NCBI GenBank assembly: GCA_016192825.1
Contig: JACPTK010000091.1
Location: 8,382 to 72,381 of the forward strand
Direction of reading: 5' to 3'
Length of the DNA: 64,000 bases
Source of the DNA: Betaproteobacteria bacterium
GTDB lineage: Bacteria > Pseudomonadota > Gammaproteobacteria > Burkholderiales > SG8-41
In this document: piece by piece, positions 1-64,000 of the stretch
Layout of the letters: each line of letters starts with the position of its first letter
Numbering within the stretch: position 1 is the first letter of the stretch
Program-made: the position numbers and the translations under genes
Notes under the pieces: model-generated
Databases searched by the model: none
Told to the model about the DNA's origin: nothing
What the model saw: the letters and a program-made list of their open reading frames with translations, nothing else

Positions 1-20
1 GGACCAAGTCCGACAGGCTG

Positions 21-365
21 CTAGAAAGTCATGATCACCCACATCGGCGGGCGGAGGCCGCTGTCGTAATTGTCCTGGCGCACGAATGTCCCGTCGCCCC
101 GGTGATCCACGAGGAAGTAGGGCGCCCCGCGCGCCGGGGTGATCTTGATCATGTAGAGTTTGCCGCCGATGCGGTATTCCTCGACGGTGTCGGTGCCGCG
201 CTTGAGAATGGTCACCTGCGGCTCCAGCGCCGGATCGAGCTCGTAGCCCGGCGGCGGCGGCGGCGGTTCCGGAACCGGTTGCAGCGCGGGCGGCTTCGCC
301 TGTTGCGCCGCCACCGGCAGCGCGGCGGCAAGCAGCAGGACGGCCAGAAATGCGCGTGGGCTCAT
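21..365 (-). CDS. DUF2782-like exported proline-rich protein
   Basis: Signal peptide, Pro-rich linker, then VEEYRIGGKLYMIKITP...PYFLVD...PPMW. ATG at 365 chosen because the longer ORF only reads through a heptamer tract. Confidence 0.8.
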   Translation of the reverse strand: MSPRAFLAVLLLAAALPVAAQQAKPPALQPVPEPPPPPPGYELDPALEPQVTILKRGTDTVEEYRIGGKLYMIKITPARGAPYFLVDHRGDGTFVRQDNYDSGLRPPMWVIMTF

Positions 366-416
366 GTGCTGTTGGACCGTGCCTCTATTATCAAGGTTTC
401 GTGCGGCGAATGAAAG

Positions 417-517
417 CAGGACTGGGAATCGAGGATTGAGGATCCAGGATTGAGGATTGAGCAAAAACCTCGGGGGCGGCGATTTCCCTCAATCCTGATA
501 GCACAATCCCCAGTCCT
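417..517. repeat. Inverted pair of heptamer tracts (GAGGATT-type 417-461 / AATCC-type 488-517)
   Basis: caggact gggaatc gaggatt gaggatc caggatt gaggatt; a degenerate reverse complement abuts the LOG stop. Confidence 0.8.
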
Positions 518-1244
518 ATAAATTGAGGAGTATTTCACGCTCCGCGTCCGACGGCTCGAAACCGCGCTTTTCGTAATAGCCGAAGATGGCGTCCACCACC
601 GCCTGCGGGTCGTCGTGGATCTGGACGAGATCGATGTCGCCGGCGTCGATCATGCCCTCCGCGACCAGCGTGCGGCGGAACCAGTCGAGCAGGCCGCGCC
701 AGTACGCCCCGTGCACCAGGATGATCGGCACCCTTCGCGTCTTGCCGGTCTGCACCAGCGTGAGCGCCTCCATCAGCTCGTCGAGCGTGCCGAAACCGCC
801 GGGCAGCACCACCCAGGCGGTCGCGAACTTCACGAACATCACCTTGCGCGCGAAGAAGTGGCGGAAGGTCTGGCTGATGTCCTGGTAGGCGTTCGACTGC
901 TGCTCGTGCGGCAGCTGGATGTTGAGCCCGACGCTCGGGCTGCGCCCGAAATAGGCGCCCTTGTTCGCCGCCTCCATGATGCCGGGGCCGCCGCCTGATA
1001 TCACGCTGAAACCGGCGTCGGAGAGAAGGCGGGCGGTCTTCTCGGCGAGGAGGTAGTAGGGATGATCGGGCCGCAGGCGGGAGCTGCCGAAGAAGCTCAC
1101 CGCCGGGCGGATCGCGCTCAGGCGTTCCGTGGCCTCGACGAATTCTGACATAATGCCGAACACCCGCCAGGACTCGCGCGCCGACCATCTTTTTTCCGCG
1201 AGCTCGGGCGAGATCGCGTTGGCAAGCTTGTTTCTTTCGGTCAT
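516..1244 (-). CDS. LOG-family (TIGR00730-like) nucleotide phosphoribohydrolase
   Basis: SGGGPGIMEAANKGA, FFARKVMF and PGGFGTLDE motifs. Confidence 0.9.
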   Translation of the reverse strand: MTERNKLANAISPELAEKRWSARESWRVFGIMSEFVEATERLSAIRPAVSFFGSSRLRPDHPYYLLAEKTARLLSDAGFSVISGGGPGIMEAANKGAYFGRSPSVGLNIQLPHEQQSNAYQDISQTFRHFFARKVMFVKFATAWVVLPGGFGTLDELMEALTLVQTGKTRRVPIILVHGAYWRGLLDWFRRTLVAEGMIDAGDIDLVQIHDDPQAVVDAIFGYYEKRGFEPSDAEREILLNL

Positions 1245-1253
1245 GGAAACTCC

Positions 1254-1320
1254 GTGAATCGTGAATCGATCTGACGCGGTTCGCGGAGTCGTCGAATCAC
1301 GAATCACGACTCACGAATCG
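1254..1320. repeat. Heptamer tracts GTGAATC x2 and GAATCAC/GACTCAC x4 in the divergent LOG/polA intergenic region
   Basis: Read directly at 1254-1267 and 1293-1320. Confidence 0.85.
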
Positions 1321-1321
1321 C

Positions 1322-4087
1322 TTGCAGGATATGAAGACGCTGCTGCTGGTTGACGGTTCGTCCTATCTCTACCGCGCGTTCCATGCGCTTCTGCGTGCCA
1401 ACCTGCGCAGTAAAAAAGGCGAGCCGACCGGCGCGATCTACGGCGTGCTCAACATGCTGCGCCGGCTGCGCAAGGAAATCCCCGCCGATTATATCGCCTG
1501 CGTATTCGACGCAAAAGGCAAGACCTTCCGCGACGAGATCTATCCCGAGTACAAGGCCCATCGCCCGCCCATGCCTGACGATCTGGCCGTTCAGATCGCA
1601 CCGCTCAAGGAGGCGATCGTGGCGCTCGGCTGGCCCCTGCTCGAGGTGAGCGGCGTGGAGGCCGACGACGTGATCGGCACGCTGGCAAAGCATGCTGAGA
1701 GCCAGGGGCTGCGCGTGATCATCGCCAGCGGCGACAAGGATCTTACGCAACTGGTCAATCCTGTCATTATCATCGAGAACGCCGACCCCAAGACCGGCCA
1801 ACGTGAGATTCTTGATGACGCTGGCGTTGCGAACAAGTTTGGCGTGAAGCCCGAACGAATGGTCGACTACCTTACGCTCGTCGGAGACAGCGTGGACAAC
1901 GTGCCGGGCGTTGAGAAGGTCGGTCCCAAGACGGCCGTAAAGTGGCTTTCCCAGTACGGGACGCTCGAGAATATCGTTCGGCACGCACCAGAAATCGAGG
2001 GAGTGGTCGGGGAAAACCTGCGTAAAGCGCTCGAGTGGCTGCCGCGCGCGCGCGAACTGCTCACCATCAAGAGCGACGTCGAATTGCCGGTGAACGTCAA
2101 TGAGCTCACCGCGCGGCCGCGCGACGCGGCGAAGCTCGCCGAGCTGTTCGACCGCTTCGATTTCAAGTCCTGGAGGCGCGAGCTGGAGGAGCACGCGTCA
2201 ACCGGCACGGAGCAGGCAAGACAGCCTGCCGTTGCCGACAGCATGGCCACCGATCGAGCGCGTGCTCCTAATGAATCGCTGAATCGCCACTATGAGACCG
2301 TGCTGACGGAGAAACAGTTGGATGCCTGGTTAAACAGGATCGGCAGCGCCGATCTTGTTTCGTTCGACACCGAAACCACCAGCCTGGACCCGTTCAAGGC
2401 GGAGCTGGTCGGCCTGTCGGTCTCGGCGGAGGCGGGTGCGGCGGCGTACGTGCCGGTCGGGCATCGCTATACCGGCGCGCCGCGGCAACTCGAGCGCGAC
2501 GCCGTTCTCAAGCGCCTGAAGCGCTGGCTCGAGGACTCCGGGCGCGCCAAGCTCGGCCAGAACGCGAAGTACGACATGCACGTGCTCGCCAACCACGGCA
2601 TCCGGCTCGCCGGCGTCGCGCACGACACGCTGCTGGAGTCCTACGTGCTGGAGAGCCACCGACCCCACGACATGGACAGCCTCGCCGAGCGCCACCTTGG
2701 CCTGAAGACCATCACCTACGACGAGGTTACCGGCAAGGGCGCAAGCCGGATCGGCTTCGAGCAGGTGGCGGTGGAGCGCGCCGCCGAGTACGCGGCCGAG
2801 GACGCCGACGTGACGCTGCGGTTGCACCAGGCGCTGCACCCGCGGATCGAGGCGGAGGAGAAGCTCGCGCGCGTCTACCGGGAAGTGGAAGTGCCGCTGA
2901 TCGCGGTGCTCTTCAACATGGAGCGCAATGGCGTGCTGCTGGATACCGATTTGCTCACGGCGCTTTCGCGCGAGTTCGGCGAGAAGATGGGGGAATTCGA
3001 GGCGAGAGCGCACGAGCAGGCCGGGCAGCCGTTCAACCTCAACTCGCCGAAGCAGATCCAGGAGATCCTGTTCGAGAAGCAGGGGCTGAAGCCGGTCAAG
3101 AAGACCCCTTCAGGCCAGCCCTCGACCGACGAGGAATCGCTCGAGGAGCTCGCGCTCGACCACCCGCTGCCGAAGCTGATCCTGGAGTACCGCGGGCTGT
3201 CCAAGCTCAAATCCACGTATACCGACAAGCTGCCCGGGATGATCAACCCCGGAACGGGGCGCGTGCACACCAACTACGGGCAGGCGGTGGCGGTGACGGG
3301 CAGGCTCTCGAGCAACGATCCCAACCTGCAGAACATCCCGATCCGCACGGCCGAGGGGCGGCGCATCCGGGAGGCGTTCATCGCGCCGGAAGGAAGCCAC
3401 ATCGTCTCGGCCGACTATTCCCAGATCGAGCTGCGGATCATGGCGCACATCTCGCAGGACGCGAGCCTGCTGACAGCGTTTGCCGCGGGCGAGGACATCC
3501 ACCGCGCCACCGCCGCCGAGATCTTCGGCGTGCCACCGGGCGAGCTGGACGCGGAGCAGCGCCGCTACGCCAAGGTGATCAACTTCGGGCTCATCTACGG
3601 CATGTCGGCATTCGGGCTGGCGCGGCAGCTGGGGCTGGAGCGCGCCGCCGCGCAGCAGTACATGGACCGCTATTTCGCGCGCTATCCCGGTGTCGCGGAG
3701 TACATGAAACGCACGCGCGAGGCGGCGCGCGAGACGGGTTACGTCGAGACGGTGTTCGGGCGGCGGCTCTGGCTGCCCGAGATCCGGGGCGGCAACGGGC
3801 CGCGGCGCCAGGCGGCGGAGCGCGCCGCGATCAACGCGCCGATGCAGGGCACGGCGGCCGACTTGATCAAGATGGCGATGATCGCGGTGGACCGCTGGCT
3901 GGCGGAACGGCGGCTGAAATCGCGGCTCATCATGCAGGTGCACGACGAGCTGGTGCTGGAAGTGCCGGACGAGGAGCTCGGCGAGATCAAGCGCGAGCTG
4001 CCCAGGCTCATGAGCGGCGTGGCGAAGCTATCGGTGCCGCTGGTGGTGGACGTCGGCGCCGGGCCCAATTGGGACAAGGCGCACTGA
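1322..4087 (+). CDS. polA: DNA polymerase I
   Basis: 5'-3' exonuclease (LLLVDGSSYLYRAFHA), 3'-5' exonuclease (FDTETT), polymerase motifs DYSQIELR, AKVINFGLIYG, QVHDEL. The true start may be the ATG three codons later. Confidence 0.98.
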   Translation: MQDMKTLLLVDGSSYLYRAFHALLRANLRSKKGEPTGAIYGVLNMLRRLRKEIPADYIACVFDAKGKTFRDEIYPEYKAHRPPMPDDLAVQIAPLKEAIVALGWPLLEVSGVEADDVIGTLAKHAESQGLRVIIASGDKDLTQLVNPVIIIENADPKTGQREILDDAGVANKFGVKPERMVDYLTLVGDSVDNVPGVEKVGPKTAVKWLSQYGTLENIVRHAPEIEGVVGENLRKALEWLPRARELLTIKSDVELPVNVNELTARPRDAAKLAELFDRFDFKSWRRELEEHASTGTEQARQPAVADSMATDRARAPNESLNRHYETVLTEKQLDAWLNRIGSADLVSFDTETTSLDPFKAELVGLSVSAEAGAAAYVPVGHRYTGAPRQLERDAVLKRLKRWLEDSGRAKLGQNAKYDMHVLANHGIRLAGVAHDTLLESYVLESHRPHDMDSLAERHLGLKTITYDEVTGKGASRIGFEQVAVERAAEYAAEDADVTLRLHQALHPRIEAEEKLARVYREVEVPLIAVLFNMERNGVLLDTDLLTALSREFGEKMGEFEARAHEQAGQPFNLNSPKQIQEILFEKQGLKPVKKTPSGQPSTDEESLEELALDHPLPKLILEYRGLSKLKSTYTDKLPGMINPGTGRVHTNYGQAVAVTGRLSSNDPNLQNIPIRTAEGRRIREAFIAPEGSHIVSADYSQIELRIMAHISQDASLLTAFAAGEDIHRATAAEIFGVPPGELDAEQRRYAKVINFGLIYGMSAFGLARQLGLERAAAQQYMDRYFARYPGVAEYMKRTREAARETGYVETVFGRRLWLPEIRGGNGPRRQAAERAAINAPMQGTAADLIKMAMIAVDRWLAERRLKSRLIMQVHDELVLEVPDEELGEIKRELPRLMSGVAKLSVPLVVDVGAGPNWDKAH

Positions 4088-4091
4088 AGGC

Positions 4092-4121
4092 CGTGATTCG
4101 TGAGTCGTGATTCGTGAATCG
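4092..4121. repeat. Heptamer tract CGTGATT/CGTGAGT x4 after the polA stop
   Basis: cgtgatt cgtgagt cgtgatt cgtgaat cg. Confidence 0.85.
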
Positions 4122-4227
4122 AAAAACGCTCGATTTTCTCTGCGTCCTGCGGTAGCAAAGTAGGCGCGACCATCGGCTACGCGGGTAGAATTCAGATACG
4201 TTTGTTGCTTCCGCTCAACGGCTTCCG

Positions 4228-7200
4228 ATGAAGATCCTCGAATACGTCGGCCTCGACACCTCCCGCGTCAACGCCAGCTATCGCAAGGTGGCTGACGCCA
4301 TCGCCCGCCACGACTTCCGCGCCGCACAGGTCAAGAAACTCGCCAACCTCAGTCACGGCAAGTTCTACCGGGCAAAGCTCGGTGGCGCCGACCGGCTGCT
4401 GTTTTCCCTGGTCCGCCACGGGGACGAAGTCTGCGCTCTGATGCTGGAAGTGATCGCCAATCACGATTACGACAAGTCCCGCTTCCTGCGCGGCGCGGCG
4501 ATCGATGAAACCAGGATTTCCGACGTCGAAGCGGCCGACGCCGTCAAGGAGGCGCAGCCGGTGCGCTACCTGCACCCGGAGCGCACCGCGATTCACCTGC
4601 TCGACAAGCCGCTTTCCTTCGATGACACGCAGGAAGCTGTCTACCGCCAGCCACCGCCCCTGATCGTGGTGGGCAGCGCCGGCAGCGGCAAGACGGCGCT
4701 GACGCTGGAAAAGCTCAAGCACGTGGAAGGCGAAGTGCTCTACGTTACCCACTCCGCCTACCTCGCCCAGAGCGCACGGAATATCTACTATGCCAACGGC
4801 TTTGAACACGGCGGGCAGGAGGCAGTATTCCTGTCCTACCGCGAGTTCGTCGAATCCATCCGCGTACCGACGGGGCGGGAAGCAAGTTGGCGTGACTTTG
4901 CCGGCTGGTTTGCGCGGATGCGGCAGGCTTTCAAGGAGTTCGACGGTCACCAGGTCTTCGAGGAAATCCGCGGCGTGATTGCTGCTGGTGCCGGCGGTGT
5001 TCTGTCGCGAGATGACTATCGGACGCTCGGCGTGCGCCAGTCCATCTTTCCCGAAAGCGAGCGCGACCAGCTCTACGACCTCTTCGGGAAATATCGAGAC
5101 TGGCTTCTTGAGACCAGGCTCTACGATCTGAACCTAGTCGCCCGGGAGTGGCAGGCGCTGGCAGCGCCACGTTACGACTTTGTCGTCATCGACGAAGTCC
5201 AGGACATTACGACCGTTCAGCTTGCGCTGGTGCTGAAGACCCTCAAGCATCCAGGCCGCTTCCTGCTCTGCGGCGATTCCAACCAGATCGTTCACCCCAA
5301 CTTTTTTTCATGGGGACAGGTAAAGAGCTTGTTCTGGCGCGATCCGGCATTGGCCGAACGGCAGGAACTGCGGGTGCTCACCGCCAATTATCGCAATGGG
5401 CTGGAAGCAACGCGCGTCGCCAACCAACTGCTGAAAATCAAGCAGCGGCGCTTCGGTTCCATCGACCGGGAGAGTAACTTTCTCGTGCAGGCGGTCGGGG
5501 GTGAGAACGGGCAGGTGGCGCTCATGCCGGACAAGGACGCCGCGAAGCGCGAACTCGACCAGAAAATTCGCCAGTCCACCCAGTTCGCCGTCCTGGTAAT
5601 GCGCGACGAGGACAAGGCCGAGGCGAAAAAGCACTTCGCCACGCCTCTGCTGTTCTCCATCCATGAGGCCAAGGGGCTGGAATACGAGAACATCGTCCTC
5701 TACCGCCTTGTCTCGGATCACCGGGCTGAGTTCGCCGACATTGTCGAAGGCGTCGCCAAGGCTGATCTCGTTGTCGACACGCTGGATTACCGGCGAGCGA
5801 GGGACAAGAGCGACAAGTCGCTGGAGGTCTACAAGTTCTTCGTCAATGCTCTCTACGTCGCGCTGACGCGCGCCATCAGGAACCTGTACGTGATCGAATC
5901 GGACACCGGACATCCGCTCTTTGGCCTGCTCGACATGGCCATCGGCGAAGTCAAAGTGGAGGCGAAACAGTCGACGCTGGAAGACTGGCAGAGGGAAGCG
6001 CGCAAGCTCGAACTCCAAGGGAAACAGGAGCAGGCGGAAGCAATCCGGCGCACCATCCTCAAGCAGACGCCCGTGCCCTGGCCGGTGTTCGGCGAGGCGA
6101 AGGTCAATGAACTCCTGCTCAAAGTGTTTCGCGAACAGGCGCCAGGCAGCAAGATGAAGCAGCAGCTCTATGATTACGCCACCTGCTTTGACGAGCCGGT
6201 GCTGGCGAAGTGGCTCACTGAGGAGGCGAAGTTCGACGCGGCGAGAAACTTCCAGCAGCTACGCGCGACGCTGGCGCGCAAGACCTATGTCCCCTATTTT
6301 GCTCATCACTTCAAGGACATTTTGCGGCAGTGCGACCAACATGGCATCGAGCACCGTCTTCCCATGAACCAGACGCCGCTGATGGCGGCAGCGGCAGCAG
6401 GCAATGTGCCGTTGGTGGAGGCGCTGCTGGAGCGCGGTGCGGATCGGGAAGCTGTCGACCATTACGGCGGCAATGCCTTGCATTGGGCCCTGCGCGAAGC
6501 CTTTCGCGACCCGCAGTTCGCCCGCGGTCCTTTTGCCGCACTCTACGAATTGCTCGCCCCGGCGAGCATCGACGTCAATACCGGCGACCGGCTGGTACGC
6601 ATAGACCGCCACCTGTCCGAATACTTTCTGTTCCAGACACTGTGGACGCTGTTCAAGTCGCGCTTCACCCACAGGCAGCGCCGGTCCTACGGCGCTTTCG
6701 AGACGCGGGCAATTCTGGAAGCCTGGCGGCACCTTCCCGCCAACGTGGTGCGCCCCGAGCGCAACAAGCGCCAGCATCTTTCCAGCGTGCTCTCGCGCAA
6801 CGAGGTCGAGCGCGACTACGCCTACAATCGGGCGCTCTTCATGCGCGTCGCCCAAGGCTGGTATCAGTTCAATCCGAAACTCTCGGTGCGTCGCCGGCAG
6901 GGCGATGAGGAACTGTGGGCGCCGATCTATGCGGCGCTCAATTTGCCGCTGATCAACGAGTTTTCCATGGACGACGGATGGGAAAGCGTCCGGGACCGCA
7001 TCGCCGGGTACCTCGCCATGGCGGGACTGCCCGGGCGCACGATTCCGATCGCCGCCGAACGCGCCGTCGCGTGGCAGGAAGCGTTGGACCGCGAACGGGA
7101 GAAGCGTGAGCACGAAGAGCGCGCCGCCCTCGAACGCTGGCGGAACGAACGGGCCGCAACGCCGCAACATCAGCCGGCGGCCGAACCGAAATGGGGCACG

Positions 7201-7266
7201 AAAGAAGCCAAACGCATGGAAATCGAGCGGATACGCCGGAAAATCGAGGAGCGCAACGAGCGCTGA
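4228..7266 (+). CDS. SF1 (UvrD-like) helicase with a RelE-like N-terminal domain and an ankyrin repeat
   Basis: GSAGSGKT (Walker A), DEVQD, GDSNQ, NYR, IHEAKGLEY, LYVALTRA; ankyrin-like TPLMAAAAAGNVPLVEALLERGAD...GGNALHWA. Confidence 0.85.
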   Translation: MKILEYVGLDTSRVNASYRKVADAIARHDFRAAQVKKLANLSHGKFYRAKLGGADRLLFSLVRHGDEVCALMLEVIANHDYDKSRFLRGAAIDETRISDVEAADAVKEAQPVRYLHPERTAIHLLDKPLSFDDTQEAVYRQPPPLIVVGSAGSGKTALTLEKLKHVEGEVLYVTHSAYLAQSARNIYYANGFEHGGQEAVFLSYREFVESIRVPTGREASWRDFAGWFARMRQAFKEFDGHQVFEEIRGVIAAGAGGVLSRDDYRTLGVRQSIFPESERDQLYDLFGKYRDWLLETRLYDLNLVAREWQALAAPRYDFVVIDEVQDITTVQLALVLKTLKHPGRFLLCGDSNQIVHPNFFSWGQVKSLFWRDPALAERQELRVLTANYRNGLEATRVANQLLKIKQRRFGSIDRESNFLVQAVGGENGQVALMPDKDAAKRELDQKIRQSTQFAVLVMRDEDKAEAKKHFATPLLFSIHEAKGLEYENIVLYRLVSDHRAEFADIVEGVAKADLVVDTLDYRRARDKSDKSLEVYKFFVNALYVALTRAIRNLYVIESDTGHPLFGLLDMAIGEVKVEAKQSTLEDWQREARKLELQGKQEQAEAIRRTILKQTPVPWPVFGEAKVNELLLKVFREQAPGSKMKQQLYDYATCFDEPVLAKWLTEEAKFDAARNFQQLRATLARKTYVPYFAHHFKDILRQCDQHGIEHRLPMNQTPLMAAAAAGNVPLVEALLERGADREAVDHYGGNALHWALREAFRDPQFARGPFAALYELLAPASIDVNTGDRLVRIDRHLSEYFLFQTLWTLFKSRFTHRQRRSYGAFETRAILEAWRHLPANVVRPERNKRQHLSSVLSRNEVERDYAYNRALFMRVAQGWYQFNPKLSVRRRQGDEELWAPIYAALNLPLINEFSMDDGWESVRDRIAGYLAMAGLPGRTIPIAAERAVAWQEALDREREKREHEERAALERWRNERAATPQHQPAAEPKWGTKEAKRMEIERIRRKIEERNER

Positions 7267-7728
7267 TTATTTCCACATTCGACCATCGAAACCAAACGGT
7301 ATGGGCGAACCGATGCTTAGCTTGGCGAAAGCCGAATGTCGAGGGTTTACCAGGAAGTTTCGCTCCCCCGGGATAATTATCGAAGGGACCGATAATAACA
7401 ACGTGGCGCCGTTCCTGGCCCATGCGGTACCGATTTGCTTCGTTTCTGGCGGAGGAGGTTCAGCTCTCCAATTCGGGGGTGATTGATTCTCCGGTAAGAT
7501 ATCGAGGGCGATTCCCTCGGGAGGGTCCACTGGAATTGCGGAAAAAGCTATTCGAGAGTCGTTTGGACCGAGGTGCACGAAGGTTTCCAGGGCCGCGAGA
7601 GATAACGTCTCGCTAAGATAAACGATGGAAGTCCCCCGCTCGTTCCAGCGACCGCCATAAAGACGCGCTCCTTCTCCATTCAACGCATCTCGAGCGTGCT
7701 TCGCTTTGACAACCCGCCACAGGCGCAT
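7267..7728 (-). CDS. RES-domain toxin
   Basis: LWR...GEGARLYGGRWN...YLSETLSLAALE...VPSIIIPGERNFLVNP. Confidence 0.9.
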   Translation of the reverse strand: MRLWRVVKAKHARDALNGEGARLYGGRWNERGTSIVYLSETLSLAALETFVHLGPNDSRIAFSAIPVDPPEGIALDILPENQSPPNWRAEPPPPETKQIGTAWARNGATLLLSVPSIIIPGERNFLVNPRHSAFAKLSIGSPIPFGFDGRMWK

Positions 7729-7751
7729 ACGTCTTCTTGCGCTTCTTTGAT

Positions 7752-8465
7752 CTAGCTATAAACGCCATGCTCAATACGACCCAGAAGATCCTCAACTTCT
7801 CGAGCGCCAACCTCGGTGTGTATCAGCTCAAGCGGCTTTCGATTACCCAGACCCAGCTGTGGTTGTCTAAACCATTCGTGTGCCCTTCCCCGGTCTTCAA
7901 AAACTTGCTCCGCAATCGACATTAATCGAGCAAGGCGGTAAAGCCGGTCTCCTTGACTAAGGCTCAACCTCGCCGGCTGCGCTTTCCTCTTTTGCCTTTT
8001 CCGTGAACGCAGGCGCGTCAGGGTTTTCGTGCTAAGCCCCAGACTGAGTGACATTTCACGGTCGGTTAACGCTGAGCGCTTTTTTATACGTTCGAGCACA
8101 TCCACCGGCAACCCCTTGCCGATCAAATCGGATAGGTCAAGCACTGTTTTCACGGTTCCGAGGGTGGAATGTCCTCCCATCACGTCTATGGCACTTTCCG
8201 TGGCCCCTATCTTGACCGGGATTCCGACGGATTTGACTTTGACGGCTTGCTCCGAGCGCTTCCCGGCAGGGATTCCGTAGCCGATCTTGACGCCGAGCGG
8301 ACGCACCTTGCCGCCCTCCTGGATCTTGCCTTTGCCCACCGTGATGACTTCGCCCTGGCCGGGTTTCTCGGCGGCGGTGTCGGGCATGGCGATCCCGGAT
8401 GCGGTCTTGCGTTCTTGTTCCAACCGCTTGACGATTATGCGGTCGCGCAAAGGTCGAATTTTCAT
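7752..8465 (-). CDS. Xre/MbcA/ParS-type antitoxin with an N-terminal GroES-derived segment
   Basis: Residues 1-78 are GroES-like ([25 protein letters not shown]...EKPGQGEV). The C-terminal part has an HTH and DRLYRLAR...VFED...[18 protein letters not shown]...[14 protein letters not shown]. Confidence 0.85.
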
Positions 8466-8645
8466 ATAGACGTTCCTTTATCAAATCAAGTGCCTCACTC
8501 AGGGTGCTGTCAAGGCCAAAGCGCGCGATGGCTCATATTGTCTCATGACAATAGGACATTTGTCCAACCCGTGGGAGAATCACAAATTGCCTGACCGAGA
8601 TACAGATTCAGTTGGCCGCGACACGAGGATCTGTCAAAACAGAAC

Positions 8646-8741
8646 CGCGAGCTGCCGAAGCTCATGAGCGGCGTGGCTGAGCCTTCAGTGCCGCTGGTGG
8701 TGGACGTCGGTGCCGGGCCGAACCGGGACCAGGCACACTAA
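8646..8741 (+). repeat. Degenerate copy of the last 32 codons of polA
   Basis: Translates RELPKLMSGVAEPSVPLVVDVGAGPNRDQAH* versus RELPRLMSGVAKLSVPLVVDVGAGPNWDKAH* in PolA. Confidence 0.92.
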
Positions 8742-8889
8742 CGGCCCGGGCACGGATGAGCTGAAGCCTGCGCTCCTCGACGGCATGCATCATCATGCGC
8801 GCGATGACGCGGCTCTTATTCTCGCCCGCGAATTCGCGGTCGAATTCCCGCTTCACCTCGTCCGGCACCCTAAATCTCATTTTCACCAT
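8662..8889 (-). pseudogene. Ribbon-helix-helix antitoxin-like gene that runs into the polA duplicate
   Basis: MVKMRFRVPDEVKREFDREFAGENKSRVIARMM pattern; the tail after ~aa 49 is the antisense of the polA copy; no cognate toxin follows. Confidence 0.5.
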
Positions 8890-9104
8890 GACGCGCTCGT
8901 TGTAGAACGTTTGATCAGCTTTCTCCGCGGGCTCGGCGATTCAATTTTTGTTTCTCGTTTCTCTGTGACCTCTATGGCCTTTGATTGGCGTGGTTCGATC
9001 CGATCTGACCGACTCAAAAAATCCTCAGCCCGCATGTTCCTATCCCCATTCGGTGCTCAACCCCTAAAATCCGTGGTGCGCCGGCCACTCGTGAAACATG
9101 CGGG

Positions 9105-10232
9105 CTAGCGCTTGCGTTCTGCGGCGCGCCGCTTTCGGGGCGTCCGCTGCAAGGGGTTCATGAGCGCCGGTTTCCTGCTACGTCCCAAACTCGGGTCTTT
9201 GCTGCTTACGTAATCCATGGCCGGGGGAACGCTCGTTTGCCGGGCCGGCAGCGTATCGTTTTCCCCGACGTATTCGACCAGCGGTTGTAGCGGCGCGCGA
9301 TTCAGATTCAGTGTCAGAACGTCGGGCCGGTTGTAGTGCCCGGCCACGTCGTGGCGCAGTTTCGGGGCGATGATGGCTTCAATGTCGCATTCGGCGTAGA
9401 CAATGCCTTCTTCGCCGGGCGCGACGGTGTCGCTGCACAACCGACCACCGGGCGCGAAGATTCCGGTAAAGCTCATGCACGGCCCCGACATGGCGCGGCG
9501 CTTGTCGTCCGTGTCGGCGACTTTCGCGATGACGCTGTCGTCGATGGCCGCGGAAGCGACGACGTTGAACACCTTCCCTTCGAAGGCGTGCGTGGCTCCC
9601 CGTAGCTCGATTTCCTTGCCGAGGTCGTAACCACCGAGATCGCCGCCGGGCAAGGCCGGGTAGTTGGATACGTGCACCTGTTCCCCTTGCGCGATGAGGG
9701 CAAACCGCGCCAGAGGATTGGCATTCTCGCCGCAGATGAGCGTCCCCAGCTTGCCGAGCGCCGTGTCCAGCACGCGAAGGGTCGATCCGTCCCCGAAACC
9801 CCACACCATCTTTTCGGCATAGGTAGGCATGAGCTTGCGGTGCTTGAGCAGGATTTTTCCCTCCGGCCCGATGACGAGATTGGTGTTATAAAGCGTGCCC
9901 AGCGTATTCACCGGCCGCTCGCTGACACCGATGACCACGTAAGCCCCCGCCCTGCGGGCCGCTTCGCAGAGGCGCGCGGTGGCAGGACTCGGCACCTCGA
10001 CCGCGTTCTTGACGAGCTCGATGAAGTAGGGCGTGGTTCGAAAAGGATTTTCGAGCCGGATCCAGTACGGGTAGCCCGGCAGAAACACCTCCGGAAACGC
10101 GATCAGGTTCGCCCCGGCGCGCGCGGCTTCGGCAATGAGAGAGCATGCCTTGTCCAGGGTAGCCTCACGGTTCAGGAAGACAGGAGCTGCCTGAACTGCG
10201 GCTGCCTTGAATTTCGGAAAGGTATCACCCAT
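9105..10232 (-). CDS. Nitrilase (carbon-nitrogen hydrolase family)
   Basis: FPEVFLPGYP, HRKLMPT and LICGEN give the E-K-C triad; DVAGHYNRPD. Confidence 0.9.
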   Translation of the reverse strand: MGDTFPKFKAAAVQAAPVFLNREATLDKACSLIAEAARAGANLIAFPEVFLPGYPYWIRLENPFRTTPYFIELVKNAVEVPSPATARLCEAARRAGAYVVIGVSERPVNTLGTLYNTNLVIGPEGKILLKHRKLMPTYAEKMVWGFGDGSTLRVLDTALGKLGTLICGENANPLARFALIAQGEQVHVSNYPALPGGDLGGYDLGKEIELRGATHAFEGKVFNVVASAAIDDSVIAKVADTDDKRRAMSGPCMSFTGIFAPGGRLCSDTVAPGEEGIVYAECDIEAIIAPKLRHDVAGHYNRPDVLTLNLNRAPLQPLVEYVGENDTLPARQTSVPPAMDYVSSKDPSLGRSRKPALMNPLQRTPRKRRAAERKR

Positions 10233-10285
10233 CGCAACCTCCTTCCGGGCGCCTATGAGGAGCAAAAAGCAAGAGAGGTTGTTAT

Positions 10286-10966
10286 TTATCTAAGCGCGCC
10301 GAAGATTTTTCTCACGATGTCGCTCGAGGCGCCGAGCGGATTCCTGCGGAACGCCTTTTCCTGCTCGCCGATCATGAAGTAGAGGCCGTCGAGCGCCTTC
10401 TCGGTAACGTAGCGCTCGATGGTGGCCTGGTCTTCCTTCACCAGGCCGAGCGCCGCGCCCTGGCCGGCGAGAGAATTGTACTGCTGCGCCAGTCCCACCC
10501 GGTCCGTCGCTTTCTTGACGATCGGCAGAAACCGCTGCGTGAGCTGGGGGCGCGTGGTGCGCTTGAAGTACTCGGTGCCGGCCGTATCGCCGCCGGTGAG
10601 GATCTTCTTGGCGTCCTGCACGGTCATCTTCTTCACCGAGTCCACCAGCAGCTGCTTCGCTTCCGGCGCCGCCGCTTCCGCGGCGCGGTTCATGGACAGC
10701 ACCAATTCGTCCGCCTGCCGCCGCATGTCGAACGCGCGCATTGCTTTTTCGACCCGCTTGAGCGAGGGCGGGAGCGGAATCTTGACCTGGGGGTTGGCGA
10801 AGTAGCCGTTCTCCACTCCCAGCTTGGCGACGGCGACAAGCGAGCCGTCGTTGAGCGCCTGCCGCAGACCACTCACGGCGTCGGCATTGCTGATGCGGTC
10901 GAGGCCCGCCGCCGGAACGTAACTGCTGATGACAAGCAACGCGAGGAAACTCAGAATAGGGCGCAT
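10286..10966 (-). CDS. DUF4197 family exported protein
   Basis: Signal peptide; GLRQAL, VKIPLP, MNRAAEAA, KALDGLY...EKAFRRNP. Confidence 0.85.
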   Translation of the reverse strand: MRPILSFLALLVISSYVPAAGLDRISNADAVSGLRQALNDGSLVAVAKLGVENGYFANPQVKIPLPPSLKRVEKAMRAFDMRRQADELVLSMNRAAEAAAPEAKQLLVDSVKKMTVQDAKKILTGGDTAGTEYFKRTTRPQLTQRFLPIVKKATDRVGLAQQYNSLAGQGAALGLVKEDQATIERYVTEKALDGLYFMIGEQEKAFRRNPLGASSDIVRKIFGALR

Positions 10967-11107
10967 GGTCGAACCTCCGATGTCTGTTTTCTTCCTGCAG
11001 TCCGAAATGAACAGCCCCCGCAAGCTTATTCTAGTGCCGTTCCAACTGTTTGGGGCTATTCCTGTGCGTTCTGCTCGAACCCATTGTCGCTGGAGTGCAA
11101 GCAAACC

Positions 11108-11617
11108 ATGCTAGGAAAGCGAGTTGGAACGGCACTAGCCGCGATCCTGGTTGCGGCGGTAACGCTGTTGCTGTTCGCGATTTTCACGCCGACCGCCGCC
11201 GCACCGCAAGTGACCTTCGTCTCGCTCAAGGGCGAGAAAACCACGACCGCCGGTCTGCGCGGCAAAGTGGTGCTGGTCAACTTCTGGGCGACCGACTGCC
11301 CGGTCTGCCTCAAGGAAATGCCGGACATGGTGCGAGCCTACGAGCGCTACCGCGACCGGGGCTTCGAGTTCATCGCGGTGGCGATGCGCTACGATCCGCC
11401 GAACTACGTGGTCGCCTACGCCGAGGAGAACCGCCTGCCCTTCACGGTTGCCCTCGACCCGATGGGCGAGCTCGCGCAAGCCTTCGGCGGCGTGAAGCTC
11501 ACGCCGACCACGTTCGTGATCGACAAGCGCGGAAACATCGTGCTGCGCGTGAGCGGCGGGCCCGACTTCGCCAGGCTGACCGCGCTGCTGGAAGAAAAGC
11601 TTAACGAAGCGATTTAA
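11108..11617 (+). CDS. TlpA-like thioredoxin / disulfide reductase
   Basis: N-terminal TM segment; VVLVNFWATDCPVCLKEMP. Confidence 0.9.
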   Translation: MLGKRVGTALAAILVAAVTLLLFAIFTPTAAAPQVTFVSLKGEKTTTAGLRGKVVLVNFWATDCPVCLKEMPDMVRAYERYRDRGFEFIAVAMRYDPPNYVVAYAEENRLPFTVALDPMGELAQAFGGVKLTPTTFVIDKRGNIVLRVSGGPDFARLTALLEEKLNEAI

Positions 11618-11651
11618 TAGACAGGATTAAATCATGTAAATCCTGTCTATT
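11616..11651. terminator. 13-bp inverted repeat between convergent tlpA-like gene and lipA
   Basis: aatagacaggatt ... aatcctgtctatt. Confidence 0.6.
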
Positions 11652-11656
11652 GGCCT

Positions 11657-12595
11657 TTACGTGACGCCGGCCTCGCGCGCCTGTTGATCCGCGTGATACG
11701 AGGAGCGCACCAGCGGGCCGCAGGCGGCGTGCGCGAAGCCCAGTTCGTGCGCCTGCCGCGCAAATGCGTCGAATGCCGCGGGCTCGACGTAACGCGCGAC
11801 CGGCAGGTGGTGCTCGGACGGCCGCAGATACTGGCCGATGGTGAGCATGTCCACGCCGTGGGCGCGCAGATCCCGCATCACCAAAACGATTTCCTCGTCG
11901 GTTTCCCCCAGCCCCACCATGAGTCCGGACTTGGTGGGGATCTGCGGGAACCGCGACTTGAAATCCTTCAGCAACTTCAGCGAATGCCGGTAATCGGCGC
12001 CGGGGCGCGCCTGCTTGTAGAGGCGCGGCACGGTTTCGAGATTGTGGTTCATGACGTCCGGCGGCGAGGCTGACAGCGCGTCAAGCGCGACCTCCAGCCG
12101 GCCGCGGAAGTCCGGCACCAGCACCTCTATTCTCGTCCGGGGCGAGAGCTCGCGCACGGCGCGGATGCAGTCCGCAAAATGCCGCGCGCCGCCGTCCCTG
12201 AGGTCGTCGCGGTCCACGCTGGTGATCACGACGTACTTCAATTTGAGCGCGGCGATGGTCCGTGCGAGGTTGACCGGCTCCCCGCCGTCGGGCGGCAGGG
12301 GCTTGCCGTGGGCGACGTCGCAGAACGGGCAGCGGCGCGTGCAGAGATCGCCGAGTATCATGAAAGTCGCCGTACCCTTGCCGAAGCACTCGCCGATGTT
12401 GGGACAGGTCGCCTCCTCGCACACCGTGTGCAGGCGGTGCTCCCGCAGGATCCGCTTGATCTCCTGGAAGCGCTCGCCGTTTCCGAGGCGCACGCGGATC
12501 CAGTCCGGCTTCGCGAGCGCCGCCGCCGGCACCACCTTGACCGGGATGCGCGCCGTTTTCAGCCGGCCTTTCTGCTTTTCGCCGACTTCGCTCAC
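11657..12595 (-). CDS. lipA: Lipoyl synthase
   Basis: [24 protein letters not shown]; GTG start overlaps the lipB stop. Confidence 0.97.
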
Positions 12596-13254
12596 GCGAG
12601 CCTCCGCAATAAATGGTCGAGGAGCTTGTCGCCCAGCACCCCCGCGCCGTCGACGATGCCGAGGTCGCGCGTCTGGGTCACGGCAAGGCCGGAGTAGCCG
12701 CAGGGATCGATCGCGCGGAACGGAGAGAGATCCATGTCGACGTTGAAGGCGAGCCCGTGGTAGCAGCAGCCGTTGCGGATGCGCAGCCCGAGCGCCGCGA
12801 TCTTGGCGTCGCCGACATAAACGCCCGGCGCCTCGATGCGTCCGGCGGCGGCGAGGCCGTAACCGGCGAGCAAGTCTATCACGGCTTTTTCCATCAGCCG
12901 TACCAGCGGGCGCACCGAGAGCCCCCGGCGCCGCATGTCGAGCAGGAGGTAGAGCACTACCTGGCCGGGGCCGTGATACGTGATCTGGCCGCCGCGATCC
13001 GTCCGGATCACGGGGATGCCGTTTTCGGCGCGCGGCAGGTGCTCGTCGCGCCCGGCGATCCCCAGCGTGTACACCGGCGGATGCTCGAGCAGCCACAGTT
13101 CGTCCGCGGAGTCGGTCGAGCGAGCCGAGGTGAATTCCCGCATCGCGCGCCAGGCCGGCTCGTAATCGACGCGCCCGAGCCGGCGCACGTGCACCTCAAG
13201 GGCGTGCTTGCGCATGCCGGCGGGGGTGTCGCTTGCGATAACGGTCGCGGTCAT
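12592..13254 (-). CDS. lipB: Octanoyltransferase
   Basis: [31 protein letters not shown]. Confidence 0.95.
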
Positions 13255-13406
13255 GGTTCACCGGGAACTGCCCGGTTGTCGGATGATAAGAACGGTAGCA
13301 AGATACCGCAACCCAGAAGTTTGTCGGGGTATGTCCGACAACCTTCTCAGCGAGGTCCTGAGCGGCGGTGCTCATACGGCGGCCGTGCAGGTCATTTTGA
13401 GGTGGC

Positions 13407-13889
13407 ATGCAAATGAGCAGGGCGCATGGGCTTTTGATTGCAATATTCGCGCTGGTGAGTCAAACGGCCGCCGCCGAAGCCTCCGGCGACTACGCCACCG
13501 ATCTCGCGACGGTTTATGGCGGCTACCAGCGGATGCTCGGGATGAAGGAAGCGTGCGATGTCGCTGCTCCCGCCGCGCGCCCCGCCAACGAGAAGGCGTT
13601 CGCGGCGTGGCAGGCCCGGCACCGCGCGCTGATCCAGGAGCTGCAGCGCCGCGTCACGGTAATGATCCGCCTTGCCTCCGGTGACGAGAAGGAGTATGCC
13701 CGCAACCTCGGGAAATACGAGGGCGCGATTCTCCAGGAGCGCCAGGAATACCGTGAGACGCTGCTGGGGCTGGGAGCGGAGGAGATGCGCGAGCAGTGCC
13801 AGCGCATGCCGCAGATGCTGAGGGCGCCGGGCGCGGACCTCGGGAAAGTGTACGCGGCCGAGCTCGAAACCATCCGCAAACGCAAATGA
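13407..13889 (+). CDS. Hypothetical exported protein
   Basis: Signal peptide, helical, two Cys; coding-like codon usage. Confidence 0.65.
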   Translation: MQMSRAHGLLIAIFALVSQTAAAEASGDYATDLATVYGGYQRMLGMKEACDVAAPAARPANEKAFAAWQARHRALIQELQRRVTVMIRLASGDEKEYARNLGKYEGAILQERQEYRETLLGLGAEEMREQCQRMPQMLRAPGADLGKVYAAELETIRKRK

Positions 13890-14115
13890 GCAGCCCGCAT
13901 GATCCACAACTGGATGCTTTTTGGGGATCACCTAATCCAACCGCTCGGAGAGGCGGTTACTGCATGCGGGCTTAGCTATTTTTGAACGGTTCAATTTTGA
14001 CACCCGCTTGTTCGTATGTTCCTTAGGCAAGGATTTTGTCGGCTCCGGAGCCGACAAAATCCTTTTGCGTGTACAATTTGCCCGCTGCTTTTTTTGCGGA
14101 CTCGGGAGAACCACG

Positions 14116-14223
14116 ATGGGCAAAGGTGACAAGCGCACGCGCCGCGGCAAGATTTTCCGCGGCAGCTACGGCAAGACGCGGCCGGGACGGAACAAGAAAA
14201 AGAAGGCGTCCAAGAAACAGTGA
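14116..14223 (+). CDS. 30S ribosomal protein THX (bS31)
   Basis: MGKGDKRTRRGKIFRGSYGKTRP signature; GGGAG RBS. Confidence 0.9.
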   Translation: MGKGDKRTRRGKIFRGSYGKTRPGRNKKKKASKKQ

Positions 14224-14263
14224 CCGACGACCCGCAGATCGGGTCACGTCCTTCTTCTCCAGG

Positions 14264-14287
14264 CACGAGTCACGAGCCGCGAGTCAC
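14264..14287. repeat. Heptamer tract CACGAGT x3 just after the ybeD stop
   Basis: cacgagt cacgagc cgcgagt cac. Confidence 0.7.
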
Positions 14288-14291
14288 CGCT

Positions 14292-14558
14292 CTATAGGAC
14301 CATGACCACCATGGGGTGGTCGCACAGGTCCTGGTAGAGGCGGTCGAGCTGCTCGCGCGAGGTGGCTCGGACCACGCAGGTGAGGCTCAAGTACTTGCGG
14401 CGCTTGCTCGCCCTCAACTCGATGGTGGCGCCGTCGAAGTCCGGGGCGTGACGCTTGACGACGTCGAGCACGGCCTGCGCGAATCCCGCCTGTGTATGGC
14501 CCAGGATCTTGATCGGAAAATCGCAGGGGTACTCGAGTAGTTCGGGGTCGGCGTTCAT
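14292..14558 (-). CDS. ybeD: YbeD/DUF493 protein
   Basis: LLEYPCDFPIKILG...KYLSLT...LYQDLCDHPMVVMVL; dac-dat-ybeD-lipB context. Confidence 0.9.
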   Translation of the reverse strand: MNADPELLEYPCDFPIKILGHTQAGFAQAVLDVVKRHAPDFDGATIELRASKRRKYLSLTCVVRATSREQLDRLYQDLCDHPMVVMVL

Positions 14559-15415
14559 GCGGCTTGCCGCATTACGGTGCGCTTGAACTCCTGGAAGGCC
14601 TGATAAAGTGTCCTGAACAGCGCGCCGGGCTTGCCGGCGCCAACCGGCTTGCCGTCGAGCCGGGTGATCGCGAGAACCTCCTTGGAGGAGGAAGTCAGCC
14701 ACAGCTCGTCGGCGCCGCGCACCTCGTCCTCGGCGATTTCGCGAGTTTCCGTCGGGACCTTCTTCATCGCGGCGAGCTCCAGCACCACGTCGTAGGTGAT
14801 GCCCGGCAGCACGAGGTGGTTCTTCGGCGGCGCGAGCAGCGTGCCGTTTTTCACCGCGAACACGTTGCTCGAGGAGCCCTCGGTGAGATAGCCGTCGCGG
14901 AACATCACCACTTCGTCGGCGCCCGCGTCCACCGCGCGCTGGCGCAGCAGGCAGTTCGCGAGGAGCGACGTGACCTTGACGTCGCAGCGCAGCCAGCGGA
15001 AATCGGTGGCGGTGACGGCGGTCGCCCCGCTCTCCACCTGCTCCCGGGACGGCGTCACGAGCGGGTTGGACATCATGAACACGGTCGGCGCCACGTTCTT
15101 GGGAAAGGCGTGATCGCGCTTCGCCGCCCCCCGCGTCACCTGCAGGTAGACCGACTGGTCCTCGCCGGCATGGCGCGCCACGATCTCCTGAACCAGGCGC
15201 GCCCATTCCGCGTCGGTCATGGGGTTCGCGAGCCGGATCGCGTCGAGGCTGCGCTGCAGGCGCCTGAGGTGCTCCGGCAGGCGGAACGGGCGCCGCGAAT
15301 AGACCGGGATGACTTCGTAGACTCCGTCGCCGAAGATGAAGCCCCGATCAAGCACCGAAACCTGCGCTTTTTCGAGGGGCAGGAACTCGCCGTTGAGATA
15401 CGCGGTGTCACTCAT
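14555..15415 (-). CDS. dat: D-amino acid aminotransferase (PLP class IV)
   Basis: DRGFIFGDGVYEV, RWLRCDVK, EGSSSN, LPGIT. Confidence 0.9.
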   Translation of the reverse strand: MSDTAYLNGEFLPLEKAQVSVLDRGFIFGDGVYEVIPVYSRRPFRLPEHLRRLQRSLDAIRLANPMTDAEWARLVQEIVARHAGEDQSVYLQVTRGAAKRDHAFPKNVAPTVFMMSNPLVTPSREQVESGATAVTATDFRWLRCDVKVTSLLANCLLRQRAVDAGADEVVMFRDGYLTEGSSSNVFAVKNGTLLAPPKNHLVLPGITYDVVLELAAMKKVPTETREIAEDEVRGADELWLTSSSKEVLAITRLDGKPVGAGKPGALFRTLYQAFQEFKRTVMRQAA

Positions 15416-15480
15416 TTGGGCTCGCAGAGGATGAGGGCGGCGCCGGCGGGCACCGGCTTCGTTCAGGGTACTTTACATTA

Positions 15481-15508
15481 TAAAACGCCGCTCGCGAGCG
15501 GCGTTTTA
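15481..15508. terminator. 28-bp palindrome overlapping the dacC stop
   Basis: taaaacgccgctcgcgagcggcgtttta. Confidence 0.6.
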
Positions 15509-16642
15509 TCGGAATAGCAGCCGCAGCGCGTCCCAGCCGCGTCCTAAGACGCCCGCCACCGGCACGTGCTCCAGCGCCACCACGGGAACCTCGCGGAACG
15601 GCCTGCCATCGAGCGTGAGCTTCATGGTGCCGATCCGCTGGCCGACTTCAATCGGCGCGAGCAGGGGCTGCATGCTCTCGACGGCGGCCTTCAGCCCGTC
15701 GCTGCTGCCCCTCGGCAGCGTGACGTGAAGGTCGGCGAGAAACCCCGCCTTGACGCTGTTGGCCGTGCCCTTGAAGACCTGCAGCGTGACCACGGGCTGC
15801 TTGCCGGGATGAAGGCGGATGCCGTCGTAGGACTGGAAGCCGTAGTTGAGCAGCTTCTGGCTCTCGGCCGCGCGTGCCGCCTCGCTCGCGGCGCCAAGCA
15901 CGACCGAGAGGAGGCGCCGCTCGCCGCGCCGGGCCGAGGTGATCAGACAGTATCCCGCGTTCTCGGTGTAGCCGGTCTTCATGCCGTCCACGGTGGGGTC
16001 GGTCCACAGCAGGCGATTGCGGTTATGCTGCGTGATGTCGTTGTAGCGGTATTCCTTCCGCGAATAGAGCGGATAGTACTCCGGGAAATCGCGGATCACG
16101 GCAGCCGCGAGCCCGGCGAGGTCCTGCGCGGTGGAAAAATGCTGCGAGTGCGACAGCCCGGTCGAATTGACGAAATGCGTGTTTCCGAGGCCCAGCCTTC
16201 GCGCCTCGCGGTTCATCATCTCGACGAACGCCTCCTCGCTGCCCGCAACCGCCTCGGCCAGCGCGATGGACGCGTCGTTGCCGGATTGCACGATCATGCC
16301 GTGGATGAGTTCGTTCACGGTCACCGGTTTCCTCGGATCGATGAACATGCGCGAGCCCTCGACGTGGCGCGCCAGGCCGGAGACCGCCACCGCCTGATCG
16401 GAGAGGATGCGCTTCTGCTTGAGCGCGGAGAACGCGAGATAGGCCGTCATCAACTTGGTGAGCGAGGCCGGCTCGATTCGCTCCCGGGAATTGTGGGCGG
16501 CAAGCGGCTGCCCGCTGCTGAAATCGAGCAGGAAATAGGCCCTGGCCGCAATCGCCGGAGCGGGCGGGACGGGCAGCGCAGGTTGCTGGGCGAAGAGCGC
16601 GGACGAGACGGCGGACAGCAGGAGCAGCAGAGGCGAGCGCAT
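15506..16642 (-). CDS. dacC: D-Ala-D-Ala carboxypeptidase (PBP5/6)
   Basis: PASLTK, SGN and KTG motifs. Confidence 0.92.
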   Translation of the reverse strand: MRSPLLLLLSAVSSALFAQQPALPVPPAPAIAARAYFLLDFSSGQPLAAHNSRERIEPASLTKLMTAYLAFSALKQKRILSDQAVAVSGLARHVEGSRMFIDPRKPVTVNELIHGMIVQSGNDASIALAEAVAGSEEAFVEMMNREARRLGLGNTHFVNSTGLSHSQHFSTAQDLAGLAAAVIRDFPEYYPLYSRKEYRYNDITQHNRNRLLWTDPTVDGMKTGYTENAGYCLITSARRGERRLLSVVLGAASEAARAAESQKLLNYGFQSYDGIRLHPGKQPVVTLQVFKGTANSVKAGFLADLHVTLPRGSSDGLKAAVESMQPLLAPIEVGQRIGTMKLTLDGRPFREVPVVALEHVPVAGVLGRGWDALRLLFR

Positions 16643-16887
16643 GACCGCGGCGATTATAGCAAACCGCACTCGCGCCCCACAGCGCTTGCCGCGTCGCGTT
16701 GAGGGTGAAAGAATCCGTCGAGGAGCTTGTCTCGGCTCGCCTCGGCAAATTCCTGATGGAAGACGACCCCAATTTGGGTAATGGCTTCGGATGGAATGTT
16801 CCTCTTATGGACTTGCTCGAAGAGGCGGTGAAGCGCGATTGGAAACGCCTTCCAAGCTGTATTACGCGTTTACCCCGGGCGGCGGTC

Positions 16888-17391
16888 TTGATTAAGGAAT
16901 TTGCCGGACTCTGGTCCGGCAAATTCCTTTGGCGGCGCGCATTGCTCCTCGCGCTCGTCGCAGCGGGCGCCGCGGCGCTGGGCGGAGCCGCCCTGGCGCA
17001 GCCGGCGACGGCGAAGGACGCCTGGGTGCGCGCCCCCGCGCCGGGGCAGAAGGTGGCGGTCGCGTACATGGAACTCATCGGGCAATCGCGGTCGGCTCTG
17101 GTTTCGATAGCAACCCCGGTGGCCGCGCGCGCGGAGCTGCACAGGACCGTAATGGAGGGCGGCGTGATGAGGATGCGCCCGGTCGCAAGAATCGAGCTCG
17201 AGGCGGGCAAGACGGTCAAGCTCGAGCCCGGAAGCCTGCACGTGATGCTCCTCGGTCTACGGCGTGCGCTGAAGCCGGGCGAGAAAGTGCCGATTGACCT
17301 TACCGTCGAGCGCACCGACGGGAGCCGCGGGACCATCACCGTTCACGCCGACGTGCGCGAAACCGCCGCGGCAAAGGCGCGCAACCATTGA
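16888..17391 (+). CDS. Copper chaperone PCu(A)C
   Basis: AWVRA, AELH, MRMRPV, HVML; start uncertain because a palindrome lies in the signal-peptide region. Confidence 0.85.
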   Translation: MIKEFAGLWSGKFLWRRALLLALVAAGAAALGGAALAQPATAKDAWVRAPAPGQKVAVAYMELIGQSRSALVSIATPVAARAELHRTVMEGGVMRMRPVARIELEAGKTVKLEPGSLHVMLLGLRRALKPGEKVPIDLTVERTDGSRGTITVHADVRETAAAKARNH

Positions 17392-17447
17392 CAGAATTTC
17401 AGGAAAGTCACTGAAATCAATTGGTTGAATTGCGACTGCCCACCGGC

Positions 17448-17475
17448 CTTGAAATCCCCGGGTAGGCTCCCATAT
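17448..17475 (+). promoter_or_regulatory. Sigma-32 (RpoH) promoter
   Basis: CTTGAAA-N14-CCCATAT upstream of the Hsp20 gene. Confidence 0.75.
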
Positions 17476-17521
17476 GTCGGATGTCGGCGCGCAAGCGCCC
17501 ATTGAACCCAGGAGACCGGAA

Positions 17522-17947
17522 ATGGCAAACATCACACGCTTCAGCCCGTTCGATGACACGCTGGATGACCTGTTCCGCGGTTTTTTCGTGCGCCCGGTGA
17601 GCTATGAAGGCCCGTCCGGCGCCGCGCAGTTCCGCGTGGACGTGTCCGAGAGCGACAGCGCCTATACGCTGCGCGCCGATGTTCCCGGCGTGAAGAAGGA
17701 AGACATCAACGTCACGATCGACGGCGACACGGTCGCGATCAGCGCGGAAGTCAAAAGCGAGAAGGACGTCAAGGATGGCGAGCGCGTACTGCGTTCCGAG
17801 CGCTACTACGGCAAGCTGTACCGCGCGTTCACGCTCGGCCAGGCCGTGGACGAAGCCGGCGCCGGCGCCAAGTACGCGAGCGGCGTGCTGGAACTGACGC
17901 TGCCGAAGAAGGCGGCCGTGCAGGCCAAGCGCATCGCCATCCAGTAA
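17522..17947 (+). CDS. Hsp20/alpha-crystallin small heat-shock protein
   Basis: DVPGVKKEDI, ERYYG, GVLELTLPK; AGGAG RBS. Confidence 0.93.
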   Translation: MANITRFSPFDDTLDDLFRGFFVRPVSYEGPSGAAQFRVDVSESDSAYTLRADVPGVKKEDINVTIDGDTVAISAEVKSEKDVKDGERVLRSERYYGKLYRAFTLGQAVDEAGAGAKYASGVLELTLPKKAAVQAKRIAIQ

Positions 17948-18027
17948 GAAAGCAGCGGCAGGCGCCGCCGTTTTCCCAATCGTACCGATCGGCACGGCCG
18001 AAATCGGAAGTCGAGGGGTCGTACATG

Positions 18028-18065
18028 AAAAAAACGGCAGGTCGAGAGACCTGCTGTTTTTTTTT
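18028..18065. terminator. Intrinsic terminator after Hsp20
   Basis: A-run, cggcaggtc-gaga-gacctgctg, T-run. Confidence 0.75.
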
Positions 18066-18099
18066 GCCGTAGAATAGGCGCCGCTGACCAACCCGATAA

Positions 18100-18996
<897 letters not shown>

Positions 18997-19087
18997 GAAT
19001 TCGCCAGACGGCTCCGGCGAATTCCTGAACTGAAATACTTTTGACAGGCACCCCATCGCTGCGGCGCGGACTCGGGACACGTAAAAA

Positions 19088-19729
19088 ATGTGGGGGCGCG
19101 CGTGGATTTTTGATTTGGATAACACCCTTCATAACGCGCGACCCCACATTTTTCCGCACATCAATCGCGCGATGACGGCATACCTCCAGGCGCACCTCGG
19201 CCTGGACGAGGCCGCCGCCGGCGAGTTGCGGCGGCACTACTGGACGCGCTACGGGGCGACGCTGCTCGGCCTCATGCGCCACCATGACACCGACCCCCGG
19301 CATTTCCTCTGGCACACGCACCAGCTGCCGGAGCTCGGCCGGATGCTCGTGCACGAGCCGCAGCTGCGGGCGACATTGAGGCGCCTGCCCGGGAGAAAGC
19401 TCGTGTTCTCGAACGCGCCGGTTCACTACTCGCGGGCGGTGCTGAAGGCGCTCGCGATCGCCGATCTCTTCGACGACGTGTTCACGATCGAGCGCACGCG
19501 CTACCGTCCCAAGCCCGACAGCGCCGGGTTCACGCGGTTGTGTCGCGCCCACCATCTGAAGCCGCAACGCTGTATCATGGTGGAGGACTCCCTCGACAAT
19601 CTGCGTACCGCCGGCCGGCTCGGCATGAAAACGGTGTGGGTGACCGGGGCGGCCCGGGCGCCGGGCTACGTGGACGTCAGGATCGCGAATCTGACGCAGT
19701 TGCCCCGTATGCTGGCGTATTTACAATAG
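19088..19729 (+). CDS. Pyrimidine 5'-nucleotidase (HAD family)
   Basis: FDLDNTL, PKP, VEDS; argB-HAD-slmA context. Confidence 0.9.
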   Translation: MWGRAWIFDLDNTLHNARPHIFPHINRAMTAYLQAHLGLDEAAAGELRRHYWTRYGATLLGLMRHHDTDPRHFLWHTHQLPELGRMLVHEPQLRATLRRLPGRKLVFSNAPVHYSRAVLKALAIADLFDDVFTIERTRYRPKPDSAGFTRLCRAHHLKPQRCIMVEDSLDNLRTAGRLGMKTVWVTGAARAPGYVDVRIANLTQLPRMLAYLQ

Positions 19730-19961
19730 GTAGGAGTCTGCCGGGCTTCAGCCTCGACAGACTCCTGAAATAAAATGCATTATCGAACGGCGTGAAAAGA
19801 ACGCCCTGCAAGTGAAGTTTGTGCCGGCCGGGAAAGCAAATCGACAGGTAAGGATTGTTTCTTAAGCAGCCTGTCGCTGAAGGGTCGATCAACAGCGATG
19901 AATTGACGCTACACACTCTGGTGACTCGGCCCAAGTGCGACAGGCTGCTGGCGAGACCGAG

Positions 19962-20549
19962 ATGACGGCGAAGACAGGCGAGCGCAAGGACCAGATCCTG
20001 CAGACGCTGGCGCAGATGCTGGAGAATCCCGCGGGCGAGAAAGTGACCACGGCGGCTCTCGCCGCGCGCCTGAAGGTGTCCGAAGCCGCCCTTTACCGCC
20101 ATTTCAGGGGCAAGGCCGAGATGTTCGAGGGGCTGATCGAGTTCATCGAGCAGACGCTGTTCGCGCTCATCAACAAGATCACCAGCGAGGAGAAGAGCGG
20201 CGTGCGCCAGATCGAGGCCATCGTCGCCGTGCTGCTCGGCTTCGCGCAGAAGAACCGCGGCATGACGCGGGTGCTCATCGGCGACGCGCTGGTCAACGAG
20301 GACGGCCGCCTGCAGCTGCGCATCAACCAGCTGCACGATCGCCTGGAGGCCGCGCTCAAGCAGGCGCTGCGCTTCGGGGTGAGCCAGAAGGAGATCGCGC
20401 AGGAGGTGGACGTTGCCGCCCAGGCGAACCTGGTGATCAGCTTCGTCACGGGCCGCTGGCACCAGTTCGCCAAGAGCGGCTTCAAGCGCGATCCGGCCGA
20501 GCTGTGGGCGCGGCAGTGGCGCCAGCTCATGGAGGGCGTCATCGCGTGA
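19962..20549 (+). CDS. slmA: Nucleoid occlusion factor (TetR family)
   Basis: TTAALAARLKVSEAALYRHF...KAEMFEGLIEFIE. Confidence 0.92.
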   Translation: MTAKTGERKDQILQTLAQMLENPAGEKVTTAALAARLKVSEAALYRHFRGKAEMFEGLIEFIEQTLFALINKITSEEKSGVRQIEAIVAVLLGFAQKNRGMTRVLIGDALVNEDGRLQLRINQLHDRLEAALKQALRFGVSQKEIAQEVDVAAQANLVISFVTGRWHQFAKSGFKRDPAELWARQWRQLMEGVIA

Positions 20550-20591
20550 CGCGGGAGGAGCGCGGATAGATCAACAATGGAGAGGTGAAAG

Positions 20592-20942
20592 ATGGCGAAT
20601 CCGACAACTCAACAAATCGCGGAACTGCTGATCGGCATCGCGCGCGCGCAGCAGGCGGTGATCGACGCCATCGAGAGCCAGAAAGCGGGCTACAAGCAGA
20701 CGCACCTGGGGCCGGTCCTGACGACGGCGGCGAAGATCCGCAACACCGGGCACGCGCCGACGCTGATGGACTTCCCCTCGCGGGTGCTGCTCGCGCACCA
20801 GGGGCGCAATCCACCCGATCTGGCGCAGATCGTGCGGGACCTCGAGGCGCTGTTGAGCGGGCAGACCGCCGCGCCCGCCGCCGCACCCGGGGCGGCCGCG
20901 CCCGGGCCCGCGGCGGACGCGTCCTCGCTCGACATGACTTAG
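20592..20942 (+). CDS. Hypothetical protein
   Basis: GAGGTG RBS, coding-like codon bias, Ala/Pro-rich tail. Confidence 0.7.
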   Translation: MANPTTQQIAELLIGIARAQQAVIDAIESQKAGYKQTHLGPVLTTAAKIRNTGHAPTLMDFPSRVLLAHQGRNPPDLAQIVRDLEALLSGQTAAPAAAPGAAAPGPAADASSLDMT

Positions 20943-20947
20943 CTACA

Positions 20948-21055
20948 GTGCTGAGTGCATGGTGCTGAGTGCTGAGTAACAAACGCGCCCGCTGCGCGGG
21001 GTGGTTTGCGTTCCGAGCCCAGCACTCAGTCCTCAGTCCTCAGCACTCGGAACTC
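20948..21055. repeat. Inverted heptamer tracts GTGCTGA x4 / TCAGCAC-TCAGTCC x5
   Basis: 20948-20975 and 21019-21053; the right arm contains the moeB stop. Confidence 0.85.
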
Positions 21056-21807
21056 CGCGTTGCGGCGCCGCAGACCGGGCAGGCGGGGTCCTTCGCCAGC
21101 CTGATGGTGCGCACCTGCATGGTGAGCGCGTCCAGCAGCAACAGCCGGCCGGCGAGCGTCTCGCCCGTCCCCGCAAGCAGCTTCAGGGCTTCCGCCGCCT
21201 GAATCGAGCCGACGATGCCCGTCAACGGCGCGAACACCCCCATTACCGCGCAGCGCACGTCCTCGCTCTCCCCGTGCTCCGGAAACAGGCAGGCGTAGCA
21301 CGCGGCACCGGGCGCGCGCAGGTCGAACACCGCAACCTGCCCGTCGAAGCGCACCGCCGCGCCTGACACGAGCGGCTTCTTCAGCCGCACGCACGCGCGG
21401 TTCACGGCGTGACGAGTGGCGAAATTGTCGCTGCCGTCGATGACGACATCGGCGTCCGCGGCGAGCGTTTCGAGCCGCTTCCCGTCCACCCGCTCGGCCA
21501 GCGCGGCTACCTTGACCTCGGGGTTGATCGCCGCCAGCGTGGCGCGGGCCGAGTCCACTTTCTTGACGCCTATCGAGCCGGTGCGGTGGACGATCTGCCG
21601 CTGCAGGTTGGTGAGATCCACCGACTCGTCATCGCACAGGGTGATGCTGCCCACGCCCGCGGATGCGAGGTACAGCGCCACCGGCGAGCCGAGCCCGCCC
21701 GCCCCGATCACCAGCGCGCGCGCGGCGATCAGCTTTTCCTGCCCTTCGATGCCGATCTGCGGCAGCAGGATATGGCGGCTGTAGCGCAGCAGCTGCTCGT
21801 CGTTCAT
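21040..21807 (-). CDS. moeB: MoeB/ThiF adenylyltransferase
   Basis: RYSRHI, GAGGLG, NLQRQ, CYAC and CPVC. Confidence 0.9.
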   Translation of the reverse strand: MNDEQLLRYSRHILLPQIGIEGQEKLIAARALVIGAGGLGSPVALYLASAGVGSITLCDDESVDLTNLQRQIVHRTGSIGVKKVDSARATLAAINPEVKVAALAERVDGKRLETLAADADVVIDGSDNFATRHAVNRACVRLKKPLVSGAAVRFDGQVAVFDLRAPGAACYACLFPEHGESEDVRCAVMGVFAPLTGIVGSIQAAEALKLLAGTGETLAGRLLLLDALTMQVRTIRLAKDPACPVCGAATRSSEC

Positions 21808-22071
21808 CGTGCGGTGAAGGGCGCGGCGTGAGGGGAGAGATGAGTGTACAACAAGACGCCCGGCGTTTGCCGGGCGTTGCCTGCTGCCGATTGCCGACCG
21901 CCCGATGTGTCGGACTTCGGGTTCAGGACGGGTTTTCGCAGGCCACCCCGGTCGCGATCGGCCCGGCCAGCGGGCGACGCACTGCTAGCCGCCGGTCGGC
22001 TCTGCGATTCCCGGGATCAAACAACCCATGCTTTTGCACCGGCCATTCATAGGGCGATTCCGAAAGGCTGC

Positions 22072-23493
22072 TCAGTTTGCGACGCGGGTCGTGTCGCGGC
22101 CCTTCAGGAAAGCGATCGCCTGGTTGAGCTCGTAGTCGTGCTTGGACACGATCTCGCCGGGCTCGGGCTTGAGCAGCTTCTCGTCGATGTCCTTCGGGCG
22201 CGGCGCCGGCGTGAAGTTGAATTGCTTCGCGGCCGCCGCCGTCGCCTTGGCCTTCTCCTCCTCCTTGCCGTTGTCGGTGAGATGCTTGGTGAGGTCGGAC
22301 TCGCGCAACTTCAGGCTCGCGGCGCGCTCGCTCGCGCCGTCATCGAGCGGGATGTCCGGCATGATGCCGCGCGCCTGGATCGAGCGCCCGTTCGGCGTGT
22401 AGTAGCGCGCCGTGGTGAGCTTGATCGCCGTGCTGTTGCCCAGCGGCAGTATGGTCTGCACCGAGCCCTTGCCGAAGGTCTGCTGTCCCATGATCACCGC
22501 GCGCTTGTGATCCTGCAGCGCGCCGGCGACGATTTCGGAGGCCGAGGCCGAGCCGCCGTTCACCAGCACCACCATCGGCACCGTTTTCGCATCCGGCGGC
22601 AGCCTTCTGAGGTAGTCTTCCTTCAGGCGGCCGCGCAGGTAGTGCTCCGGGTTCGCGTTGAGCTTCATCTTCGAGTCCTCGGTGCGGCCGTCGGTGTACA
22701 CCACCAGCGAGCCCGCGGGCAGGAAGGCGGCGGACACCGCCACGGCGCCGTTGAGCAGTCCGCCGGGGTCGTTGCGAAGGTCGAGCACGATCCCCTTCAT
22801 CGGCGCCTGGTTTTCCTTGAAGTGCCTCTCGATCGCGCGGGCAAGCGTCTCCCCGGTATGCTCCTGGAACTGGCTCACGCGGAAATAGGCATAGCCCGGC
22901 TCGAGCAGCCTGGATTTCACGCTCTGGATCTTGATGATGGAGCGCGTCAGCGTCACCACGATCGGCTTGGCCTCGCCCTTGCGCACGATGGTCAGCGTGA
23001 TCTGGGTGTTGGGCTTGCCGCGCATGCGCTTCACGGCCTCGCTCAGCGTCATGCCCTTCACGGAAATCTCGTCGAGCTTGACGATGAGATCGCCGGGCTT
23101 GATGCCGGCGCGCGCGGCGGGCGTGTCGTCGATCGGGGCCACCACCTTGACGAAGCCGTCCTCCATGCCGACCTCGATGCCGAGGCCGCCGAATTCTCCC
23201 TGCGTGCCGACCTGCAGTTCCCTGAACGCTTCCTGGTCGAGATACGAGGAATGGGGGTCGAGGCCGGTCAGCATGCCGTTGATCGCCTCGGTGATGAGCT
23301 TCTTGTCGTCCACCGGCTCGACGTAATCGCTCTTCACGCGGCCGAACACCTCGGTGAACGCGCGCAGCTCCTCGATCGGCAGCGGGGCGGTCGCCGTTGC
23401 CTTCTGCGCCACCGCCGAGAAATTGAGGCTCACCGCGACGCCGATCAGCGCCCCGGTGACCAACAGGCCGATTTGATGCAGCTTGTTACGCAT
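22072..23493 (-). CDS. ctpA: S41 carboxy-terminal processing protease
   Basis: LDPHS, GLGIEV (PDZ), LDLRNDPGG, SASASEI, TFGKGSVQ. Confidence 0.95.
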   Translation of the reverse strand: MRNKLHQIGLLVTGALIGVAVSLNFSAVAQKATATAPLPIEELRAFTEVFGRVKSDYVEPVDDKKLITEAINGMLTGLDPHSSYLDQEAFRELQVGTQGEFGGLGIEVGMEDGFVKVVAPIDDTPAARAGIKPGDLIVKLDEISVKGMTLSEAVKRMRGKPNTQITLTIVRKGEAKPIVVTLTRSIIKIQSVKSRLLEPGYAYFRVSQFQEHTGETLARAIERHFKENQAPMKGIVLDLRNDPGGLLNGAVAVSAAFLPAGSLVVYTDGRTEDSKMKLNANPEHYLRGRLKEDYLRRLPPDAKTVPMVVLVNGGSASASEIVAGALQDHKRAVIMGQQTFGKGSVQTILPLGNSTAIKLTTARYYTPNGRSIQARGIMPDIPLDDGASERAASLKLRESDLTKHLTDNGKEEEKAKATAAAAKQFNFTPAPRPKDIDEKLLKPEPGEIVSKHDYELNQAIAFLKGRDTTRVAN

Positions 23494-23512
23494 TGCGCGC
23501 TCCTGAAGAACC

Positions 23513-23603
23513 GTGAGTCGTGAGTGGTGAGTAGTGAATGGAGAAACCGCCCGCTCCAGCTCCAAGCGGTTGTTACCACTCACCAATCACTACTCACATT
23601 CAC
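23513..23603. repeat. Inverted heptamer tracts GTGAGTN x4 / NACTCAC x4 between envC and ctpA
   Basis: 23513-23540 and 23577-23603. Confidence 0.85.
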
Positions 23604-24787
23604 CGTATGTTGACCCAGTCCAGGGGATCCAGCGGCCGGCCCTGGTACCGGAGTTCGAAGTATAAACCCGAATCGGCATTGCCGCCGCTCGCGCCGACCG
23701 CGCCGATCGGCTCGCCGCCGCGGATCGGCTCGCCGACCCGCTTGTAGAGCGCCTCGTTGTTGCCGTAGAGGCTCATGTAGGCGTCGCCGTGATCGACGAT
23801 CATCAGGTTGCCGAAGCCGCGCAGCCAGTCGGCGAATACCACCCGCCCGTCGCCCACCGCCCGGACCTCCTCGCCGGCCCGGGCGAGGATGAACCACCCC
23901 TTCCAGAGCGCCCCGCCGTCCGAACGTGGACTGCCGAAGCGGTTCGCAAGTTCCCCGCGGACCGGCAGGCGCATCCTGCCCTTCAGGCTCAGGAAGGGGG
24001 ATTCCTCGCCGGCGCCCTGCGGAACGCGCTCGCTCCCCGGCCGCGGCGCGGGCCGCGCGCGCGCGACCAGCTTCGACAGGCTCTCGACGAGCCGGGCAAG
24101 CCGGCTCTCGTTGCGCTTCAGCGTGCCGATTTCGCGCCGCTGGCGCTGGACGTCGAGTGAAATCCGGGCGAGCATCTCGCCGCGCGCGCGCTTGTCGCGC
24201 TCGAGGCGCGCGCGCAGCGCCTGGCTTGCGGCGGTAACGGCGGCGAGCTCCGCCGCCTCCCGCGCCGTTTCCTGGGAGAGCTGGCGCACCCGCGCGAGGC
24301 CGCCGCGCGTCTCCGCGATCAGCCGCGCCCGCGCGCGGGAGAGGTAGCCGAAATAATGCAGGCGGCGCGCGATCTCATGGGGATCCTCGCGGTTGAGCAG
24401 AAGCTTCAGCGGCTCGGAACGGCCGCCGAGGTAATGCTGGTGGAGCATGCGCGCGAGCAGCGACTGCTGCGCTTTCAGCGAGGCTTCGTTCCGGAGCGAC
24501 TCGGCGTGGAGTTCCGCGAGCCGCCGGTTGATCTCGCGGGACCGGGCCCCGAGCTCGCGCAGCTCGCGGTTCGCCTCCGAGATCGCGCGCTCCGATTCCC
24601 TCAGCGCGTCGGCTGCCTCGCTCTTCGATTCTTCCGCATCCGCAAGCCGCTTTTGCAGCGCCTCGATGCGGCCGCGCAGTTCGCGCAGCTCCTTTTCCTT
24701 CGGGCCGGCCCCCGCGGGCTCCGCGTCCGGGCCCGCCAGCAGCAGGAGGAGAAGGAGGGCGGCGGCCGCGAGGCGTTTGTCGGACAC
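23600..24787 (-). CDS. envC: Murein hydrolase activator EnvC (coiled coil + M23-like domain)
   Basis: Long coiled coil, ADWLRGFGNLMIVDHG, LYFELR; gpmI-envC-ctpA order; GTG start inferred. Confidence 0.88.
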   Translation of the reverse strand: MSDKRLAAAALLLLLLLAGPDAEPAGAGPKEKELRELRGRIEALQKRLADAEESKSEAADALRESERAISEANRELRELGARSREINRRLAELHAESLRNEASLKAQQSLLARMLHQHYLGGRSEPLKLLLNREDPHEIARRLHYFGYLSRARARLIAETRGGLARVRQLSQETAREAAELAAVTAASQALRARLERDKRARGEMLARISLDVQRQRREIGTLKRNESRLARLVESLSKLVARARPAPRPGSERVPQGAGEESPFLSLKGRMRLPVRGELANRFGSPRSDGGALWKGWFILARAGEEVRAVGDGRVVFADWLRGFGNLMIVDHGDAYMSLYGNNEALYKRVGEPIRGGEPIGAVGASGGNADSGLYFELRYQGRPLDPLDWVNIR

Positions 24788-24976
24788 AAGCCGGACAAAC
24801 TCCTTATGCAAAACCACCCGCACGAAAATGGAAGTAAAAGGCAGTGAATACCTCATTGGCAGCCTACTCGCGCGCCCATCGGTGACCCATGGGGGTCGTT
24901 ATCCTGGGTTTCATTCGAAATCCGCGAGCGGTATTGCCGTAAGCAGCCTGCCGGATAACCAAATCTGACAGGCTGC

Positions 24977-26509
24977 TTACGTGAAGGTGATGAGGGGCTT
25001 TCCGGTCATCTGCGGCGGCTGCGGCAGGCCCATCATGGCGAGCAGGGTGGGCGCCACGTCCTGCAGCGCGCCGCCGCTCGCGATCCTCGCCGTGCGCCCG
25101 ATGTAGAGCAGCGGCACGAGATTGAGCGTGTGCGCCGTGTGAGGCTGCCGCGTCGCGGGGTCGAGCATGGTCTCCGCATTGCCGTGGTCGGCGGTGATCA
25201 GCACCTCGCCGCCGGTCTCCCGCATCGCGTCCACCACGTGCCCGATGCATTCGTCCAGCACCTCGATGGCACGGGTGGCCGCCGCCAGCTTGCCGGTGTG
25301 CCCGACCATGTCGCCGTTCGCGTAGTTGCAGACGATGGCGTCGTAGCGGCGGCTGCGGATCGCCCCCACCAGCTTCTCCGTCACCTCGTAGGCGCTCATC
25401 TCGGGCTTCAGGTCGTAGGTCGCGACTTTGGGCGAGGGCACCAGGATGCGGTCCTCGCCGGCGTACGGCTTCTCGACGCCCCCGTTCAGGAAGTAGGTCA
25501 CGTGCGCGTATTTCTCGGTCTCGGCGATGCGCAGCTGTTTCAGCCCTTGCGAGGAAAGGTATTCGCCGAAGCCGTTTTTGACGCTCTGGGGCAGGAACGC
25601 CGCCGGGATGTGCGCGAAGTCCTCGCCGTAGCGCGTCAGCGTGCACAGATAGCCCAGCTTGGGAAAATGCGCCCGGGCGAAGCCGTTGAACGCCCCGTCG
25701 GTGAGCGCGCGGGTGAGCTGCCGGGCGCGGTCGGCGCGGAAATTCATGAAGACGACCGCGTCGCCATCGCTCATGGGGAGGTCGGCGGGCCCGATGGCGG
25801 TGGCCTTGACGAACTCGTCGGTTTCGCCGCGCGCATAGGCCGCGCGCAAGCCCTCGATCGCGCTCGCGGCGCGGTACTCGGCCCGTCCACGGGTGATGAG
25901 ATCGTAAGCGGGCTGCACGCGCTCCCACCGGTTGTCGCGGTCCATCGCGTAATAGCGGCCGCAGATCGAGGCGATGCTGCCGGCCTTGAGCCCGTCGCAT
26001 TGCTTCTGCAGTGCGGCGAGCGAGGCTTCGGCGCTTTTCGGAGGGGTGTCGCGGCCGTCGAGAAAAGCGTGCACCCGCAGGTCCTTCACGCCTGTGCGCG
26101 CCGCCAGCTCCAGCATCGCGTAAATCTGGGATTCGTGGCTGTGCACGCCGCCGGGAGAGACGAGCCCCAGGACGTGCAGCGCGCGGCCGGCGTCGCGCGC
26201 ATGCTCCGCCGCCTTCCGCAGCACCGGGTTCCTGGAGAACTCGCCGGTCTCGATCGCATTCTCGATCCGGGTGTAGTCCTGGTACACCACGCGCCCCGCG
26301 CCGATGTTCATGTGCCCGACCTCGGAATTCCCCATCTGGTCCTTGGGCAGGCCCACCCATTTCTCGGAGGCGTCGATGATGGTGTGGGGACAGGTCTGCC
26401 ACAGGAAGTTCCAGTGCGGCTTGCGCGCCTGGCAGATGGCGTTGTCCTCGCATTCCTCGCGGTGCCCGAAACCGTCGAGTATGATCAGCAGAACCGGAGT
26501 GGCTTTCAT
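24977..26509 (-). CDS. gpmI: 2,3-BPG-independent phosphoglycerate mutase
   Basis: ILDGFG, MGNSEVGH, GGVHSH, ETEKYAHVT, TADHGN. Confidence 0.97.
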   Translation of the reverse strand: MKATPVLLIILDGFGHREECEDNAICQARKPHWNFLWQTCPHTIIDASEKWVGLPKDQMGNSEVGHMNIGAGRVVYQDYTRIENAIETGEFSRNPVLRKAAEHARDAGRALHVLGLVSPGGVHSHESQIYAMLELAARTGVKDLRVHAFLDGRDTPPKSAEASLAALQKQCDGLKAGSIASICGRYYAMDRDNRWERVQPAYDLITRGRAEYRAASAIEGLRAAYARGETDEFVKATAIGPADLPMSDGDAVVFMNFRADRARQLTRALTDGAFNGFARAHFPKLGYLCTLTRYGEDFAHIPAAFLPQSVKNGFGEYLSSQGLKQLRIAETEKYAHVTYFLNGGVEKPYAGEDRILVPSPKVATYDLKPEMSAYEVTEKLVGAIRSRRYDAIVCNYANGDMVGHTGKLAAATRAIEVLDECIGHVVDAMRETGGEVLITADHGNAETMLDPATRQPHTAHTLNLVPLLYIGRTARIASGGALQDVAPTLLAMMGLPQPPQMTGKPLITFT

Positions 26510-26640
26510 GATTTCACGGACAAGGATTTTGTCGGGCTGGGGCTCGACAAAATCCTAACGAAGGTCCGACCCGACGAATAGGACAAGGCAGGATCGCGGA
26601 GACACGAACTTGACCGGGCTTCCGTTTCCATCGCTGGGGC

Positions 26641-28431
26641 ATGGTGCCGTCCGCGGACCATTCTAAACCATTTGCCCGCGCCAGCCTGCTGCTGGTCGGG
26701 CTGATGTTCGTGCTGCCGTTCCTGCAGCCGTTCCACTATTATCCGCTGACCTCGTTCTACAGCGAATGGCTCGCGTTCGCGCTCGGACTCGCTGCGGCGA
26801 CGCTGCTCCTGCGCAAGGAGCCATGGCGCGAAGCGGCGCTGCCAGTGGTCGCGATCGTGCCGATCGGGTTGGCGGCGGTCATCGGGCTGCAAGCCGCGCT
26901 TGGGCGCGTGCCATATCCCGAGCAGGCACTGACCGTGACGCTCTACCTTTTATGGGCGGTCTTGCTGGTTCTGCTCGGCTCCGCGCTCCGGCGCATGCTG
27001 GCGCTCACGGACGTCGCATCGGTGCTCGCGTGGTTTCTGCTCGCCGGCGGTATCCTCAGCGCGCTGATCGGACTGCTCCAGCATTATCAGTTTCCGACTC
27101 CCGTTGATTTCCTCGTTGCGCGCAAGGTCGCGCAGAAAGTGTACGGCAACCTCGGGCAGCCCAATCACTTCGCTTCATACGTCACGTTGTCGCTTGCCTC
27201 GGCGGGCTATCTGTACGCATGCCGGCGCCTGCATGGCGCGCTGGCCGGGGGCTGCATGGCGCTGTTTCTGCTGGTACTGGCGCTCTCAGGGTCGCGCAGC
27301 ACCTGGTTCTATCTCGGAGCGCTTGGGGTGCTCGCCCTGCTCCTGCACGTCCGCCGGCGCGATGACGGGAGCCGCCGCCTCGCGCTTGCCGGAGGATTGC
27401 TGCTGCCTGGCTTCCTCGTCGCGCTGGGCGCGACAACGCTGCCGTTCATGTTGCCGCCCGCGGAATCACCGCTGCTCCCCGCGGAGCGGCTGTTCCAGGC
27501 GGCGGACGGCATCGAGCCGCGCCTGCAACTCTGGAGGGAAGCCTGGCTCATGTTTCTCGGCGCGCCGGTCCTCGGCGCAGGCTGGGGACAGTTCACGTGG
27601 CACCACTTCGGATATCAGGCAGCGACCGGCGCCTCGGCAGCACCCGGCCTGTTCAACCACGCCCACAACATCGTGATGCAGCTGATGGCTGAAACCGGGC
27701 TGGTCGGCGCGACGATAATCGTCGGAGCGTTGGTGCTTTGGCTCGCGGACCTCAGGCGCGTCCGGTTCGGTCTCGAATGGGGGTGGCTGCTTGCGCTGCT
27801 TGCCGTCATCGGCATCCACAGCCTGCTCGAATTACCGTTGTGGTATTCGTACTTTCTCGGCATGGCGGCGTTGCTGCTGGGACTCGGCGCGGAGCGCGTG
27901 CTTGCGCTGCGGTTCTCGGGCGCGGTGCGCATGGTCGCTTCGCTTGCCGTCATCTCAGGCTGGGTGAACCTCGGCTTCATGCTGTCCGCTTACCGGGATT
28001 TCGAGCGCCTGGTATTCCTGCCTGAGCGCGCCGCGGCGCGGCCGCAAGATGATGCGGAATTTGCCAAGGCGGTCGTCAGCCTGTATCGCGAGCCGTCGCT
28101 CGTTCCGTATATCGAGCTGGCGATCGCGTTCGGCGTCACGGTGAACGAAGACCGGCTGCCGGACAAGCTTGCGCTCGTTTCCCGCGCCGAGCGTTTTGCG
28201 CCGGTGGCCGTCGTGGCGCATCGCCGTGCGCTGTTGCTGGCGCTCGCGGGCGAGCGTGAAGCGGCGCTTGCGCAACTCGAGCGCTCGCTGCGTGTCTATC
28301 CCGAGGATGCCCGCGACATCGCCGCCCAGCTTGAAGTGCTCGCGAGCCGGCATCCCGGCGAGTTCATGCCCCTGCTAGAATTGGCCCTGGCCAGAGGCGC
28401 GGAATTTCGCGCGCGCGCCGCGACCCAGTGA
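26641..28431 (+). CDS. PglL-type O-oligosaccharyltransferase (Wzy_C) paralog 1
   Basis: GNLGQPNHFA, SRS, GAGWGQF, HAHN, HSLLELPLWY. Confidence 0.88.
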   Translation: MVPSADHSKPFARASLLLVGLMFVLPFLQPFHYYPLTSFYSEWLAFALGLAAATLLLRKEPWREAALPVVAIVPIGLAAVIGLQAALGRVPYPEQALTVTLYLLWAVLLVLLGSALRRMLALTDVASVLAWFLLAGGILSALIGLLQHYQFPTPVDFLVARKVAQKVYGNLGQPNHFASYVTLSLASAGYLYACRRLHGALAGGCMALFLLVLALSGSRSTWFYLGALGVLALLLHVRRRDDGSRRLALAGGLLLPGFLVALGATTLPFMLPPAESPLLPAERLFQAADGIEPRLQLWREAWLMFLGAPVLGAGWGQFTWHHFGYQAATGASAAPGLFNHAHNIVMQLMAETGLVGATIIVGALVLWLADLRRVRFGLEWGWLLALLAVIGIHSLLELPLWYSYFLGMAALLLGLGAERVLALRFSGAVRMVASLAVISGWVNLGFMLSAYRDFERLVFLPERAAARPQDDAEFAKAVVSLYREPSLVPYIELAIAFGVTVNEDRLPDKLALVSRAERFAPVAVVAHRRALLLALAGEREAALAQLERSLRVYPEDARDIAAQLEVLASRHPGEFMPLLELALARGAEFRARAATQ

Positions 28432-28509
28432 CCAGCATCCCTCCCGTGCGGCGCGTTCACGAGACCATAAGGAGTTTGTCGGAGCCAAGTCCGGCAAAAT
28501 CCTAGCGCG

Positions 28510-30276
28510 ATGCCACCGCTGACGCGCTTCGCGGCACCCCGTTTCAGCCTCATCGCGACAGGATTGCTGTGGACGCTGCCGTTCCTGCAGCCCCACCATC
28601 GGTATCCGCTGACCTCGTTCTACAGCGAGTGGCTTGCCATCGTCCTCGGCCTCGTGGCCCTGGTTCTGCTGCTAAACCGGCAGCACGGGCGGGAGACGCA
28701 ATGTCCCGTCACCGTGCTGTTCATCCTCGGCTTCGTCGCGCTGCTTGCGCTGCAGTTTGCAGCCGGCCGCATTCCGTACGCGGGAATGGCATTGGTCGCG
28801 GCGCTCTATCTCGGGTGGGCAGCGCTGCTCATGATTCTGGGCGGCGCGCTGCGCCGCGACCTGGGCTTGACCACCGTCGTGACGACGCTCGCGTGGTTCC
28901 TGCTCGCTGCCGGGTGCCTCAACGCGATCATCGCGTTGCTGCAATACTTCGATATTGCGACGCTGTTCGACCCGCTGATCGCCCGCACGGGCGGCGCCGC
29001 GGTGTACGGCAACCTGGCTCAACGGAATCATTTTGCCAGCTACTCCATGCTGGCGTTTGCCTCGATTGCGTACCTGTTCGCGCGAGGGCGGATACCCGGG
29101 GCCCTGGCCGTCGCGGCTGCGGCGCCGCTCGCTTTCACGCTCGGGCTGTCAGGTTCGCGCAGCGTGCTGCTGTATCTTGCCGTTGTGCTGGCGCTCGCAG
29201 TGCCGTTTTTCCGGGGGACGGATCCGGGTGGTCGGCGGCTCCTTGCATGCGTGGCCGTTTTCCTCGCCGGCGCCGTGGCATCGCAGTGGATCGCGACCCT
29301 GCCAGGGCTCGCGCCGACCGGTGGCGCCGTCACGACGGCGCAGCGGTACTTTTCCGATGTGGAAAGCGTCAATCAGCGCATCCACCTGGCCGCCGAGTCG
29401 TGGTGGATGCTCCTTCGGGCGCCGCTACTGGGCGTAGGGTGGGGTCAGTTCGCGCTGCACGAGTTTGAGTATCGCTCGCTGTTCGGCCTGACCGCATTGG
29501 GGTGGCCTCACCATAATGCCCACAATATCGTGCTGCACTTGCTTGCCGTAGCCGGCCTGCTCGGCGCGTCCCTGATCGTTGGCGCGGCCGCATTCTGGTT
29601 GTGGGGACTCCGGCGCGCCGCATTCGACCTCGAGCGCTGGTGGTTGCTCGTGCTGATTGCGGTGATTGGCGTCCACAGCCTGCTGGAGTATCCGCTCTGG
29701 TACGCCTATTTCCTGGGAATCGCCGCGGTCGTGCTGGGACTGGGTTCGGAGCGTAACCTGACCCTGCGCCCCGGGCGCGCGGGCGCGATCACCGTGCTGC
29801 TGCTTCTCGGGACCGGCGTTTACTTCGCCGCTTCAGCGCTCCACGGGTATCGCGAATTCGAGCGGCTGTTTGCCCGTGACGCCGCCGTGCCCGAGGGAAA
29901 CGAGCGCGCAATCATCTTGTCGCGCGCCCACCGCGAGCCCATGCTCAGGCCTTATGCCGAGCTCGCCATCTCCTTTGACCTTCGCGTGGACGCCGAGCGG
30001 CTGCGCGACAAGCTCGCGCTCAACGGCCGGGTGATGCGCTTCGCGCCGATCGACGTCGTGGTCTACCGGCAGGCCATGCTGCTCGCGCTGGCGGGCGAGC
30101 CCCAGGCCGCGGCGCGCCAGCTGGAGCGTGCCGCGCGCGTCTATCCCGGCGAGCTGGCGACCACCGTCTCGACCCTGCGGGAACTGGCGGCGCGGTACCC
30201 CCGCGAGATGGAGCCTCTGCTAGAATTGGCGGCCGCGATATCCGCGGAGCGGCGCGCCGGGCGCGTCGACCATTAG
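28510..30276 (+). CDS. PglL-type O-oligosaccharyltransferase paralog 2
   Basis: GNLAQRNHFA, GVGWGQF, NAHN, HSLLEYPLWY. Confidence 0.88.
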   Translation: MPPLTRFAAPRFSLIATGLLWTLPFLQPHHRYPLTSFYSEWLAIVLGLVALVLLLNRQHGRETQCPVTVLFILGFVALLALQFAAGRIPYAGMALVAALYLGWAALLMILGGALRRDLGLTTVVTTLAWFLLAAGCLNAIIALLQYFDIATLFDPLIARTGGAAVYGNLAQRNHFASYSMLAFASIAYLFARGRIPGALAVAAAAPLAFTLGLSGSRSVLLYLAVVLALAVPFFRGTDPGGRRLLACVAVFLAGAVASQWIATLPGLAPTGGAVTTAQRYFSDVESVNQRIHLAAESWWMLLRAPLLGVGWGQFALHEFEYRSLFGLTALGWPHHNAHNIVLHLLAVAGLLGASLIVGAAAFWLWGLRRAAFDLERWWLLVLIAVIGVHSLLEYPLWYAYFLGIAAVVLGLGSERNLTLRPGRAGAITVLLLLGTGVYFAASALHGYREFERLFARDAAVPEGNERAIILSRAHREPMLRPYAELAISFDLRVDAERLRDKLALNGRVMRFAPIDVVVYRQAMLLALAGEPQAAARQLERAARVYPGELATTVSTLRELAARYPREMEPLLELAAAISAERRAGRVDH

Positions 30277-30301
30277 CCGGCGCGGAACGTAGGAATTCAC
30301 G

Positions 30302-30736
30302 TTGGAACAGTTTCTGGTCTTTCTGCAGAAAAGCCCGCTTAACATGCTGCTGTTCGGGCTGGCGCTGGCGTCGGGCGGCATGCTGATCTGGCCGCTCGTC
30401 TCGCGGCCGTTCCGGCGGATCCACGAGCTGGGCGCGTTCGAGGCGGTGCAGCTCATCAACCGGCGCGATGCGCTGGTGCTCGACATCCGGGACACGGGCG
30501 ACTACGCTGCGGGGCACATCACCCAGGCCAGGCACATCCCCGAGGCCCAGCTTCGCGACCGCATGAAGGAGCTCGAAAAGTACCGCTCGCGACCGATCAT
30601 CGTCAGCTGCCGCTCCGGCTCGAGGGCGTCCGCGGTGAGCGGCGCGCTGCGCAAGCAGGGCTTTCCCGAGGTGTTCGCGCTGCGCGGCGGCATCGCCGCG
30701 TGGCAGCAGGCGGGCATGCCGCTGGAAAAGAACTAG
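30302..30736 (+). CDS. Rhodanese-domain membrane protein (YibN-like)
   Basis: GHI, CRSGSR, LRGGIAAW; precedes grxC-secB. Confidence 0.9.
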   Translation: MEQFLVFLQKSPLNMLLFGLALASGGMLIWPLVSRPFRRIHELGAFEAVQLINRRDALVLDIRDTGDYAAGHITQARHIPEAQLRDRMKELEKYRSRPIIVSCRSGSRASAVSGALRKQGFPEVFALRGGIAAWQQAGMPLEKN

Positions 30737-30745
30737 AGGCCCTGA

Positions 30746-31039
30746 TTGACCAAGGTCACGATGTACAGCACGGGCGTTTGCCCGTTCTGTCAGATGGCCG
30801 AGCGACTGCTGCGTTCCAAGGGGGTGTCCGCGATCGACAGGATCCGCGTGGACCTGGAACCGGAGCGGCGCGTGGAGATGATGGAGAAAACCGGCCGCCG
30901 CACCGTTCCCCAGATCTACATCGGCGAGACGCACGTCGGCGGCTACGACGATCTCGCGGCGCTGAACCGCGCGGGCCGGCTGGACGAGTTGCTGCGGGCT
31001 GTCCAGGGCGCGCGAAACCCTGAGGCAAGCAAGCCATGA
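30746..31039 (+). CDS. grxC: Glutaredoxin 3
   Basis: CPFC, TVPQI, GGYDDL. Confidence 0.95.
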   Translation: MTKVTMYSTGVCPFCQMAERLLRSKGVSAIDRIRVDLEPERRVEMMEKTGRRTVPQIYIGETHVGGYDDLAALNRAGRLDELLRAVQGARNPEASKP

Positions 31040-31497
31040 GCGAGCAACAGCCGGTCTTCACCATCGAGAAGGTCTACCTCAAGGACCTGTCGCTCGAGAT
31101 CCCGAATGCGCCGAAGATCTTCACCGAGCAGGAAACGCCGAAAATCGACATCAGCCTGCACAACGAGGCGCGATCGCTCGACGACGGCGTCTACGAAGTC
31201 GTCCTCACCGCGACCGTGACCGCGAAGCTGCAGGACAGGACGGTGTTCCTGGTCGAGGTCGCGCAGGCGGGCGTTTTCCGGATTCAGAACGTCCAGCAGC
31301 AGGAACTGGACGCCCTGGTCAACGTCGTATGTCCCACGACATTGCTGCCCTACGCGCGGGAAACGGTCTCGACCGTGTTGAGCCGCGCCGGTTTCCCGCC
31401 GGTGTTGCTGCCCCACGTCGGGTTCGAAGGCCTCTACCGGCAGCGGTTGCAGGAACAGCAACAGGGCGGCGCGCCCGCTGCGCCTCAGACCACGTGA
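31036..31497 (+). CDS. secB: Protein-export chaperone SecB
   Basis: YLKDLSLEIPNAP, CPTTLLPYARE, GFPP. Confidence 0.95.
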   Translation: MSEQQPVFTIEKVYLKDLSLEIPNAPKIFTEQETPKIDISLHNEARSLDDGVYEVVLTATVTAKLQDRTVFLVEVAQAGVFRIQNVQQQELDALVNVVCPTTLLPYARETVSTVLSRAGFPPVLLPHVGFEGLYRQRLQEQQQGGAPAAPQTT

Positions 31498-31940
31498 GCG
31501 GCCGCCTGGTCTCCTGCGTCATCGCCGCCGGCGTTTTCGGCCTGGCGGGCGCCGGCGCGGCGGCCGAGTTCCGATCGGTGTCCGAGAACGCGGCCGTTCT
31601 CTACGACGCACCGTCGGTCAAGGCGAAAAAACTCTACGTGGTGAGCCAGGGCTATCCGCTCGAGGTCGTGGTGGTGGTGGAGGGCTGGAGCAAGGTGCGC
31701 GACGCGAGCGGGGAGTTGACCTGGATCGAAACCCGGCATCTCACCGAGAGGCGCATGGTGCTGATCAAGGCGCCGCTTGCCCAGATCCGCGAGGCCGCCG
31801 ACGACAACGCGCCGGTGGTGTTCCAGGCCCAGCAGAACGTATTGCTCGAGCTGCTGGAGGTGGCGGGCGGCTGGCTGCGGGTGCGGCACCGCGACGGCCA
31901 GGCCGGCTTCGTCCGAGCCGGGGAAGTGTGGGGCGCCTAG
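31494..31940 (+). CDS. SH3-domain exported protein
   Basis: Signal peptide, LYDAPS, WSKVRD, GWLRVRHRDG, VWG; secB-SH3-gpsA context. Confidence 0.85.
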   Translation: MSGRLVSCVIAAGVFGLAGAGAAAEFRSVSENAAVLYDAPSVKAKKLYVVSQGYPLEVVVVVEGWSKVRDASGELTWIETRHLTERRMVLIKAPLAQIREAADDNAPVVFQAQQNVLLELLEVAGGWLRVRHRDGQAGFVRAGEVWGA

Positions 31941-32145
31941 CAGCCTGTCGGACTTGAAGCTCCGACAGGCTGCTAAATGCAAAACCGCCCGCTGACTTAC
32001 GACAGATTGGAGTGAAAAGCGTGTTTTTGCCACCGGGAAGTGCAGGAACAGCGGCGAATTCAAGTATTTCGAATCCAAAGCCGTCGTTTTCCTGCGGGCG
32101 GTTTTGCGTAAGGAGTGTGTCGGGGCAAAGCCCGACACACTCCTA
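31938..32145. mobile_element. Composite MITE/BIME-like unit: palindrome - GCAAAACCGCCC ... GGGCGGTTTTGC - palindrome
   Basis: Palindromes at 31938-31975 and 32109-32145 enclose a 14-bp inverted repeat (31979-31992 / 32094-32107). Confidence 0.65.
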
Positions 32146-32151
32146 GCGCCG

Positions 32152-32179
32152 GTGACTGGTGACTCGTGACTCGTGACTC
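32152..32179. repeat. Heptamer tract GTGACTC x4 before gpsA
   Basis: gtgactg gtgactc gtgactc gtgactc. Confidence 0.85.
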
Positions 32180-32194
32180 GGGGCCCGAGGCTAG

Positions 32195-33181
32195 ATGAAG
32201 ATCGCGGTACTCGGCGCGGGCGCTTGGGGCACGTCGATCAGCATCAACCTGTGCGCGCGCCATCAGGTGCGGCTCTGGGCACGCGACGCGGCGCTGATCG
32301 AGGGGTTGCGCGCGCATCGGGCCAACGAGCGGTATCTCCCCGGCTTCAAGCTCCCGGACGCGCTTGCGCTCGACGAGGACCTCGGGACGGCGCTCGGGGG
32401 CGCTGAGCTGGTGCTCATCGCCGTCGTCACCAATGGCCTGCGCGACGTGCTGCAGCGCATCCGCGCGGCGGGGCCCGGCGCGCCTCTCGTCTGGTTGTGC
32501 AAGGGTTTCGAGAGCGGGCAGGCCAAGCTGCCGCACCAGATCTGCCTGGAGGAACTGGCTTCCGGCCCGCCGCGCGCGGTCCTGTCCGGGCCGAGCTTTG
32601 CGGAGGAGGTGGCGCGCGGGCTTCCCGCCGCGCTTGCCCTGGCTTCGACTGATCCCGCGTTCGCGCGCGACGCGGCACGCGCCCTGCACGGCGCCGCGCT
32701 GCGAATCTATCCGAGCGAGGACGTCGTCGGCGTGGAGGCGGCGGGCGCGGTGAAAAACGTCATGGCGATCGCGGCTGGCGTGAGCGACGGGCTGGAGCTG
32801 GGACTCTCCGCGCGCGCCGCGCTGATCACGCGCGGGCTCGCCGAGATGACGCGGCTCGGCGTGGCGCTCGGCGGGCGGGCGGAAACGTTCATGGGGCTCG
32901 CCGGCGCCGGCGATCTGATCCTCACCTGCACCGGCGATCTTTCCCGCAACCGCAGGGTGGGCCTCGCGCTTGGCCGTGGCCTGCCGCTCGCCGACGTGCT
33001 GGCCCGCCTCGGGCATACGGCGGAAGGCGTGCTGACCGCGCGCGCGGTGGCGGGTCTCGCCGGGAGGCTCGGGGTCGAGATGCCGATCACGCGGGCGGTG
33101 TGCCGCGTCCTGGACGACGTCCGCCAGGCACGCGCAGCGGTGCAGGAATTGCTCGCCCGCGAGCAAACGACCGAGTACTGA
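32195..33181 (+). CDS. gpsA: NAD(P)H-dependent glycerol-3-phosphate dehydrogenase
   Basis: GAGAWG, SGPSFA, KNVMAI, GDLILTC, SRN. Confidence 0.96.
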   Translation: MKIAVLGAGAWGTSISINLCARHQVRLWARDAALIEGLRAHRANERYLPGFKLPDALALDEDLGTALGGAELVLIAVVTNGLRDVLQRIRAAGPGAPLVWLCKGFESGQAKLPHQICLEELASGPPRAVLSGPSFAEEVARGLPAALALASTDPAFARDAARALHGAALRIYPSEDVVGVEAAGAVKNVMAIAAGVSDGLELGLSARAALITRGLAEMTRLGVALGGRAETFMGLAGAGDLILTCTGDLSRNRRVGLALGRGLPLADVLARLGHTAEGVLTARAVAGLAGRLGVEMPITRAVCRVLDDVRQARAAVQELLAREQTTEY

Positions 33182-33268
33182 GTACCGAGTGCTGAGTTCT
33201 GAGTGCCAGGTTGCTTGGTTCCCGTATGTAACTCAGCACTCAGCACTTAGCACTGGGCACTCGGCACT
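33171..33268. repeat. Inverted heptamer tracts CTGAGTN x5-6 / ACTCAGC x5 between convergent gpsA and trmL
   Basis: 33171-33212 and 33231-33268; the left arm contains the gpsA stop. Confidence 0.88.
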
Positions 33269-33281
33269 GTTTTTGCGGCGG

Positions 33282-33746
33282 TCAGCGGCCGCCGCGAAAA
33301 CCGAGCTGGCGCCAGGCTTCGTAGATCACGATGGCGACCGCGTTCGACAGATTGAGGCTGCGGCCGGCATTCCGCATCGGCAGGCGGATGCGCTGCCCGG
33401 GCGAGAATTCCGCCAGCACTTCGGCGGGCAGGCCGCGCGTCTCCGGGCCGAACACGAACACATCGTGCTCGCGGTAGCGCGGCGCGTCGTAGCGCCGCGC
33501 GCCGCGCGTCGTGACGGCAAACAGGCGCCGGCCTTCGAGCGCGGACCGGCACGCGCGCCAATCTTCGTGCTGCACGATTTCCGCAAAGTCGCGATAGTCC
33601 AGGCCTGCGCGCCGCAATAGCTTGTCGCGCAACGAGAAACCGAGCGGATGCACCAGGTGCATGCGACAACCGGCGTTCGCGCACAGGCGTATCGCGTTGC
33701 CGGTGTTGGGCGGAATCTCCGGCTCGAACAGCACGATTTCAAGCAT
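33282..33746 (-). CDS. trmL: tRNA (cytidine/uridine-34 2'-O)-methyltransferase
   Basis: PEIPPNTGN, RRAGLDY, FGPETRGLP, RSLNLSN. Confidence 0.95.
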   Translation of the reverse strand: MLEIVLFEPEIPPNTGNAIRLCANAGCRMHLVHPLGFSLRDKLLRRAGLDYRDFAEIVQHEDWRACRSALEGRRLFAVTTRGARRYDAPRYREHDVFVFGPETRGLPAEVLAEFSPGQRIRLPMRNAGRSLNLSNAVAIVIYEAWRQLGFRGGR

Positions 33747-33842
33747 ACGCAGGTTGCCGCGGGCGCCAAAACAAGATATCGTTATAGATCAAAGGCATGT
33801 AGCACAAAAATGAATCAGCCTCAAGCGCGGACGAAAGCCTGA

Positions 33843-35549
33843 ATGGGCCGGCCTGAAAAAGTCCGCCTCGGCGAGATACTCATCCAGCAGAAACTGCTGA
33901 CCGAGGAGCAGCTCAGGAGCGCTCTCGAGGAGCAGAAGAAGTCGGGCCGCCGCCTGGGCCGCGTGGTCATCGACAAGGGCTACGTCCCCGAGGAACAGAT
34001 CTCCCGGGCGCTCGCCCGCCAGCTCAACATCCCGTTCATCAGCCTCAAGCAATACAACACCAGGCGCGAGGTCGCCCTCAAGTTGCCGGAAACGCAGGCG
34101 CGCCGCTTCCGCGCGCTGGTGCTGGAGGATACCGGCCGGACCTGCCGGGTCGGCATGGCCGATCCGACCGATCTCCTGGCTTACGACGAGGTCGCGCGCG
34201 CCCTCAAGCGCGACATCGAGCTTGCGGTAGTCACGGAATCCGAGCTGCTGAGCACCATCGACCGCATCTACCGCCGCACCGAGCAGATCAGCGGGCTTGC
34301 CCAGGAGCTCGAAGCGGAGGTGGGAGAAGCCGCCGTGGTCGACTTTGGCGCACTGGCGCTGACGCCGGGCCTCGAGGAAGCCCCGGTGGTGAAACTGCTG
34401 CAGACGGTGTTCGAGGACGCGATACAGGCGCGCGCTTCCGACATCCACGTCGAGCCGCAGGAGAAGCGTCTCCACATCCGATTCCGCATCGACGGCGTGC
34501 TGCACCTGCAGACCGAGGCGGACGCCAAGATCGCCTCCGCCGTGGTGCTGCGGTTGAAGCTGATGTCGGGGCTCGACATTTCCGAGAAGCGGCTGCCGCA
34601 GGACGGGCGCTTCAACATCAAGGTGCGGAATACCCAAGTCGACGTGCGGATCTCGACCATGCCGGTCCAGTACGGCGAATCGGTGGTCATGCGGCTGCTT
34701 CACCAGGCGAGCGGAATGCTGGGACTCGACCGGATCGGGATGCCGGCCGGCATGCTCGCGAGACTGCGCGAGGTCATCCACCGTCCCAGCGGCATGGTGC
34801 TGGTGACCGGGCCCACCGGCAGCGGCAAGACGACAACGCTCTATGCGGCGCTCGGCGAGCTGAACACCTATGAGCGCAAGATCATCACCGTGGAAGACCC
34901 GGTGGAATACCGCCTGCCCGGAATCAACCAGGTGCAGGTCAACGAGAAGATCGAGCTCACCTTTGCCCGCGTGCTGCGCTCCGCCTTGCGCCAGGATCCC
35001 GACGTGATCCTGGTAGGCGAGATGCGCGACCCGGAGACGGTCGAGACCGGCTTGCGCGCGGCGATGACCGGCCACATGGTGTTCTCCACGCTGCACACGA
35101 ACGACGCGGTTTCCACGCCGGTGCGGCTGCTCGACATGGGCGCGCCGCGCTATATGGTAGCGCTGTCCCTGCATATGGTGATCGCGCAGCGGCTGCTGCG
35201 CGTCATCTGCGAGAGTTGCGCCACCGAACACTCGCTCTTGCCCAATGAGCGCGAATGGCTGCGCCTGGAGCTGGGAGACGGGGTGGACGGGCACCGCTAC
35301 AAGCGCGGCAAAGGGTGCACGCACTGCAATGCCACCGGCTACATGGGCCGCACCGGCATCTACGAGGTGCTGGAGATGACCGCCCCCGTGGTCGAGGCGG
35401 CGAACCAGGCGGATGTCCGGGAGTTCATGCGCGTTGCGCGCGGGCAAATCGGCGAAAACACGCTGCGGCGCCACGCCGCACAGCTGGTCGCGGCCGGCAC
35501 GACGTCGGTTGAGGAGGCGATGCGCATCTGCAATCAGTTTGAAGATTAG
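33843..35549 (+). CDS. mshE: MSHA extension ATPase with MshEN c-di-GMP-binding domain
   Basis: Tandem RLGEIL/RLGRVV MshEN motifs, GPTGSGKT, LRQDPD, tetracysteine motif. Confidence 0.93.
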   Translation: MGRPEKVRLGEILIQQKLLTEEQLRSALEEQKKSGRRLGRVVIDKGYVPEEQISRALARQLNIPFISLKQYNTRREVALKLPETQARRFRALVLEDTGRTCRVGMADPTDLLAYDEVARALKRDIELAVVTESELLSTIDRIYRRTEQISGLAQELEAEVGEAAVVDFGALALTPGLEEAPVVKLLQTVFEDAIQARASDIHVEPQEKRLHIRFRIDGVLHLQTEADAKIASAVVLRLKLMSGLDISEKRLPQDGRFNIKVRNTQVDVRISTMPVQYGESVVMRLLHQASGMLGLDRIGMPAGMLARLREVIHRPSGMVLVTGPTGSGKTTTLYAALGELNTYERKIITVEDPVEYRLPGINQVQVNEKIELTFARVLRSALRQDPDVILVGEMRDPETVETGLRAAMTGHMVFSTLHTNDAVSTPVRLLDMGAPRYMVALSLHMVIAQRLLRVICESCATEHSLLPNEREWLRLELGDGVDGHRYKRGKGCTHCNATGYMGRTGIYEVLEMTAPVVEAANQADVREFMRVARGQIGENTLRRHAAQLVAAGTTSVEEAMRICNQFED

Positions 35550-35582
35550 TTTCGAGTTGCGAGTTTCCAGTTTCGAGTCGCC
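35548..35582. repeat. Left heptamer arm AGTTTCG-type x5
   Basis: agtttcg agttgcg agtttcc agtttcg agtcgcc; begins inside the mshE stop codon. Confidence 0.85.
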
Positions 35583-35585
35583 AGA

Positions 35586-35974
35586 ATGGCCACAATCAAG
35601 CAGGTAGAAGAAATTCAGGCTTGGCAGAAGGCCAGGGTACTCTGTAAGCGTGTTTACTCGGTAACGAACGATGGTCGGTTTGCGAAAGATTTTGGGTTGC
35701 GCGACCAGATCCGGCGGGCAGCCGTTCGATTTTGTCCAATATTGCAGAGGGCTTCGAGAGAGGAGGCAGCAGAGAGTTTGTCCAATTTCTGGCGATTGCC
35801 AAGGGGTCCGCGGGCGAAGTTCGAGCCCAGCTCTACGTCGCGCTCGATCAGGTTTACGTGGGCCAACAAGAGTTCGATGAGTTGATCCGGGAAGTCGACG
35901 AAATCTCAAAGATGATCAATGGCCTAATTTCGTATCTCCGCGGCTCCGCCATAAAAGGTTCGCGGTTCAAGTGA
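35586..35974 (+). pseudogene. Four-helix-bundle protein (23S rRNA IVP / bAvd-like), split by a 1-nt deletion near 35726
   Basis: AWQKA...[13 protein letters not shown] in one frame and SNIAEGFER...[21 protein letters not shown] in the next. Adding one T (gtt tcg) gives a continuous 129-aa ORF. Confidence 0.88.
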
Positions 35975-35987
35975 CGGCGATGATTTT

Positions 35988-36021
35988 CCAACTCGAAACT
36001 CGAAACTCGAAACTGGAAACT
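35988..36021. repeat. Right heptamer arm CGAAACT-type x4-5
   Basis: ccaact cgaaact cgaaact cgaaact ggaaact; complementary to the left arm and immediately before the mshG RBS/start. Confidence 0.88.
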
Positions 36022-36027
36022 TGAGGC

Positions 36028-37257
36028 GTGCCGCACTTCGCCTACAAGGGCCGCGACAAGGGAGGACAACTCGTAGAAGGGGTGCTCGAAGGCCCCGACA
36101 GCGGTGCCGTGGCCGGGCAGCTGTCCGCGGGCGGAATCACCCCTGTCGAGATCAGGCCCACGCAGCCGCCGCCACGCGCAGGGCCCGGTCTGATCGAGCG
36201 GTTCAGCGAGGAGAAGATCGGGCATATCGAAGTCCTGCTCTTCTGCCGCCACATGTACACGCTGCTCAAGGCGGGCGTCCCCATCATGGGTGCATTGAAG
36301 GGGCTGCAGGAGTCCGCCGAGAACAAGGGGTTCGCGCGGGTGGTGCAGGATCTCCGCGAGAACCTCGACAGCGGGCACGAGCTGTCCGTCTGTCTCACGC
36401 GCCACCCCAAGGTGTTCGATCCGTTCTACGTGGCTATGGTGCGCGTGGGCGAGCTCACCGGCACGCTGGAAGAGGTGTTCCTGCGCCTGTTCAGCCACAT
36501 GGAATTCGAGAAGTTCATGCGCGACCAGGTCAAGTCGGCGGTGCGCTATCCGTCGTTCGTGGTCGCCACGATGGCGATCGCGATCGTGATCATCAACATC
36601 TTCGTGATACCGGCCTTCGCCAAGGTCTATCAGGGTTTCAAGACCGAGTTGCCGGCGATGACCCAGGCGCTGATCGCGTTCTCCAATTTCATGGTGGCCT
36701 GGTGGCCGCTGATGCTGGTGGCGCTGGCGGCGCTCGTGTTCGGATTCCGCCTCTACCTCGGCACGACGCGCGGGCGGCTGGCGTGGGACGAGCTCAAGAT
36801 GAAATTCCCGGTGGCGGGCCCGATCGTGCTCAAGGCCACGCTCGCCCGCTTCGCGCGCAGCTTCGCGCTCGCGATCCGCAGCGGCGTGCCGGCGGTGCAG
36901 GCGCTGACCATCGTCGCGAACACCGTGGACAACGTGCACGTGGCGCGCAAGATCGAGGCGATGCGCGAAGGCGTGGAGCGCGGCGAGTCGGTGCTGCGCA
37001 CCGCGGTGGCGACCGGCATCTTCACGCCGATCGTGCTGCAGATGGTGGCGGTGGGAGAGGAGACCGGCGCGCTCGACGAGCTGATGACCGAGATCGCCGA
37101 CATGTACCAGCGCGAGGTCGAGTACGACCTCAAGTCGCTCGCCTCGCAGATCGAGCCGATCCTGGTGGTGGGCCTCGGCGTGATGGTGCTGATCCTCGCG
37201 CTCGGCGTGTTCCTGCCGATCTGGGACCTCGGCACCGCGGCGCTGGGCAAGAAATAA
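36028..37257 (+). CDS. mshG: MSHA inner-membrane platform protein (GspF/PilC family)
   Basis: LLKAGVPI, GELTGTL, RYP, GEETGALD, IEP. Confidence 0.92.
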   Translation: MPHFAYKGRDKGGQLVEGVLEGPDSGAVAGQLSAGGITPVEIRPTQPPPRAGPGLIERFSEEKIGHIEVLLFCRHMYTLLKAGVPIMGALKGLQESAENKGFARVVQDLRENLDSGHELSVCLTRHPKVFDPFYVAMVRVGELTGTLEEVFLRLFSHMEFEKFMRDQVKSAVRYPSFVVATMAIAIVIINIFVIPAFAKVYQGFKTELPAMTQALIAFSNFMVAWWPLMLVALAALVFGFRLYLGTTRGRLAWDELKMKFPVAGPIVLKATLARFARSFALAIRSGVPAVQALTIVANTVDNVHVARKIEAMREGVERGESVLRTAVATGIFTPIVLQMVAVGEETGALDELMTEIADMYQREVEYDLKSLASQIEPILVVGLGVMVLILALGVFLPIWDLGTAALGKK

Positions 37258-37260
37258 GAC

Positions 37261-37850
<590 letters not shown>

Positions 37851-37932
37851 GCCGGCCGCAGGCGTATACTGGCACGGGTTTTGCTGCTGTTTCAAAGGGA
37901 TGCATACGATATTTCGTGAGAATTTTCACGAT

Positions 37933-38412
37933 ATGCGGGGATCGTCGAGTGCAAGGGGCTTCACACTCATCGAGTTGATCGTGGTGATCATCATCCTCAG
38001 CATACTGGCGGCGACCGCGCTGCCGCGCTTCGCCAACCTGCAGACGCAGGCGCGCATCGCGAAGTTGAACGGCGCGCTTGGCGCGATGAAGGGCGCCTCG
38101 GCGCTCGCGCACGCGGCCTGCCTCGCTTCGCAACCGCAGTGCACCGGCACGCAGCCGATGGAAGGCGTGAACGTCACGATGATCAATACCTATGCCACGG
38201 CCAATGCCGCGGGCATCGTTACGGCGGCCGGCCTGAGCGTTGGACCGACGTCACCGGATGGATGGGACGTGCAGGGAGGAGGGCCGGCGGCGGGGGACGT
38301 GCTGCGCCTGGTCGTGCTGGGCAACGACCCTGTCAACTGCAGTTTCACCTACACGGCGCCGGGGCTGGGCCAGGCGCCGGTGTTCAGCATCCTGGTGACC
38401 GCCGGTTGCTGA
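37933..38412 (+). CDS. MSHA-type pilin (MshA/B-like)
   Basis: RG|FTLIELIVVIIILSILAATALPRF. Confidence 0.85.
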   Translation: MRGSSSARGFTLIELIVVIIILSILAATALPRFANLQTQARIAKLNGALGAMKGASALAHAACLASQPQCTGTQPMEGVNVTMINTYATANAAGIVTAAGLSVGPTSPDGWDVQGGGPAAGDVLRLVVLGNDPVNCSFTYTAPGLGQAPVFSILVTAGC

Positions 38413-38492
38413 GGAGACCCGATTGATCTGCATCAGGCGGCCGGTTATCGAATTTGATTAACATTTGCTGTTGGCGTGAAAGGAGGCAACAC

Positions 38493-38975
38493 ATGATGGC
38501 GCAACAAAAGGGCTTTACGCTGGTGGAGCTGATCGTGGTGATCGTGATCCTCGGCATCCTGGCGGCGACTGCGCTGCCGCGGTTCATCAATGTCACTGGT
38601 GATGCACGGTTTGCTTCGGTGCAGGGCATGGCCGGGGCATTGCGCTCGGCAGTCTCTGTGGTCCAGTCGAAGTGGATGGTTGCAGGATCAACCGCGGACA
38701 GCACCGTTGACATGGCCGACGGTCAAACGGTCACCGTGGGCACCGGCGCTGATGCGGATGGAGGCGTTCCGATTGCGGCTAGCGGCGACGCAACCGGAAT
38801 CACTCGGGCATTGCGGTGTGAATCCGATACGGCGTGTCAAGGATTTACTGTCAGCTACCCGGTCGCCGCGACGGCGAGGTTCATCCCGAGCGGCGGCACC
38901 GCGACTTGCATGGTCGAGTACGATTCAACTACCGGAGCCGTGACGGTGACAGCAAGCGCCGCGAACTGCAACTGA
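38493..38975 (+). CDS. mshA: MSHA major pilin
   Basis: QKG|FTLVELIVVIVILGILAATALPRF; strong AGGAGG RBS; followed by a hairpin. Confidence 0.85.
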   Translation: MMAQQKGFTLVELIVVIVILGILAATALPRFINVTGDARFASVQGMAGALRSAVSVVQSKWMVAGSTADSTVDMADGQTVTVGTGADADGGVPIAASGDATGITRALRCESDTACQGFTVSYPVAATARFIPSGGTATCMVEYDSTTGAVTVTASAANCN

Positions 38976-39018
38976 CGCTCATAACATTGGCCGAGCCATC
39001 CGGCCCAATCGTTTGGCG

Positions 39019-39050
39019 CAAGGGGGGTGCGTGTAAGCGCACCCCCTTTG
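39019..39050 (+). terminator. Hairpin after the major pilin
   Basis: caaggggggtgcg-tgtaag-cgcaccccctttg. Confidence 0.65.
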
Positions 39051-39094
39051 CCTTTCCGGCGCCGAATCACTCAATGACTCGCTACGCTGCATTG

Positions 39095-39574
39095 ATGAAA
39101 TCGCACAAACCGCCTACCGGTTTTACCATTACTGAACTGGTCGTCACCATCCTTATCGCAGGCCTGTTGGCTGCGGTCGCCATCCCGCGTTTCGTCGGTA
39201 AGGACGCGTTTGAATCGCGCGGCTTCCATGATGAATCGCTGGGCGTGGTGCGCTTCGCGCAGAAGACGGCCATTGCGTGGCGGCGGCAGATCTTTGTATG
39301 CGTGACAACGATCCGGGTCGCAGCGGCGGCCGCGTCAGGCTGCGCTATACCGATTACCCATCCCGCGACACGGGGTCCCCTGGCAGCAAATGCACCCGGC
39401 GGCGTAACGCTGCCTGTTCCGGTCGAATTCCGATTCGACGGCGCTGGGCGCCCGCTCGACGGTATAAGCGGGAATCCAAGCGGGCAGATCACCATCCCCA
39501 TCTCGAGCACGATTGCAGACGATCCAGCCCGACAGATCGTGGTCGAGGCGGAAACGGGATATGTCCATCCATAA
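39095..39574 (+). CDS. mshC: MSHA minor pilin
   Basis: G|FTITEL, VRFAQKTAIA, FDGAGRP, VEAETGYVH. Confidence 0.85.
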   Translation: MKSHKPPTGFTITELVVTILIAGLLAAVAIPRFVGKDAFESRGFHDESLGVVRFAQKTAIAWRRQIFVCVTTIRVAAAAASGCAIPITHPATRGPLAANAPGGVTLPVPVEFRFDGAGRPLDGISGNPSGQITIPISSTIADDPARQIVVEAETGYVHP

Positions 39575-40274
39575 CTTCGGTCACGAGTCACGAGTCACGA
39601 GTCACGAGTCCCCAATAGCGAGTCGCGCGACGCAGCTGTCCATTCGGGCATTAACGAACCATTTGCCTACGGACTTCGACCGGGGACCCGGGACCCGGGA
39701 CCCGGGAGTGCGACAGCTTGGTCTGTCGCTGGTCGAGCAGATCGTTTTCATTGTCGTGGTCGGTGTCGCGGTGGCGGGGGTCCTTGCTGTCGTGAACGTC
39801 GCCACGCACGGCAGCGCGGATCCCATGATCCAGAAGCAGGCGGTGGCGATCGCAGAGGCACTGATAGAAGAAGTTCAGTTGCAGCCATTTACGTACTGCG
39901 ATCCCGATGATGCCAATGCTGCGACGGCGTTGAGCGCAGCGGACTGTACCGGAGGCGTCGGCGGCGCGAATGACGAGAACAAGCTGCCGCTGGGATCCGA
40001 GGCCGGTGAGACCCGGACCAGCGCGGCAACCCCGTTCGACAACGTCAGCGACTACAACAACTTCGGCATGGGGCCGGGATTCACTGACATTAACGGCAAT
40101 GCGATCTCCGGGCTCGACGCCTACTCGGCTACGGTGAGCATCACGAATCAGGCGCTCGGGACGATTCCATCGAGCGACGCGCTCCTGATCACCGTGTCGG
40201 TGACGGGCCCGGCGAACACGAGCGTCACGCTTCACGGCTACCGTGTGCGCTATGCGCCGAATGCGCTGCCATAA
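39561..40274 (+). CDS. mshD: MSHA minor pilin with a repeat-expanded leader
   Basis: G|LSLVE, SADPM, FDNVSDY, LHGYR; leader holds GTCACGA x4 (39580-39610) and GGGACCC x3 (39683-39703). Confidence 0.85.
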   Translation: MSIHNFGHESRVTSHESPIASRATQLSIRALTNHLPTDFDRGPGTRDPGVRQLGLSLVEQIVFIVVVGVAVAGVLAVVNVATHGSADPMIQKQAVAIAEALIEEVQLQPFTYCDPDDANAATALSAADCTGGVGGANDENKLPLGSEAGETRTSAATPFDNVSDYNNFGMGPGFTDINGNAISGLDAYSATVSITNQALGTIPSSDALLITVSVTGPANTSVTLHGYRVRYAPNALP

Positions 40275-41151
40275 ACGGAATTCAGTAATGCGACGGGAAT
40301 CGAGTCACGAGTCACGAGTCACGAGTCACCGCGCTCCTCGAGCGCGCGGGGTGACGCTGGTCGAGATGATCGTGGTGATCGCGATCACCGGCATCGTCGC
40401 GGCGGCAATCGCCATATTCGTCCGTAGTCCCGTAGAGGGTTACGTGGACGCCGCGCGGCGCGCGGAGCTGACCGACATCGCCGACACGGCGCTGCGCCGC
40501 ATTACCCGCGACCTGCGTACCGCGCTGCCGAACAGCATCCGCACCACCACTTCCGGCAACGTTCGCTACATCGAGTATCTCCAGACCAAGGGCGGTGGAC
40601 GCTATCGCGCGGACAAGGATTCGGGCGGGGCAGGATTCCCTCTCGACGTCACGGCGGCGATCTCCGATTTCGACGTCATCGGCACGATGCCGGCGCTCGC
40701 GAGCGGCGATTCGATCGTCATATACAACCTCACCGCCGACTCCGCCGTGCCCACCGGCAATGCCTATGCCGGCGACAATCGCGAGGCGTACTCCAGCAAT
40801 ACCGCGACGACCATCACGCTCGGCGCGGCCAAGCAATTTCCGTTCGCTTCGCCGGGCAAGCGTTTCCAGGTCGTGCAGTATCCCGTGACGTATTCATGCG
40901 ATCCCCTTCCGCTGGGAACGGGACAGTTGCGCCGCTATTGGGGCTATTCAATTGCAGCCGTCCAGCCCACGCCGCCCGCCGGGGGCAGCAACGCGCTGCT
41001 CGCGACCAACGTGTCCGATTGCAGCTTCTCCTACGACCCGGCCACCGGCGCGTCCGGGCGAACGGGCGTGGTGGCGCTGATCCTGCAGATCGAGCAAAGC
41101 GGCGAGAAGGTGCGGCTTTTCCAGCAGGTGCACGTCAGCAATGTTCCCTGA
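40261..41151 (+). CDS. mshO: MSHA minor pilin
   Basis: RG|VTLVEM, RDLRTALPNSIR, GGRYR, QVHVSNVP; leader holds CGAGTCA x4 (40301-40328). Confidence 0.88.
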   Translation: MRCHKRNSVMRRESSHESRVTSHRAPRARGVTLVEMIVVIAITGIVAAAIAIFVRSPVEGYVDAARRAELTDIADTALRRITRDLRTALPNSIRTTTSGNVRYIEYLQTKGGGRYRADKDSGGAGFPLDVTAAISDFDVIGTMPALASGDSIVIYNLTADSAVPTGNAYAGDNREAYSSNTATTITLGAAKQFPFASPGKRFQVVQYPVTYSCDPLPLGTGQLRRYWGYSIAAVQPTPPAGGSNALLATNVSDCSFSYDPATGASGRTGVVALILQIEQSGEKVRLFQQVHVSNVP

Positions 41152-41707
41152 CACGAGCCACGAGCCACGAGCCACGAGCCACGAGCCGCCACGCGCGCGC
41201 CGGCGCGCGGCAGGCGGCTTCAGCATCGTCACCGCCATCTTCCTCATCGTGGTGCTGGCCGCGCTGGGCGCGTTCATCGTCTCGGTGAGCGGGCTTCAGC
41301 AGTCGAGCAGCCAGCTCGATGTCCAGGGCGTACGCGCCTACCAGGCGGCGCGGGCGGGAATCGAATGGGCGGCGTATCAAGTGCTCGATCCCAACAACAA
41401 CCAGCCCGGTATTGGGGGAACGGACAATCTTCCGGCGTGTCCAGCGCCGACGACCACTCTTCCCAGCCTGGCCGGTTCGCTGTCGGTATTCACCGTAACG
41501 GTAACCTGCAGCGACAACGTAGGCGCCGGCGTCACGGAAGGAAACCGCAAGATCGCGACCTACGAAGTCGTGTCCACCGCCTGCAACCAATCACCATGCC
41601 CCAATCCCTCGCCCGGGACGGGTTATGTGGAACGCCGGTTGACCGCCGTTTTGAGCAAGTGCAAGGATCCGACCGCGGCGGCCCCGCGGTTCGCGTGCGG
41701 AGGATGA
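41141..41707 (+). CDS. mshP: MSHA minor pilin
   Basis: GG|FSIVTAIFLIVVLAALG, RAYQAARAGIEW, YVER; leader holds CACGAGC x5 (41152-41186). Confidence 0.88.
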   Translation: MFPDTSHEPRATSHEPPRARRRAAGGFSIVTAIFLIVVLAALGAFIVSVSGLQQSSSQLDVQGVRAYQAARAGIEWAAYQVLDPNNNQPGIGGTDNLPACPAPTTTLPSLAGSLSVFTVTVTCSDNVGAGVTEGNRKIATYEVVSTACNQSPCPNPSPGTGYVERRLTAVLSKCKDPTAAAPRFACGG

Positions 41708-41714
41708 ACTGAGC

Positions 41715-44700
41715 ATGCTCCGCAGTCGTGACCTCGCTGTTGTCGCAATCGCGATGGGGATGTTCGGTTACACCGCGAGCGCGCTTGCGCTGACCTGCCA
41801 ATCGAACGCCAACGGAAACTGGAACGCCGCAGGCACGTGGACGACCTGCGGAGGAGGCATTCCCGGCGCCGGGGACGATGTCCAGATACGCAACGCGAAC
41901 ACGGTCACCATCCCTGCGGGCTACGCTGCGGCGGCCAATTCGGTCACCTTCACGGTTTCGAACGGAACCGCGAACCTTACCCATGCCGCGGCAACCAGCA
42001 CGATCACCGTGGGGGCCGGCGGCGCCACGATCAATTCGCCCGGCAACAACAACAGCAAGAACTGGAACATCAACGCTGGCAGCGCCACCGTCAATGGCGC
42101 CCTCAGCATGAACGGGGGAGGCAACAACAGCCGATTTGCCAGCATTGTGATCACCACAGGTTCTCTGGATGTCAATGGCGGCGTGACGATGACTGCTGCC
42201 AATGCCGTGCGGACGGTAATTGACATGAGCGGCGGCGCCGGAAATCTTTTCATTGCCGGAAGTTTCAGCCTCGCCTCGGGAAACGGCACGCTCACTCCCG
42301 GAACCACCAGTACTGTCACCTACGATTCCGCGACAACACCGGTGACGGTCGCCACCGGCAGCAGCATCGCCTACAACCATCTCGTGATCGCCAAGGGCGC
42401 GGGCAACGTCGCAGACGCGGCGACGACGGGCACTCTGACCGTGGGGGGCAACCTGACGGTCACCTCCGGAACGTTCAACATCCCGGGCATCACGGCGACC
42501 ATTACCGGGACTACCAGCGTAACGGGTACTTTGGGATTCATCACGGCGGCTACCGGGACGAAGACCTTCAGCGGCGCCGTGACGGTGAACGCCGGCGGAA
42601 CCTGGAGCAATGCCGTGAACGCCAACGTGACCCTCGGTAACGGTCTCACTAACGATGGCACATTTGGCGCTGGCGACGGCGCCTACACCCTGACCGGCAG
42701 TCTGACCAATGGCGACACGTTCAATGCCGGCACCGGCAACTTCAGCCTGACCGGCAATTTCACCAACAACGGCACGTTCAATTCCTCGACCGGGACCTTC
42801 ACCTTCAACGGCGGCGCGGCGCAAAGCGTCAGTGGAAGCAGCGGCGCCACGGGCTTCGCCAACCTTGCGCTGAACAACGCCAACGGGCTGTCGCTGGCCG
42901 GCACGCACGATGTGACCGTGTCAACGCTGCTCACCCTGACTTCGGGGCGCATCACGACCAATGCCAACGTTATTGCCATCTCGAACGGCTCGAATGTCAC
43001 CGGCGCCGGGGCGAACAACTTCATCAACGGCAATCTGCGCAAGACAGTGGGCGCGGGCGGCTGCACGACCTGCAATTTCGAGATCGGTTCCGAAACCGGA
43101 GGGGTCCGCTATACGCCCGTGACCAGCGTCGCATTCACGGGGATCACGACCGGCGGCAGCGTGACCGCCGGCACGGTGGCGGCGGAGCATCCCAACATCT
43201 CGACTTCCGGCCTCGACGACACGCTCGACGTGAATCGCTACTGGACCCTGGCCAATTCGGGCGTCGTGTTCACGGATTACGGCGCGACGTTCAACTGGGT
43301 CGCGGCGGACCTCGACGCCGGCGCGGACACGACGATCTTTGAAATGACGCGCTTTGATCCGCCGGCCCCGGCGGCCGGCGCGTGGAGCAGCACCGTGACC
43401 GGGACCCGCACCGCGACCAGCATTCAAATCACCGGGGTCACCGGCTTCGGGGATTTCGCCGTCGGGCAGCCGCTGGCGGCGGCGGCCGGAATCGGGCGGT
43501 TCAACGCCTACGACACCACGACCGCGGCAGGCGCGGTCACCGGATTCATCACGACGAAGGTCGCCGGCGCCGCGTTCAACGTGGACATTATCGCCATCAG
43601 GAACAACCGCAAGGACATCGACACGGCCTTTACCGGAACGGTGCGGGTCGAGCTGCTCGACGCGAGCGACAACAGCGGGGCGGCCGACGCGGCCACCGGC
43701 TGCCGCGCGAGCTGGGCGGTGATCCAGACGATTGCGCCGGACCCGGCATTCGTCGGCGGCGACAACGGCCGCAAGACCATTGCCGTCACCGAGAACAACG
43801 CCTGGCGCGAAGCCCGGTTCCGAATCAGCGATTTCCCCGCCGGCAAGCTCGTCGGCTGCTCGACCGACGCCTTTGCGATTCGTCCCGATACCCTGGCCAG
43901 TTTCAGTGTGAGCGACACCGACTGGCAGACGGCCGGCACGATGCGTACTCTGAACGACCCGACATTCGGGACCACTACTCATAAGGCGGGCCGGCCGTTC
44001 AGCGTCCGCGCGACCGCCGTCAATGGCGCTGGCACACCGGCGACCACCACCAACTACGCCGGGGCGCCAACCGCCAGCGTCACCGCGTGCGCGGGCGCGG
44101 CATGCACGGCGACCTTCGGCACGCTTACGCTCGCCACCACCTTCGTGGCGGGCCAACTGGCGTCCGATATCGCTACCTACGGCGAAGTGGGCTCCTTCAA
44201 CCTGCAGCTGGTGGATTCCGCGTTTGCGATCATCGATGCCGCCGATGGCACGCCGGCGGACTGCACGGCGACGGGTCGCCACGTATGCAGCGGAACGATA
44301 GCCGTGGGGCGATTCGTTCCCGACCATTTTGCGGTTGCGCTCAACACGCCGCAGTTCGGCACCGCCTGTGGCGGCGGTTTCACCTATATCGGTCAGTCGT
44401 TCAGCTACACCACCGCCCCGCAGATTACCGTCGCGGCCCAGGATTTCAGCAACAACCCGACCACGCTTTATACCGGCGGCTGGTGGAGGATAACGAACAC
44501 GAGCGTGGCGCCGGCGACGCAAGCCGGGCGCTACTCCGCGGCCGCGGGAACGCTGGACGTGACCGGGCTGCCGGCGACTGCCGCCGATCCGGTGATCGTG
44601 GACGCGGGCAGCGGCTCGGGCACGCTCACGTTCGGCTCCGGCACGGGCCTCCTGTTCGGCCGCACGACGCCGGTTGCTCCATTCGATGCGGATATCAGCG

Positions 44701-45311
44701 TCGCGGTCAACGTGATTGACGCCGACGGAGTCGCTTACGCCAGCAACCCGGCCGGTTTCGGCGCGGCCACCGCGGGCAACGGCATCAGCTTCAGCGCCGG
44801 CAAGCCGATGCGCTTCGGCCGGCTCGTCATACGGAACGCAAACGGATCGCAACTCCTGCCGCTTCCCGTTCTGCTGGAAACCCAGTACTCGAACGGCACG
44901 GCGTTCGTTACCAATGCCAGCGACAATTGCACCGCGATCGCGGCGTCGGCGGCAGCGTCCAACGTTGCCATGAGCGGATTTACAGGCAACCTCACCGATA
45001 CCCCCACCTGTGAAACGGCCCTGAGCGGCGGGGGCACGTTCAGCTCAGGGCGCAAGACATTCCTGTTAGCGGCTCCCGGCAGCGGCAATAACGGCAGCGT
45101 CAATCTGACAGTCAATCTGGGCTCCGCCGCTGCGCTCGGGACGACCTGCCGCAGCACCGGTGATGCATCCGTGGCGGATTCCGGAGCCAACCTATTGTTT
45201 CTGAGAGGCAATTGGACCGGTGGTGCCTACGATCAGAACCCCGGGGCGCGAGCGACCTTCGGGGTTTATACCGGCGCGGAGGAAGTCATCTTTATCCGCG
45301 AAACCTTCTGA
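41715..45311 (+). CDS. mshQ: MshQ-like pilus adhesin (G/T/N-rich beta-helix-like N-half + DUF6701-like C-terminus)
   Basis: Signal peptide; GRFVPDHF, FTYIGQ, MRFGRL, NANGS, ARATFGVY...IFIRE. Confidence 0.82.
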   Translation: MLRSRDLAVVAIAMGMFGYTASALALTCQSNANGNWNAAGTWTTCGGGIPGAGDDVQIRNANTVTIPAGYAAAANSVTFTVSNGTANLTHAAATSTITVGAGGATINSPGNNNSKNWNINAGSATVNGALSMNGGGNNSRFASIVITTGSLDVNGGVTMTAANAVRTVIDMSGGAGNLFIAGSFSLASGNGTLTPGTTSTVTYDSATTPVTVATGSSIAYNHLVIAKGAGNVADAATTGTLTVGGNLTVTSGTFNIPGITATITGTTSVTGTLGFITAATGTKTFSGAVTVNAGGTWSNAVNANVTLGNGLTNDGTFGAGDGAYTLTGSLTNGDTFNAGTGNFSLTGNFTNNGTFNSSTGTFTFNGGAAQSVSGSSGATGFANLALNNANGLSLAGTHDVTVSTLLTLTSGRITTNANVIAISNGSNVTGAGANNFINGNLRKTVGAGGCTTCNFEIGSETGGVRYTPVTSVAFTGITTGGSVTAGTVAAEHPNISTSGLDDTLDVNRYWTLANSGVVFTDYGATFNWVAADLDAGADTTIFEMTRFDPPAPAAGAWSSTVTGTRTATSIQITGVTGFGDFAVGQPLAAAAGIGRFNAYDTTTAAGAVTGFITTKVAGAAFNVDIIAIRNNRKDIDTAFTGTVRVELLDASDNSGAADAATGCRASWAVIQTIAPDPAFVGGDNGRKTIAVTENNAWREARFRISDFPAGKLVGCSTDAFAIRPDTLASFSVSDTDWQTAGTMRTLNDPTFGTTTHKAGRPFSVRATAVNGAGTPATTTNYAGAPTASVTACAGAACTATFGTLTLATTFVAGQLASDIATYGEVGSFNLQLVDSAFAIIDAADGTPADCTATGRHVCSGTIAVGRFVPDHFAVALNTPQFGTACGGGFTYIGQSFSYTTAPQITVAAQDFSNNPTTLYTGGWWRITNTSVAPATQAGRYSAAAGTLDVTGLPATAADPVIVDAGSGSGTLTFGSGTGLLFGRTTPVAPFDADISVAVNVIDADGVAYASNPAGFGAATAGNGISFSAGKPMRFGRLVIRNANGSQLLPLPVLLETQYSNGTAFVTNASDNCTAIAASAAASNVAMSGFTGNLTDTPTCETALSGGGTFSSGRKTFLLAAPGSGNNGSVNLTVNLGSAAALGTTCRSTGDASVADSGANLLFLRGNWTGGAYDQNPGARATFGVYTGAEEVIFIRETF

Positions 45312-45524
45312 AGCCTGGCAATTTCCGGCATCGTCAATTCTCCGCAACTCGTTGAACACTAGTGGAATCTCTGCGCTGGCGGGGGTGCTGATTTGGAGAT
45401 GGCATTGGGTTTCCCCAAGTGAGTTAGCTGGTTACGCAACAGCGCTTGCAGGACCGTTCAAAAAAACGCTCCAACGCCTTGACATTATTGAATTTTATGG
45501 TAGTTTCCTTTAATTGGTCAAACC

Positions 45525-45804
45525 AGGAGCTTGACGAACCTGCGTCCGACAAGCTCCTTAGGCAAAACCGCCCCGGAAAAAACATGCGAAAGTGCCGTCA
45601 AGCAACCCGCGGAAACGCCCTCCCTGCGTGTTGCCCTAGCGGCCTGTCGGACTTGGTATACCGACAGGCTGCTAACGGAGTTTGTCGGCCCAAGTCCGAC
45701 AAACTCCTGGGTGAAATGACCGTGGAATTAAACGTTATTCAAAAAAAGTGGGGCGGTTTTGCTTTTAGCGGCCTGTCGGACCACCAAAGTCCGACAGGCC
45801 GCTA
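45525..45804. mobile_element. Composite palindrome cluster (four ~35-bp palindromes + GCAAAACCGCCC/GGGCGGTTTTGC)
   Basis: Palindromes at 45525-45558, 45637-45674, 45677-45707, 45766-45804. Confidence 0.65.
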
Positions 45805-45815
45805 GGCCCTGGAAA

Positions 45816-46757
45816 ATGCGGCTATTCGGTTCCAACGGGCGGAAACCGGACTGGATATGCATCAACGTGCTGCCGGAACGGGTGGACGTGTGTCATGTCC
45901 GCGCGGCCGGCAAGGCGCGCCCCGAAATCTTGCTGTGCGATTCCTATCGCAAGGAGGGCGGCGATGCGGCGACGCTCGGCCGCCTGCGGCGCGAGCTGCG
46001 CCTCGACCGCTACCACTGCACCACGTTGCTGAAGGGCGGCGACTACCAGATCGTGCAGGTGGAGGCGCCGGACGTGCCGGAGCCGGAGGTCAAGAGCGCG
46101 GTGCGCTGGCGCATCAAGGACATGATCGATTATCCAGTGGAAACGGCCACGGTGGACGCGGTATTCGTCCCGGCGGAGGCCGGGGCGGCGGGCCACGCGC
46201 GGCAGATGCTCGCGGTCGCGGCGAAAAACGACCTGATTGCCGCCAGCATCAAGCCGTTCAACGACGCCGATATCCCGCTCGAAGTGATCGACATCCCGGA
46301 GTTCGCTCAACGTAACCTCGCCCACCGCCTCGAGCTGGCGGGGCGCGGGCTGGCGCTGCTTGCTCTCGACGAGCGCGGCGGGCTGCTGACTTTCACCTGC
46401 GACGGCGAGCTCTACCAGCATCGCCGCATCGAGGTCTCCCTCACGAGTTTCGCCGCCGCCGGTCCCGAGGAGCGCAAGGCTCTCTACGACCGCCTGGTAC
46501 TGGAATTGCAGCGTTCGCTCGACCACTTCGACCGCCAGTTCCGCCATATCACGGTCGCGAGGGTGATGGTGACGCCGGTGCCCGGTGCGGACGATCTCCG
46601 GGAGCATCTCGCCGCCGGCCTCGACGTGCCGGTGGCGCTGGTCCACCTGTCGGAAATCATGGATTTTCCGCACATTCCGGAGCTGCACGAGGAGGCGCGC
46701 CAGGCGCAGTGCCTGCAGTTGATCGGCGCGGCGCTGCGGGAGGAGGCAGCGGCATGA
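45816..46757 (+). CDS. mshI: MSHA biogenesis protein (PilM-like)
   Basis: YQIVQVEAPDVP...AVRWRIKD, IDIPEFAQRN, LELQRSLDHFDRQ. Confidence 0.88.
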   Translation: MRLFGSNGRKPDWICINVLPERVDVCHVRAAGKARPEILLCDSYRKEGGDAATLGRLRRELRLDRYHCTTLLKGGDYQIVQVEAPDVPEPEVKSAVRWRIKDMIDYPVETATVDAVFVPAEAGAAGHARQMLAVAAKNDLIAASIKPFNDADIPLEVIDIPEFAQRNLAHRLELAGRGLALLALDERGGLLTFTCDGELYQHRRIEVSLTSFAAAGPEERKALYDRLVLELQRSLDHFDRQFRHITVARVMVTPVPGADDLREHLAAGLDVPVALVHLSEIMDFPHIPELHEEARQAQCLQLIGAALREEAAA

Positions 46758-46870
46758 TCGCCCGGACCCGGGATACGGGATTCGAGATTCGGGTTGCGGG
46801 TCGTCCGTTATGCCGGCGCCGACGCGAAGATGTCTGTCCGACCGCCGGAGTTTCGGAGGCGCCGGCATGA
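46754..46870 (+). other. 38-codon spacer ORF carrying a CGGGATT-type heptamer tract, with ATGA overlaps at both ends
   Basis: MIARTRDTGFEIRVAGR...SEAPA*; junction sequence ggaggc-NN-cggcatga at 46742-46757 and 46855-46870. Confidence 0.6.
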
Positions 46871-47523
46871 GCCAGAACATCAACCTGTTCAACCCCGCGT
46901 TCCGCAGGAAGCGGCAGGTGCTGACGCTGATGACGGTCGTGCAGTGCGTGGGAATCACGCTCGCCGCGCTGGCCGGTTACCAGTACTTCCTGCAGCAGCA
47001 GGTCAATGGCCTGACCGTGGAACTGCAGGCTGCGGACGGCCTGCTCCGGTCGCAGCGCGGCTTCCTGGAAAAGGCCAGGGCCAAGGCCGCGGCGCCCAAG
47101 GCCGACACCCAGCTCGACGCCGACATCGCGCGCCTCGAGGCCGAGCTGAAGAACGCGCGCGAGGCGATGGTCGTGCTGAAGGGCGGCGCGTTCGGCAACC
47201 AGCAGGGTTTCGCCGAGTACCTGCGCGCCTTTTCGCGGCAATCGCTGAACGGGCTTTGGCTTACCGGGTTCACCATCGCCGGCAGCGGCGAGCTGGAGAT
47301 CCGCGGCCGGGTGTTGAGCCCCGACCTCGTGCCGAGCTACATCCAGCGCCTCAACCGGGAGCAGGTGCTCGCGGGCCGCAGCTTCGCGAGGCTGGAGATG
47401 AGCCGGCCGAAAGCCGCGCCCGCGCCGGACAAGGATGCGAAAAAAGCAGCCCCGCGCGTGCCGCGCTACCTGGAGTTCAGCCTGGCCACGACCGACGCGG
47501 CGAGAACGGGGAAGACGCCGTGA
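46867..47523 (+). CDS. MSHA PilN-like protein (MshI2)
   Basis: MSQNINL, TM, coiled coil, GLWLTG, VPSYIQRL. Confidence 0.85.
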   Translation: MSQNINLFNPAFRRKRQVLTLMTVVQCVGITLAALAGYQYFLQQQVNGLTVELQAADGLLRSQRGFLEKARAKAAAPKADTQLDADIARLEAELKNAREAMVVLKGGAFGNQQGFAEYLRAFSRQSLNGLWLTGFTIAGSGELEIRGRVLSPDLVPSYIQRLNREQVLAGRSFARLEMSRPKAAPAPDKDAKKAAPRVPRYLEFSLATTDAARTGKTP

Positions 47524-48209
47524 AGGAACGGTGGCAGAAGCTCGCTGCCCGGTTCGACGCGCTGATGGTGCGCGAGCGCGTGCTGGTCCTGGTCGCGGCC
47601 ATCGTCGGCATCGCCCTGGTATTCGACACGCTGGCGATCCGGCCGCTCGAAATGCGCAAGAAGCGCCTCGAGCAGCAGGTCGCGGAATCGCGCCAGCACA
47701 TCAAGACCGCCGACGCCGTGATGAGGGCGCAGGCCACCGTGGCCGATCCCGACGCCGTGAAGCGCTCGTACCGCGACGCGCTGCGCAAGCAGCTCGCCGG
47801 GATCGACCAGGACATGCAGGGGCTGCAGCGCGGCCTGGTGCCGCCCGAGCGCATGGCGAAGCTGATGGAGGAAATGCTCTCGCACAGCCGCGGCCTGCAA
47901 CTCGTCTCGCTGCGCACCCTGCCGGCGCAACGAATCGAGACTCCGGCCGCCGCGCCGGCGGCGAAGGCGGGCGACAAGGGCGCGCGGCCGGCGCCCAGGC
48001 CACCCGAGCGCACGATTTACCAGCACAGCTTCGAAATCGCGCTGCAGGGCACGTACGCCGATTTGCACGATTACCTCGCCCGGCTCGAGAAGCTGCCGTG
48101 GCAAATGTTCTGGGCCCGCATCAGCGTGAATACCGAGCAGTACCCGAAATTGCAGGTCGCGCTCACCGTGCAGACCCTGAGCCTGAGCAAGGCGTGGCTG
48201 ATCGTATGA
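47520..48209 (+). CDS. mshJ: MSHA biogenesis protein
   Basis: RERVLV, LVPPERM, IYQH...GTYADL..YLARLE.LPW, TLSL..AWL. Confidence 0.88.
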   Translation: MKERWQKLAARFDALMVRERVLVLVAAIVGIALVFDTLAIRPLEMRKKRLEQQVAESRQHIKTADAVMRAQATVADPDAVKRSYRDALRKQLAGIDQDMQGLQRGLVPPERMAKLMEEMLSHSRGLQLVSLRTLPAQRIETPAAAPAAKAGDKGARPAPRPPERTIYQHSFEIALQGTYADLHDYLARLEKLPWQMFWARISVNTEQYPKLQVALTVQTLSLSKAWLIV

Positions 48210-48646
48210 GCCAGTCACGAGTCACGAGTCACGAGTCACGCGCCGCCGCACTGGCGCTCATGCTCTTTTGCGCGAGTGCCGCGGCGCAAGTGACGACCGA
48301 TCCCACCCGCCCGCCCGAGGGCATGGGCGCGACCGGCATGGAGGCGGCGGGAGACGCCGGTGGCGGCATGCTGCTGCAGTCCGTGATGATTTCGCCGACG
48401 CACAAGGCCGCGATCATCAACGGCGTGATGGTGCGGCTCGGGGACAAGTTCGGCGGCGCCGTGCTGGTCAAGGTGGCGGAGAGCGAGGTGGTGCTCAAGA
48501 GCGACGGCACGAGCCAGGTGCTCAAGCTGCATCCGGGCGTGGACAAGCGCGAGGTCGTCCCGGCTGCTGCAAAGAGCGCGCCCCGCCAGGGAAAAGCACG
48601 GAGCGGCAAGGACGCCGCGGCGGCCGGCGGCACGCCGGCGCGGTAG
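48206..48646 (+). CDS. mshK: MSHA biogenesis protein with a heptamer-encoded N-terminus
   Basis: DPTRPP, LQSVMIS, AIING; AGTCACG x4 at 48213-48240. Confidence 0.85.
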   Translation: MSQSRVTSHESRAAALALMLFCASAAAQVTTDPTRPPEGMGATGMEAAGDAGGGMLLQSVMISPTHKAAIINGVMVRLGDKFGGAVLVKVAESEVVLKSDGTSQVLKLHPGVDKREVVPAAAKSAPRQGKARSGKDAAAAGGTPAR

Positions 48647-48659
48647 AGGAGAGGCGGAC

Positions 48660-50408
48660 ATGATGCCAAAGACGCTGGCGCTCGCATTGATGGTCGCTGC
48701 GGCGGGCGGCTGCGCGGAGCAGCCGGCGCGCCGCGACGCCACGTACGAGCGCATCTCCGCCGAGCTCGACAAGGCGACCAGGGAGCGCGCGCAGCCGGCC
48801 GCGCCCGACACGGTCAGCCAGGCGCTGCTGCCGCCGCTGGTGGTGGAAATGCCCAGGGCGGAAGGCAAGCCGCTCGACCAGCGCTTCGACTTGAACGTCA
48901 ACAACGCGCCGGCGGCCCAGGTGTTCATGGCGATCGTCTCCGGCACGCGCTTCAGCATGATCGTGCACCCCGAGGTGCGCGACGCCATTTCGGTGAACCT
49001 CAAGGACGTCACCGTGCTGGAGGCGCTGGATACCTTGCGCGATCTCTACGGCTACGAGTACCGCGTGCAGGGCAACCGCATCCTGGTGCAACCGGTCACC
49101 CTGCAAACCCGCGTGTTCCAGGTCAATTACCTGCACGCGCAGCGCGTCGGGCGCAGCGACCTGCGGGTGAGCTCCGGCTCCATCACCGACGCGCCGACCG
49201 CCGGCGGCGGGGCGCCGGGCGCGGCGGCCACGCCGGGCGCCGGGGCTCCCGCGCAGAGGCTCACCGAGAGCACCCGCGTCACCACCTCCTCCGACAGCAA
49301 TTTCTGGGGCGACATCGTGAAGTCGTTGAGCGCCATCGTGGGCACGGCCGACGGGCGCAGCGTGATCGTCAACCCCCAATCCGGCGTAATCGTGGTGCGC
49401 GCACTGCCGGCCGAATTGCGCTCGGTCGAGTCGTTTCTCAAGGCGATGCAGCTGATCGTCGAGCGGCAGGTGGTCCTCGAGGCGAAGATCATCGAGGTCA
49501 CGCTGCGCGACGGCTCCCAGGCCGGCGTCAACTGGGCGGCGTTCCGCGACGGCTCCACCCGCGCCGCGGCGGGCGTGATCACGCCGGGCGCGACGATCGG
49601 CAACACCGGCGCCCTCACCGCGCCCACGGCGCGGGCGGCCGACGGCACCGTCCTCGGAGGCTCCACGCTGTCGGCCACGCTCGGCACCGCCGCCTCGATC
49701 GCTGCCGGAACGGGCGTGCCCGGCGGCATATTCGGGCTCGCCCTGCAGACGCAGAATTTCGCCGCGCTGCTCGCGTTCCTGGAGACGCAGGGGATGGTGA
49801 ACGTCCTGTCCAGCCCGCGCGTCGCGACGATCAACAACCAGAAAGCGGTGCTCAAGGTCGGCACCGACGACTTCTTCGTCACCAACGTGTCGACCACCTC
49901 CACCACCAGCGGCACCAGCACGACGATCGCGCCGACCATCACCGTGCAGCCGTTCTTCTCGGGCATCGCGCTCGACGTCACGCCCCAGATCGACGAGAAC
50001 AGCAACATCATCCTGCACATCCATCCCCAGGTGAGCCAGGTGGTGGAGCGGCGCAAGGTGGTGGATCTCGGCACGCTGGGCACGTTCACGCTGCCGCTGG
50101 CGTCCAGCAGCATCAACGAGACCGACACCATCGTGCGCGTGCAGGACAGCAACATCGTGGCGATCGGCGGGCTGATGCGCCAGGAGTCGGCGACCGACGG
50201 CTCGCAGGTGCCCGGCATCGGCGAGCAGCCCGGCGTCGGCGCGTTGTTCCGGCAGCGCAGCTCGAGCAGCACGAAGAGCGAACTGGTGATCCTGCTCAAG
50301 CCCACCATCGTGCACAGCGACCGCGACTGGCAGCAGGACCTGGCCGACACCCGCGACCGCATCCGGGCGCTGGAACCCCCGCGGCGGCCCCAGCCATCCG
50401 CGCCATGA
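48660..50408 (+). CDS. mshL: MSHA secretin
   Basis: Lipobox, QVVLEAKIIEV, LSSPR, NNQKAVLKVGTD, PFFSGIALDVTPQI. Confidence 0.93.
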   Translation: MMPKTLALALMVAAAGGCAEQPARRDATYERISAELDKATRERAQPAAPDTVSQALLPPLVVEMPRAEGKPLDQRFDLNVNNAPAAQVFMAIVSGTRFSMIVHPEVRDAISVNLKDVTVLEALDTLRDLYGYEYRVQGNRILVQPVTLQTRVFQVNYLHAQRVGRSDLRVSSGSITDAPTAGGGAPGAAATPGAGAPAQRLTESTRVTTSSDSNFWGDIVKSLSAIVGTADGRSVIVNPQSGVIVVRALPAELRSVESFLKAMQLIVERQVVLEAKIIEVTLRDGSQAGVNWAAFRDGSTRAAAGVITPGATIGNTGALTAPTARAADGTVLGGSTLSATLGTAASIAAGTGVPGGIFGLALQTQNFAALLAFLETQGMVNVLSSPRVATINNQKAVLKVGTDDFFVTNVSTTSTTSGTSTTIAPTITVQPFFSGIALDVTPQIDENSNIILHIHPQVSQVVERRKVVDLGTLGTFTLPLASSSINETDTIVRVQDSNIVAIGGLMRQESATDGSQVPGIGEQPGVGALFRQRSSSSTKSELVILLKPTIVHSDRDWQQDLADTRDRIRALEPPRRPQPSAP

Positions 50409-50426
50409 CCCGACGGGATTGACGCC

Positions 50427-51317
50427 ATGTACCGCAGCCACTTCGGACTTCGCGAAATGCCGTTCGGGATCACGCCCGACACGAGCTTCGCCTATGCCTG
50501 CAACACGCACCAGGAAGCGCTCAACACGCTGCTGGTGGCGGTCAAGAACGGCGAGGGCTTCATCAAGATCACCGGCGAGGTCGGCACCGGCAAGACGCTG
50601 CTCTGCCGGCGGTTCCTGGCCACGCTCGACCAGAACCACGTGTCGGCCTACATACTCAACCCCTATCTCGAGCCGCGCACGCTGCTGTTCGCGCTGGCCG
50701 AGGAGCTGGGCGTGGCGCTGTCGCGGGGAACCGACCAGCATCAGCTGATGAAGGAGCTCACGCGCGCGCTGCTCAATTTCGCGCGCCAGGGCAAGACGGT
50801 GGTGCTGTGCCTGGACGAGGCGCAGGCGATGCCGGTGGAATCGCTGGAGGCGCTGCGGCTGTTCACCAACCTCGAGACCGAGAAGCGCAAGCTGCTGCAG
50901 GTGGTGCTCTTCGGCCAACCGGAACTCGACCGGAAGCTCGAACACGCGTCGATCCGGCAGTTGCGGCAGCGCATCACCTTCCAGTACCGGCTGACCGCGC
51001 TCACGCGCGAGGAGGTCGATCACTACGTCACCCACCGGCTGCGCGTGGCGGGCTACCGCGGCAATCGCCTCTTCACCCGGCCGGCGGCGCGCCTCGTGCA
51101 CCGCTTCAGCGGCGGCGTGCCGAGGCTCATCAACATCATTTCGCACAAGGCGATGCTGCTGGCTTACGGCGAGGGCGCGCAGCAGCTGTTGCCGATCCAC
51201 GTGCGCAAGGCGGCCATGGACACGCCGATCGTGCATCAGCCGCGGCCGTGGTGGTGGCTCGGATTCGCGATGCTGCTGCTTTCGGTCGGCGGCATCGGCT
51301 GGATGGTGCTGGCATGA
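50427..51317 (+). CDS. mshM: ExeA-family AAA ATPase
   Basis: PFGITPD, GEVGTGKT, DEAQ, GQPEL, LRQRI. Confidence 0.92.
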   Translation: MYRSHFGLREMPFGITPDTSFAYACNTHQEALNTLLVAVKNGEGFIKITGEVGTGKTLLCRRFLATLDQNHVSAYILNPYLEPRTLLFALAEELGVALSRGTDQHQLMKELTRALLNFARQGKTVVLCLDEAQAMPVESLEALRLFTNLETEKRKLLQVVLFGQPELDRKLEHASIRQLRQRITFQYRLTALTREEVDHYVTHRLRVAGYRGNRLFTRPAARLVHRFSGGVPRLINIISHKAMLLAYGEGAQQLLPIHVRKAAMDTPIVHQPRPWWWLGFAMLLLSVGGIGWMVLA

Positions 51318-52462
51318 GCGTGATCAACCAGGTGCTGCTCGATCTGGAGCGGCGCCGCGCCTCGGGAGCGGAACGCGGCACGCTGCCGGATCACGTGCGC
51401 GCCTTGCCGGAGGAGGCGCACACGCCGCATTGGGGCTGGATCGCGGGAAGCGGCGTCGTCGCGGCGGCGGCGATTGCCGCAACGTGGACGCTGCTTTCCG
51501 GCTTCGACTGGACACGCCTGAGCGCCGCGGCCCCGCAGGCAACCCGGCGCATCGCCACGATCCCCGCCGCGAAAACCGCCGCGGTTTCGGCGGAAGTGAC
51601 GGCCGACGCAAGGCCCCGCGATCAGGCGGCGGCCGCGCAGCCGGACGCGCCCGCTTCGCGTTTCAGCTTCCAGCTTTCGGACGTGCCGGATACCGCGGAA
51701 CGATCGGTACTGGATACGCGGCCTCCGCTGCCGGCGGCACGCGTGATCGGCCGGACCGAGACCGAATCCGCCGCCCGCGCCGAGCCCTCGACAGAGCGGC
51801 AGAGGACGCCTGCGATCGTTGCGGCGACCAAGCCCGCCGCCAGTGCTCCGGCGCCCCGGCCGGAGATCCAGAAAGAGGTGAAACAGCCCGCGCCGCGCGA
51901 TCTCGCCGAAAACGAGTACCGCAAGGCGACCACGTTGCTGCATCAGGGACGCGCAGCCGATGCCCAGGAAGGGTTCCAGTCGGCGCTGAATCTTTTTCCC
52001 GGGCATCACGGGGCGCGCCAGGCGCTGGTGGGGCTGCTGCTGGACGGGAAGAAGTACGGCGAGGCCGAGCGCGTGCTGCAGGAGGGGCTGGCGCTCGCGC
52101 CCGCGCAAACGGGGTTCGCGATGACGCTCGCGCGACTCCAGGTGGACAGCGGCGACGCCGCGCAAGCGTCCGCCACCTTGAAGAAGGGCCTCGAGTATGC
52201 CCAGGGCAGCGCCGATTACCTTGCGTTTCTCGCCGCGCTGCTGCAGCGGCAGGGCCGGCACGAGGAGGCCATCGAGCAGTTCCAGGCCGCGTTGCGGATG
52301 AGGCCTACCACCGGCGTGTGGTGGCTGGGGCTGGGGATTTCACTGCAGGCGGCCAACCGCACCGCGGAAGCGCAGGACGCCTACCGCCGCGCCCGCGCAA
52401 CGAACAATCTCATCCCCGACCTCGCGGCCTTCGCCGAGCAGCGCCTGCGGCAGCTGCAATAG
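51314..52462 (+). CDS. mshN: MSHA TPR protein
   Basis: MSVINQVLLDLERR start; C-terminal TPRs (WWLGLGISL). Confidence 0.88.
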   Translation: MSVINQVLLDLERRRASGAERGTLPDHVRALPEEAHTPHWGWIAGSGVVAAAAIAATWTLLSGFDWTRLSAAAPQATRRIATIPAAKTAAVSAEVTADARPRDQAAAAQPDAPASRFSFQLSDVPDTAERSVLDTRPPLPAARVIGRTETESAARAEPSTERQRTPAIVAATKPAASAPAPRPEIQKEVKQPAPRDLAENEYRKATTLLHQGRAADAQEGFQSALNLFPGHHGARQALVGLLLDGKKYGEAERVLQEGLALAPAQTGFAMTLARLQVDSGDAAQASATLKKGLEYAQGSADYLAFLAALLQRQGRHEEAIEQFQAALRMRPTTGVWWLGLGISLQAANRTAEAQDAYRRARATNNLIPDLAAFAEQRLRQLQ

Positions 52463-52477
52463 CAGCGGTCGCGAATC

Positions 52478-52498
52478 CAGTCACGAGTCACCAGTCAC
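52478..52498. repeat. Heptamer tract SAGTCAC x3 after the comF stop
   Basis: cagtcac gagtcac cagtcac. Confidence 0.75.
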
Positions 52499-52501
52499 GC
52501 T

Positions 52502-53209
52502 TCATCGAGGAAGCGTGCGCGCGACGACCCAGCCGCGAACTTCCGCGGCGCCCGCCCTGCGCAGGACGCGCGCGAGTTCATTGAGGGTCGCGCCGGTGGT
52601 GAGCACATCGTCCACGACGGCGACCCGCATGCCGTTTAGATCCGCGTCGCATGCGAAGGCCCGGCGCACGTTCCTCGCGCGCTCCTTCCACGGCAGCGTC
52701 GCCTGCGGCGGCGTGTCGGCTACCTTGCGGCACGCATCGGGGAGCAACCTGACGCTGGTTCCGGCCGCCGCCACCCGCGCGATCTCGAGCGCCTGGTTGA
52801 ACCCGCGCTCGGCGAGCCGCCCGTGCGCCAGCGGCATCGGCACGATCGCATCCACGTCGCGACCGACGGCCCGCGCCACCAGCCCGCCCAGCACGCGCGC
52901 CAGCGCCAGCCGGCCGCCGTACTTGAAGGCGTGGATCAGCGCGTCCACCGGGTAGCGGTAGGCGAACAGCGCCTCCACGCGGTCGAAACGCGGCGGCCGG
53001 TCGAGACAGGCGCCGCATATCGATCCGCTCGGGAGCGGCAGAGCGCACACCGCGCAGCGGTCGCGCGGCAGCCACGGCAGATCTTCCAGGCACGGCGAGC
53101 ATAACGGCGCGCCGGCGCTGTCGGCCCCGCACAGATGACACGATTGCGGCAGCAGGGCGCGCGCAAAATCCAGGCAGCCGTTTAGTAATCCGGGCAGGAA
53201 ATTTGACAA
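52502..53209 (-). CDS. comF: ComF family (zinc finger + phosphoribosyltransferase)
   Basis: Four CxxC pairs, [17 protein letters not shown]; TTG start inferred. Confidence 0.9.
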
Positions 53210-53279
53210 CCGGCGGGGCCGGCCCGAAGATACAAGCGCTTTAAAACGCGGGTTTTTCGCAGATTCCATCGGGAGCCCC

Positions 53280-54275
53280 ATGGAGACTTCTAGCCTTAAC
53301 GAACGGCCAACGGCCGCCGCTGACACCACGCCTGCGGCCGAGCCCTGGAGCGCGGACGCGGTCGAGGCGCTGTTCGCGCTGCCGTTCAACGATCTCATGC
53401 ACCGAGCGCATGGCGTGCACCGGCGCCATTTCGATCCCAACGCGGTGCAGTTGTCCACGCTGCTGTCGGTGAAGACCGGCGGCTGCCCGGAGGACTGCGG
53501 CTACTGCCCGCAGGCGGCGCGCTATCACACCGGCGTCGCGGACGAGGCGCTGCTGTCGGTCGAGCAGGTCACGGCCGCGGCGCGGCTCGCGAAGCAGAAC
53601 GGCGCGACCCGGTTTTGCATGGGGGCGGCGTGGCGCGGCCCGAAGCAGCGCGAGCTCGACCGGGTCATCGAGATGGTGAAGGCGGTGCGCGCCGAAGGGC
53701 TCGAGAGCTGCGCCACGCTCGGGCTGCTCAAGGCGGGGCAGGCCGAGCAGCTCAAGGCGGCCGGGCTCGATTACTACAACCACAACATCGACGCATCGCC
53801 CGAGTTCTACGGCGAGATCATCACCACGCGCACGCAGGACGACCGGCTGGAGACGCTCGAGCGGGTGCGTCGCGCCGGCATCCACGTCTGCTGCGGCGGC
53901 ATCGTCGGCATGGGCGAATCGCGCCGCGCGCGGGCGGCGCTTATCGCGCAGCTCGCCGGCATGGACCCGTATCCCGAGTCCGTCCCGATCAACAACCTGG
54001 TGCAGGTTCCCGGCACGCCGCTGCACGGGACCGCGGCGCTCGATTCCCTCGAATTCGTACGCACGGTCGCCTGCGCGCGCATCACGATGCCGAAAGCCAT
54101 GGTGCGGCTCTCCGCCGGCCGGGAGGCCATGTCCGAAGCGGTCCAGGCGCTGTGTTTCTTCGCCGGTGCCAACTCGATCTTCTACGGCGAGAAGCTGCTC
54201 ACCACCGGCAATCCCGACGTGGAAGCGGATCGAGCCCTGTTCGCTAAGCTTGGGCTCCATCCGCTTTGGTGCTGA
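53280..54275 (+). CDS. bioB: Biotin synthase
   Basis: [25 protein letters not shown]. Confidence 0.96.
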
Positions 54276-54445
54276 GTTTTGAGTGTTGAGTTTTGAATTG
54301 GTGCTGAATGGCTGATATCGCTGACATCGACGTTCATGAGGAGCTTGAAGATGCGGAGGAACTGATCCGGATTCTTACCGCAATCGTCAAGACTACTGGA
54401 CGTTCGAAGTGACAAACTCAACACTCAAAACTCAACACTCAAAAC
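54269..54445 (+). mobile_element. Heptamer-flanked remnant element: (GTKTTGA)n - 34-aa mini-ORF (54308-54412) - (TCAAMAC)n
   Basis: 54276-54296 is the exact reverse complement of 54425-54445; mini-ORF is MADIADIDVHEELEDAEELIRILTAIVKTTGRSK*. Confidence 0.75.
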
Positions 54446-55668
54446 GCCCGCACACGCCCGCGACGGCCCTGCGCGACGAGCTCGCGGTACTCGATCGGCA
54501 GGGGCTGAAACGCGCGCGCCGCGTCCTGGAAACGCCACAGGGTGCGCGGGTCAGGGTCGACGGCCGCGAATACGTCGCGTTCTGCAGCAACGACTACCTC
54601 GGCCTCGCCGCGCATCCGGAGCTGATCGAGGCCGCGCGGGCGGGCGCGGCGAGCTTCGGCGTCGGCGCCGGCGCCTCCCATCTGATCCTGGGACACGCGA
54701 CGGCGCATCACGCGCTGGAAGTGGCGCTGGCGTCGTTCGTCGGACGGCCGCGAGCGCTGCTGTTTTCCACCGGCTACATGGCCAACATCGCCATCGTGAC
54801 GGCGCTGGTGGGACGGGAAGACGCGGTTTTCGCCGACCGGCTGAACCACGCCTCGCTGAACGACGCGGTGCTGCTCTCGCGCGCCAAATTCCGGCGCTAT
54901 GCGCACCTCGATCTTGCCGCGCTCGATCGGCTGCTCGCCGCGTCCCGCGCGCGCCGCAAGCTCGTCGTCACCGACGCGGTGTTCAGCATGGACGGCGACC
55001 TCGCGCCGTTGCCCGACCTGATTGCCTTGTGCGAGCGTCACGACGCCTGGCTGCTGGCCGACGATGCGCACGGGTTCGGCGTATTGGGACCGGAAGGGGA
55101 GGGGGCGCTCGCGCATTTCGGGGTCTCATCCCCGCGCGTGATCGCGATGGCGACGCTCGGCAAGGCGGCGGGCGTTTTCGGCGCATTCGTGGCGGGCGAG
55201 GCCGAGCTGATCGAGACGCTCATCCAGCGTGCGCGGCCCTATATCTATACGACCGCCGCGCCACCGATGCTATCGGTGGCGCTCATGAAAAGTCTCGAGC
55301 TCATACGCGGCGGCAAATCGCGGCGGCAACACCTGCAAGCCCTGGTTGCGCGGCTGCGGCAGCGTCTGAGCCCCGGGCGTTGGAAGCTCATGCCTTCGCA
55401 GACGGCGATACAGCCCCTGGTGATCGGCGGCAACGAGGAGGCGGTCGCGCTGTCCGGGGATCTCGCCCGCGACGGCCTGCTGGTGCCGGCCATCCGGCCG
55501 CCCACCGTGCCGCAAGGAACAGCGCGCTTGAGGATCTCGCTGTCCGCATCCCACACTTTCGACGATATTGAACGGTTGGCCGGCTGCCTTAACGAGATCG
55601 AGCGCGCTGTTCCTTATTCCGAACCCCATCCGGGTCCAGGGAACCATGCCGATGTCCCCGGCCGGTAA
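54409..55668 (+). CDS. bioF: 8-amino-7-oxononanoate synthase
   Basis: FCSNDYLG, GAGASHL, DRLNHAS, DDAH, TLGKA, AIRPPTVP. Confidence 0.95.
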   Translation: MTNSTLKTQHSKRPHTPATALRDELAVLDRQGLKRARRVLETPQGARVRVDGREYVAFCSNDYLGLAAHPELIEAARAGAASFGVGAGASHLILGHATAHHALEVALASFVGRPRALLFSTGYMANIAIVTALVGREDAVFADRLNHASLNDAVLLSRAKFRRYAHLDLAALDRLLAASRARRKLVVTDAVFSMDGDLAPLPDLIALCERHDAWLLADDAHGFGVLGPEGEGALAHFGVSSPRVIAMATLGKAAGVFGAFVAGEAELIETLIQRARPYIYTTAAPPMLSVALMKSLELIRGGKSRRQHLQALVARLRQRLSPGRWKLMPSQTAIQPLVIGGNEEAVALSGDLARDGLLVPAIRPPTVPQGTARLRISLSASHTFDDIERLAGCLNEIERAVPYSEPHPGPGNHADVPGR

Positions 55669-55693
55669 CGCGGTACCCGGAAAACCAGGGACG

Positions 55694-56437
55694 ATGCAGA
55701 AAAACGACGTCAGAGACGTCGTTTTTCTGCACGGGTGGGGCAGCGGTGCCGGGATCTGGGACGATCTGGCGCGGCGGCTGGCGCCGCGATTCCGCGTTCG
55801 CGCCCTGCCGCTGCCCGGATACGGAGCGGACACGGCAAGCGGGACGCACTCGCTGCAGGCCATCGTTGCCGCGATCGCGCGCGCCGCGCCGCGCCGGTGC
55901 GGCGTCGTCGGCTGGTCGCTTGGCGGCGAAGTTGCGCTCGCCTGGGCGCGGCGCGCGGGACACCAGGTGCAGCGTCTGGCCCTCATCGCGACCACCCCGT
56001 GCTTTACGAGCAGGCCCGGTTGGCGATGCGCGACGGCGCCCGCGGTGCTGCGTGAAATCGGGCGCTCGCTCGCGGCCGACCGCGCCGGCACGCTGGCGCG
56101 TTTCGCCGCGGTGCAGGCAAGGGGCGATGCGCACGCGAGACAGGTTGCCCGCCTCCTGAAGCAGTCGAGCGAGCGCAGCGCGCCCGGCGAGGTGCTCAAG
56201 GCGGGCCTCGCTGTTCTGTCGAACACCGATCTGCGGCGGGAGTTGCCGAGGGTGCAACAGCCGGCAGTGGTATTGCACGGCGCGCGCGATTGCGTCGTGC
56301 CCCCCGCGGCGGGACGCCGGCTTGCCGCGGCACTGCCCAATGCGCGCTTTGCGCTGCTGCGGGACTGCGCGCACGCGCCGTTCCTGTCGCAGCCCGAACG
56401 GGTGGCGCGGACGTTGCGGGAATTCTTCGATGAGTGA
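55694..56437 (+). CDS. bioH: Pimeloyl-ACP methyl ester esterase
   Basis: LHGWG, GWSLGG, HAPF. Confidence 0.9.
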   Translation: MQKNDVRDVVFLHGWGSGAGIWDDLARRLAPRFRVRALPLPGYGADTASGTHSLQAIVAAIARAAPRRCGVVGWSLGGEVALAWARRAGHQVQRLALIATTPCFTSRPGWRCATAPAVLREIGRSLAADRAGTLARFAAVQARGDAHARQVARLLKQSSERSAPGEVLKAGLAVLSNTDLRRELPRVQQPAVVLHGARDCVVPPAAGRRLAAALPNARFALLRDCAHAPFLSQPERVARTLREFFDE

Positions 56438-57311
56438 CGCGCTCGCGCTGGACAAGCGGCAGGTGCGGCGATCGTTCGAGCGGGCGGCCGCGACCTATGA
56501 CGCGGCGGCGGTCCTGCAGAACGAGGTCTGCGCACGCATGCTGGCGCGCCTGGACTACATCAGGATCGAGCCGGCGACGGTCCTCGACGCCGGCAGCGGC
56601 ACCGGCAACGCGATTGCCGGCCTGCTCGCCCGCTACCCGCGCGCGCGCGTGATCGCGCTCGATCTCGCGCTGGGCATGGCGCGGCGCGCGCGCGCGCGGC
56701 GTCCGCGGTGGCGAAGCTGGCTCGACCGGGGCGGGCCGAGGCTCGCCGCCGTCTGCGGGGACATCGAACAGCTGCCGCTGGCGCCCGGTTGCGCCGGCCT
56801 CGCGTGGTCCAACCTGGCGATCCAGTGGATCAACGAGCCACAGCGGGCGTTTGCGGAGATGCACCGCGTGCTGGCTCCCGGCGGCCTGCTGCTGTTCAGC
56901 AGCTTCGGACCCGACACGCTGAAGGAGCTGCGGGCGGCGTTCCAGGGCGTGGATCGCCACAGCCACGTGCACCGATTCCTCGACATGCACGACGTGGGTG
57001 ACCGGCTGGTCGCCTGCGGCTTCGCCGATCCGGTGATGGACATGGAGACCGTGACGCTCACCTACGTCGACGTGCGCGGGCTGATGCGCGACCTGAAGGC
57101 GATCGGCGCGCGCAACCTGACGCGCGGGCGCCCCGCCGTCCTGGGCGGCAAATCGCTGCTCGCGACGGTGTCGCGCAACTACGAAGCGTTCCGCCGTGGC
57201 GGGAAACTCCCCGCCACCTTCGAGGTGGTCTACGGCCACGCCTGGAAGCCCGCGCCGCGAACCGGCCCGACGGGGCACCCGGTCATCGACATCAAGCCGC
57301 GCAGCCGGTGA
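56430..57311 (+). CDS. bioC: Malonyl-ACP O-methyltransferase
   Basis: FERAAATYD, LDAGSGTG, FGPDTLKEL, DMHDVGD. Confidence 0.92.
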   Translation: MSDALALDKRQVRRSFERAAATYDAAAVLQNEVCARMLARLDYIRIEPATVLDAGSGTGNAIAGLLARYPRARVIALDLALGMARRARARRPRWRSWLDRGGPRLAAVCGDIEQLPLAPGCAGLAWSNLAIQWINEPQRAFAEMHRVLAPGGLLLFSSFGPDTLKELRAAFQGVDRHSHVHRFLDMHDVGDRLVACGFADPVMDMETVTLTYVDVRGLMRDLKAIGARNLTRGRPAVLGGKSLLATVSRNYEAFRRGGKLPATFEVVYGHAWKPAPRTGPTGHPVIDIKPRSR

Positions 57312-57321
57312 GGGTGTTTTT

Positions 57322-58053
57322 GTGACCCGTCACGAGTCACGAGTCACGAGTCACGGGTATTTCGTGACCGGCACGGACACCGGCGTCGGCAAGACCCTCG
57401 TCGCCTGCGCCCTGCTGCGGGCGTTCGCGGCGCGCGGCCTGACGGCGGCCGGCATGAAGCCGGTCGCAAGCGGCGCCGAGCCCCGCGGGAACGAGCTCGT
57501 GAACGACGATGTCGAGCGCCTGATCGCGGCCGGCAACGTGGCCGCCCCGCGCGAGCACGTCAACCCCTACTGCTTCGCGCCGCCGATCGCGCCGCACATT
57601 GCCGCGCGGCAGGCGGGCGTGACGATCTCGCTCGATCGCATCGAGCAAAGTTTCCGCGCGCTGGCCGCCCGCTCGCAGGCGGTCGTCGTGGAGGGCGTGG
57701 GCGGATTTCGCGTGCCGCTCGGCGCGGATACCGACACCGCGCAGCTGGCCGCGCGGATCGCGCTGCCCGTGGTGATGGTGGTCGGCATGCGGCTTGGTTG
57801 CCTGAACCATGCCCTGTTGACTGCCGCGGCGATTGCCGACCGCGGCCTCACGCTTGCCGGCTGGGTCGCCAATCACATCGACCCGCAGATGGCCGCGGCG
57901 CGCGAAAACGTGCGGGCCCTCGAGGCGCTCGTCGGCGCGCCGCTGTTGGCCCGGATCGCGTTCGCCGAGAACCCGGAACCCGCGGCAATCGCGGCCGCGC
58001 TGGCAGCCGCAATCCACGGTGGCGCGCGCGCCGCAACTCGTTGCGAATGCTGA
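57322..58053 (+). CDS. bioD: Dethiobiotin synthase with a heptamer-encoded N-terminus
   Basis: FVTGTDTGVGKT, KPVASG, EGVGG, LGCLNHA; GTCACGA x4 at 57329-57356. Confidence 0.93.
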   Translation: MTRHESRVTSHGYFVTGTDTGVGKTLVACALLRAFAARGLTAAGMKPVASGAEPRGNELVNDDVERLIAAGNVAAPREHVNPYCFAPPIAPHIAARQAGVTISLDRIEQSFRALAARSQAVVVEGVGGFRVPLGADTDTAQLAARIALPVVMVVGMRLGCLNHALLTAAAIADRGLTLAGWVANHIDPQMAAARENVRALEALVGAPLLARIAFAENPEPAAIAAALAAAIHGGARAATRCEC

Positions 58054-58231
58054 CCTTTTGCGCTGTCAGCCGGTTGCCTGACGAGGGGGCCTGTGATAAA
58101 GTCCACCCGCTCGACGACGCGGCTCGCCGGACTCGTCATCCGAGTTGGTGCCGAACAACAAAACCGCCTCGAGATCCGCTCCGTAATTTGGGCAAAACGA
58201 TTCCTTGTTCCACGCGTAATGGGCAGCAAGA

Positions 58232-58699
58232 ATGGAATGCAGCGAACGCGCGCATGCGACGGAATTCACACGGTTCGCCAGGCGCAACAACTCGCTCAGT
58301 TCCTCCGGCAGGCTTTTCGTATTTGCCTTTCTTTTTATCGTTTCAATCGGCATTGCAGCAGCGTTTGCGGTGATCGGAGCGTGGCCGATCCTGCCGTTTG
58401 CCGGGCTTGAAATGGGAGTCCTGTACCTGGCGTTCCGCGTTTTCGAGCGCCATGCCGCGGACTACGAGCGCATCGCGATAGCGGGCGACCGGGTCGAGGT
58501 CGAGATCTGCGAGGCGGGGCGCGCGCGGTGCCACGAATTCAACCGCTACTGGGCGCAGGTCGTGAGCGGCGAGGGCGCGCGGCTGGCGCTGCGCTCCCAC
58601 GGCCGCGAGGTCGAGATCGGCCGCCACCTGAACGACGATCAGCGGCGCGCGCTCGCGCGCGAGCTCGGGCGCCGGCTGCACGGGACGGCGGGACATTGA
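58232..58699 (+). CDS. DUF2244 membrane protein
   Basis: RRNNSLS, GAWPILPFAGLE, EIGRHL; precedes coxB. Confidence 0.85.
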   Translation: MECSERAHATEFTRFARRNNSLSSSGRLFVFAFLFIVSIGIAAAFAVIGAWPILPFAGLEMGVLYLAFRVFERHAADYERIAIAGDRVEVEICEAGRARCHEFNRYWAQVVSGEGARLALRSHGREVEIGRHLNDDQRRALARELGRRLHGTAGH

Positions 58700-58756
58700 G
58701 AGCCGCAACGCTCGCGCGGCCATGACAACGCATCTGGATTCTTAGGCGAGGAAAGC

Positions 58757-59896
58757 ATGATCAGCAAGGGGTTAGGATTGTTTGCGGCCGCGGCGGCCGG
58801 GCTTGCCGCCGACTCGGCGCTGGCCAACCGGTACAACCTGCAGGAGCCGCAATCGATCATCGCGCACCAGATCTACGACCTGCACACGTTGATCATGTGG
58901 ATCATCGTCGGGATCTTCGTGGTGGTTTTCGGCACGATGACCTGGGCCATCGTCAAGCACCGCAAGTCGGTGGGCCACCAGGCCGAGCAGTTCCACGAGA
59001 ACACCACGGTCGAGATCATCTGGACCATCATCCCGTTCTTCATCCTGATCGGCATGGCGCTGCCGGCGACCAAGACCGTGATCGCTATGAAGGACACCTC
59101 CAGCCCCGACATCACGATCAAGGCGACGGGCTACCAGTGGAAGTGGGGTTACGACTACCTCCAGGAAGGCATCAGCTTCTACAGCAACCTCTCCACCCCG
59201 CGCGACCAGATCGATGAGTACGGGAAGAAGGGCGCGAAGAAGAACGAGCACTACCTCATCGAGGTGGACAACCCGGTCGTGGTCCCGGTCGGCAAGAAGG
59301 TGCGCATCATCGCCACTGCCGCCGACGTGATCCATGCCTGGTGGGTGCCGGCACTGGGGATAAAGCAGGACGCGATTCCCGGCTTCGTGCGCGACACCTG
59401 GTTCAAGGTCGACAAGGAAGGCACCTACCGCGGCCAGTGCGCCGAGCTCTGCGGCAAGGACCACGGCTTCATGCCAATCGTGGTGGAGGCGGTGACGCCG
59501 GAGCAGTACGCCGCCTGGGTTGCCGCGCAGAAAACGAAGATGCCCGCGGCCGCCCCCGACCCCGGCAAGCAATGGACGCTCGACGAGCTGAAGGCCCAGG
59601 GCGAGAAGGTCTACGCCGGCAACTGCGTCGCCTGCCACCAGGCGACGGGGATGGGCCTGCCGGGCACGTTCCCCGCGTTGTCCGGCTCCAAGATCGTGAC
59701 GGGGCCGAAGGACGAGCAGATCAAGACGGTCCTGAACGGCGTCGTCAAGGGCGGCAAGCCGACCGCGATGGCCGCGTTCGGCAAGCAGCTTTCCGACGCC
59801 GACCTGGCCGCGGTGATCACCTACACGCGCAACAACTGGTCGAACAGGACCGGAGACATGGTCACTCCGGCTGAGGTGAAGGCATTGCGGAAGTAA
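58757..59896 (+). CDS. coxB: Cytochrome c oxidase subunit II with fused cytochrome c
   Basis: [22 protein letters not shown] (CuA), CVACH. Confidence 0.96.
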
Positions 59897-59928
59897 GCGG
59901 GAACACGAAAGGCATCCTGGAGAACACT

Positions 59929-61512
59929 ATGGAAGCGGCACACGCACACCACGGTCACGAAGCGCACGGTCACCATCCCACGGGGATCATGCGCTGGATC
60001 ACCACCACCAACCACAAGGACATCGGGACGCTCTACCTGTTGTTCGCGCTCACCATGTTCTTCGTGGGCGGCGTGCTCGCGCTGATGCTGCGCCTCGAGC
60101 TCTTCGAGCCGGGCATGCAGTTCTGGCGCCCCGAGTTCTTCAACCAGCTCACCACCATGCACGGCCTGATCATGGTGTTCGGCGCGATCATGCCGGCCTT
60201 CGTCGGCTTCGCCAACTGGCAGGTGCCGCTGATGATCGGCGCGCCCGACATGGCGTTCGCGCGCATGAACAACTGGAGCTTCTGGCTGCTGCCGCCGGCG
60301 GCAGTCCTGCTGGTGGTCTCCTTCTTCGTGCCGGGCGGTGCGATTGCAGCGGGCTGGACGCTGTATGCGCCGCTTTCCACGCAGATGGGCCCAGGCACGG
60401 ATCTCGCGATCTTCGCGGTGCACATCCTGGGCGCGTCCTCGATCATGGGCTCGATCAACATCATCACCACCATCCTCAACATGCGCGCGCCGGGGATGAC
60501 GCTGATGAAGATGCCGCTGTTCGTCTGGACCTGGCTCATCACGGCCTACCTCCTGATTGCCGTGATGCCGGTGCTCGCGGGCGCGGTGACGATGGTGCTC
60601 ACCGACCGCCATTTCGGCACGAGCTTCTTCAATGCGGCGGGCGGCGGCGACCCGGTGATGTTCCAGCACATCTTCTGGTTCTTCGGCCACCCCGAGGTCT
60701 ACATCATGATCCTGCCGGGCTTCGGCATCATCTCCCAGATCGTGCCGACGTTCGCGCGCAAGCCCCTGTTCGGCTATTCCTCGATGGTCTACGCGACCGC
60801 CTCGATCGCGATCCTGTCGTTCATGGTGTGGGCGCACCACATGTTCACGGTGGGGATGCCGGCGGCGGCGCAGCTCTTCTTCATGTACGCGACGATGCTG
60901 ATCGCGGTGCCGACCGGCGTGAAGGTATTCAACTGGATCGCCACCATGTGGAAGGGCTCGATGACGTTCGAGACGCCGATGCTATTCGCGTGCGGCTTCA
61001 TCTTCGTGTTCTCGATGGGCGGCTTCACGGGCCTCGTGCTCGCGATCACGCCGGTGGACATCCAGCTGCAGGACACCTATTACGTGGTGGCGCACTTCCA
61101 CTACGTGCTGGTCGCCGGGTCGCTGTTCGCGCTCTTCGGGGGGGCGTACTACTGGCTGCCGAAGTGGATCGGCCGCATGTACGACGAGACGCTCGGCAAG
61201 TGGCACTTCTGGCTGTCGATGGTCTTCTTCAACGTCACCTTTTTCCCGATGCACTTCACCGGGCTCGCCGGCCTGCCGCGGCGCGTGCCGGACTACAACA
61301 TGCAGTTCGCCGACTTCAACATGATCTCGACCATCGGCGCGTTCGGCTTCGGGCTGTCGCAGCTCATCTTCGTGTACCTGCTGTGGAAGGCCATCGGCGG
61401 CGCGGGCGAGAAGGCGACGGACAAGGTGTGGGAAGGCGCGCAGGGGCTGGAGTGGACGCTGCCCTCGCCGCCGCCCTATCACACCTTCGAGACCCCGCCG
61501 GTGGTGAAGTAA
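59929..61512 (+). CDS. coxA: Cytochrome c oxidase subunit I (A1 type)
   Basis: TNHKDIG, GHPEVY, WAHH, AHFH. Confidence 0.97.
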
Positions 61513-61779
61513 CGGGCCGGCGCGATGAGAGCGACGCGAGCGGCGGAGCAGGGATCTGCGGAACGTGGAGCAGGGGCCCGCTTGCGGGATGCGACCGTGA
61601 AGCTGATCGACGGCGCGTCGTATGACCTTGGATCCCATGCGCGTCTTCGGGGTCAGATCCCCGGAGGGGCCCCTCTTCCGCCCGGCGACGCGCCCCGTTT
61701 ACGGGGATGCGACCCGGGAGCGGCGCCGGGCGCCGACCCGGGGGCATTGGAATTGCGGCTACTTCATGGAGGCGCCGCG

Positions 61780-61869
61780 ATGAGCAGCAACGTCAAGACC
61801 GCGCTGATTCTCGCGTCCATCGTGCTCGCCTTCTTCATCGGAATCGTGATCCGGCACTGGCTATGGTGA
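61780..61869 (+). CDS. Cytochrome oxidase small assembly protein
   Basis: 29-aa TM peptide NVKTALILASIVLAFFIG; GGAGG RBS. Confidence 0.7.
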   Translation: MSSNVKTALILASIVLAFFIGIVIRHWLW

Positions 61870-62402
61870 GCAGCGCGCACGCCAACCAGCAGACGCTGGT
61901 GAAGCTCCTGGTCGTCGCCGTGCTGATGTTCGGCTTCGGCTTCGCGATGGTGCCGTTCTACCGCGCGATCTGCGACGCGCTGGGGCTGAACAGCGTGGTG
62001 AAGGCCGACGCCGTCGCCAACACGCAGGTCGACACCGGACGGTTCCTCACCGTCGAGTTCGACACCAACCTCCGCAGCAACCTGCCCTGGACCTTTACCG
62101 CGGTGGAGAAGAGCGTACGCATCCATCCGGGCGCGCTGACGCAGGTCGTCTTCGAGGTCCGCAACCGCTCCCGTCGCCCGGTAACCGGACAGGCGATCCC
62201 GAGCTTCGGGCCGCAGCTGGCGGGGCGCTACTTCAAGAAACTCGACTGCTTCTGCTTCACCCAGCAGACGCTGGCACCGGGGGAGTCCAGGCGCATGCCG
62301 GTCGTGTTCGTAGTCGAGCCGGCGCTCCCGCAGGACGTGAATACGGTGACGCTTTCCTACACCTTCTTCGAAGTGGAAGGCAAGCAGGGAAAAGACAGTT
62401 GA
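61863..62402 (+). CDS. ctaG: Cytochrome c oxidase assembly protein CtaG/Cox11
   Basis: VPFYRAIC, KLDCFCF, TLSYTFF. Confidence 0.93.
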   Translation: MVSSAHANQQTLVKLLVVAVLMFGFGFAMVPFYRAICDALGLNSVVKADAVANTQVDTGRFLTVEFDTNLRSNLPWTFTAVEKSVRIHPGALTQVVFEVRNRSRRPVTGQAIPSFGPQLAGRYFKKLDCFCFTQQTLAPGESRRMPVVFVVEPALPQDVNTVTLSYTFFEVEGKQGKDS

Positions 62403-62617
62403 TGGAGATGGCGGAACCGCTGCAATCCCCGCGCAAGGCGACGCCGCTGCAGGTGGCGAAGGCGGTGCTGTCCGCCTTCATCGGCATCCGCAGGCGCACG
62501 GCGCACGAGCGGGACGCCGTGACGATCACGCCGGCGCAGGTGATCGTTGCGGGCTTGATCGGGGCGGCGATTTTCGTGCTGAGCCTGATCATGCTGGTGC
62601 GTTACGTGACGAGTTAA
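62402..62617 (+). CDS. DUF2970 small membrane protein
   Basis: AVLSAFIGIR...P.QVI.AG. Confidence 0.8.
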   Translation: MEMAEPLQSPRKATPLQVAKAVLSAFIGIRRRTAHERDAVTITPAQVIVAGLIGAAIFVLSLIMLVRYVTS

Positions 62618-62632
62618 CAGGGAGAGAGAAAG

Positions 62633-63481
62633 ATGTTGAGTCAAACGGCACGATACTTCATACCGGACCCGTCGCGCTGGCCGATCTTCGGTTCGATCGC
62701 GCTGCTGTGCATGGCCTCCGGGGCGGCCTCCTGGTTCAACGGCTGGTCCCCCGGCAAGTTCGTGCTGCTCGCCGGGGTCGCCGTGCTCGCCTACATGATC
62801 GTCGGCTGGTTCCACACCGTCGCGCACGAGAGCGAGAGCGGCCGTTACAACAAGCAGGTGGACACCTCGTTCCGCTGGGGCATGAGCTGGTTCATCTTCT
62901 CCGAGGTCATGTTCTTCGCCGCGTTCTTCGGGGCGCTGTTCTACATGCGCGTCCTGTCGGTGCCCTGGCTGGGGGACCTCGAGCACAAGCTGATCTGGCC
63001 GGATTTCAGCGCCACCTGGCCGGCCACCGGTCCGGGGATGAAGGACCCGTTCACGCCGATGGCGGCGTGGGGCATCCCGGCGATCAACACGCTGCTGCTG
63101 CTCTCTTCCGGCGTCACGGTGACGCTCGCGCACTGGGCGCTGCTCCGCGACGACCGCCTGAAGCTCATCGTGTGGATGTTCGCCACCATCGGCCTGGGCG
63201 TGACGTTCCTCGCCTTCCAGGCCTACGAGTACGGGCACGCCTACAGCGAGCTCAACCTCAAGCTCACCACCGGCGCGTACGGCGCGACCTTCTTCATGCT
63301 GACCGGCTTTCACGGCTTCCACGTCACCGTGGGCTGCATCATGTTGACGACGATCCTGTTCCGCTGCGTCGCCGGGCATTTCAAGCCCGACCACCACTTC
63401 GGCTTCGAGGGCGTGGCGTGGTACTGGCACTTCGTGGACGTGGTCTGGCTCGGGCTGTTCATTTTCGTCTACTGGCTATAA
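62633..63481 (+). CDS. coxC: Cytochrome c oxidase subunit III
   Basis: FIFSEVMFF, TGFHGFHV, WYWHFVDVVW. Confidence 0.96.
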   Translation: MLSQTARYFIPDPSRWPIFGSIALLCMASGAASWFNGWSPGKFVLLAGVAVLAYMIVGWFHTVAHESESGRYNKQVDTSFRWGMSWFIFSEVMFFAAFFGALFYMRVLSVPWLGDLEHKLIWPDFSATWPATGPGMKDPFTPMAAWGIPAINTLLLLSSGVTVTLAHWALLRDDRLKLIVWMFATIGLGVTFLAFQAYEYGHAYSELNLKLTTGAYGATFFMLTGFHGFHVTVGCIMLTTILFRCVAGHFKPDHHFGFEGVAWYWHFVDVVWLGLFIFVYWL

Positions 63482-63645
63482 GCCGCAGGAATTTGTCGGG
63501 CCCCTGCCCGGCAAATTCCTTACGCTCGATGCGCAATTGGGCGTGATCGCAAAAAGAAAAATGGCCTGAAAATGCGCCGCGCCACGAGCGCGGCGCATTT
63601 TTTTTGAGGGCCAAAGGAATGTTTCGGGCGCAGCCCGAAACATTC

Positions 63646-63840
63646 CTAGAGCTTGCCGGGAATGAGGCCGAAGTAGAAGCCGAGCATCAGCAACGCGAAC
63701 AGCACCACCGACAGCACGACGCGTATCGTCAGCGCCCTCACCATGCGCTCGCCGCGCCCCTTGTCGTGGACGAGGAAGTAGAGCGCGGAAGCGAGGCTGC
63801 CGACGATGAAGAGGAGGAACAGGATGACGACGATTTTCAT
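63646..63840 (-). CDS. Twin-transmembrane-helix small protein (DUF2909-like)
   Basis: SLASALYFL...ALTIRVVLS; lies between coxC and SURF1. Confidence 0.85.
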   Translation of the reverse strand: MKIVVILFLLFIVGSLASALYFLVHDKGRGERMVRALTIRVVLSVVLFALLMLGFYFGLIPGKL

Positions 63841-63892
63841 GGGCGAACCGGCGCGCAATTGAGTGTATCTTAAGCATCCATCCCTGACCACT

Positions 63893-64000
63893 TTGCCCCT
63901 CCCCTACAACTTCCGTCCCCGCTTCGTGACGACGCTGGCCGCGGTCGCCGGTATCGCCGCGACGCTGGCACTCGCCAACTGGCAGTTGAGCCGCGCGCAC
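63893..64000 (+). CDS. SURF1-family protein, 5' part (runs off the window)
   Basis: MPLPYNFRPRF...LALANWQLSRAH matches the SURF1 N-terminal WQL.R motif; cox context. Confidence 0.75.
   Translation, partial: MPLPYNFRPRFVTTLAAVAGIAATLALANWQLSRAH

Follow-up and report, generated by a model that had tools for sequence, protein, structure and literature searches.

The window, the whole stretch of 64,000 nucleotides that was analysed, comes from a draft genome (G000; 123 contigs) that was metagenome-assembled from groundwater. Tandem Repeats Finder revealed 27 period-7 arrays in it (merged list). Two fall within called genes; the remaining 25 are mostly found 0-20 nt away from a start or stop codon. 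Every heptamer locus named in an earlier note on this DNA was recovered; the two in-gene arrays (49191-49244 and 62489-62507) had been absent from its list.

On the plus strand, a filled cassette lies between a pilB-like ATPase gene and a pilC-like gene. Its 5' arm (35548-35584, AGTTTCG/AGTTGCG units) starts within the TAG stop codon of the former, its 3' arm (35990-36021, AACTCGA units) ends 6 nt ahead of the start of the latter, and in the minimum-energy fold of 35540-36030 both arms pair around the whole ORF. The four-helix-bundle gene between the arms (35586-35974; PF05635/TIGR02436), described earlier as near-complete, is indeed present with two PF05635 matches (36.4 and 78.3 bits). However, these are in different frames, and alignment with the intact orthologues of G024, G022 and G020 showed that loss of a single nucleotide at about 35725-35726 has disrupted the gene.

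The second, decayed cassette, also on the plus strand, has a 5' arm of alternating GTTTTGA/GTGTTGA units (54265-54296) and a 3' arm of AAACTCA/ACACTCA units (54414-54445) around a 34-aa ORF (54308-54412). Compared with the family profile, this ORF gave no significant match (1.9 bits). Four relatives (G006, G009, G012 and G042) carry an intact 115-aa gene between the same arms at this junction, with gene ends matching the ORF, and a fifth (G023) has the same arrangement there by coordinates. The ORF results from an in-frame deletion of about 300 nt that kept the start and the last ~27 codons, and its earlier description as a remnant is borne out by orthology, not by the profile: it is a true deletion remnant.

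Five further arm pairs had been listed as empty, and four of them are strong hairpins (z -2.6 to -5.8). These are 417-517 (GAGGATT-type 5' arm, ~30-nt loop and complementary 3' arm; RNA fold -40.8 kcal/mol, z -2.64), 20947-21055 (AGTGCTG arm and complementary arm, between convergent genes; -54.9 kcal/mol, z -3.93), 23512-23603 (CGTGAGT and ACCACTC arms, 37-nt loop; z -5.57) and 33170-33268 (GAGTRCT and ACTCAGC arms, 26-nt loop, between convergent genes; -54.3 kcal/mol, z -5.84). The fifth consists of two arrays, GTTGCGA x2.6 and ACTGGAA/ACTCGAA x6.4 (37262-37355), of the same family as the filled-cassette arms, between the pilC-like and a prepilin-like gene; the segment 37260-37357 forms a weak hairpin only (z -1.01; 32 of the 200 shuffled sequences folded equally well).

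Solo arrays often adjoin gene ends: CGTGATT/CGTGAGT at 4092-4121 begins 4 nt past the polA stop codon, CACGAGT at 14264-14287 lies 4 nt from the end of its adjoining gene, AGTCACG x4 at 48213-48240 lies 3 nt past a stop codon, and GTCACGA x3.9 at 57329-57355 lies 17 nt past one gene and 8 nt ahead of the next. CACGAGC x5.1 (41152-41187) begins directly past a TGA stop, at a junction whose orthologue in G019 and G008 holds a four-helix-bundle gene. Further solo arrays are GTGACTC (32152-32180, next gene 14 nt downstream), CGAGTCA x4.1 (40301-40329, co-directional junction), CGGGATT x3.6 (46769-46793) and AGTCACG x3 (52479-52499, between convergent genes). Two short arrays, CGTGAAT followed by CGAATCA/CGACTCA, occupy the divergent junction upstream of polA (1253-1319), and the arrays GTCACGA x4.4 and GACCCGG x4.3 adjoin one another at 39580-39707.

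Architecture of the heptamer hairpins

The genome contains about 1,150-1,235 period-7 arrays in 80 heptamer families, with 88% of arrays outside called genes; among Tandem Repeats Finder arrays with at least three copies, 1,016 of 1,156 lie mostly outside gene calls that cover 82% of the genome. Exact tracts of at least three copies number 353 at period 7, compared with 16 and 15 at periods 6 and 8, respectively. The genome scan therefore places period 7 far above chance and between genes, and confirms that the original observation is real and larger than first described.

Same-family inverted pairs separated by less than 100 nt occur 118 times (14.2 expected), whereas direct pairs at such distances occur 7 times (14.4 expected). 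The element is an intergenic hairpin, present in many copies in the window; each of its arms consists of a 7-nt, or sometimes 14-nt, unit repeated in tandem. Irrespective of strand, the 5' arm is rich in G and poor in C (G-rich in 103 of the 118 hairpins, C-rich in 3, flat in 12), with a unit that usually contains TGA, and the 3' arm is its complement. The proposal that repeat period is conserved while sequence is not holds insofar as arms differ between orthologous cassettes, within the limits that this composition sets on the 5' arm.

TGA was found in 76 of the 118 5' arm units, threefold over the 25.0 expected from letter-permuted units, and any stop triplet in 82 (54.9 expected). Because each further 7-nt unit shifts the frame by one position (7 divided by 3 has remainder 1), a single stop triplet in the unit suffices to close all three frames within three units, and 68 of the 5' arms close all of them. 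In 3' arm units stops are depleted (12 versus 22.1 expected), and 92 of the 118 3' arms leave every frame open. Among the 525 arrays starting no more than 30 nt after a stop codon, 61% contain a stop triplet, whereas their own letter content predicts 40% and random heptamers with the base composition of the genome 17%. Such values, and the fact that this effect depends on a period not divisible by 3, would suit arrays that serve primarily to insulate translation, with three-frame stop modules after genes, a stop-free complement before the next gene and the hairpin as a by-product. We consider this unlikely: same-family arm complementarity is far above chance and survives complete sequence turnover, and insulation alone needs neither. 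Moreover, 23 of the 118 5' arms close no frame, large families elsewhere (GGGGATT, and GGGAATC as read directly from Xanthomonas sequence) have units without a stop triplet, and periods of 4, 5 or 8 would be equally serviceable, yet are not enriched.

Stem mismatches on the sense strand comprise 117 of the G·U type and 156 of the A·C type and therefore carry no wobble signature of selection on sense RNA; a DNA-level process fits the pattern equally well. Hairpin loops showed no conservation when compared; their sequences are unique and some contain an apparent native terminator. A profile search of 228 spacers for four-helix-bundle remnants found just one extra remnant, and ordinary genes, such as those for pterin dehydratase, cupin and aldolase, are bracketed by arrays as well. 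These findings do not uphold the suggestion that empty hairpins are mostly scars, although some of them probably are cassette scars. The symmetric mismatch spectrum, the unique loops and the spacers fit instead with independent hairpins, made by slippage and quasi-palindrome correction and kept as REP-like palindromes that stabilise mRNA or punctuate operons, in whose loops genes insert or survive, so that empty hairpins are targets rather than scars. Polymerase slippage has been blamed for heptamer over-representation (PMC4692102, citing Mrazek 2007). Arrays also occur where the gene was not detected, at 2.5-6.3 per 100 kb in the genus genomes G001, G003 and G005 and at 21.5 per 100 kb in G011 (75% complete, unpublished).

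Four-helix-bundle genes between inverted arrays

In the source genome, all seven PF05635/TIGR02436 loci lie between inverted arrays, as opposed to 198 of 4,232 genes (4.7%) overall. Elsewhere, 96 of 108 loci from the genus and from many phyla, Xanthomonas included, are flanked on one side or both by an array of period 7 or 14, and in the other 12 none was found on either flank. The link between arrays and four-helix-bundle genes drawn in the earlier note thus extends well beyond the window. A flanking inverted repeat exceeds shuffles in 25 of 30 loci from relatives and in 60 of 78 testable cross-phylum loci; the period is 7 in 27 and 14 in 12 of the 43 cross-phylum arms that are clearly periodic. 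Array density in the same loci is 3.3 per kb beside the gene versus 0.46 per kb farther off. Where period-7 arrays are present on both flanks (70 loci), 48 pairs are G-first, 6 C-first and 16 flat, and in cross-phylum downstream arms stops are slightly enriched (22 of 62 versus 15.4 expected). Of 81 clear cases, the gene has the same orientation as both neighbours in 62 and as the upstream gene in 73. A minority of hairpins hold a TIGR02436/PF05635 gene in the loop, gene and arms forming a discrete cassette that sits between protein genes, mostly within co-directional gene strings and in their orientation.

Assembly or binning errors in a metagenome-assembled draft of 123 contigs could in principle imitate such a pattern. 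This is hardly credible here, as isolate genomes (among them Xanthomonas vasicola, Adhaeretor mobilis and Deefgea salmonis) and closed chromosomes share this architecture, four runs each contain 98-99% of the stretch's words, and orthologous loci agree across 30 species.

The protein is kept under purifying selection, with dN/dS values of 0.096-0.11 (about 0.1) in the four pairs with measurable dS; dS was saturated in the other five. It also resembles the nucleic-acid-binding DGR accessory protein Avd in its four-helix-bundle sequence, and two PDB relatives were each deposited with five chains, although it scores below the Avd model cut-offs (28 versus 40 bits and 22-29 versus 80 bits) and the window's contig lacks a reverse transcriptase match. 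A pentameric Avd-like protein might therefore act in trans, binding array RNA or DNA (its own arms for autoregulation) and either regulating the hairpins as a regulon or promoting their formation and spread. With at most one mismatch, 648 of 1,220 genome arrays are matched by heptamers from the flanks of the seven genes; however, these probes do about equally well on arrays of other genomes (10 of 23, 10 of 24 and 7 of 24), so that there is no cognate specificity, and about 80 families face seven genes. A correlation of array density with gene number across the genus speaks in favour but is weak (rho 0.58, p 0.037; the genomes are non-independent), and the correlation is not significant in the class sample (rho 0.38, p 0.18), where one genome with five four-helix-bundle genes has no arrays in 60 kb. 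On these grounds, action in trans is doubtful.

Gain, loss and decay of the cassettes

At two orthologous junctions, filled, remnant, empty-hairpin, solo-arm and bare states were all found among relatives, so that filled/empty polymorphism occurs at the same sites. The proposed gradient of decay was also recovered, from filled through an in-frame deletion remnant to a shorter remnant at one junction, with a solo-arm scar at another. In orthologous cassettes the arms are built of AGTTTCG, AGTTTGA or GCGGGTC, and each pair is still complementary. In four species the unfilled pilB-pilC junction is bare and measures 2-17 nt, so that the gene and its arms appear jointly, and five changes in the filled state are required on the pilB tree to account for five filled genomes. 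Gene and arms come and go as one cassette, and its decay leaves a remnant, an empty hairpin or a solo arm.

Among six sites filled in relatives, G000 has an empty hairpin at four, its family being the same or a related one, a solo array at one and a bare junction at one; the four unfilled loops do not align with the gene ends. The unfilled states suit gain and loss of a cassette, and the hairpins with non-aligning loops also suit genes lodging in independent hairpins. Against independent hairpins with inserted genes stand the bare pilB-pilC junctions, the clear deletion remnants and the fact that the gene brings its own arms where arrays are rare (0-6.7 per 100 kb in the class sample versus 3.1 per kb next to the cross-phylum copies of the gene); nor is any insertion machinery for the gene known. 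We regard this explanation as possible, if somewhat unlikely.

No target duplication was seen, and active junction targeting by an element is not supported. As the earlier note had stated for transposases and reverse transcriptases, profiles of the two families searched, Y1 transposase and reverse transcriptase, gave no match on the window's contig; the four RVT_1 matches in the genome are all on other contigs, and of its eight Y1_Tnp matches essentially none is array-flanked, one having a single short array within 400 nt. As a whole, the earlier interpretation is partly supported.

Relation to known systems and a proposed mechanism

Intergenic heptamer arrays with convergent inverted pairs have already been described in Xanthomonas and Nostoc (Rehm et al. 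2015, PMC4692102), which the earlier note missed. According to that paper, the Xanthomonas GGGAATC and Nostoc GGGGATT heptamers are 89-93% intergenic with about 3-6 units, their G-rich strand lies just past stop codons and the antisense just ahead of ORFs, and convergent inverted pairs number 70 in Xcc and 75 in Xac; repeat length differs between close relatives, and most repeats (in Xanthomonas) are transcribed. The available text treats one G-rich family as quadruplex-forming, whereas most of the roughly 80 families here are not G4-prone, and it draws no link to four-helix-bundle genes; we found such a gene between GGGAATC arms in Xanthomonas vasicola, between accB and accC. TAACTGA repeats of Beggiatoaceae and cyanobacteria (PMC4679880) and four-heptamer elements of Geobacter (PMC2700814) are likewise intergenic tandem heptamers adjoining start codons, for which post-transcriptional action or a regulator role was proposed, and the TAACTGA unit also carries stop triplets. 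As described there, however, they are almost all direct and single-family (169 direct sets, 1 inverted), and the available text links them to no gene family of the four-helix-bundle type. REP/BIME elements with RAYT are also abundant extragenic hairpins at gene ends, often at co-directional junctions, but REPs share a conserved sequence and flank a Y1 transposase, and sequence is not conserved here.

The closest parallel appears to be the 23S rRNA intervening sequence (IVS) of Leptospira and Coxiella with its S23p ORF, which shares the PF05635 protein and an ORF in the loop of a long stem of complementary ends. The Coxiella IVS is reported to have a terminal stem of 28 bp, which RNase III cuts, and two to three tandem GACAGAT heptamers, variable between strains, ahead of the S23p ORF (PMC4990558). 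Unlike the IVS, the present cassette lies in operon protein-gene junctions rather than an rRNA helix, both its arms are heptamer arrays, and it occurs alongside hundreds of similarly built hairpins that lack a gene. We suggest, with a probability of roughly one half, that the cassette is the protein-operon counterpart of ORF-bearing 23S rRNA IVSs, with a stem that is probably cut as RNA. Several findings weigh against this: the missing G·U excess in the stems, arrays that far outnumber genes (about 1,200 versus 7), bracket ordinary genes and follow gene number weakly, the loci with no array on either flank, the incomplete stop enrichment with the stop-free GGGAATC unit, and the frameshift in the window's own gene copy. 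The Coxiella authors also concluded that the IVS protein is probably not made in vivo (PMC4990558).

As an IVS counterpart, the cassette would be transcribed by read-through from the host operon, and its arms would pair, bring the flanking cistrons together and form a long double-stranded stem. RNase III could cleave this stem, as proved experimentally for the rRNA version, and free a small mRNA, while three-frame closure would discharge ribosomes leaving the upstream gene ahead of the stem. At the DNA level, array length would shift by slippage, arm complementarity may be maintained via arm-to-arm copying or selection for pairing, and cassettes may move between same-family hairpins through recombination in the arms. 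Whatever its mechanism, the cassette joins two long-unexplained features of bacterial genomes, the heptamer-repeat hairpins and a small gene first described inside ribosomal RNA inserts.

Period-7 arrays and their hairpins

The source genome G000 is a draft of 5.1 Mb in 123 contigs (~65% G+C), whose proteins have Burkholderiales or Betaproteobacteria MAGs as nearest named relatives. From a 9.5-kb stretch (window 32000-41500), 98-99% of the sampled words were present in four groundwater metagenome runs. Exact tandem tracts of at least three copies number 353 at period 7 in the whole genome, compared with 16 at period 6 and 15 at period 8; chance does not explain the period of 7. These exact tracts sort into 80 heptamer families, and the heptamer logo shows a modest gain over shuffled units (3.73 vs ~3.05 bits). 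The repeat places listed in the earlier note, which had set them at gene junctions or in N-terminal leaders, were all recovered as period-7 arrays by Tandem Repeats Finder (TRF). The merged list holds 27 arrays in the window, 25 of them outside called genes, most of these within 0-20 nt of a start or stop codon. Genome-wide, 1,016 of 1,156 TRF arrays with at least three copies (88%) lie mostly outside genes, with gene calls by codon usage covering 82% of G000. Some arrays extend as far as the first codons of a gene or overlap them. The ACTGGAA array (window 37308-37360) touches the likely GTG start of a prepilin-like protein (…GFTLLELA), and in two relatives, G022 and G024, a second 3'-arm copy follows the first six pilC-like codons (~1900-1960 of locus L003 in G024).

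This architecture is that of the Xanthomonas/Nostoc-type heptamers, with tandem 7-mers that are ~90% intergenic, close to gene ends and arranged in convergent inverted pairs. PMC4692102 has already described intergenic arrays of heptamers that lie near gene ends and form convergent inverted pairs, and other heptamer families are on record in PMC4679880 and PMC2700814. A prokaryote-wide heptamer excess has also been reported, its function 'with no clear clue' (bioRxiv 10.1101/309039).

Where successive arrays are separated by less than 100 nt, same-family inverted pairs were found 118 times (14.2 expected), with gaps between arms of mostly 20-50 nt, whereas direct same-family pairs at the same spacing were found 7 times (14.4 expected); the G000 arrays showed no excess of direct pairs at any distance and no local clustering of same-family direct arrays. 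Five such pairs in the window had been described as empty, and four of them fold with z scores of -2.6 to -5.8, while the pair at 37260-37357 does not stand out (z -1.0). In 103 of the 118 hairpins the 5' arm is rich in G and poor in C; a C-rich 5' arm is present in 3 and a flat one in 12. Since a hairpin reads alike on either strand, this handedness is an intrinsic property and not one of orientation to genes. The same handedness appears in Xanthomonas, where, according to Rehm et al. (PMC4692102), G-rich repeats closely follow stop codons on the sense strand and, on the antisense strand, closely precede ORFs.

The loops of 113 hairpins gave 11 weak loop-to-loop matches and no conservation. 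With no conserved core among these loops, and no target-site duplication seen by eye between bare and filled pilB-pilC junctions, the hairpins were rejected as MITEs. REP elements with a RAYT were rejected as well: they form one conserved palindrome family compared with 80 heptamer families here, and the eight Y1_Tnp matches of G000 are essentially not flanked by arrays, one of them having a single short array within 400 nt. One empty-hairpin loop outside the window (G000:C113:23861-23905) carries an apparent intrinsic terminator of the classical type, with a T run behind a GC hairpin. This arrangement suggests that native intergenic signals can become enclosed by growing arrays. A GNAT-toxin/TacA-antitoxin pair lies within same-family inverted arrays at G000:C11:73917-74956 (locus L223), and other array-enclosed genes are ordinary housekeeping genes (pterin dehydratase, cupin, aldolase).

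The four-helix-bundle gene between inverted arrays

The PF05635 profile detects seven loci in G000, including the window copy at 35586-35974 (+), which matches in two frames. The proposed link between arrays and four-helix-bundle genes held at all seven, each gene lying between inverted arrays of a different heptamer, while arrays within 250 nt on both sides occur at 198 of 4,232 G000 genes (4.7%). A survey of 40 relatives found the family in 20 of the 24 that belong to the genus and in 2 of the 16 that represent other families of the order; of 30 loci fetched, 25 have a flanking inverted repeat above shuffles, with an arm period of 7 or 14. Searching 185,579 species genomes by pattern yielded 80 loci, spread over Acidobacteriota, Planctomycetota, Bacteroidota, Firmicutes, Nitrospirota, CPR, Verrucomicrobiota, Xanthomonas and others. 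In this cross-phylum set, the flanking inverted repeat exceeds shuffles in 60 of 78 testable loci; 43 arms are clearly periodic, 27 of them with period 7 and 12 with period 14. Taking all 108 loci together, a period-7 or period-14 array stands on at least one flank in 96 and on both in 73, and array density is 3.3 per kb beside the gene vs 0.46 per kb farther off in the same loci. Handedness at four-helix-bundle loci (G-first 48, C-first 6, flat 16) is as in empty hairpins.

Of 81 clear cases, the gene shares the orientation of both neighbours in 62 and that of the upstream one in 73. In Xanthomonas vasicola, it occupies the accB-accC junction: GGGAATC units follow the accB stop, and the complementary units precede the accC start. 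Eighteen family members were located in cas operons (PMC3936711). Cassettes, that is, the gene with its flanking arms, can pass for operon members because they are located within operons such as accB-accC, pilB-pilC and cas loci. In searches of mainly open-access literature, we found no paper tying PF05635/TIGR02436 genes to inverted heptamer arrays in general, the sole exception being the heptamers noted in one intervening sequence (IVS) in PMC4990558.

Intact orthologues of the window copy score 123-132 bits on TIGR02436, and that of G024 reaches 130.3 bits on PF05635 (cut-off 33.8) and 123.4 bits on TIGR02436 (cut-off 24). An alignment of 25 proteins (A1; consensus RRAAVSVPSNIAEG) has Q41, S48, A54, E55, G56, R59, S75 and E78 in at least 90% of its members, in agreement with the family motif GxxRxxxSxxxNxxE reported in PMC3936711. 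The relatives with known structures, 2GSC (Xanthomonas XCC0516) and 2RLD, have five chains in each deposit. Orthologues are under purifying selection, with dN/dS of 0.096-0.11 in the four pairs with unsaturated dS, the other five pairs being saturated. The window copy carries a 1-nt deletion at ~35725, within the conserved core, and its PF05635 matches score 36.4 and 78.3 bits in the two frames.

Identity with the DGR protein Avd was rejected on profile scores (28 bits on PF22296, cut-off 40; 22-29 on NF033474, cut-off 80). A DGR also requires a neighbouring reverse transcriptase with template and variable repeats, and the statement of the earlier note that the window has no reverse transcriptase stands, as the four RVT_1 matches of G000 are all on contigs other than that of the window. 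Reverse transcriptases and Y1 transposases were rejected as array partners because they are not array-flanked, with the exception of one reverse transcriptase gene beside two long arrays. This RVT_1 match, the only reverse transcriptase or Y1 transposase match with long arrays nearby, is followed just downstream by arrays of AGTTGCC (80 nt) and GCTGGTG (193 nt) at G000:C78:27905-28209, outside the window.

In three relatives (G019, L010:844-1836; G021, L011:812-1729; G008, L016:1480-2475), the four-helix-bundle domain (residues ~8-112) forms the N-terminus of a frame of 305-331 aa, the remaining ~200 aa of which have no Pfam match. These long frames may cross the 3' array into the downstream gene. 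The orthologous junction in the window, 41005-41321, has a CACGAGC x5 array alone. Two further window proteins deserve mention. One, of 1,185 aa (41754-45311), belongs to the MSHA-type pilus cluster; it lacks an NCBIfam match, and its gene contains a 57-nt tandem repeat at 42689-42801. The other, 1,012 aa long and encoded after polA (4228-7266), matches RecB/UvrD-type helicase and MzaA sigma-factor models only weakly (E 1e-5 to 1e-8) and may be a defence-type helicase-nuclease.

Turnover at orthologous junctions

The expectation that relatives would differ in filled and empty sites was borne out at pilB-pilC, where filled, bare and decayed states all occur. The cassette is present in G000, G047, G020, G022 and G024, with AGTTTCG, AGTTTGA or GCGGGTC arms that are complementary within every genome. 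The junction is bare (2-17 nt) in G010, G041, G012 and G048. G004 and G044, which are nested in the G022/G024 branch of the pilB tree, retain ~44 nt including a decayed 3' arm. Five changes on this tree are needed for the five filled genomes.

At window 54265-54445, the orthologous junction holds a 115-aa gene between GTTTTGA/GTGTTGA-type arms in G006, G009, G012 and G042, and by coordinates in G023. The 34-aa ORF at 54308-54412 (+) is a remnant of this gene, as the earlier note had proposed, since G000 retains, along with the two arms, the start and the final ~27 codons of the gene that is intact in relatives; this status is taken from orthology because the family profile gives the ORF only 1.9 bits. 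G017 retains ~11 codons and one arm, and in other species the junction has a hairpin or solo array from a different family, or consists of 35-36 nt poor in repeats. A search of six-frame translations of 228 inter-array spacers with the 25-protein profile returned the known loci and one extra, a weak remnant outside the window (G000:C91:2588-2819; E 4e-7 in this restricted search) whose flanking arrays are direct, not inverted.

When the filled sites of relatives were viewed in G000, five were filled and six unfilled, the latter comprising four empty hairpins whose heptamers belong to the same family or a related one, one solo array (window 41152-41187) and one bare junction; one more syntenic site (L025, on G000 contig C37), longer in G000, stands outside this tally. 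Comparison of the empty loops of G000 with the genes of relatives showed that the arms align but the loops do not, and the unfilled hairpins therefore fit scars and targets alike.

Origin, period and partner of the arrays

The closest worked example is the 23S rRNA IVS of Coxiella, which has a 28-bp terminal stem with the S23p ORF in its loop, was cleaved by RNase III in vitro with ends mapped in the stem, and carries 2-3 tandem GACAGAT units ahead of the ORF, in strain-variable number (PMC4990558). The minimum-energy fold of 35540-36030 likewise pairs 35548-35579 with 35989-36021 around the ORF, so that complementary ends form a long stem around an insert in both. In contrast to the rRNA IVS, the window copy has a pilB-like and a pilC-like gene as its neighbours and is not part of a 23S or 16S rRNA helix. 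Because of the shared build and this predicted fold, the cassette can be read as a putative IVS-type element of operon junctions that would be processed as RNA. A search of the window against Rfam gave no match at gathering score. Stem mismatches showed no G·U excess (117 G·U vs 156 A·C), which counts against an RNA-only view; concerted change of both arms may thus come from DNA-level copying from arm to arm.

Read cyclically, 82 of 118 5'-arm units contain a stop triplet (54.9 expected from letter-permuted units) and 76 contain TGA (25.0 expected), whereas 3'-arm units are depleted of stop triplets (12 vs 22.1 expected). Because 7 mod 3 = 1, one triplet passes through all frames within three units. 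Of the actual 5' arms, 68 of 118 close all three frames and 23 close none, while 92 of the 118 3' arms leave every frame open. A stop triplet is present in 61% of the 525 arrays whose start lies within 30 nt downstream of a stop codon, compared with 40% predicted from their own letters and 17% from random heptamers of genome composition. Upstream arms of the cross-phylum loci have the triplet in 35 of 56 (25.1 expected), and the GGGAATC unit has none. The stop triplet is thus the sole conserved feature of the heptamer unit, and these counts are suggestive, not proof, of three-frame stop closure as the explanation of the period.

Sampled genus genomes without the gene have 6.3, 2.5, 2.8 and 21.5 arrays per 100 kb, those with one gene 11.7, 11.5 and 2.1, and those with 5-8 genes 24, 23, 4.1, 20 and 31.8; G000, with seven genes, has 22.6 over its whole genome. 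Gene count and array density correlate in the genus (Spearman rho 0.58, p 0.037), among genomes that are kin and with one point (0 genes, 21.5) from G011, which is unpublished and 75% complete. An underpowered class sample of 14 genomes from other families gave no significant correlation (rho 0.38, p 0.18); one of its genomes, with five genes, has 0 arrays in 60 kb, and the unpublished G156 is counted in the class tally only. Gene-flank heptamers match the arrays of other genomes about as well as those of their own. From these densities and probe matches, the genome-wide spread of gene-less hairpins is therefore a lineage trait, while arms stay with the gene (96 of 108 loci).

A broader reading, to which we give a probability of about 0.15, is that the cassette would be a transposase-free mobile element, moving between heptamer hairpins by recombination via its arms, and that its putatively pentameric Avd-like protein would bind heptamer arrays or help to make and maintain them. 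PF05635 genes would then be the missing partner behind the prokaryote-wide intergenic heptamer excess, and ORF-bearing rRNA intervening sequences just one landing site.

Two old puzzles meet here, one of which is the rRNA intervening-sequence ORF; to our knowledge this ORF, now the large TIGR02436/PF05635 family, has been without a function since 1993. The fixed handedness and the TGA core offer a concrete hypothesis for the period of 7, a non-multiple of 3. If the gene and its inverted heptamer arrays are one unit across phyla, both puzzles become testable with ordinary tools.

Follow-up and report, generated by a model that had tools for sequence, protein, structure and literature searches.

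The window, a 64,000-nucleotide stretch from a Betaproteobacteria bacterium (GCA_016192825.1, JACPTK010000091.1:8382-72381), contains a series of genes whose names are backed by Pfam: DUF2782, LOG, polA, DUF493 (ybeD), ThiF (moeB), S41 (ctpA), M23 (envC), gpsA, SpoU (trmL), mshE, T2SSF (mshG), a comF-like gene, bioB, bioF, and bioD. The junctions between these and neighboring genes carry tandem tracts of 7-nt units (Table 1), which were located using TRF, a custom period-7 finder, and inspection of the printed junctions. Genes were called with a crude custom codon-score caller, for which stop positions are exact and start positions approximate.

Table 1. Heptamer tracts and the cassette gene of the window; the strand column gives the strand that is G-rich
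Position	Strand	Feature	Basis
413..461	+	Left arm of pair between DUF2782 start and LOG stop, G-rich	TRF, junction inspection
487..520	-	Right arm of DUF2782/LOG pair, C-rich on +; overlaps LOG stop at 516-518	Junction inspection
1253..1268	+	Left arm of divergent-gene pair, G-rich; 9 nt from LOG start	TRF, junction inspection
1293..1316	-	C-rich arm; polA start 14 nt downstream	Period-7 finder, junction inspection
4092..4117	+	Solo G-rich arm with TGA; 4 nt past polA stop	Period-7 finder, junction inspection
14264..14287	-	C-rich on +; on minus strand, G-rich arm just past ybeD (DUF493) stop	TRF, junction inspection
20943..20977	+	G-rich arm; immediately 3' of stop of ORF 20592-20942	TRF, junction inspection
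21020..21047	-	C-rich on +; minus strand contains moeB/ThiF stop (SEC*)	Junction inspection
23512..23537	+	G-rich arm; 18 nt from start of ctpA (minus-strand gene)	Period-7 finder, junction inspection
23575..23604	-	C-rich arm overlapping stop of envC (minus-strand gene)	Junction inspection
32151..32180	+	Exception: solo G-rich TGA arm; 14 nt before gpsA start, 5'-side gene 210 nt away	Period-7 finder, junction inspection, relatives
33173..33204	+	G-rich arm with gpsA stop (TEY*)	Period-7 finder
33231..33268	-	C-rich partner of gpsA arm; trmL stop (minus-strand gene) 13 nt off	Period-7 finder, junction inspection
35548..35574	+	Cassette left arm, G-rich; begins within mshE TAG stop; no stop run	Period-7 finder, relatives
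35586..35974	+	Cassette cargo: frameshifted four-helix-bundle gene (PF05635/TIGR02436), two hits in different frames	Profile search
35990..36021	-	Cassette right arm, C-rich; mshG start 6 nt downstream	Period-7 finder, relatives
37262..37279	+	G-rich arm; 4 nt past mshG stop	TRF, junction inspection
37311..37355	-	C-rich arm; called start 37308 upstream, true start probably just downstream	Period-7 finder, relatives' alignment
39580..39610	-	C-rich; 5 nt past stop of ORF 38834-39574, 97 nt before next start; contrary if ORF real	Period-7 finder, junction inspection
39678..39707	.	G = C tract abutting start 39708; unorientable	Period-7 finder, junction inspection
40301..40329	-	Solo C-rich; 26 nt past stop, 21 nt before next start	Period-7 finder
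41152..41187	-	C-rich; directly past stop 41151; next gene's called start (41141) upstream of tract	Period-7 finder, relatives' alignment
46769..46791	+	G-rich, stop-free; 11 nt past stop of PilM-like gene (mshI)	Period-7 finder, Pfam
48213..48240	-	Solo, TGA on complement only; 3 nt past stop, 19 nt before next start	Period-7 finder, junction inspection
52479..52499	-	C-rich on +; minus strand is TGA arm 2 nt past comF-like stop	TRF, junction inspection
54273..54296	+	G-rich arm; first TGA is bioB stop (LWC*)	Period-7 finder
54416..54442	-	C-rich partner arm before bioF	Period-7 finder
57329..57355	-	Solo C-rich; 17 nt past bioC-like stop, 8 nt before bioD start	Period-7 finder, junction inspection

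By reading of the printed junctions, approximately 21 of the 26 classifiable window tracts keep to a strand rule, in which the G-rich, stop-bearing strand follows genes and its complement leads into them. The original prediction had placed a G/T-type, stop-bearing strand after a list of gene stops, which is correct for LOG, polA, ybeD, the ORF at 20592, moeB, envC, gpsA, trmL, mshG, and comF, where the strand with TGA follows or overlaps the stop, but not for the arms at mshE and mshI, which are G-rich and have no run of stops. An arm does, as predicted, provide the stop codon of moeB, gpsA, and bioB, each a TGA within the tract; the first unit of the gpsA tract is the native end of the gene and is conserved in relatives without the arm. 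At mshE, the TAG is just the first letters of the arm. The complementary arm was expected to precede or enter gene starts. C-rich arms do precede starts (e.g., polA, mshG, and bioD), but the cases of entry (37308, 41141, and probably 54409) look like over-extended ORFs. Relatives align to the ORF called at 37308 from residue 3–19 on (from 15–19 in 7 of 11) and to the ORF called at 41141 from residue 1–26 on (from 14–26 in 8 of 10), so these two starts appear to be over-extended through the stop-free arm. Gene callers can stretch ORFs upstream through such arms, and start codons beside them need checking. Three C-rich tracts 0–5 nt after a stop (39580–39610, 41152–41187, and 48213–48240) are ambiguous or contrary, and the single clear exception that had been recognized before gpsA matches the tract at 32151–32180.

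Tandem heptamers have long been noted to be in unexplained excess in bacterial genomes. The 5.1 Mb genome analyzed here possesses 786 tracts of period 7 with ≥3 units, compared to 196 and 87 tracts of periods 6 and 8, respectively, a 4- to 9-fold excess. Almost all of the period-7 tracts occur outside of called genes (735/786; 51 inside). At least 120 distinct units make up the tracts, most of them lacking G-runs and having TGA in the core. Since 7 is not divisible by 3, three TGA-containing units give stops in every frame, as had been reasoned, and 484 of the 786 tracts have three-frame stops on one strand and zero on the other.

Scored by the nearer gene, the strand rule extends from the window to the genome and is obeyed by 355 of 454 oriented intergenic tracts (99 exceptions), both among paired tracts (177/214; binomial p = 4e-23) and single tracts (178/240; p = 4e-14). 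Of the tracts ≤40 nt from a stop, 191 have the stop-bearing strand as the coding strand and 46 do not; of those ≤40 nt from a start, 129 have the stop-free strand as the coding strand and 45 do not. The rule does not differ among the four arrangements of neighboring genes. Between co-directional neighbors, tracts are split almost evenly with respect to the coding strand (93 to 78), and position alone differs (medians, 5 nt after the stop vs. 18.5 nt before the start). For 709 tracts oriented by G-C skew, the 5' end of the G-rich strand is a median of 9 nt away when the neighbor is a stop and 25 nt when it is a start, compared to medians of 68 or 92 nt from the gene for the 3' end. Pair order, which is independent of gene calls, is also polar, with 133 tracts having the complementary partner 3' of the G-rich strand and 12 having it 5'. 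The median distance between neighboring tracts is 49 nt in +- order and 922 nt, about the length of a gene, in -+ order. Approximately 60% of oriented tracts lack a recognizable partner.

The G-rich (G/T-rich) strand of an arm thus tends to abut the nearest gene end with its 5' end and to point toward the gap with its 3' end, and the inverted hairpin pairs are two facing arms, with the G-rich arm first and the C-rich arm second on either strand. The strand rule is, with a probability of roughly 0.65, a built-in polarity of the arms that is unrelated to the coding strands or to the stops that the arms carry. Under such a polarity, a gene that ends at an arm has the G-rich sequence on its coding strand and a gene that starts at an arm has the C-rich sequence. 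The resemblance to a rule about stops arises because most G-rich units in this genome contain TGA.

The positional rule is already published for Xanthomonas and Nostoc, as described in the available text of Rehm et al. 2015 (PMC4692102). There, G-rich heptamer repeats of Xanthomonas campestris, X. axonopodis, and Nostoc PCC 7120 are mostly intergenic, with the G-rich strand ≤50 bp after a stop (sense) or ≤50 bp upstream of an ORF (antisense). The repeats are 28 nt from the 5' neighbor and 160 nt from the 3' neighbor regardless of ORF orientation, form 70–75 convergent pairs in the two Xanthomonas genomes, and show no coding-strand preference between aligned ORFs. In the same text, no connection to mobile elements was found, and four-helix-bundle genes are not mentioned. 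As far as that text goes, the likeness to the tracts described here includes the period of 7, the intergenic location, the proximity to the 5' neighbor, the convergent pairs, and the near-even orientation to the coding strand, whereas that study treats a single unit in each genome, one that has G-runs but is free of stops, compared to ≥120 units here, mostly free of G-runs and centered on TGA.

The original prediction tentatively attributed orientation to stop-codon logic, in which the stops of an arm end the upstream gene and the stop-free strand admits the start of the downstream gene, with orientation a matter of design or of selection after insertion. Stops are a real feature of the arms: on the G-rich strand, TGA is enriched 2- to 3-fold and is the most enriched trinucleotide (416 of 667 units vs. 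137.7 expected), an enrichment that persists over distinct units (42 vs. 17.5 expected, 2.4-fold) and in 49 cassettes of other genomes (21 vs. 9.6 expected, 2.2-fold), while stops on the C-rich strand are depleted (18 vs. ~97 expected). The arm overlaps the stop codon in 92 of 383 stop-adjacent arms, and three genes of the window obtain their stop from an arm. Given the TGA enrichment, stops may have a role at the level of arm design. Stops do not account for orientation, however. Tracts without a stop on either strand, oriented by G-C skew, also obey the rule (95/124), and the stop content of arms is alike beside stops and starts, with three-frame stops in 201 of 285 arms (71%) on the coding strand and 138 of 188 (73%) antisense to a start (Fisher p = 0.53). 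Among 59 oriented tracts of same-genus relatives, 17 have a stop on the C-rich strand but no three-frame stops on the G-rich one, and pair order is preserved (10 to 2).

Other systems separate stops and position further. The Xanthomonas unit follows the same positional rule and, as printed, is stop-free on both strands (PMC4692102). MacGregor 2015 (PMC4679880) describes TAACTGA direct repeats, intergenic heptamer arrays of marine Beggiatoaceae, cyanobacteria, and Bacteroidetes, with stops in three frames on the forward strand and none on the reverse, a property that limits where the repeats can be sited. The stop-bearing strand of these repeats mostly runs into start codons, with the largest class ending 1 nt upstream, and one inverted pair is reported, with no nearer-gene polarity described. 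Though they are stop-carrying heptamers like those in this genome, their placement before starts is the opposite of the strand rule. Lastly, a pair looks the same whichever strand is read; turning it around changes nothing, and selection by flipping is not possible. Selection exerted by each neighbor also fits poorly with a rule that is the same in all four gene arrangements, though the accompanying suggestion that an insertion spares both neighbors agrees with the intact neighbors seen in relatives. Stop logic as the cause of orientation is unlikely, and these results show that the TGA stops are a feature of the unit families, which have a preferred GTGA/GTGG-like core, and do not set orientation.

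The polarity of the arms extends to a family of cassettes. The genome has seven four-helix-bundle (TIGR02436/PF05635) loci, all beside heptamer arms, six of which are clearly flanked by a G-rich arm on the left and a C-rich arm on the right regardless of gene strand; three intact TIGR02436 proteins score 115–132 bits against a cut-off of 24. For 80 four-helix-bundle loci from many other phyla, 52 are flanked by polar arms and 28 are tract-free within 250 nt, with upstream arms G-rich in 29 of 31 cases and downstream arms C-rich in 41 of 43. The mshE/mshG junction, occupied by a cassette in G000 and four relatives, is only 2–65 nt and tract-free in 9 of 16 relatives. Such comparisons show the elements to be insertions at tight operon junctions, with the adjacent stop and start left intact. 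Tracts ≤1 mismatch from a cassette-arm unit make up 568 of the 786, while permuted-unit controls averaged 264 and reached at most 477 in 200 trials (cassette units picked by eye). Collectively, the results show that the arms belong to insertable elements with a small four-helix-bundle gene (TIGR02436/PF05635) as the cargo of full-length members, a layout shared with the ORF-bearing intervening sequences of 23S rRNA. This ties heptamer repeats to one insertable cassette family with an Avd-like four-helix-bundle gene across phyla; full-text searches found no paper linking four-helix-bundle genes and heptamer arms.

Gene-less pairs would be non-autonomous relatives of the cassettes, and solo arms would be what remains after the loss of one arm, with polarity stemming from the process that builds or moves the arms. 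The spacers of gene-less pairs, including the 119-nt spacer of the bioB/bioF pair, had no match to the four-helix-bundle profile and no gene remnants, and shared no similarity with one another beyond leftover repeats. No target-site duplication was detected, with direct matches in the outer flanks (mean, 3.84) comparable to a shuffled control (3.92).

The pairs could alternatively function as RNA hairpins that fold in the transcript as terminators, RNase III sites, or stabilizers, with polarity serving the structure. A full-length partner with ≥70% complementarity is present for 124 G-rich arms (median loop, 38 nt), and a T run follows the gpsA pair, the one instance seen. The layout of the pairs resembles the stems in intervening sequences of 23S rRNA, which RNase III cleaves. 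ORF-bearing intervening sequences and the cassettes both have a small four-helix-bundle ORF between pairable inverted flanks and spare the host transcript, whereas the cassettes have tandem heptamer flanks and are found at protein-coding junctions (all examined copies are between protein-coding genes and none in an rRNA helix), and most copies lack an ORF. An ORF for a PF05635 protein in the intervening sequences is noted in the available Pfam family text and portion of PMC10053308. The majority of tracts are solo and follow the unchanged rule, and mismatches between arms are not G-U-biased in the sense transcript (100 sense vs. 163 antisense), though this is a weak test as mismatches are non-independent. 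The stability of a hairpin is indifferent to which arm is G-rich, such that polarity is left unexplained, and a hairpin function as the source of the rule is quite unlikely.

A more speculative account, which we hold to be very doubtful, is that the arms are made by template-driven repeat synthesis onto DNA 3' ends at intergenic breaks, in a telomerase-like manner and not by a transposing element; a reverse transcriptase might be aided in this by the Avd-like four-helix-bundle protein. Such healing would explain why the G-rich strand always leads 5' to 3' from the flanking gene into the gap and why arms abut gene ends, as well as the loops of unique filler, the lack of target-site duplication, and the solo arms under the same rule. 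In a variant of equal standing, the arrays may be polar Chi-like signals that face breaks in the gap.

G-quadruplex regulation, the function put forward for the repeats of Xanthomonas and Nostoc, would place the G-rich strand to act on the adjacent gene. The units of those repeats form quadruplexes in vitro and follow the same positional rule, according to the available text (PMC4692102), but GGG or CCC occurs in just 153 of the 786 units here and four GGG/CCC runs in just 79 of the 786 tracts, such that few tracts are quadruplex-capable, and tracts free of G-runs obey the rule (416/553), making this cause highly improbable. With polarity shared by units regardless of whether they contain stops or G-runs, both the stop-codon and quadruplex accounts drop as general causes. 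The probability of chance or a gene-calling artefact is negligible. The gene caller is crude, and ORFs can be extended upstream through stop-free arms, but period 7 is in excess over periods 6 and 8, pair order (133 to 12) requires no gene calls, stop positions are exact, and binomial p-values are at the level of 1e-14 or below.

Several other classes of repeat share some features with the arms. REP/BIME elements and MITEs are likewise abundant intergenic inverted repeats near gene ends, but the tracts in this genome have no conserved core, unrelated spacers, no target-site duplication, and many-unit tandem arrays. The REP/BIME class, defined by a conserved imperfect palindrome of ~20–40 nt tied to a RAYT transposase, is a misfit by inspection given the ≥120 unit types, and assignment as MITEs was rejected on the lack of a target-site duplication and of conserved internal sequence. 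Phase-variable simple sequence repeats also have short tandem units with a period that is not a multiple of three, but the tracts here are intergenic, after stops or before ribosome-binding regions (51/786 in called genes), and Pfam gave no sign that those of the window are linked to surface or contingency genes.

Orthologous junctions in different relatives possess different unit families, and in relative G003 a different unit is present at the place of the tract at 40301–40329. The relatives G003 and G005 still have a few tracts, despite no detected four-helix-bundle gene. In the genome analyzed here, the strand rule is broken by two unit families whose core is AGCT (9 to 13 and 1 to 8). The GTTCAAG family in relatives provides an example with stops on the C-rich arm.

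Tandem repeats of period 7 are abundant in the source genome, a 5.1 Mb draft of 123 contigs (65% G+C), with 1513 TRF rows genome-wide compared to 353 for period 6 and 437 for period 8. A finder of our own, with a threshold of at least 3 units, returned 786 period-7 tracts from the whole genome (periods 5, 6, 8, 9 and 10: 166, 196, 87, 55 and 7 tracts, respectively). The period-7 tracts were 3 to 26 units long and represented 140 canonical units, ten of which accounted for about half of all tracts. Stops in all three frames occurred on one strand, with none on the opposite strand, in 484 of the 786; 157 were stop-free on both strands and seven had three-frame stops on both. Based on crude gene calls from a codon log-odds scorer (4377 genes, 82% of the genome), about 560 of 4254 intergenic regions carried a tract. 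Genome-wide, 51 period-7 tracts were located inside called ORFs, of which 29 were stop-free on both strands.

The original prediction was a strand rule, in which the stop-bearing, G/T-type strand of a tract follows genes and its stop-free complement leads into them. Tested across the genome against an even split, the rule was obeyed by 355 of 454 stop-orientable intergenic tracts, obeying being defined as the stop-bearing strand on plus beside the left gene or on minus beside the right gene. Among tracts no more than 40 nt from a stop, 191 had the stop-bearing strand as the coding strand and 46 did not; among those no more than 40 nt from a start, 129 had the stop-free strand as the coding strand and 45 did not. 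Tracts with a facing partner (177/214) and solo tracts (178/240) both conformed. Since a tract near its left neighbor is stop-bearing on plus and one near its right neighbor on minus, the prediction is the same whichever strand either neighbor occupies, and the rule held in all four arrangements of neighboring genes (see table). Relative to the coding strand, solo tracts between co-directional genes were nearly evenly divided (93 to 78); between such genes, tracts with the stop-bearing strand in sense had a median position 5 nt after the upstream stop, and those with the stop-free strand in sense had a median position 18.5 nt ahead of the downstream start. Without recourse to gene calls, 133 tracts had their complementary partner arm on the 3′ side of the stop-bearing strand and 12 had it on the 5′ side, and neighboring tracts in plus-minus order had a median gap of 49 nt, compared to 922 nt, about the length of one gene, in minus-plus order. 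Independence from gene arrangement, partner order and gap sizes together indicate that the arms point inward, a polarity that is independent of gene strand, stops and G-runs. As a pair reads identically from both strands, flipping it alters nothing. Genome-wide, the rule was contradicted by two families of units built around a palindromic AGCT core (9 to 13 and 1 to 8); a swap of two letters is all that separates one of these from the most rule-abiding family.

Four-helix-bundle gene copy in the window and genome-wide adherence to the strand rule by arrangement of neighboring genes
Feature	Window coordinates	Paired tracts obeying	Solo tracts obeying	Remark
Four-helix-bundle gene copy	35586-35974			frameshifted
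Co-directional plus		76/90	56/78	
Co-directional minus		72/86	71/93	
Convergent genes		19/22	33/40	
Divergent genes		10/16	18/29	

Within the window, about 21 of 26 classifiable tracts obeyed the rule. The gene names of the original prediction agreed with Pfam, and the junctions it listed were borne out by junction sequences and gene ends, including the arms that supply the stops of moeB (SEC*), gpsA (TEY*) and bioB (LWC*), each stop falling within the arm. The tract before gpsA (32151-32180) was the single clear exception, as had been proposed. The 254-nt gap upstream of gpsA, which is only 3–10 nt in relatives, also contains further, non-heptamer inverted repeats (window 32000-32150), a lineage-specific insert of another kind. 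Three C-rich tracts (39580, 41152 and 48213) were 0–5 nt downstream of a stop. Arms had also been described as entering the starts of genes, and they do so as called at 37308, 41141 and probably 54409, but these starts are probably too far upstream, the ORFs having been over-extended through the stop-free C-rich arm. Alignments of relatives begin at residues 3–19 of the ORF 37308 product and 1–26 of the ORF 41141 product, mostly at residue 14 or later.

Stop codons as what sets the orientation were not borne out, as stop-free tracts obeyed the rule equally. Of 484 tracts, 458 received the same orientation from stops as from G>C and 475 the same as from G+T>A+C, and when the stop-free intergenic tracts were oriented by G-C skew, 95 of 124 obeyed (p = 2e-9). 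Keto and purine skews were also tried as alternatives, as was T-A skew, which gave no prediction of position. Tracts lacking G-runs conformed as well (416/553). Three-frame stops were present in 201 of 285 arms abutting stops versus 138 of 188 abutting starts, where they are antisense (Fisher p = 0.53), with the same outcome for solo tracts alone. Sequence from 16 relatives (165 kb) contained 59 oriented tracts. Of these, 17 were without three-frame stops on the G-rich strand yet had a stop on the C-rich one (for example, the family with left arm GTTCAAG), and 29 showed neither of these features; pair order in the same 165 kb was still 10 to 2. TGA was nonetheless the most enriched trinucleotide of the G-rich strand, present in 416 of 667 units compared to 137.7 expected from permuted unit letters, in 42 versus 17.5 expected across 120 distinct units, and in 21 versus 9.6 expected across 49 cassettes of other genomes. 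GTG and GAT were likewise enriched on this strand and, by our own reading, many stop-free units at cassettes elsewhere carry GTGG, so TGA looks like part of a preferred unit core. The stops may still confer a benefit at the level of design without setting orientation. Overall, the original prediction is partly supported: it stands for TGA enrichment, stops supplied by arms and the sparing of neighboring genes, and finds no support for stops as the orienting cause.

The observation is confirmed here as a variant of a published phenomenon. A study of two Xanthomonas genomes and Nostoc (PMC4692102) describes this positional rule for a G-rich heptameric repeat, which lies 28 nt from its 5′ neighbor and 160 nt from its 3′ neighbor irrespective of ORF orientation, and reports 70–75 convergent pairs; there the repeats are read as quadruplex-forming, and a link to mobile elements is reported as not found. 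Nostoc sp. PCC 7120, a carrier of heptamer repeats by that study, also appears in a table of PMC8491059 with an annotated four-helix-bundle gene. For TAACTGA repeats, PMC4679880 notes three-frame stops, yet most of these repeats have their stop-bearing strand running into a start codon. No paper joining four-helix-bundle genes to heptamer arms was found by full-text searches of the literature. A figure legend in a large CRISPR-association screen (PMC10910872) includes a ‘23S rRNA IVP’ domain among array-linked proteins, and it might be speculated that heptamer arms beside 23S rRNA IVP genes were scored as CRISPR arrays.

In cassettes, a pair of arms flanks a four-helix-bundle gene (TIGR02436/PF05635). 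The PF05635 profile had 8 matches at 7 loci in the whole genome, and three intact proteins were members of TIGR02436. On the plus strand, six of the seven loci had a G-rich arm to their left and a C-rich arm to their right; the remaining one (on contig C60) was complex, with an AGCT-core unit. The gene itself was on minus in three of the seven and on plus in four. Units of cassette arms belonged to the same families as most gene-less tracts, with 568 of 786 tracts at most one mismatch from a cassette-arm unit (control mean, 264; maximum, 477; 200 trials), the units for this count having been picked by eye. A set of 80 homologous loci spanning many phyla included 52 with a period-7 tract no more than 250 nt from the gene; G-rich arms made up 29 of the 31 found upstream, and C-rich arms 41 of the 43 found downstream. 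The arms are associated with TIGR02436 cassettes across phyla. Three to four reverse transcriptase genes were identified in the genome (contigs C78, C84, C93 and C115), none beside a four-helix-bundle locus.

Polarity is probably intrinsic to whatever process generates or mobilizes the arms, with solo arms as putative half elements. A profile derived from 83 four-helix-bundle proteins, run against all six reading frames of the complete genome, revealed no remnants in spacers, only the seven known loci, and on this basis an initial reading of the bioB-bioF spacer as a gene remnant was dropped. Apart from residual repeat sequence, spacers were unrelated to one another, target-site duplications were not found, and about 60% of oriented tracts had no recognizable partner; for these reasons, we only infer the descent of solo arms and gene-less pairs from cassettes. 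Less probably, a telomerase-like process could synthesize arms at the 3′ termini of DNA broken between genes, or arms could serve as directional signals oriented toward a break. No G-U wobble bias toward the sense transcript was seen between arms (100 sense vs 163 antisense).

Relatives of the same genus (70–85% identical across the window region) indicate that elements insert at tight junctions. The mshE-mshG junction was 2–65 nt and tract-free in 9 of 16 relatives, held an armed four-helix-bundle cassette in the source genome (G000) and in G022, G024 and G042 with related units, and in G020 with another unit family, and contained odd remnants in G003, G007 and G019. Other junctions were similar, empty in some genomes and with different unit families in others, and native stops and starts were preserved. 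In the arm after gpsA, the initial unit (33173-33181) is the native gene end, the last two codons plus stop, which is conserved in relatives lacking the arm; the G042 arm instead changes these two gpsA codons. This suggests that the arm docks by microhomology or that its unit was seeded locally. Units arising locally from a native stop-codon heptamer would fit the gpsA end, but were rejected as a general cause because the same units occur at dozens of loci and TGA is as frequent in start-side as in stop-side arms. Beyond the C-rich arm of the cassette in G022 and G024 (L097 and L098), a stretch of ~25 nt from the mshG start region occurs on both sides of a second C-rich arm, which looks like a local duplication made by arm addition.

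Follow-up and report, generated by a model that had tools for sequence, protein, structure and literature searches.

A decaying four-helix-bundle gene cassette with inverted heptamer arms, akin to the intervening sequences of 23S rRNA, in a type IV pilus operon

The spacer between an MshE-type ATPase gene and a GspF/PilC-type platform gene of a Betaproteobacteria bacterium holds a real, decaying member of an under-described class of insertion cassettes that resemble the intervening sequences (IVSs) of 23S rRNA. Cassettes of this type are widespread and seem to be mobile. The foreign-looking insert lies in the window analysed here, a stretch of 64,000 nucleotides of contig JACPTK010000091.1 (assembly GCA_016192825.1). 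On balance, the account that we favour is that of a decaying copy of a 23S-IVS-type insertion cassette located in an mRNA operon, the protein of which likely recognises its own arrays. The unit would consist of a PF05635 four-helix-bundle gene and a pair of inverted arrays, whose 7-base repeat is specific to the protein subfamily.

Structure of the cassette

The cassette fills the intercistronic spacer exactly, from the stop codon of the ATPase gene to the RBS of the platform gene (Table 1). Its left arm begins at the 'AG' of the TAG stop, and the last base of its right arm, 36021, adjoins the GAGG at 36022-36025, the GTG start of the platform gene being at 36028. In an inverted-repeat search, the arms (31 nt each) were complementary at 28 of 31 positions (90%) and separated by 412 nt. 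TTTCGAG/CTCGAAA heptamers are their building blocks, and a two-unit heptamer pattern, with up to two mismatches allowed, had 12 matches in the window where 0.37 were expected, a count reached in none of 100 shuffles. The GC content of the cassette is 51.9%, compared with 66.0% for each flanking gene, and its GC3 is 0.61-0.64, compared with 0.88-0.92. An earlier, sequence-only reading had described a cassette in the mshE-mshG spacer that is richer in AT and is bracketed by heptamer arms able to pair, the left arm starting in the mshE stop and the right arm ending just before the mshG RBS; the composition, the arm complementarity and the coordinates 35548 and 36021 all agree with it. The platform protein itself is matched by the PilC/GspF models of NCBIfam, every one of them below its own cut-off.

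Table 1. Features of the cassette and its surroundings (positions in the window)
Feature	Position	Strand	Evidence
Upstream host gene, MshE-type type IV pilus/T2SS ATPase, 568 aa	33843-35549	+	PF00437 (E=3.6e-133); PF05157 MshEN (E=5.1e-18); NF053729 c-di-GMP motif
Left arm	35548-35578	+	About four tandem heptamers TTTCGAG, TTGCGAG, TTTCCAG, TTTCGAG; inverted repeat and pattern enrichment
N-terminal part of the gene for the four-helix bundle, in the frame set by the ATG at 35586	35586-35725	+	PF05635 positions 1-52, 37.6 bits; TIGR02436 30.3 bits; orthologue alignment through '...RRAAV'
Frameshift zone, one base fewer than in intact orthologues	35720-35733	+	Gap at about 35726; MAFFT with L024/L025 and protein alignment
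C-terminal part, shifted frame, TGA stop at 35972-35974	35727-35974	+	PF05635 positions 39-106, 79.1 bits; TIGR02436 80.5 bits
Right arm	35991-36021	+	CTCGAAA x3 and CTGGAAA; the period-7 array spans 35989-36024
Downstream host gene, GspF/PilC-type platform protein, 409 aa, including the GAGG RBS	36022-37257	+	PF00482 (E=1.9e-53), two stretches
Asymmetric element without a gene, belonging to the same heptamer family	37263-37357	+	Left, TTGCGAG x2.5; right, CTGGAAA x4 and CTCGAAA x2

Set beside a classical IS or MITE, the cassette has arms that are inverted and oriented; no direct repeats or target-site duplication flanking them are visible at this site, and Pfam and NCBIfam profile searches detected no transposase domain within it. 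The gene-less element of the same heptamer family sits downstream of the platform gene, ahead of the first pilin gene; we considered it as a stable RNA hairpin and rejected this, since its fold was no better than that of shuffled sequences (z-score -0.14).

The four-helix-bundle gene and its frameshift

Both halves of the gene score above the cut-offs of PF05635 (33.8 bits) and TIGR02436 (24 bits), which confirms the family membership suspected earlier; for comparison, the intact orthologue L040 matches PF05635 across positions 1-106 with 131.5 bits. The window copy is split over two frames, and a single uninterrupted frame of about 110-130 aa is absent. Aligned with the intact positional orthologues L024 and L025, it shows a sole 1-nt gap at about 35726, where the sequences diverge locally. 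Of the previous proposal that one T is missing near this position, the single missing base thus stands, with a T from a T run as its plausible identity, the exact base not being assignable.

The frameshift could be spurious, as an assembly or consensus error, or could be bypassed by programmed -1 frameshifting, which would leave the gene functional here. Both halves align well to the intact orthologues with no further stops, as such an account would have it, and four DNA runs of one study, possibly the source data, contain 98-99% of the sampled words of the window; no RNA run was among the matching ones listed, which is uninformative about expression. We nevertheless regard it as rather improbable, given that all 10 intact clade-A orthologues keep one frame, that the 8 bases following the gap are unusually divergent, and that no slippery site was seen by eye in 35713-35733. 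Moreover, the C90, C99 and C56 copies elsewhere in the genome are also truncated or carry a stop, so decay of cassette genes is common. The copy in the window is probably inert, because its gene is broken and its own word forms only two arrays in the genome.

The intact genes are under purifying selection (dN/dS of 0.05-0.19 in 7 of 14 pairs, those with unsaturated dS), and in the relatives they encode a real, selected protein. A profile of the clade matches the chains of 2gsc (5 on record; E=4.8e-23) and 2rld (E=7.5e-07), a link of sequence only. Three intact homologues had no match among the PADLOC defence families, and no nuclease or recombinase fold is known for the protein. To our knowledge, the 'four helix bundle protein' family, for which structures have been solved, has no known function outside DGRs.

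The same junction in relatives

Comparison of the ATPase|platform junction in 25 relatives shows that the gene is not a fixed MSHA member. The junction was empty in 13 of them, with only 2-32 nt between the two genes, and held full cassettes in 5, remnants or solo arms in 5, and other inserts in 2; several of the empty junctions have similar spacer sequence. Because the site is empty in close relatives, we conclude that the cassette unit entered the ATPase-platform spacer at the DNA level. At least four unrelated cassette lineages occupy this junction among the 25 relatives. In the flank tree, the window locus is sister to a locus holding the remnant of a different cassette, and in the next clade a locus with a third type of cassette is paired with an empty one. 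Cassettes and flanks differ in identity: that between loci L009 and L011 was 63% in the cassette versus 82-86% in the flanks, and that between L009 and L016 was 58% versus 80-82%. The arms and the gene are inherited together. The junction is, then, an unusually clean natural experiment: in close relatives it is empty, filled by four cassette lineages, or scarred. Duplicated flank pieces were also observed in L024 and L025.

These data bear on the notion that the gene is a fixed or host-beneficial part of the MSHA-like pilus operon, for instance a small regulator of pilus assembly. In the genus sample, this operon does contain 8 of the 10 intact clade-A cassettes, of which 4 occupy the ATPase|platform junction and the other 4 the junction of homologues of the window ORFs 40243-41151 and 41141-41707. 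However, 13 of the 25 relatives have an empty junction, unrelated lineages share the same spot, and the window copy is frameshifted. Across phyla, only 2 of 80 subfamily loci were near pilus genes, one of them from the same genus, and the thyA|folA junction was occupied in 16 of 29 loci, as often as the pilus junction. A pilus function is accordingly very improbable, and a special link between these cassettes and pilus operons was rejected as anything other than lineage-local.

The arm word follows the protein subfamily

The cross-phylum sample comprised 79-80 loci, out of at least about 600 subfamily loci. In 73 of 79 loci the arms were stronger than in any shuffled control; the period was 7 in 54 of these 73. 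A common oriented arm word, GTT[TC][CA][AG][AG], was found across phyla in 42 of 53 subfamily loci, and the left-arm unit carried GTT on the inward-reading strand in 42 of 53, versus 2 of 53 on the other strand. The GTT left-arm rule held in 8 of 9 clade-A cassettes of the genus sample, compared with 2 of 35 from other clades. From these sequence comparisons, each protein subfamily appears to have an arm word of its own, which always points towards the gene. Its conservation across phyla together with the subfamily leads to the prediction that the proteins of each subfamily bind the heptamer array of that subfamily.

Genomes with a clade-A gene had a median of 163 GTTYNRR arrays (n=10), versus 9 in genomes without one (n=25; one-sided Mann-Whitney p=0.007, kin genomes not being independent). 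A search of the main texts of openly accessible papers revealed none that connects PF05635 genes with heptamer-array arms in general.

Two other accounts of the arm words were discarded. A heptamer derived from the target site was rejected, as the arm word tracks the protein subfamily and not the site. Arms serving as stop codons in all frames were rejected as a general rule: an inward-strand stop was present in 42 of 61 left arms of the genus sample and in 27 of 73 of the clade-A cross-phylum sample, and the arm word of the window cassette contains no stop codon. Against the account favoured here, shared ancestry could be part of the reason why an arm word is conserved inside a clade.

Arrays and PF05635 loci in the genome

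All seven PF05635 loci of the genome have repeat arms, with a different arm word at each. The C60, C64 and C86 copies give uninterrupted, near-full-length PF05635 matches. The window cassette had been put forward as the best candidate for the full form of the element, which holds within the window; genome-wide, the broken window copy gives way to these three. Gene-less arrays are numerous, with 926 of period 7 versus 78 of period 8, and many intergenic spacers hold gene-less derivatives. The array word that occurs most often in the genome is GTGACTC, with 71 arrays, and the arms of the C86 cassette are built from it.

This arrangement recalls the REPtron/REPIN system, in which a RAYT gene lies between inverted REP sequences and gene-less REPINs are dispersed (PMC3116915). 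In both cases a small gene is enclosed by inverted repeats, hairpin copies that lack the gene are dispersed between genes, and here the commonest array word also arms a near-full-length PF05635 cassette. In contrast, the gene in the window encodes a four-helix bundle and not a Y1 (IS200/IS605-like) transposase, and the cassette arms are tandem arrays of 7 bases (sometimes of 8 or of 14-16 bases) rather than one palindrome.

It is conceivable that these are REPIN- or MITE-like elements moved by a separate enzyme (RAYT/Y1, an IS transposase or a reverse transcriptase), with the four-helix-bundle gene a mere passenger. The hundreds of gene-less arrays would fit, as would the 8 Y1_Tnp and 3 RT matches in the genome and five genomes without a detectable clade-A gene (MAGs of 85-93% completeness) that have 158-782 GTTYNRR array matches, a finding that also counts against the account favoured here. 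The location of the arrays speaks against it: 6 of the 7 four-helix-bundle genes have a strict period-7 array no more than 600 nt away, versus 1 of 8 Y1-transposase genes and 1 of 3 RT genes, the latter two being at background (17.7% of random 1.5-kb windows). The Y1 genes are, in other words, unlinked to arrays. Since, in addition, arm word and four-helix-bundle subfamily go together across phyla and the gene is under purifying selection, we hold a separate mobilising enzyme to be an unlikely explanation.

Pairing of the arms at the RNA or DNA level

Among the closest known counterparts of the cassette are the ORF-bearing IVSs of 23S rRNA. The 5' arm of the S23p IVS of Coxiella burnetii contains a tandem array of three heptamers, and RNase III cuts at the first of them (PMC4990558, which cites such IVSs also from Leptospira and Xanthomonas). 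As far as that source describes them, the two kinds of element enclose the same protein family, have terminal inverted repeats that would form a stem of about 28-31 bp, carry 5'-arm heptamers (in Coxiella, GACAGAT x3) that closely precede the start codon, and are of similar size, about 430-470 nt. The window cassette differs in lying between two protein-coding cistrons instead of rRNA helix 45, and in having a subfamily-specific word that is common across phyla, with gene-less derivatives in many spacers. For the window cassette, excision of the RNase III type is an analogy drawn from the 23S rRNA IVSs.

By that analogy, the cassette would be read from the operon transcript, no promoter-like site having been found inside it, and the stem of about 30 bp would be a likely RNase III substrate. 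If RNase III cuts the stem, insertion between cistrons would be tolerable. The small protein would most likely recognise its own heptamer arrays and help the cassette and its gene-less hairpin derivatives to persist or spread.

A rival account is that of a purely RNA-level 'mRNA intervening sequence': the arms would serve to pair within the mRNA, the cassette would be cut out by RNase III, and selection would act on the arrays through RNA pairing alone. The earlier suggestion that the arms pair and loop out the gene in mRNA belongs here, and its first part is borne out by prediction: the MFE fold of the RNA 35535-36035 is closed by the 31-nt, 90% complementary arm stem, although the whole molecule, with a z-score of only -1.4, folds no better than shuffled sequences. 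An RNase III (rnc) gene homologue is present in the genome, the homologous Coxiella rRNA IVS is cut by this enzyme (PMC4990558), and of 28 cassettes between same-direction neighbours, 22 point the same way as the host operon.

The pattern of mismatches in the arms points the other way. On the gene strand, 52 G:T versus 72 A:C mismatches were counted in 61 arm pairs and 63 versus 55 in 73 arm pairs, i.e. 115 versus 127 when pooled, with no G·U preference; therefore, the complementarity looks maintained at the DNA level. Selection for arm pairing at the RNA level is not supported by these sequences. Nor does pairing alone explain that the arm word is kept in sequence and orientation across phyla, beyond mere complementarity, or that 6 of the 28 cassettes are antisense to their operon. 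In Rfam, the region 33000-38000 had no family match, rRNA included, apart from two chance-level matches of miRNA models in a neighbouring hairpin, far below the gathering score. We thus see an RNA-only account as improbable, though somewhat less so than a separate enzyme, and retain the IVS-type cassette that inserts as DNA and encodes a protein for its own arrays.

Wider implications

More tentatively, and with less confidence than we place in the reading of the window itself, PF05635 proteins may act in trans as the recognition factor for a class of mobile elements that is widespread in prokaryotes but as yet undescribed, comprising gene-bearing cassettes and gene-less hairpins with ends made of oriented, subfamily-specific heptamer arrays. 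One cause may then underlie the ORF-bearing rRNA IVSs, the excess of intergenic heptamers in bacteria and the large four-helix-bundle family. If true, this would explain the long-noted heptamer excess and the origin of ORF-bearing rRNA IVSs, and the lack of a G·U bias would mean that copying or correction of the arrays, arm against arm, takes place in the DNA.

Abundant intergenic tandem heptamers, often in inverted pairs, are described in Xanthomonas (GGGAATC, 70-75 convergent pairs) and in Beggiatoaceae (TAACTGA) (PMC4692102, PMC4679880). The terms 'four-helix' or 'four helix', 'intervening sequence' and '23S' do not occur in the main texts of these two papers, and therefore those texts make no link to the PF05635 family.

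Avd, the DGR accessory protein (bAvd), is homologous to PF05635 (PMC10053308) and so belongs to a homologous fold family; L040 gives a weak bAvd-like match of 29 bits, below the 40-bit cut-off. The cassette differs from a DGR in that no reverse transcriptase lies next to it: the three RT matches of the genome are on contigs C78, C84 and C93, and the contig of the window, C79, has none.

For genome annotation, the cassettes and their hairpin derivatives matter because they lie inside operons and abut stop and start codons, where they are easily mistaken for operon genes, terminators or assembly noise.

A broken cassette between the ATPase and platform genes

The insert between the ATPase and platform genes had been taken, in a sequence-only reading, for a four-helix-bundle gene of the PF05635/TIGR02436 family with one missing T, and a profile search bore out the family, both halves of the gene lying above the Pfam and TIGR02436 cut-offs. 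In an alignment with two intact orthologues at the same position in congeneric species (L024 and L025), the window copy has exactly one 1-nt gap, within an unusually divergent 8-base stretch; on both sides of the gap the protein can be aligned to ten intact relatives without another defect. The loss of a single nucleotide is probable; GTT-CG can reasonably be read as lacking a T, but the exact base is unprovable. Four DNA sequencing runs, all from a single study that may have supplied the source data, contained 98–99% of the words sampled from the 64,000-nt stretch. Three of the six other PF05635 copies of the genome are truncated or carry a stop (contigs C90, C99 and C56), so decay is common here.

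The gene is enclosed, as had been described, by complementary heptamer arms and is richer in AT than its surroundings. The arms are 31 nt long and 90% complementary; each repeats a heptamer about four times in tandem, TTTCGAG with its variants in the left arm and CTCGAAA/CTGGAAA in the right. A two-unit heptamer pattern with at most two mismatches gave 12 matches in the 64-kb window where 0.37 are expected, a count that none of 100 shuffles reached. The GC content is 51.9% in the cassette versus 66.0% in each neighbouring gene, and GC3 is 0.61–0.64 versus 0.88–0.92. The proposed fit between the two genes also holds: the left arm begins within the TAG stop of the ATPase gene, and the right arm ends just ahead of a GAGG, which is followed by the GTG start of the platform gene. 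Regarding the names given to these neighbours, the domains and motif of the ATPase are of the MshE type, but mshG is a name that we infer for the platform gene, since every NCBIfam match of its protein fell under the cut-off of the model concerned. Further downstream, several genes encode pilin-like proteins with methylation motifs at the N-terminus, and another encodes a DUF6701 protein of 1198 aa, which makes MSHA-like pilus operon a fair label.

Features of the window discussed here (window coordinates)
Feature	Position	Content
Heptamer array	1292-1319	TCACGAA/TTCGTGA family
Heptamer array	4092-4121	TCACGAA/TTCGTGA family
Heptamer-armed hairpin	33170-33255	CTGAGTA/CTCAGCA family
Upstream ATPase gene	33843-35549	568 aa; T2SSE and MshEN domains, MshE-type c-di-GMP motif
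Left arm	35548-35578	
Four-helix-bundle gene, first frame	from ATG at 35586	PF05635 positions 1-52 (profile match)
1-nt gap	~35726	
Four-helix-bundle gene, second frame	closing at TGA 35972-35974	PF05635 positions 39-106 (profile match)
Right arm	35991-36021	
Downstream platform gene	GTG start 36028	409 aa; T2SSF (GspF/PilC-type)
Gene-less element	37263-37357	heptamer family of the cassette
ORF before solo array	40243-41151	
Solo array	41150-41189	CACGAGC x5

Insertion polymorphism at the junction

The platform-gene locus was taken from 60 relatives, and the ATPase–platform junction was readable in 25. In 13 of these the two genes are separated by only 2–32 nt, with a GCCGG-containing spacer common to several (e.g. 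L012, L013 and L036), which argues against the four-helix-bundle gene being a fixed member of the pilus operon. Five junctions hold full cassettes, five hold truncated cassettes or solo-arm scars, and two hold other inserts, one of them a core other than PF05635 enclosed by AAAAGGC heptamer arms. Both the reading as an operon gene and that as an artefact were rejected: the window locus is a real cassette, in a broken copy, and a variant of the kind known as intervening sequences (IVSs) of 23S rRNA.

At least four lineages are represented among the junction cassettes. The window type, with TTTCGAG arms, recurs in L024 and L025 at 79% nucleotide identity, in cassette and flanks alike. In L011 (arm word GTTTGAA) the flanks are 82–86% identical to those of the window and the cassette only 63%, and in L016 (GTCGCGA/GACCCGC) the values are 80–82% and only 58%. 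A different protein subfamily, with TCAGCGN arms, accounts for the L026 cassette and the L010 remnant. In the flank-protein tree, the window locus is sister to L010 (SH-aLRT 95), which holds the remnant of that other subfamily; the next clade joins the empty L012 with L011 (SH-aLRT 97), and L024 and L025 lie in a separate clade with two solo-arm scars (SH-aLRT 100). Mapped on this tree, the junction states are explained far better by separate insertions into a junction that was tight in the ancestor than by a single acquisition and numerous precise losses.

In L024 and L025, a duplicate of the final 6 nt of the ATPase gene precedes the cassette, which is followed by a second right-arm copy and by the platform gene's initial 18 nt; this cassette seems to have come with scraps of donor flanks or to have landed beside a resident solo arm. 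At L029, the junction of genome G019, arms of the AAAAGGC/AAAAATC family surround about 150 nt that do not resemble PF05635 on inspection by eye and are either another cargo or one in advanced decay.

Arm words and protein subfamilies

Each of the seven PF05635 loci in the genome lies inside tandem-repeat inverted arms with a word of its own, and arm pairs scoring at least 16 were found in 61 of the 77 loci scored in the 60 relatives and this genome. Arm periods in the genus sample are mostly 7, also 8 and 14–16, and period class tracks the protein tree, on which it changes 7 times across 57 labelled rows. Some clades have period 14–16 or 8 instead of 7, e.g. CGTGAC-containing 15-mers (members L084, L105, L089, L095, L064, L083, L107, L086, L091, L090, L063; L101, L078, L106, L073, L068, L072).

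The subfamily of the window protein (clade A, motif SNIAEGFE) has at least 594 relatives across many phyla in a scan of one genome per species. Among the matches listed, arms exceeded the best of 79 shuffled controls in 73 of the 79 loci with both flanks, 54 of these 73 with period 7; 42 of 53 left-arm units carried GTT when read inward and 2 of 53 when the other strand was read, the consensus being GTT[TC][CA][AG][AG]. The same GTT rule was followed in the genus sample by 8 of 9 clade-A cassettes versus 2 of 35 others, the latter favouring TGA-containing words (16/35). Since the oriented word is kept at a protein identity between phyla of only 50–66% (among the matches listed), the comparison implies that the word itself, and not complementarity alone, is probably under constraint.

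The components are already known, namely the S23p/IVS proteins and their inverted repeats, with heptamers noted once, in Coxiella. The homology of Avd, an accessory protein of DGRs, to PF05635 is stated in PMC10053308, and the family has solved structures (2gsc, 2rld). Intergenic heptamer pairs are described in Xanthomonas (PMC4692102) and Beggiatoaceae (PMC4679880), and the main texts of both papers do not mention the gene family. In the main texts of the searchable, largely open-access literature, no statement of the cassette rule was found.

RNA pairing and possible array recognition

No promoter-like site was found inside the cassette, and of 28 cassettes between co-directional neighbours, 22 share the orientation of those genes and 6 are antisense. 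The homologous rRNA IVS of Coxiella resembles the window cassette in the tandem heptamers of its 5' arm, three in number, and is cut by RNase III at the first repeat, according to PMC4990558. By this obvious analogy the operon transcript might be processed by RNase III, whose gene is present in the genome. Selection on RNA was assessed by wobble asymmetry at mismatched arm positions; no G·U preference appeared in the genus sample (G:T 52 versus A:C 72) or among the cross-phylum matches listed (63 versus 55). It therefore looks as if complementarity is kept at the DNA level; pairing in RNA would then follow from it without being what selection acts on.

Of the 7 four-helix-bundle genes of this genome, 6 have a strict period-7 array within 600 nt, as against 1 of 8 Y1-transposase genes, 1 of 3 reverse transcriptase genes and 17.7% of random 1.5-kb windows. 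Period-7 arrays total 926 in the genome versus 78 of period 8, and the word that occurs most often among them, GTGACTC (71 arrays), also makes up the arms of the cassette on contig C86, whose PF05635 match is uninterrupted and near full-length. Matches to the clade-A pattern GTTYNRR had a median of 163 arrays in genomes with a clade-A gene (n=10) versus 9 in those without (n=25; p=0.007, kin not being independent), with five exceptions at 158–782 matches but no detectable clade-A gene. The dN/dS ratio was 0.05–0.19 in 7 of 14 gene pairs, those with unsaturated dS. Considering the oriented, subfamily-specific word, the purifying selection on the gene, the occurrence elsewhere of gene-less hairpins of the same word family (e.g. 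in genome G024) and the richness of clade-A genomes in GTTYNRR arrays, we infer that the four-helix-bundle protein may recognise its own arrays, an activity that would be tied to the persistence or spread of the cassette and its hairpins.

Colonisation of tight junctions

The pilus operon houses 8 of the 10 intact clade-A cassettes of the genus sample, at two junctions, and arms-only elements with many different words occupy the platform–pilin junction in many relatives, at least seven being empty. A pilus function of the cassette is unlikely: only 2 of 80 subfamily loci across phyla (among the matches listed) are near pilus genes, and at the unrelated thyA–folA junction 16 of 29 loci hold repeat elements and 11 are empty (L195, of an unpublished genome, left out). 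We therefore take tight operon junctions to be densely colonised in this genus. None of the conclusions here depends on G011, an unpublished genome. At thyA–folA of G024 (L189), an arms-only hairpin carries the words of the window cassette (TTTCGAG/TTGCGAG ... CTGGAAA/CTCGAAA), and the same genome holds an intact window-type cassette.

Two further ATPase paralogues of the GspE/PilB type, in L104 (G018) and L164 (a Rhodocyclaceae MAG), have related cassettes directly downstream; they share 41% and 33% identity with the window ATPase. These placements are compatible with chance, at 1 of 79 cross-phylum loci among the matches listed. The gene-less element that separates the platform gene from the first pilin gene has very unequal arms, of about 2.5 units on the left and about 6.5 on the right, and its RNA fold does not outdo those of shuffled sequences (z -0.14). 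The solo array directly follows the TGA stop of its ORF, at a junction where four relatives (L053, L055, L061 and L085) have intact clade-A cassettes. The heptamer-armed hairpin lies after the gpsA stop, between convergent genes, and had only chance-level mir-2319 matches in Rfam, far under threshold. The two complementary arrays near the start of the window, 2.8 kb apart and pointing away from each other, may be ends of separate elements or brackets of a larger segment.
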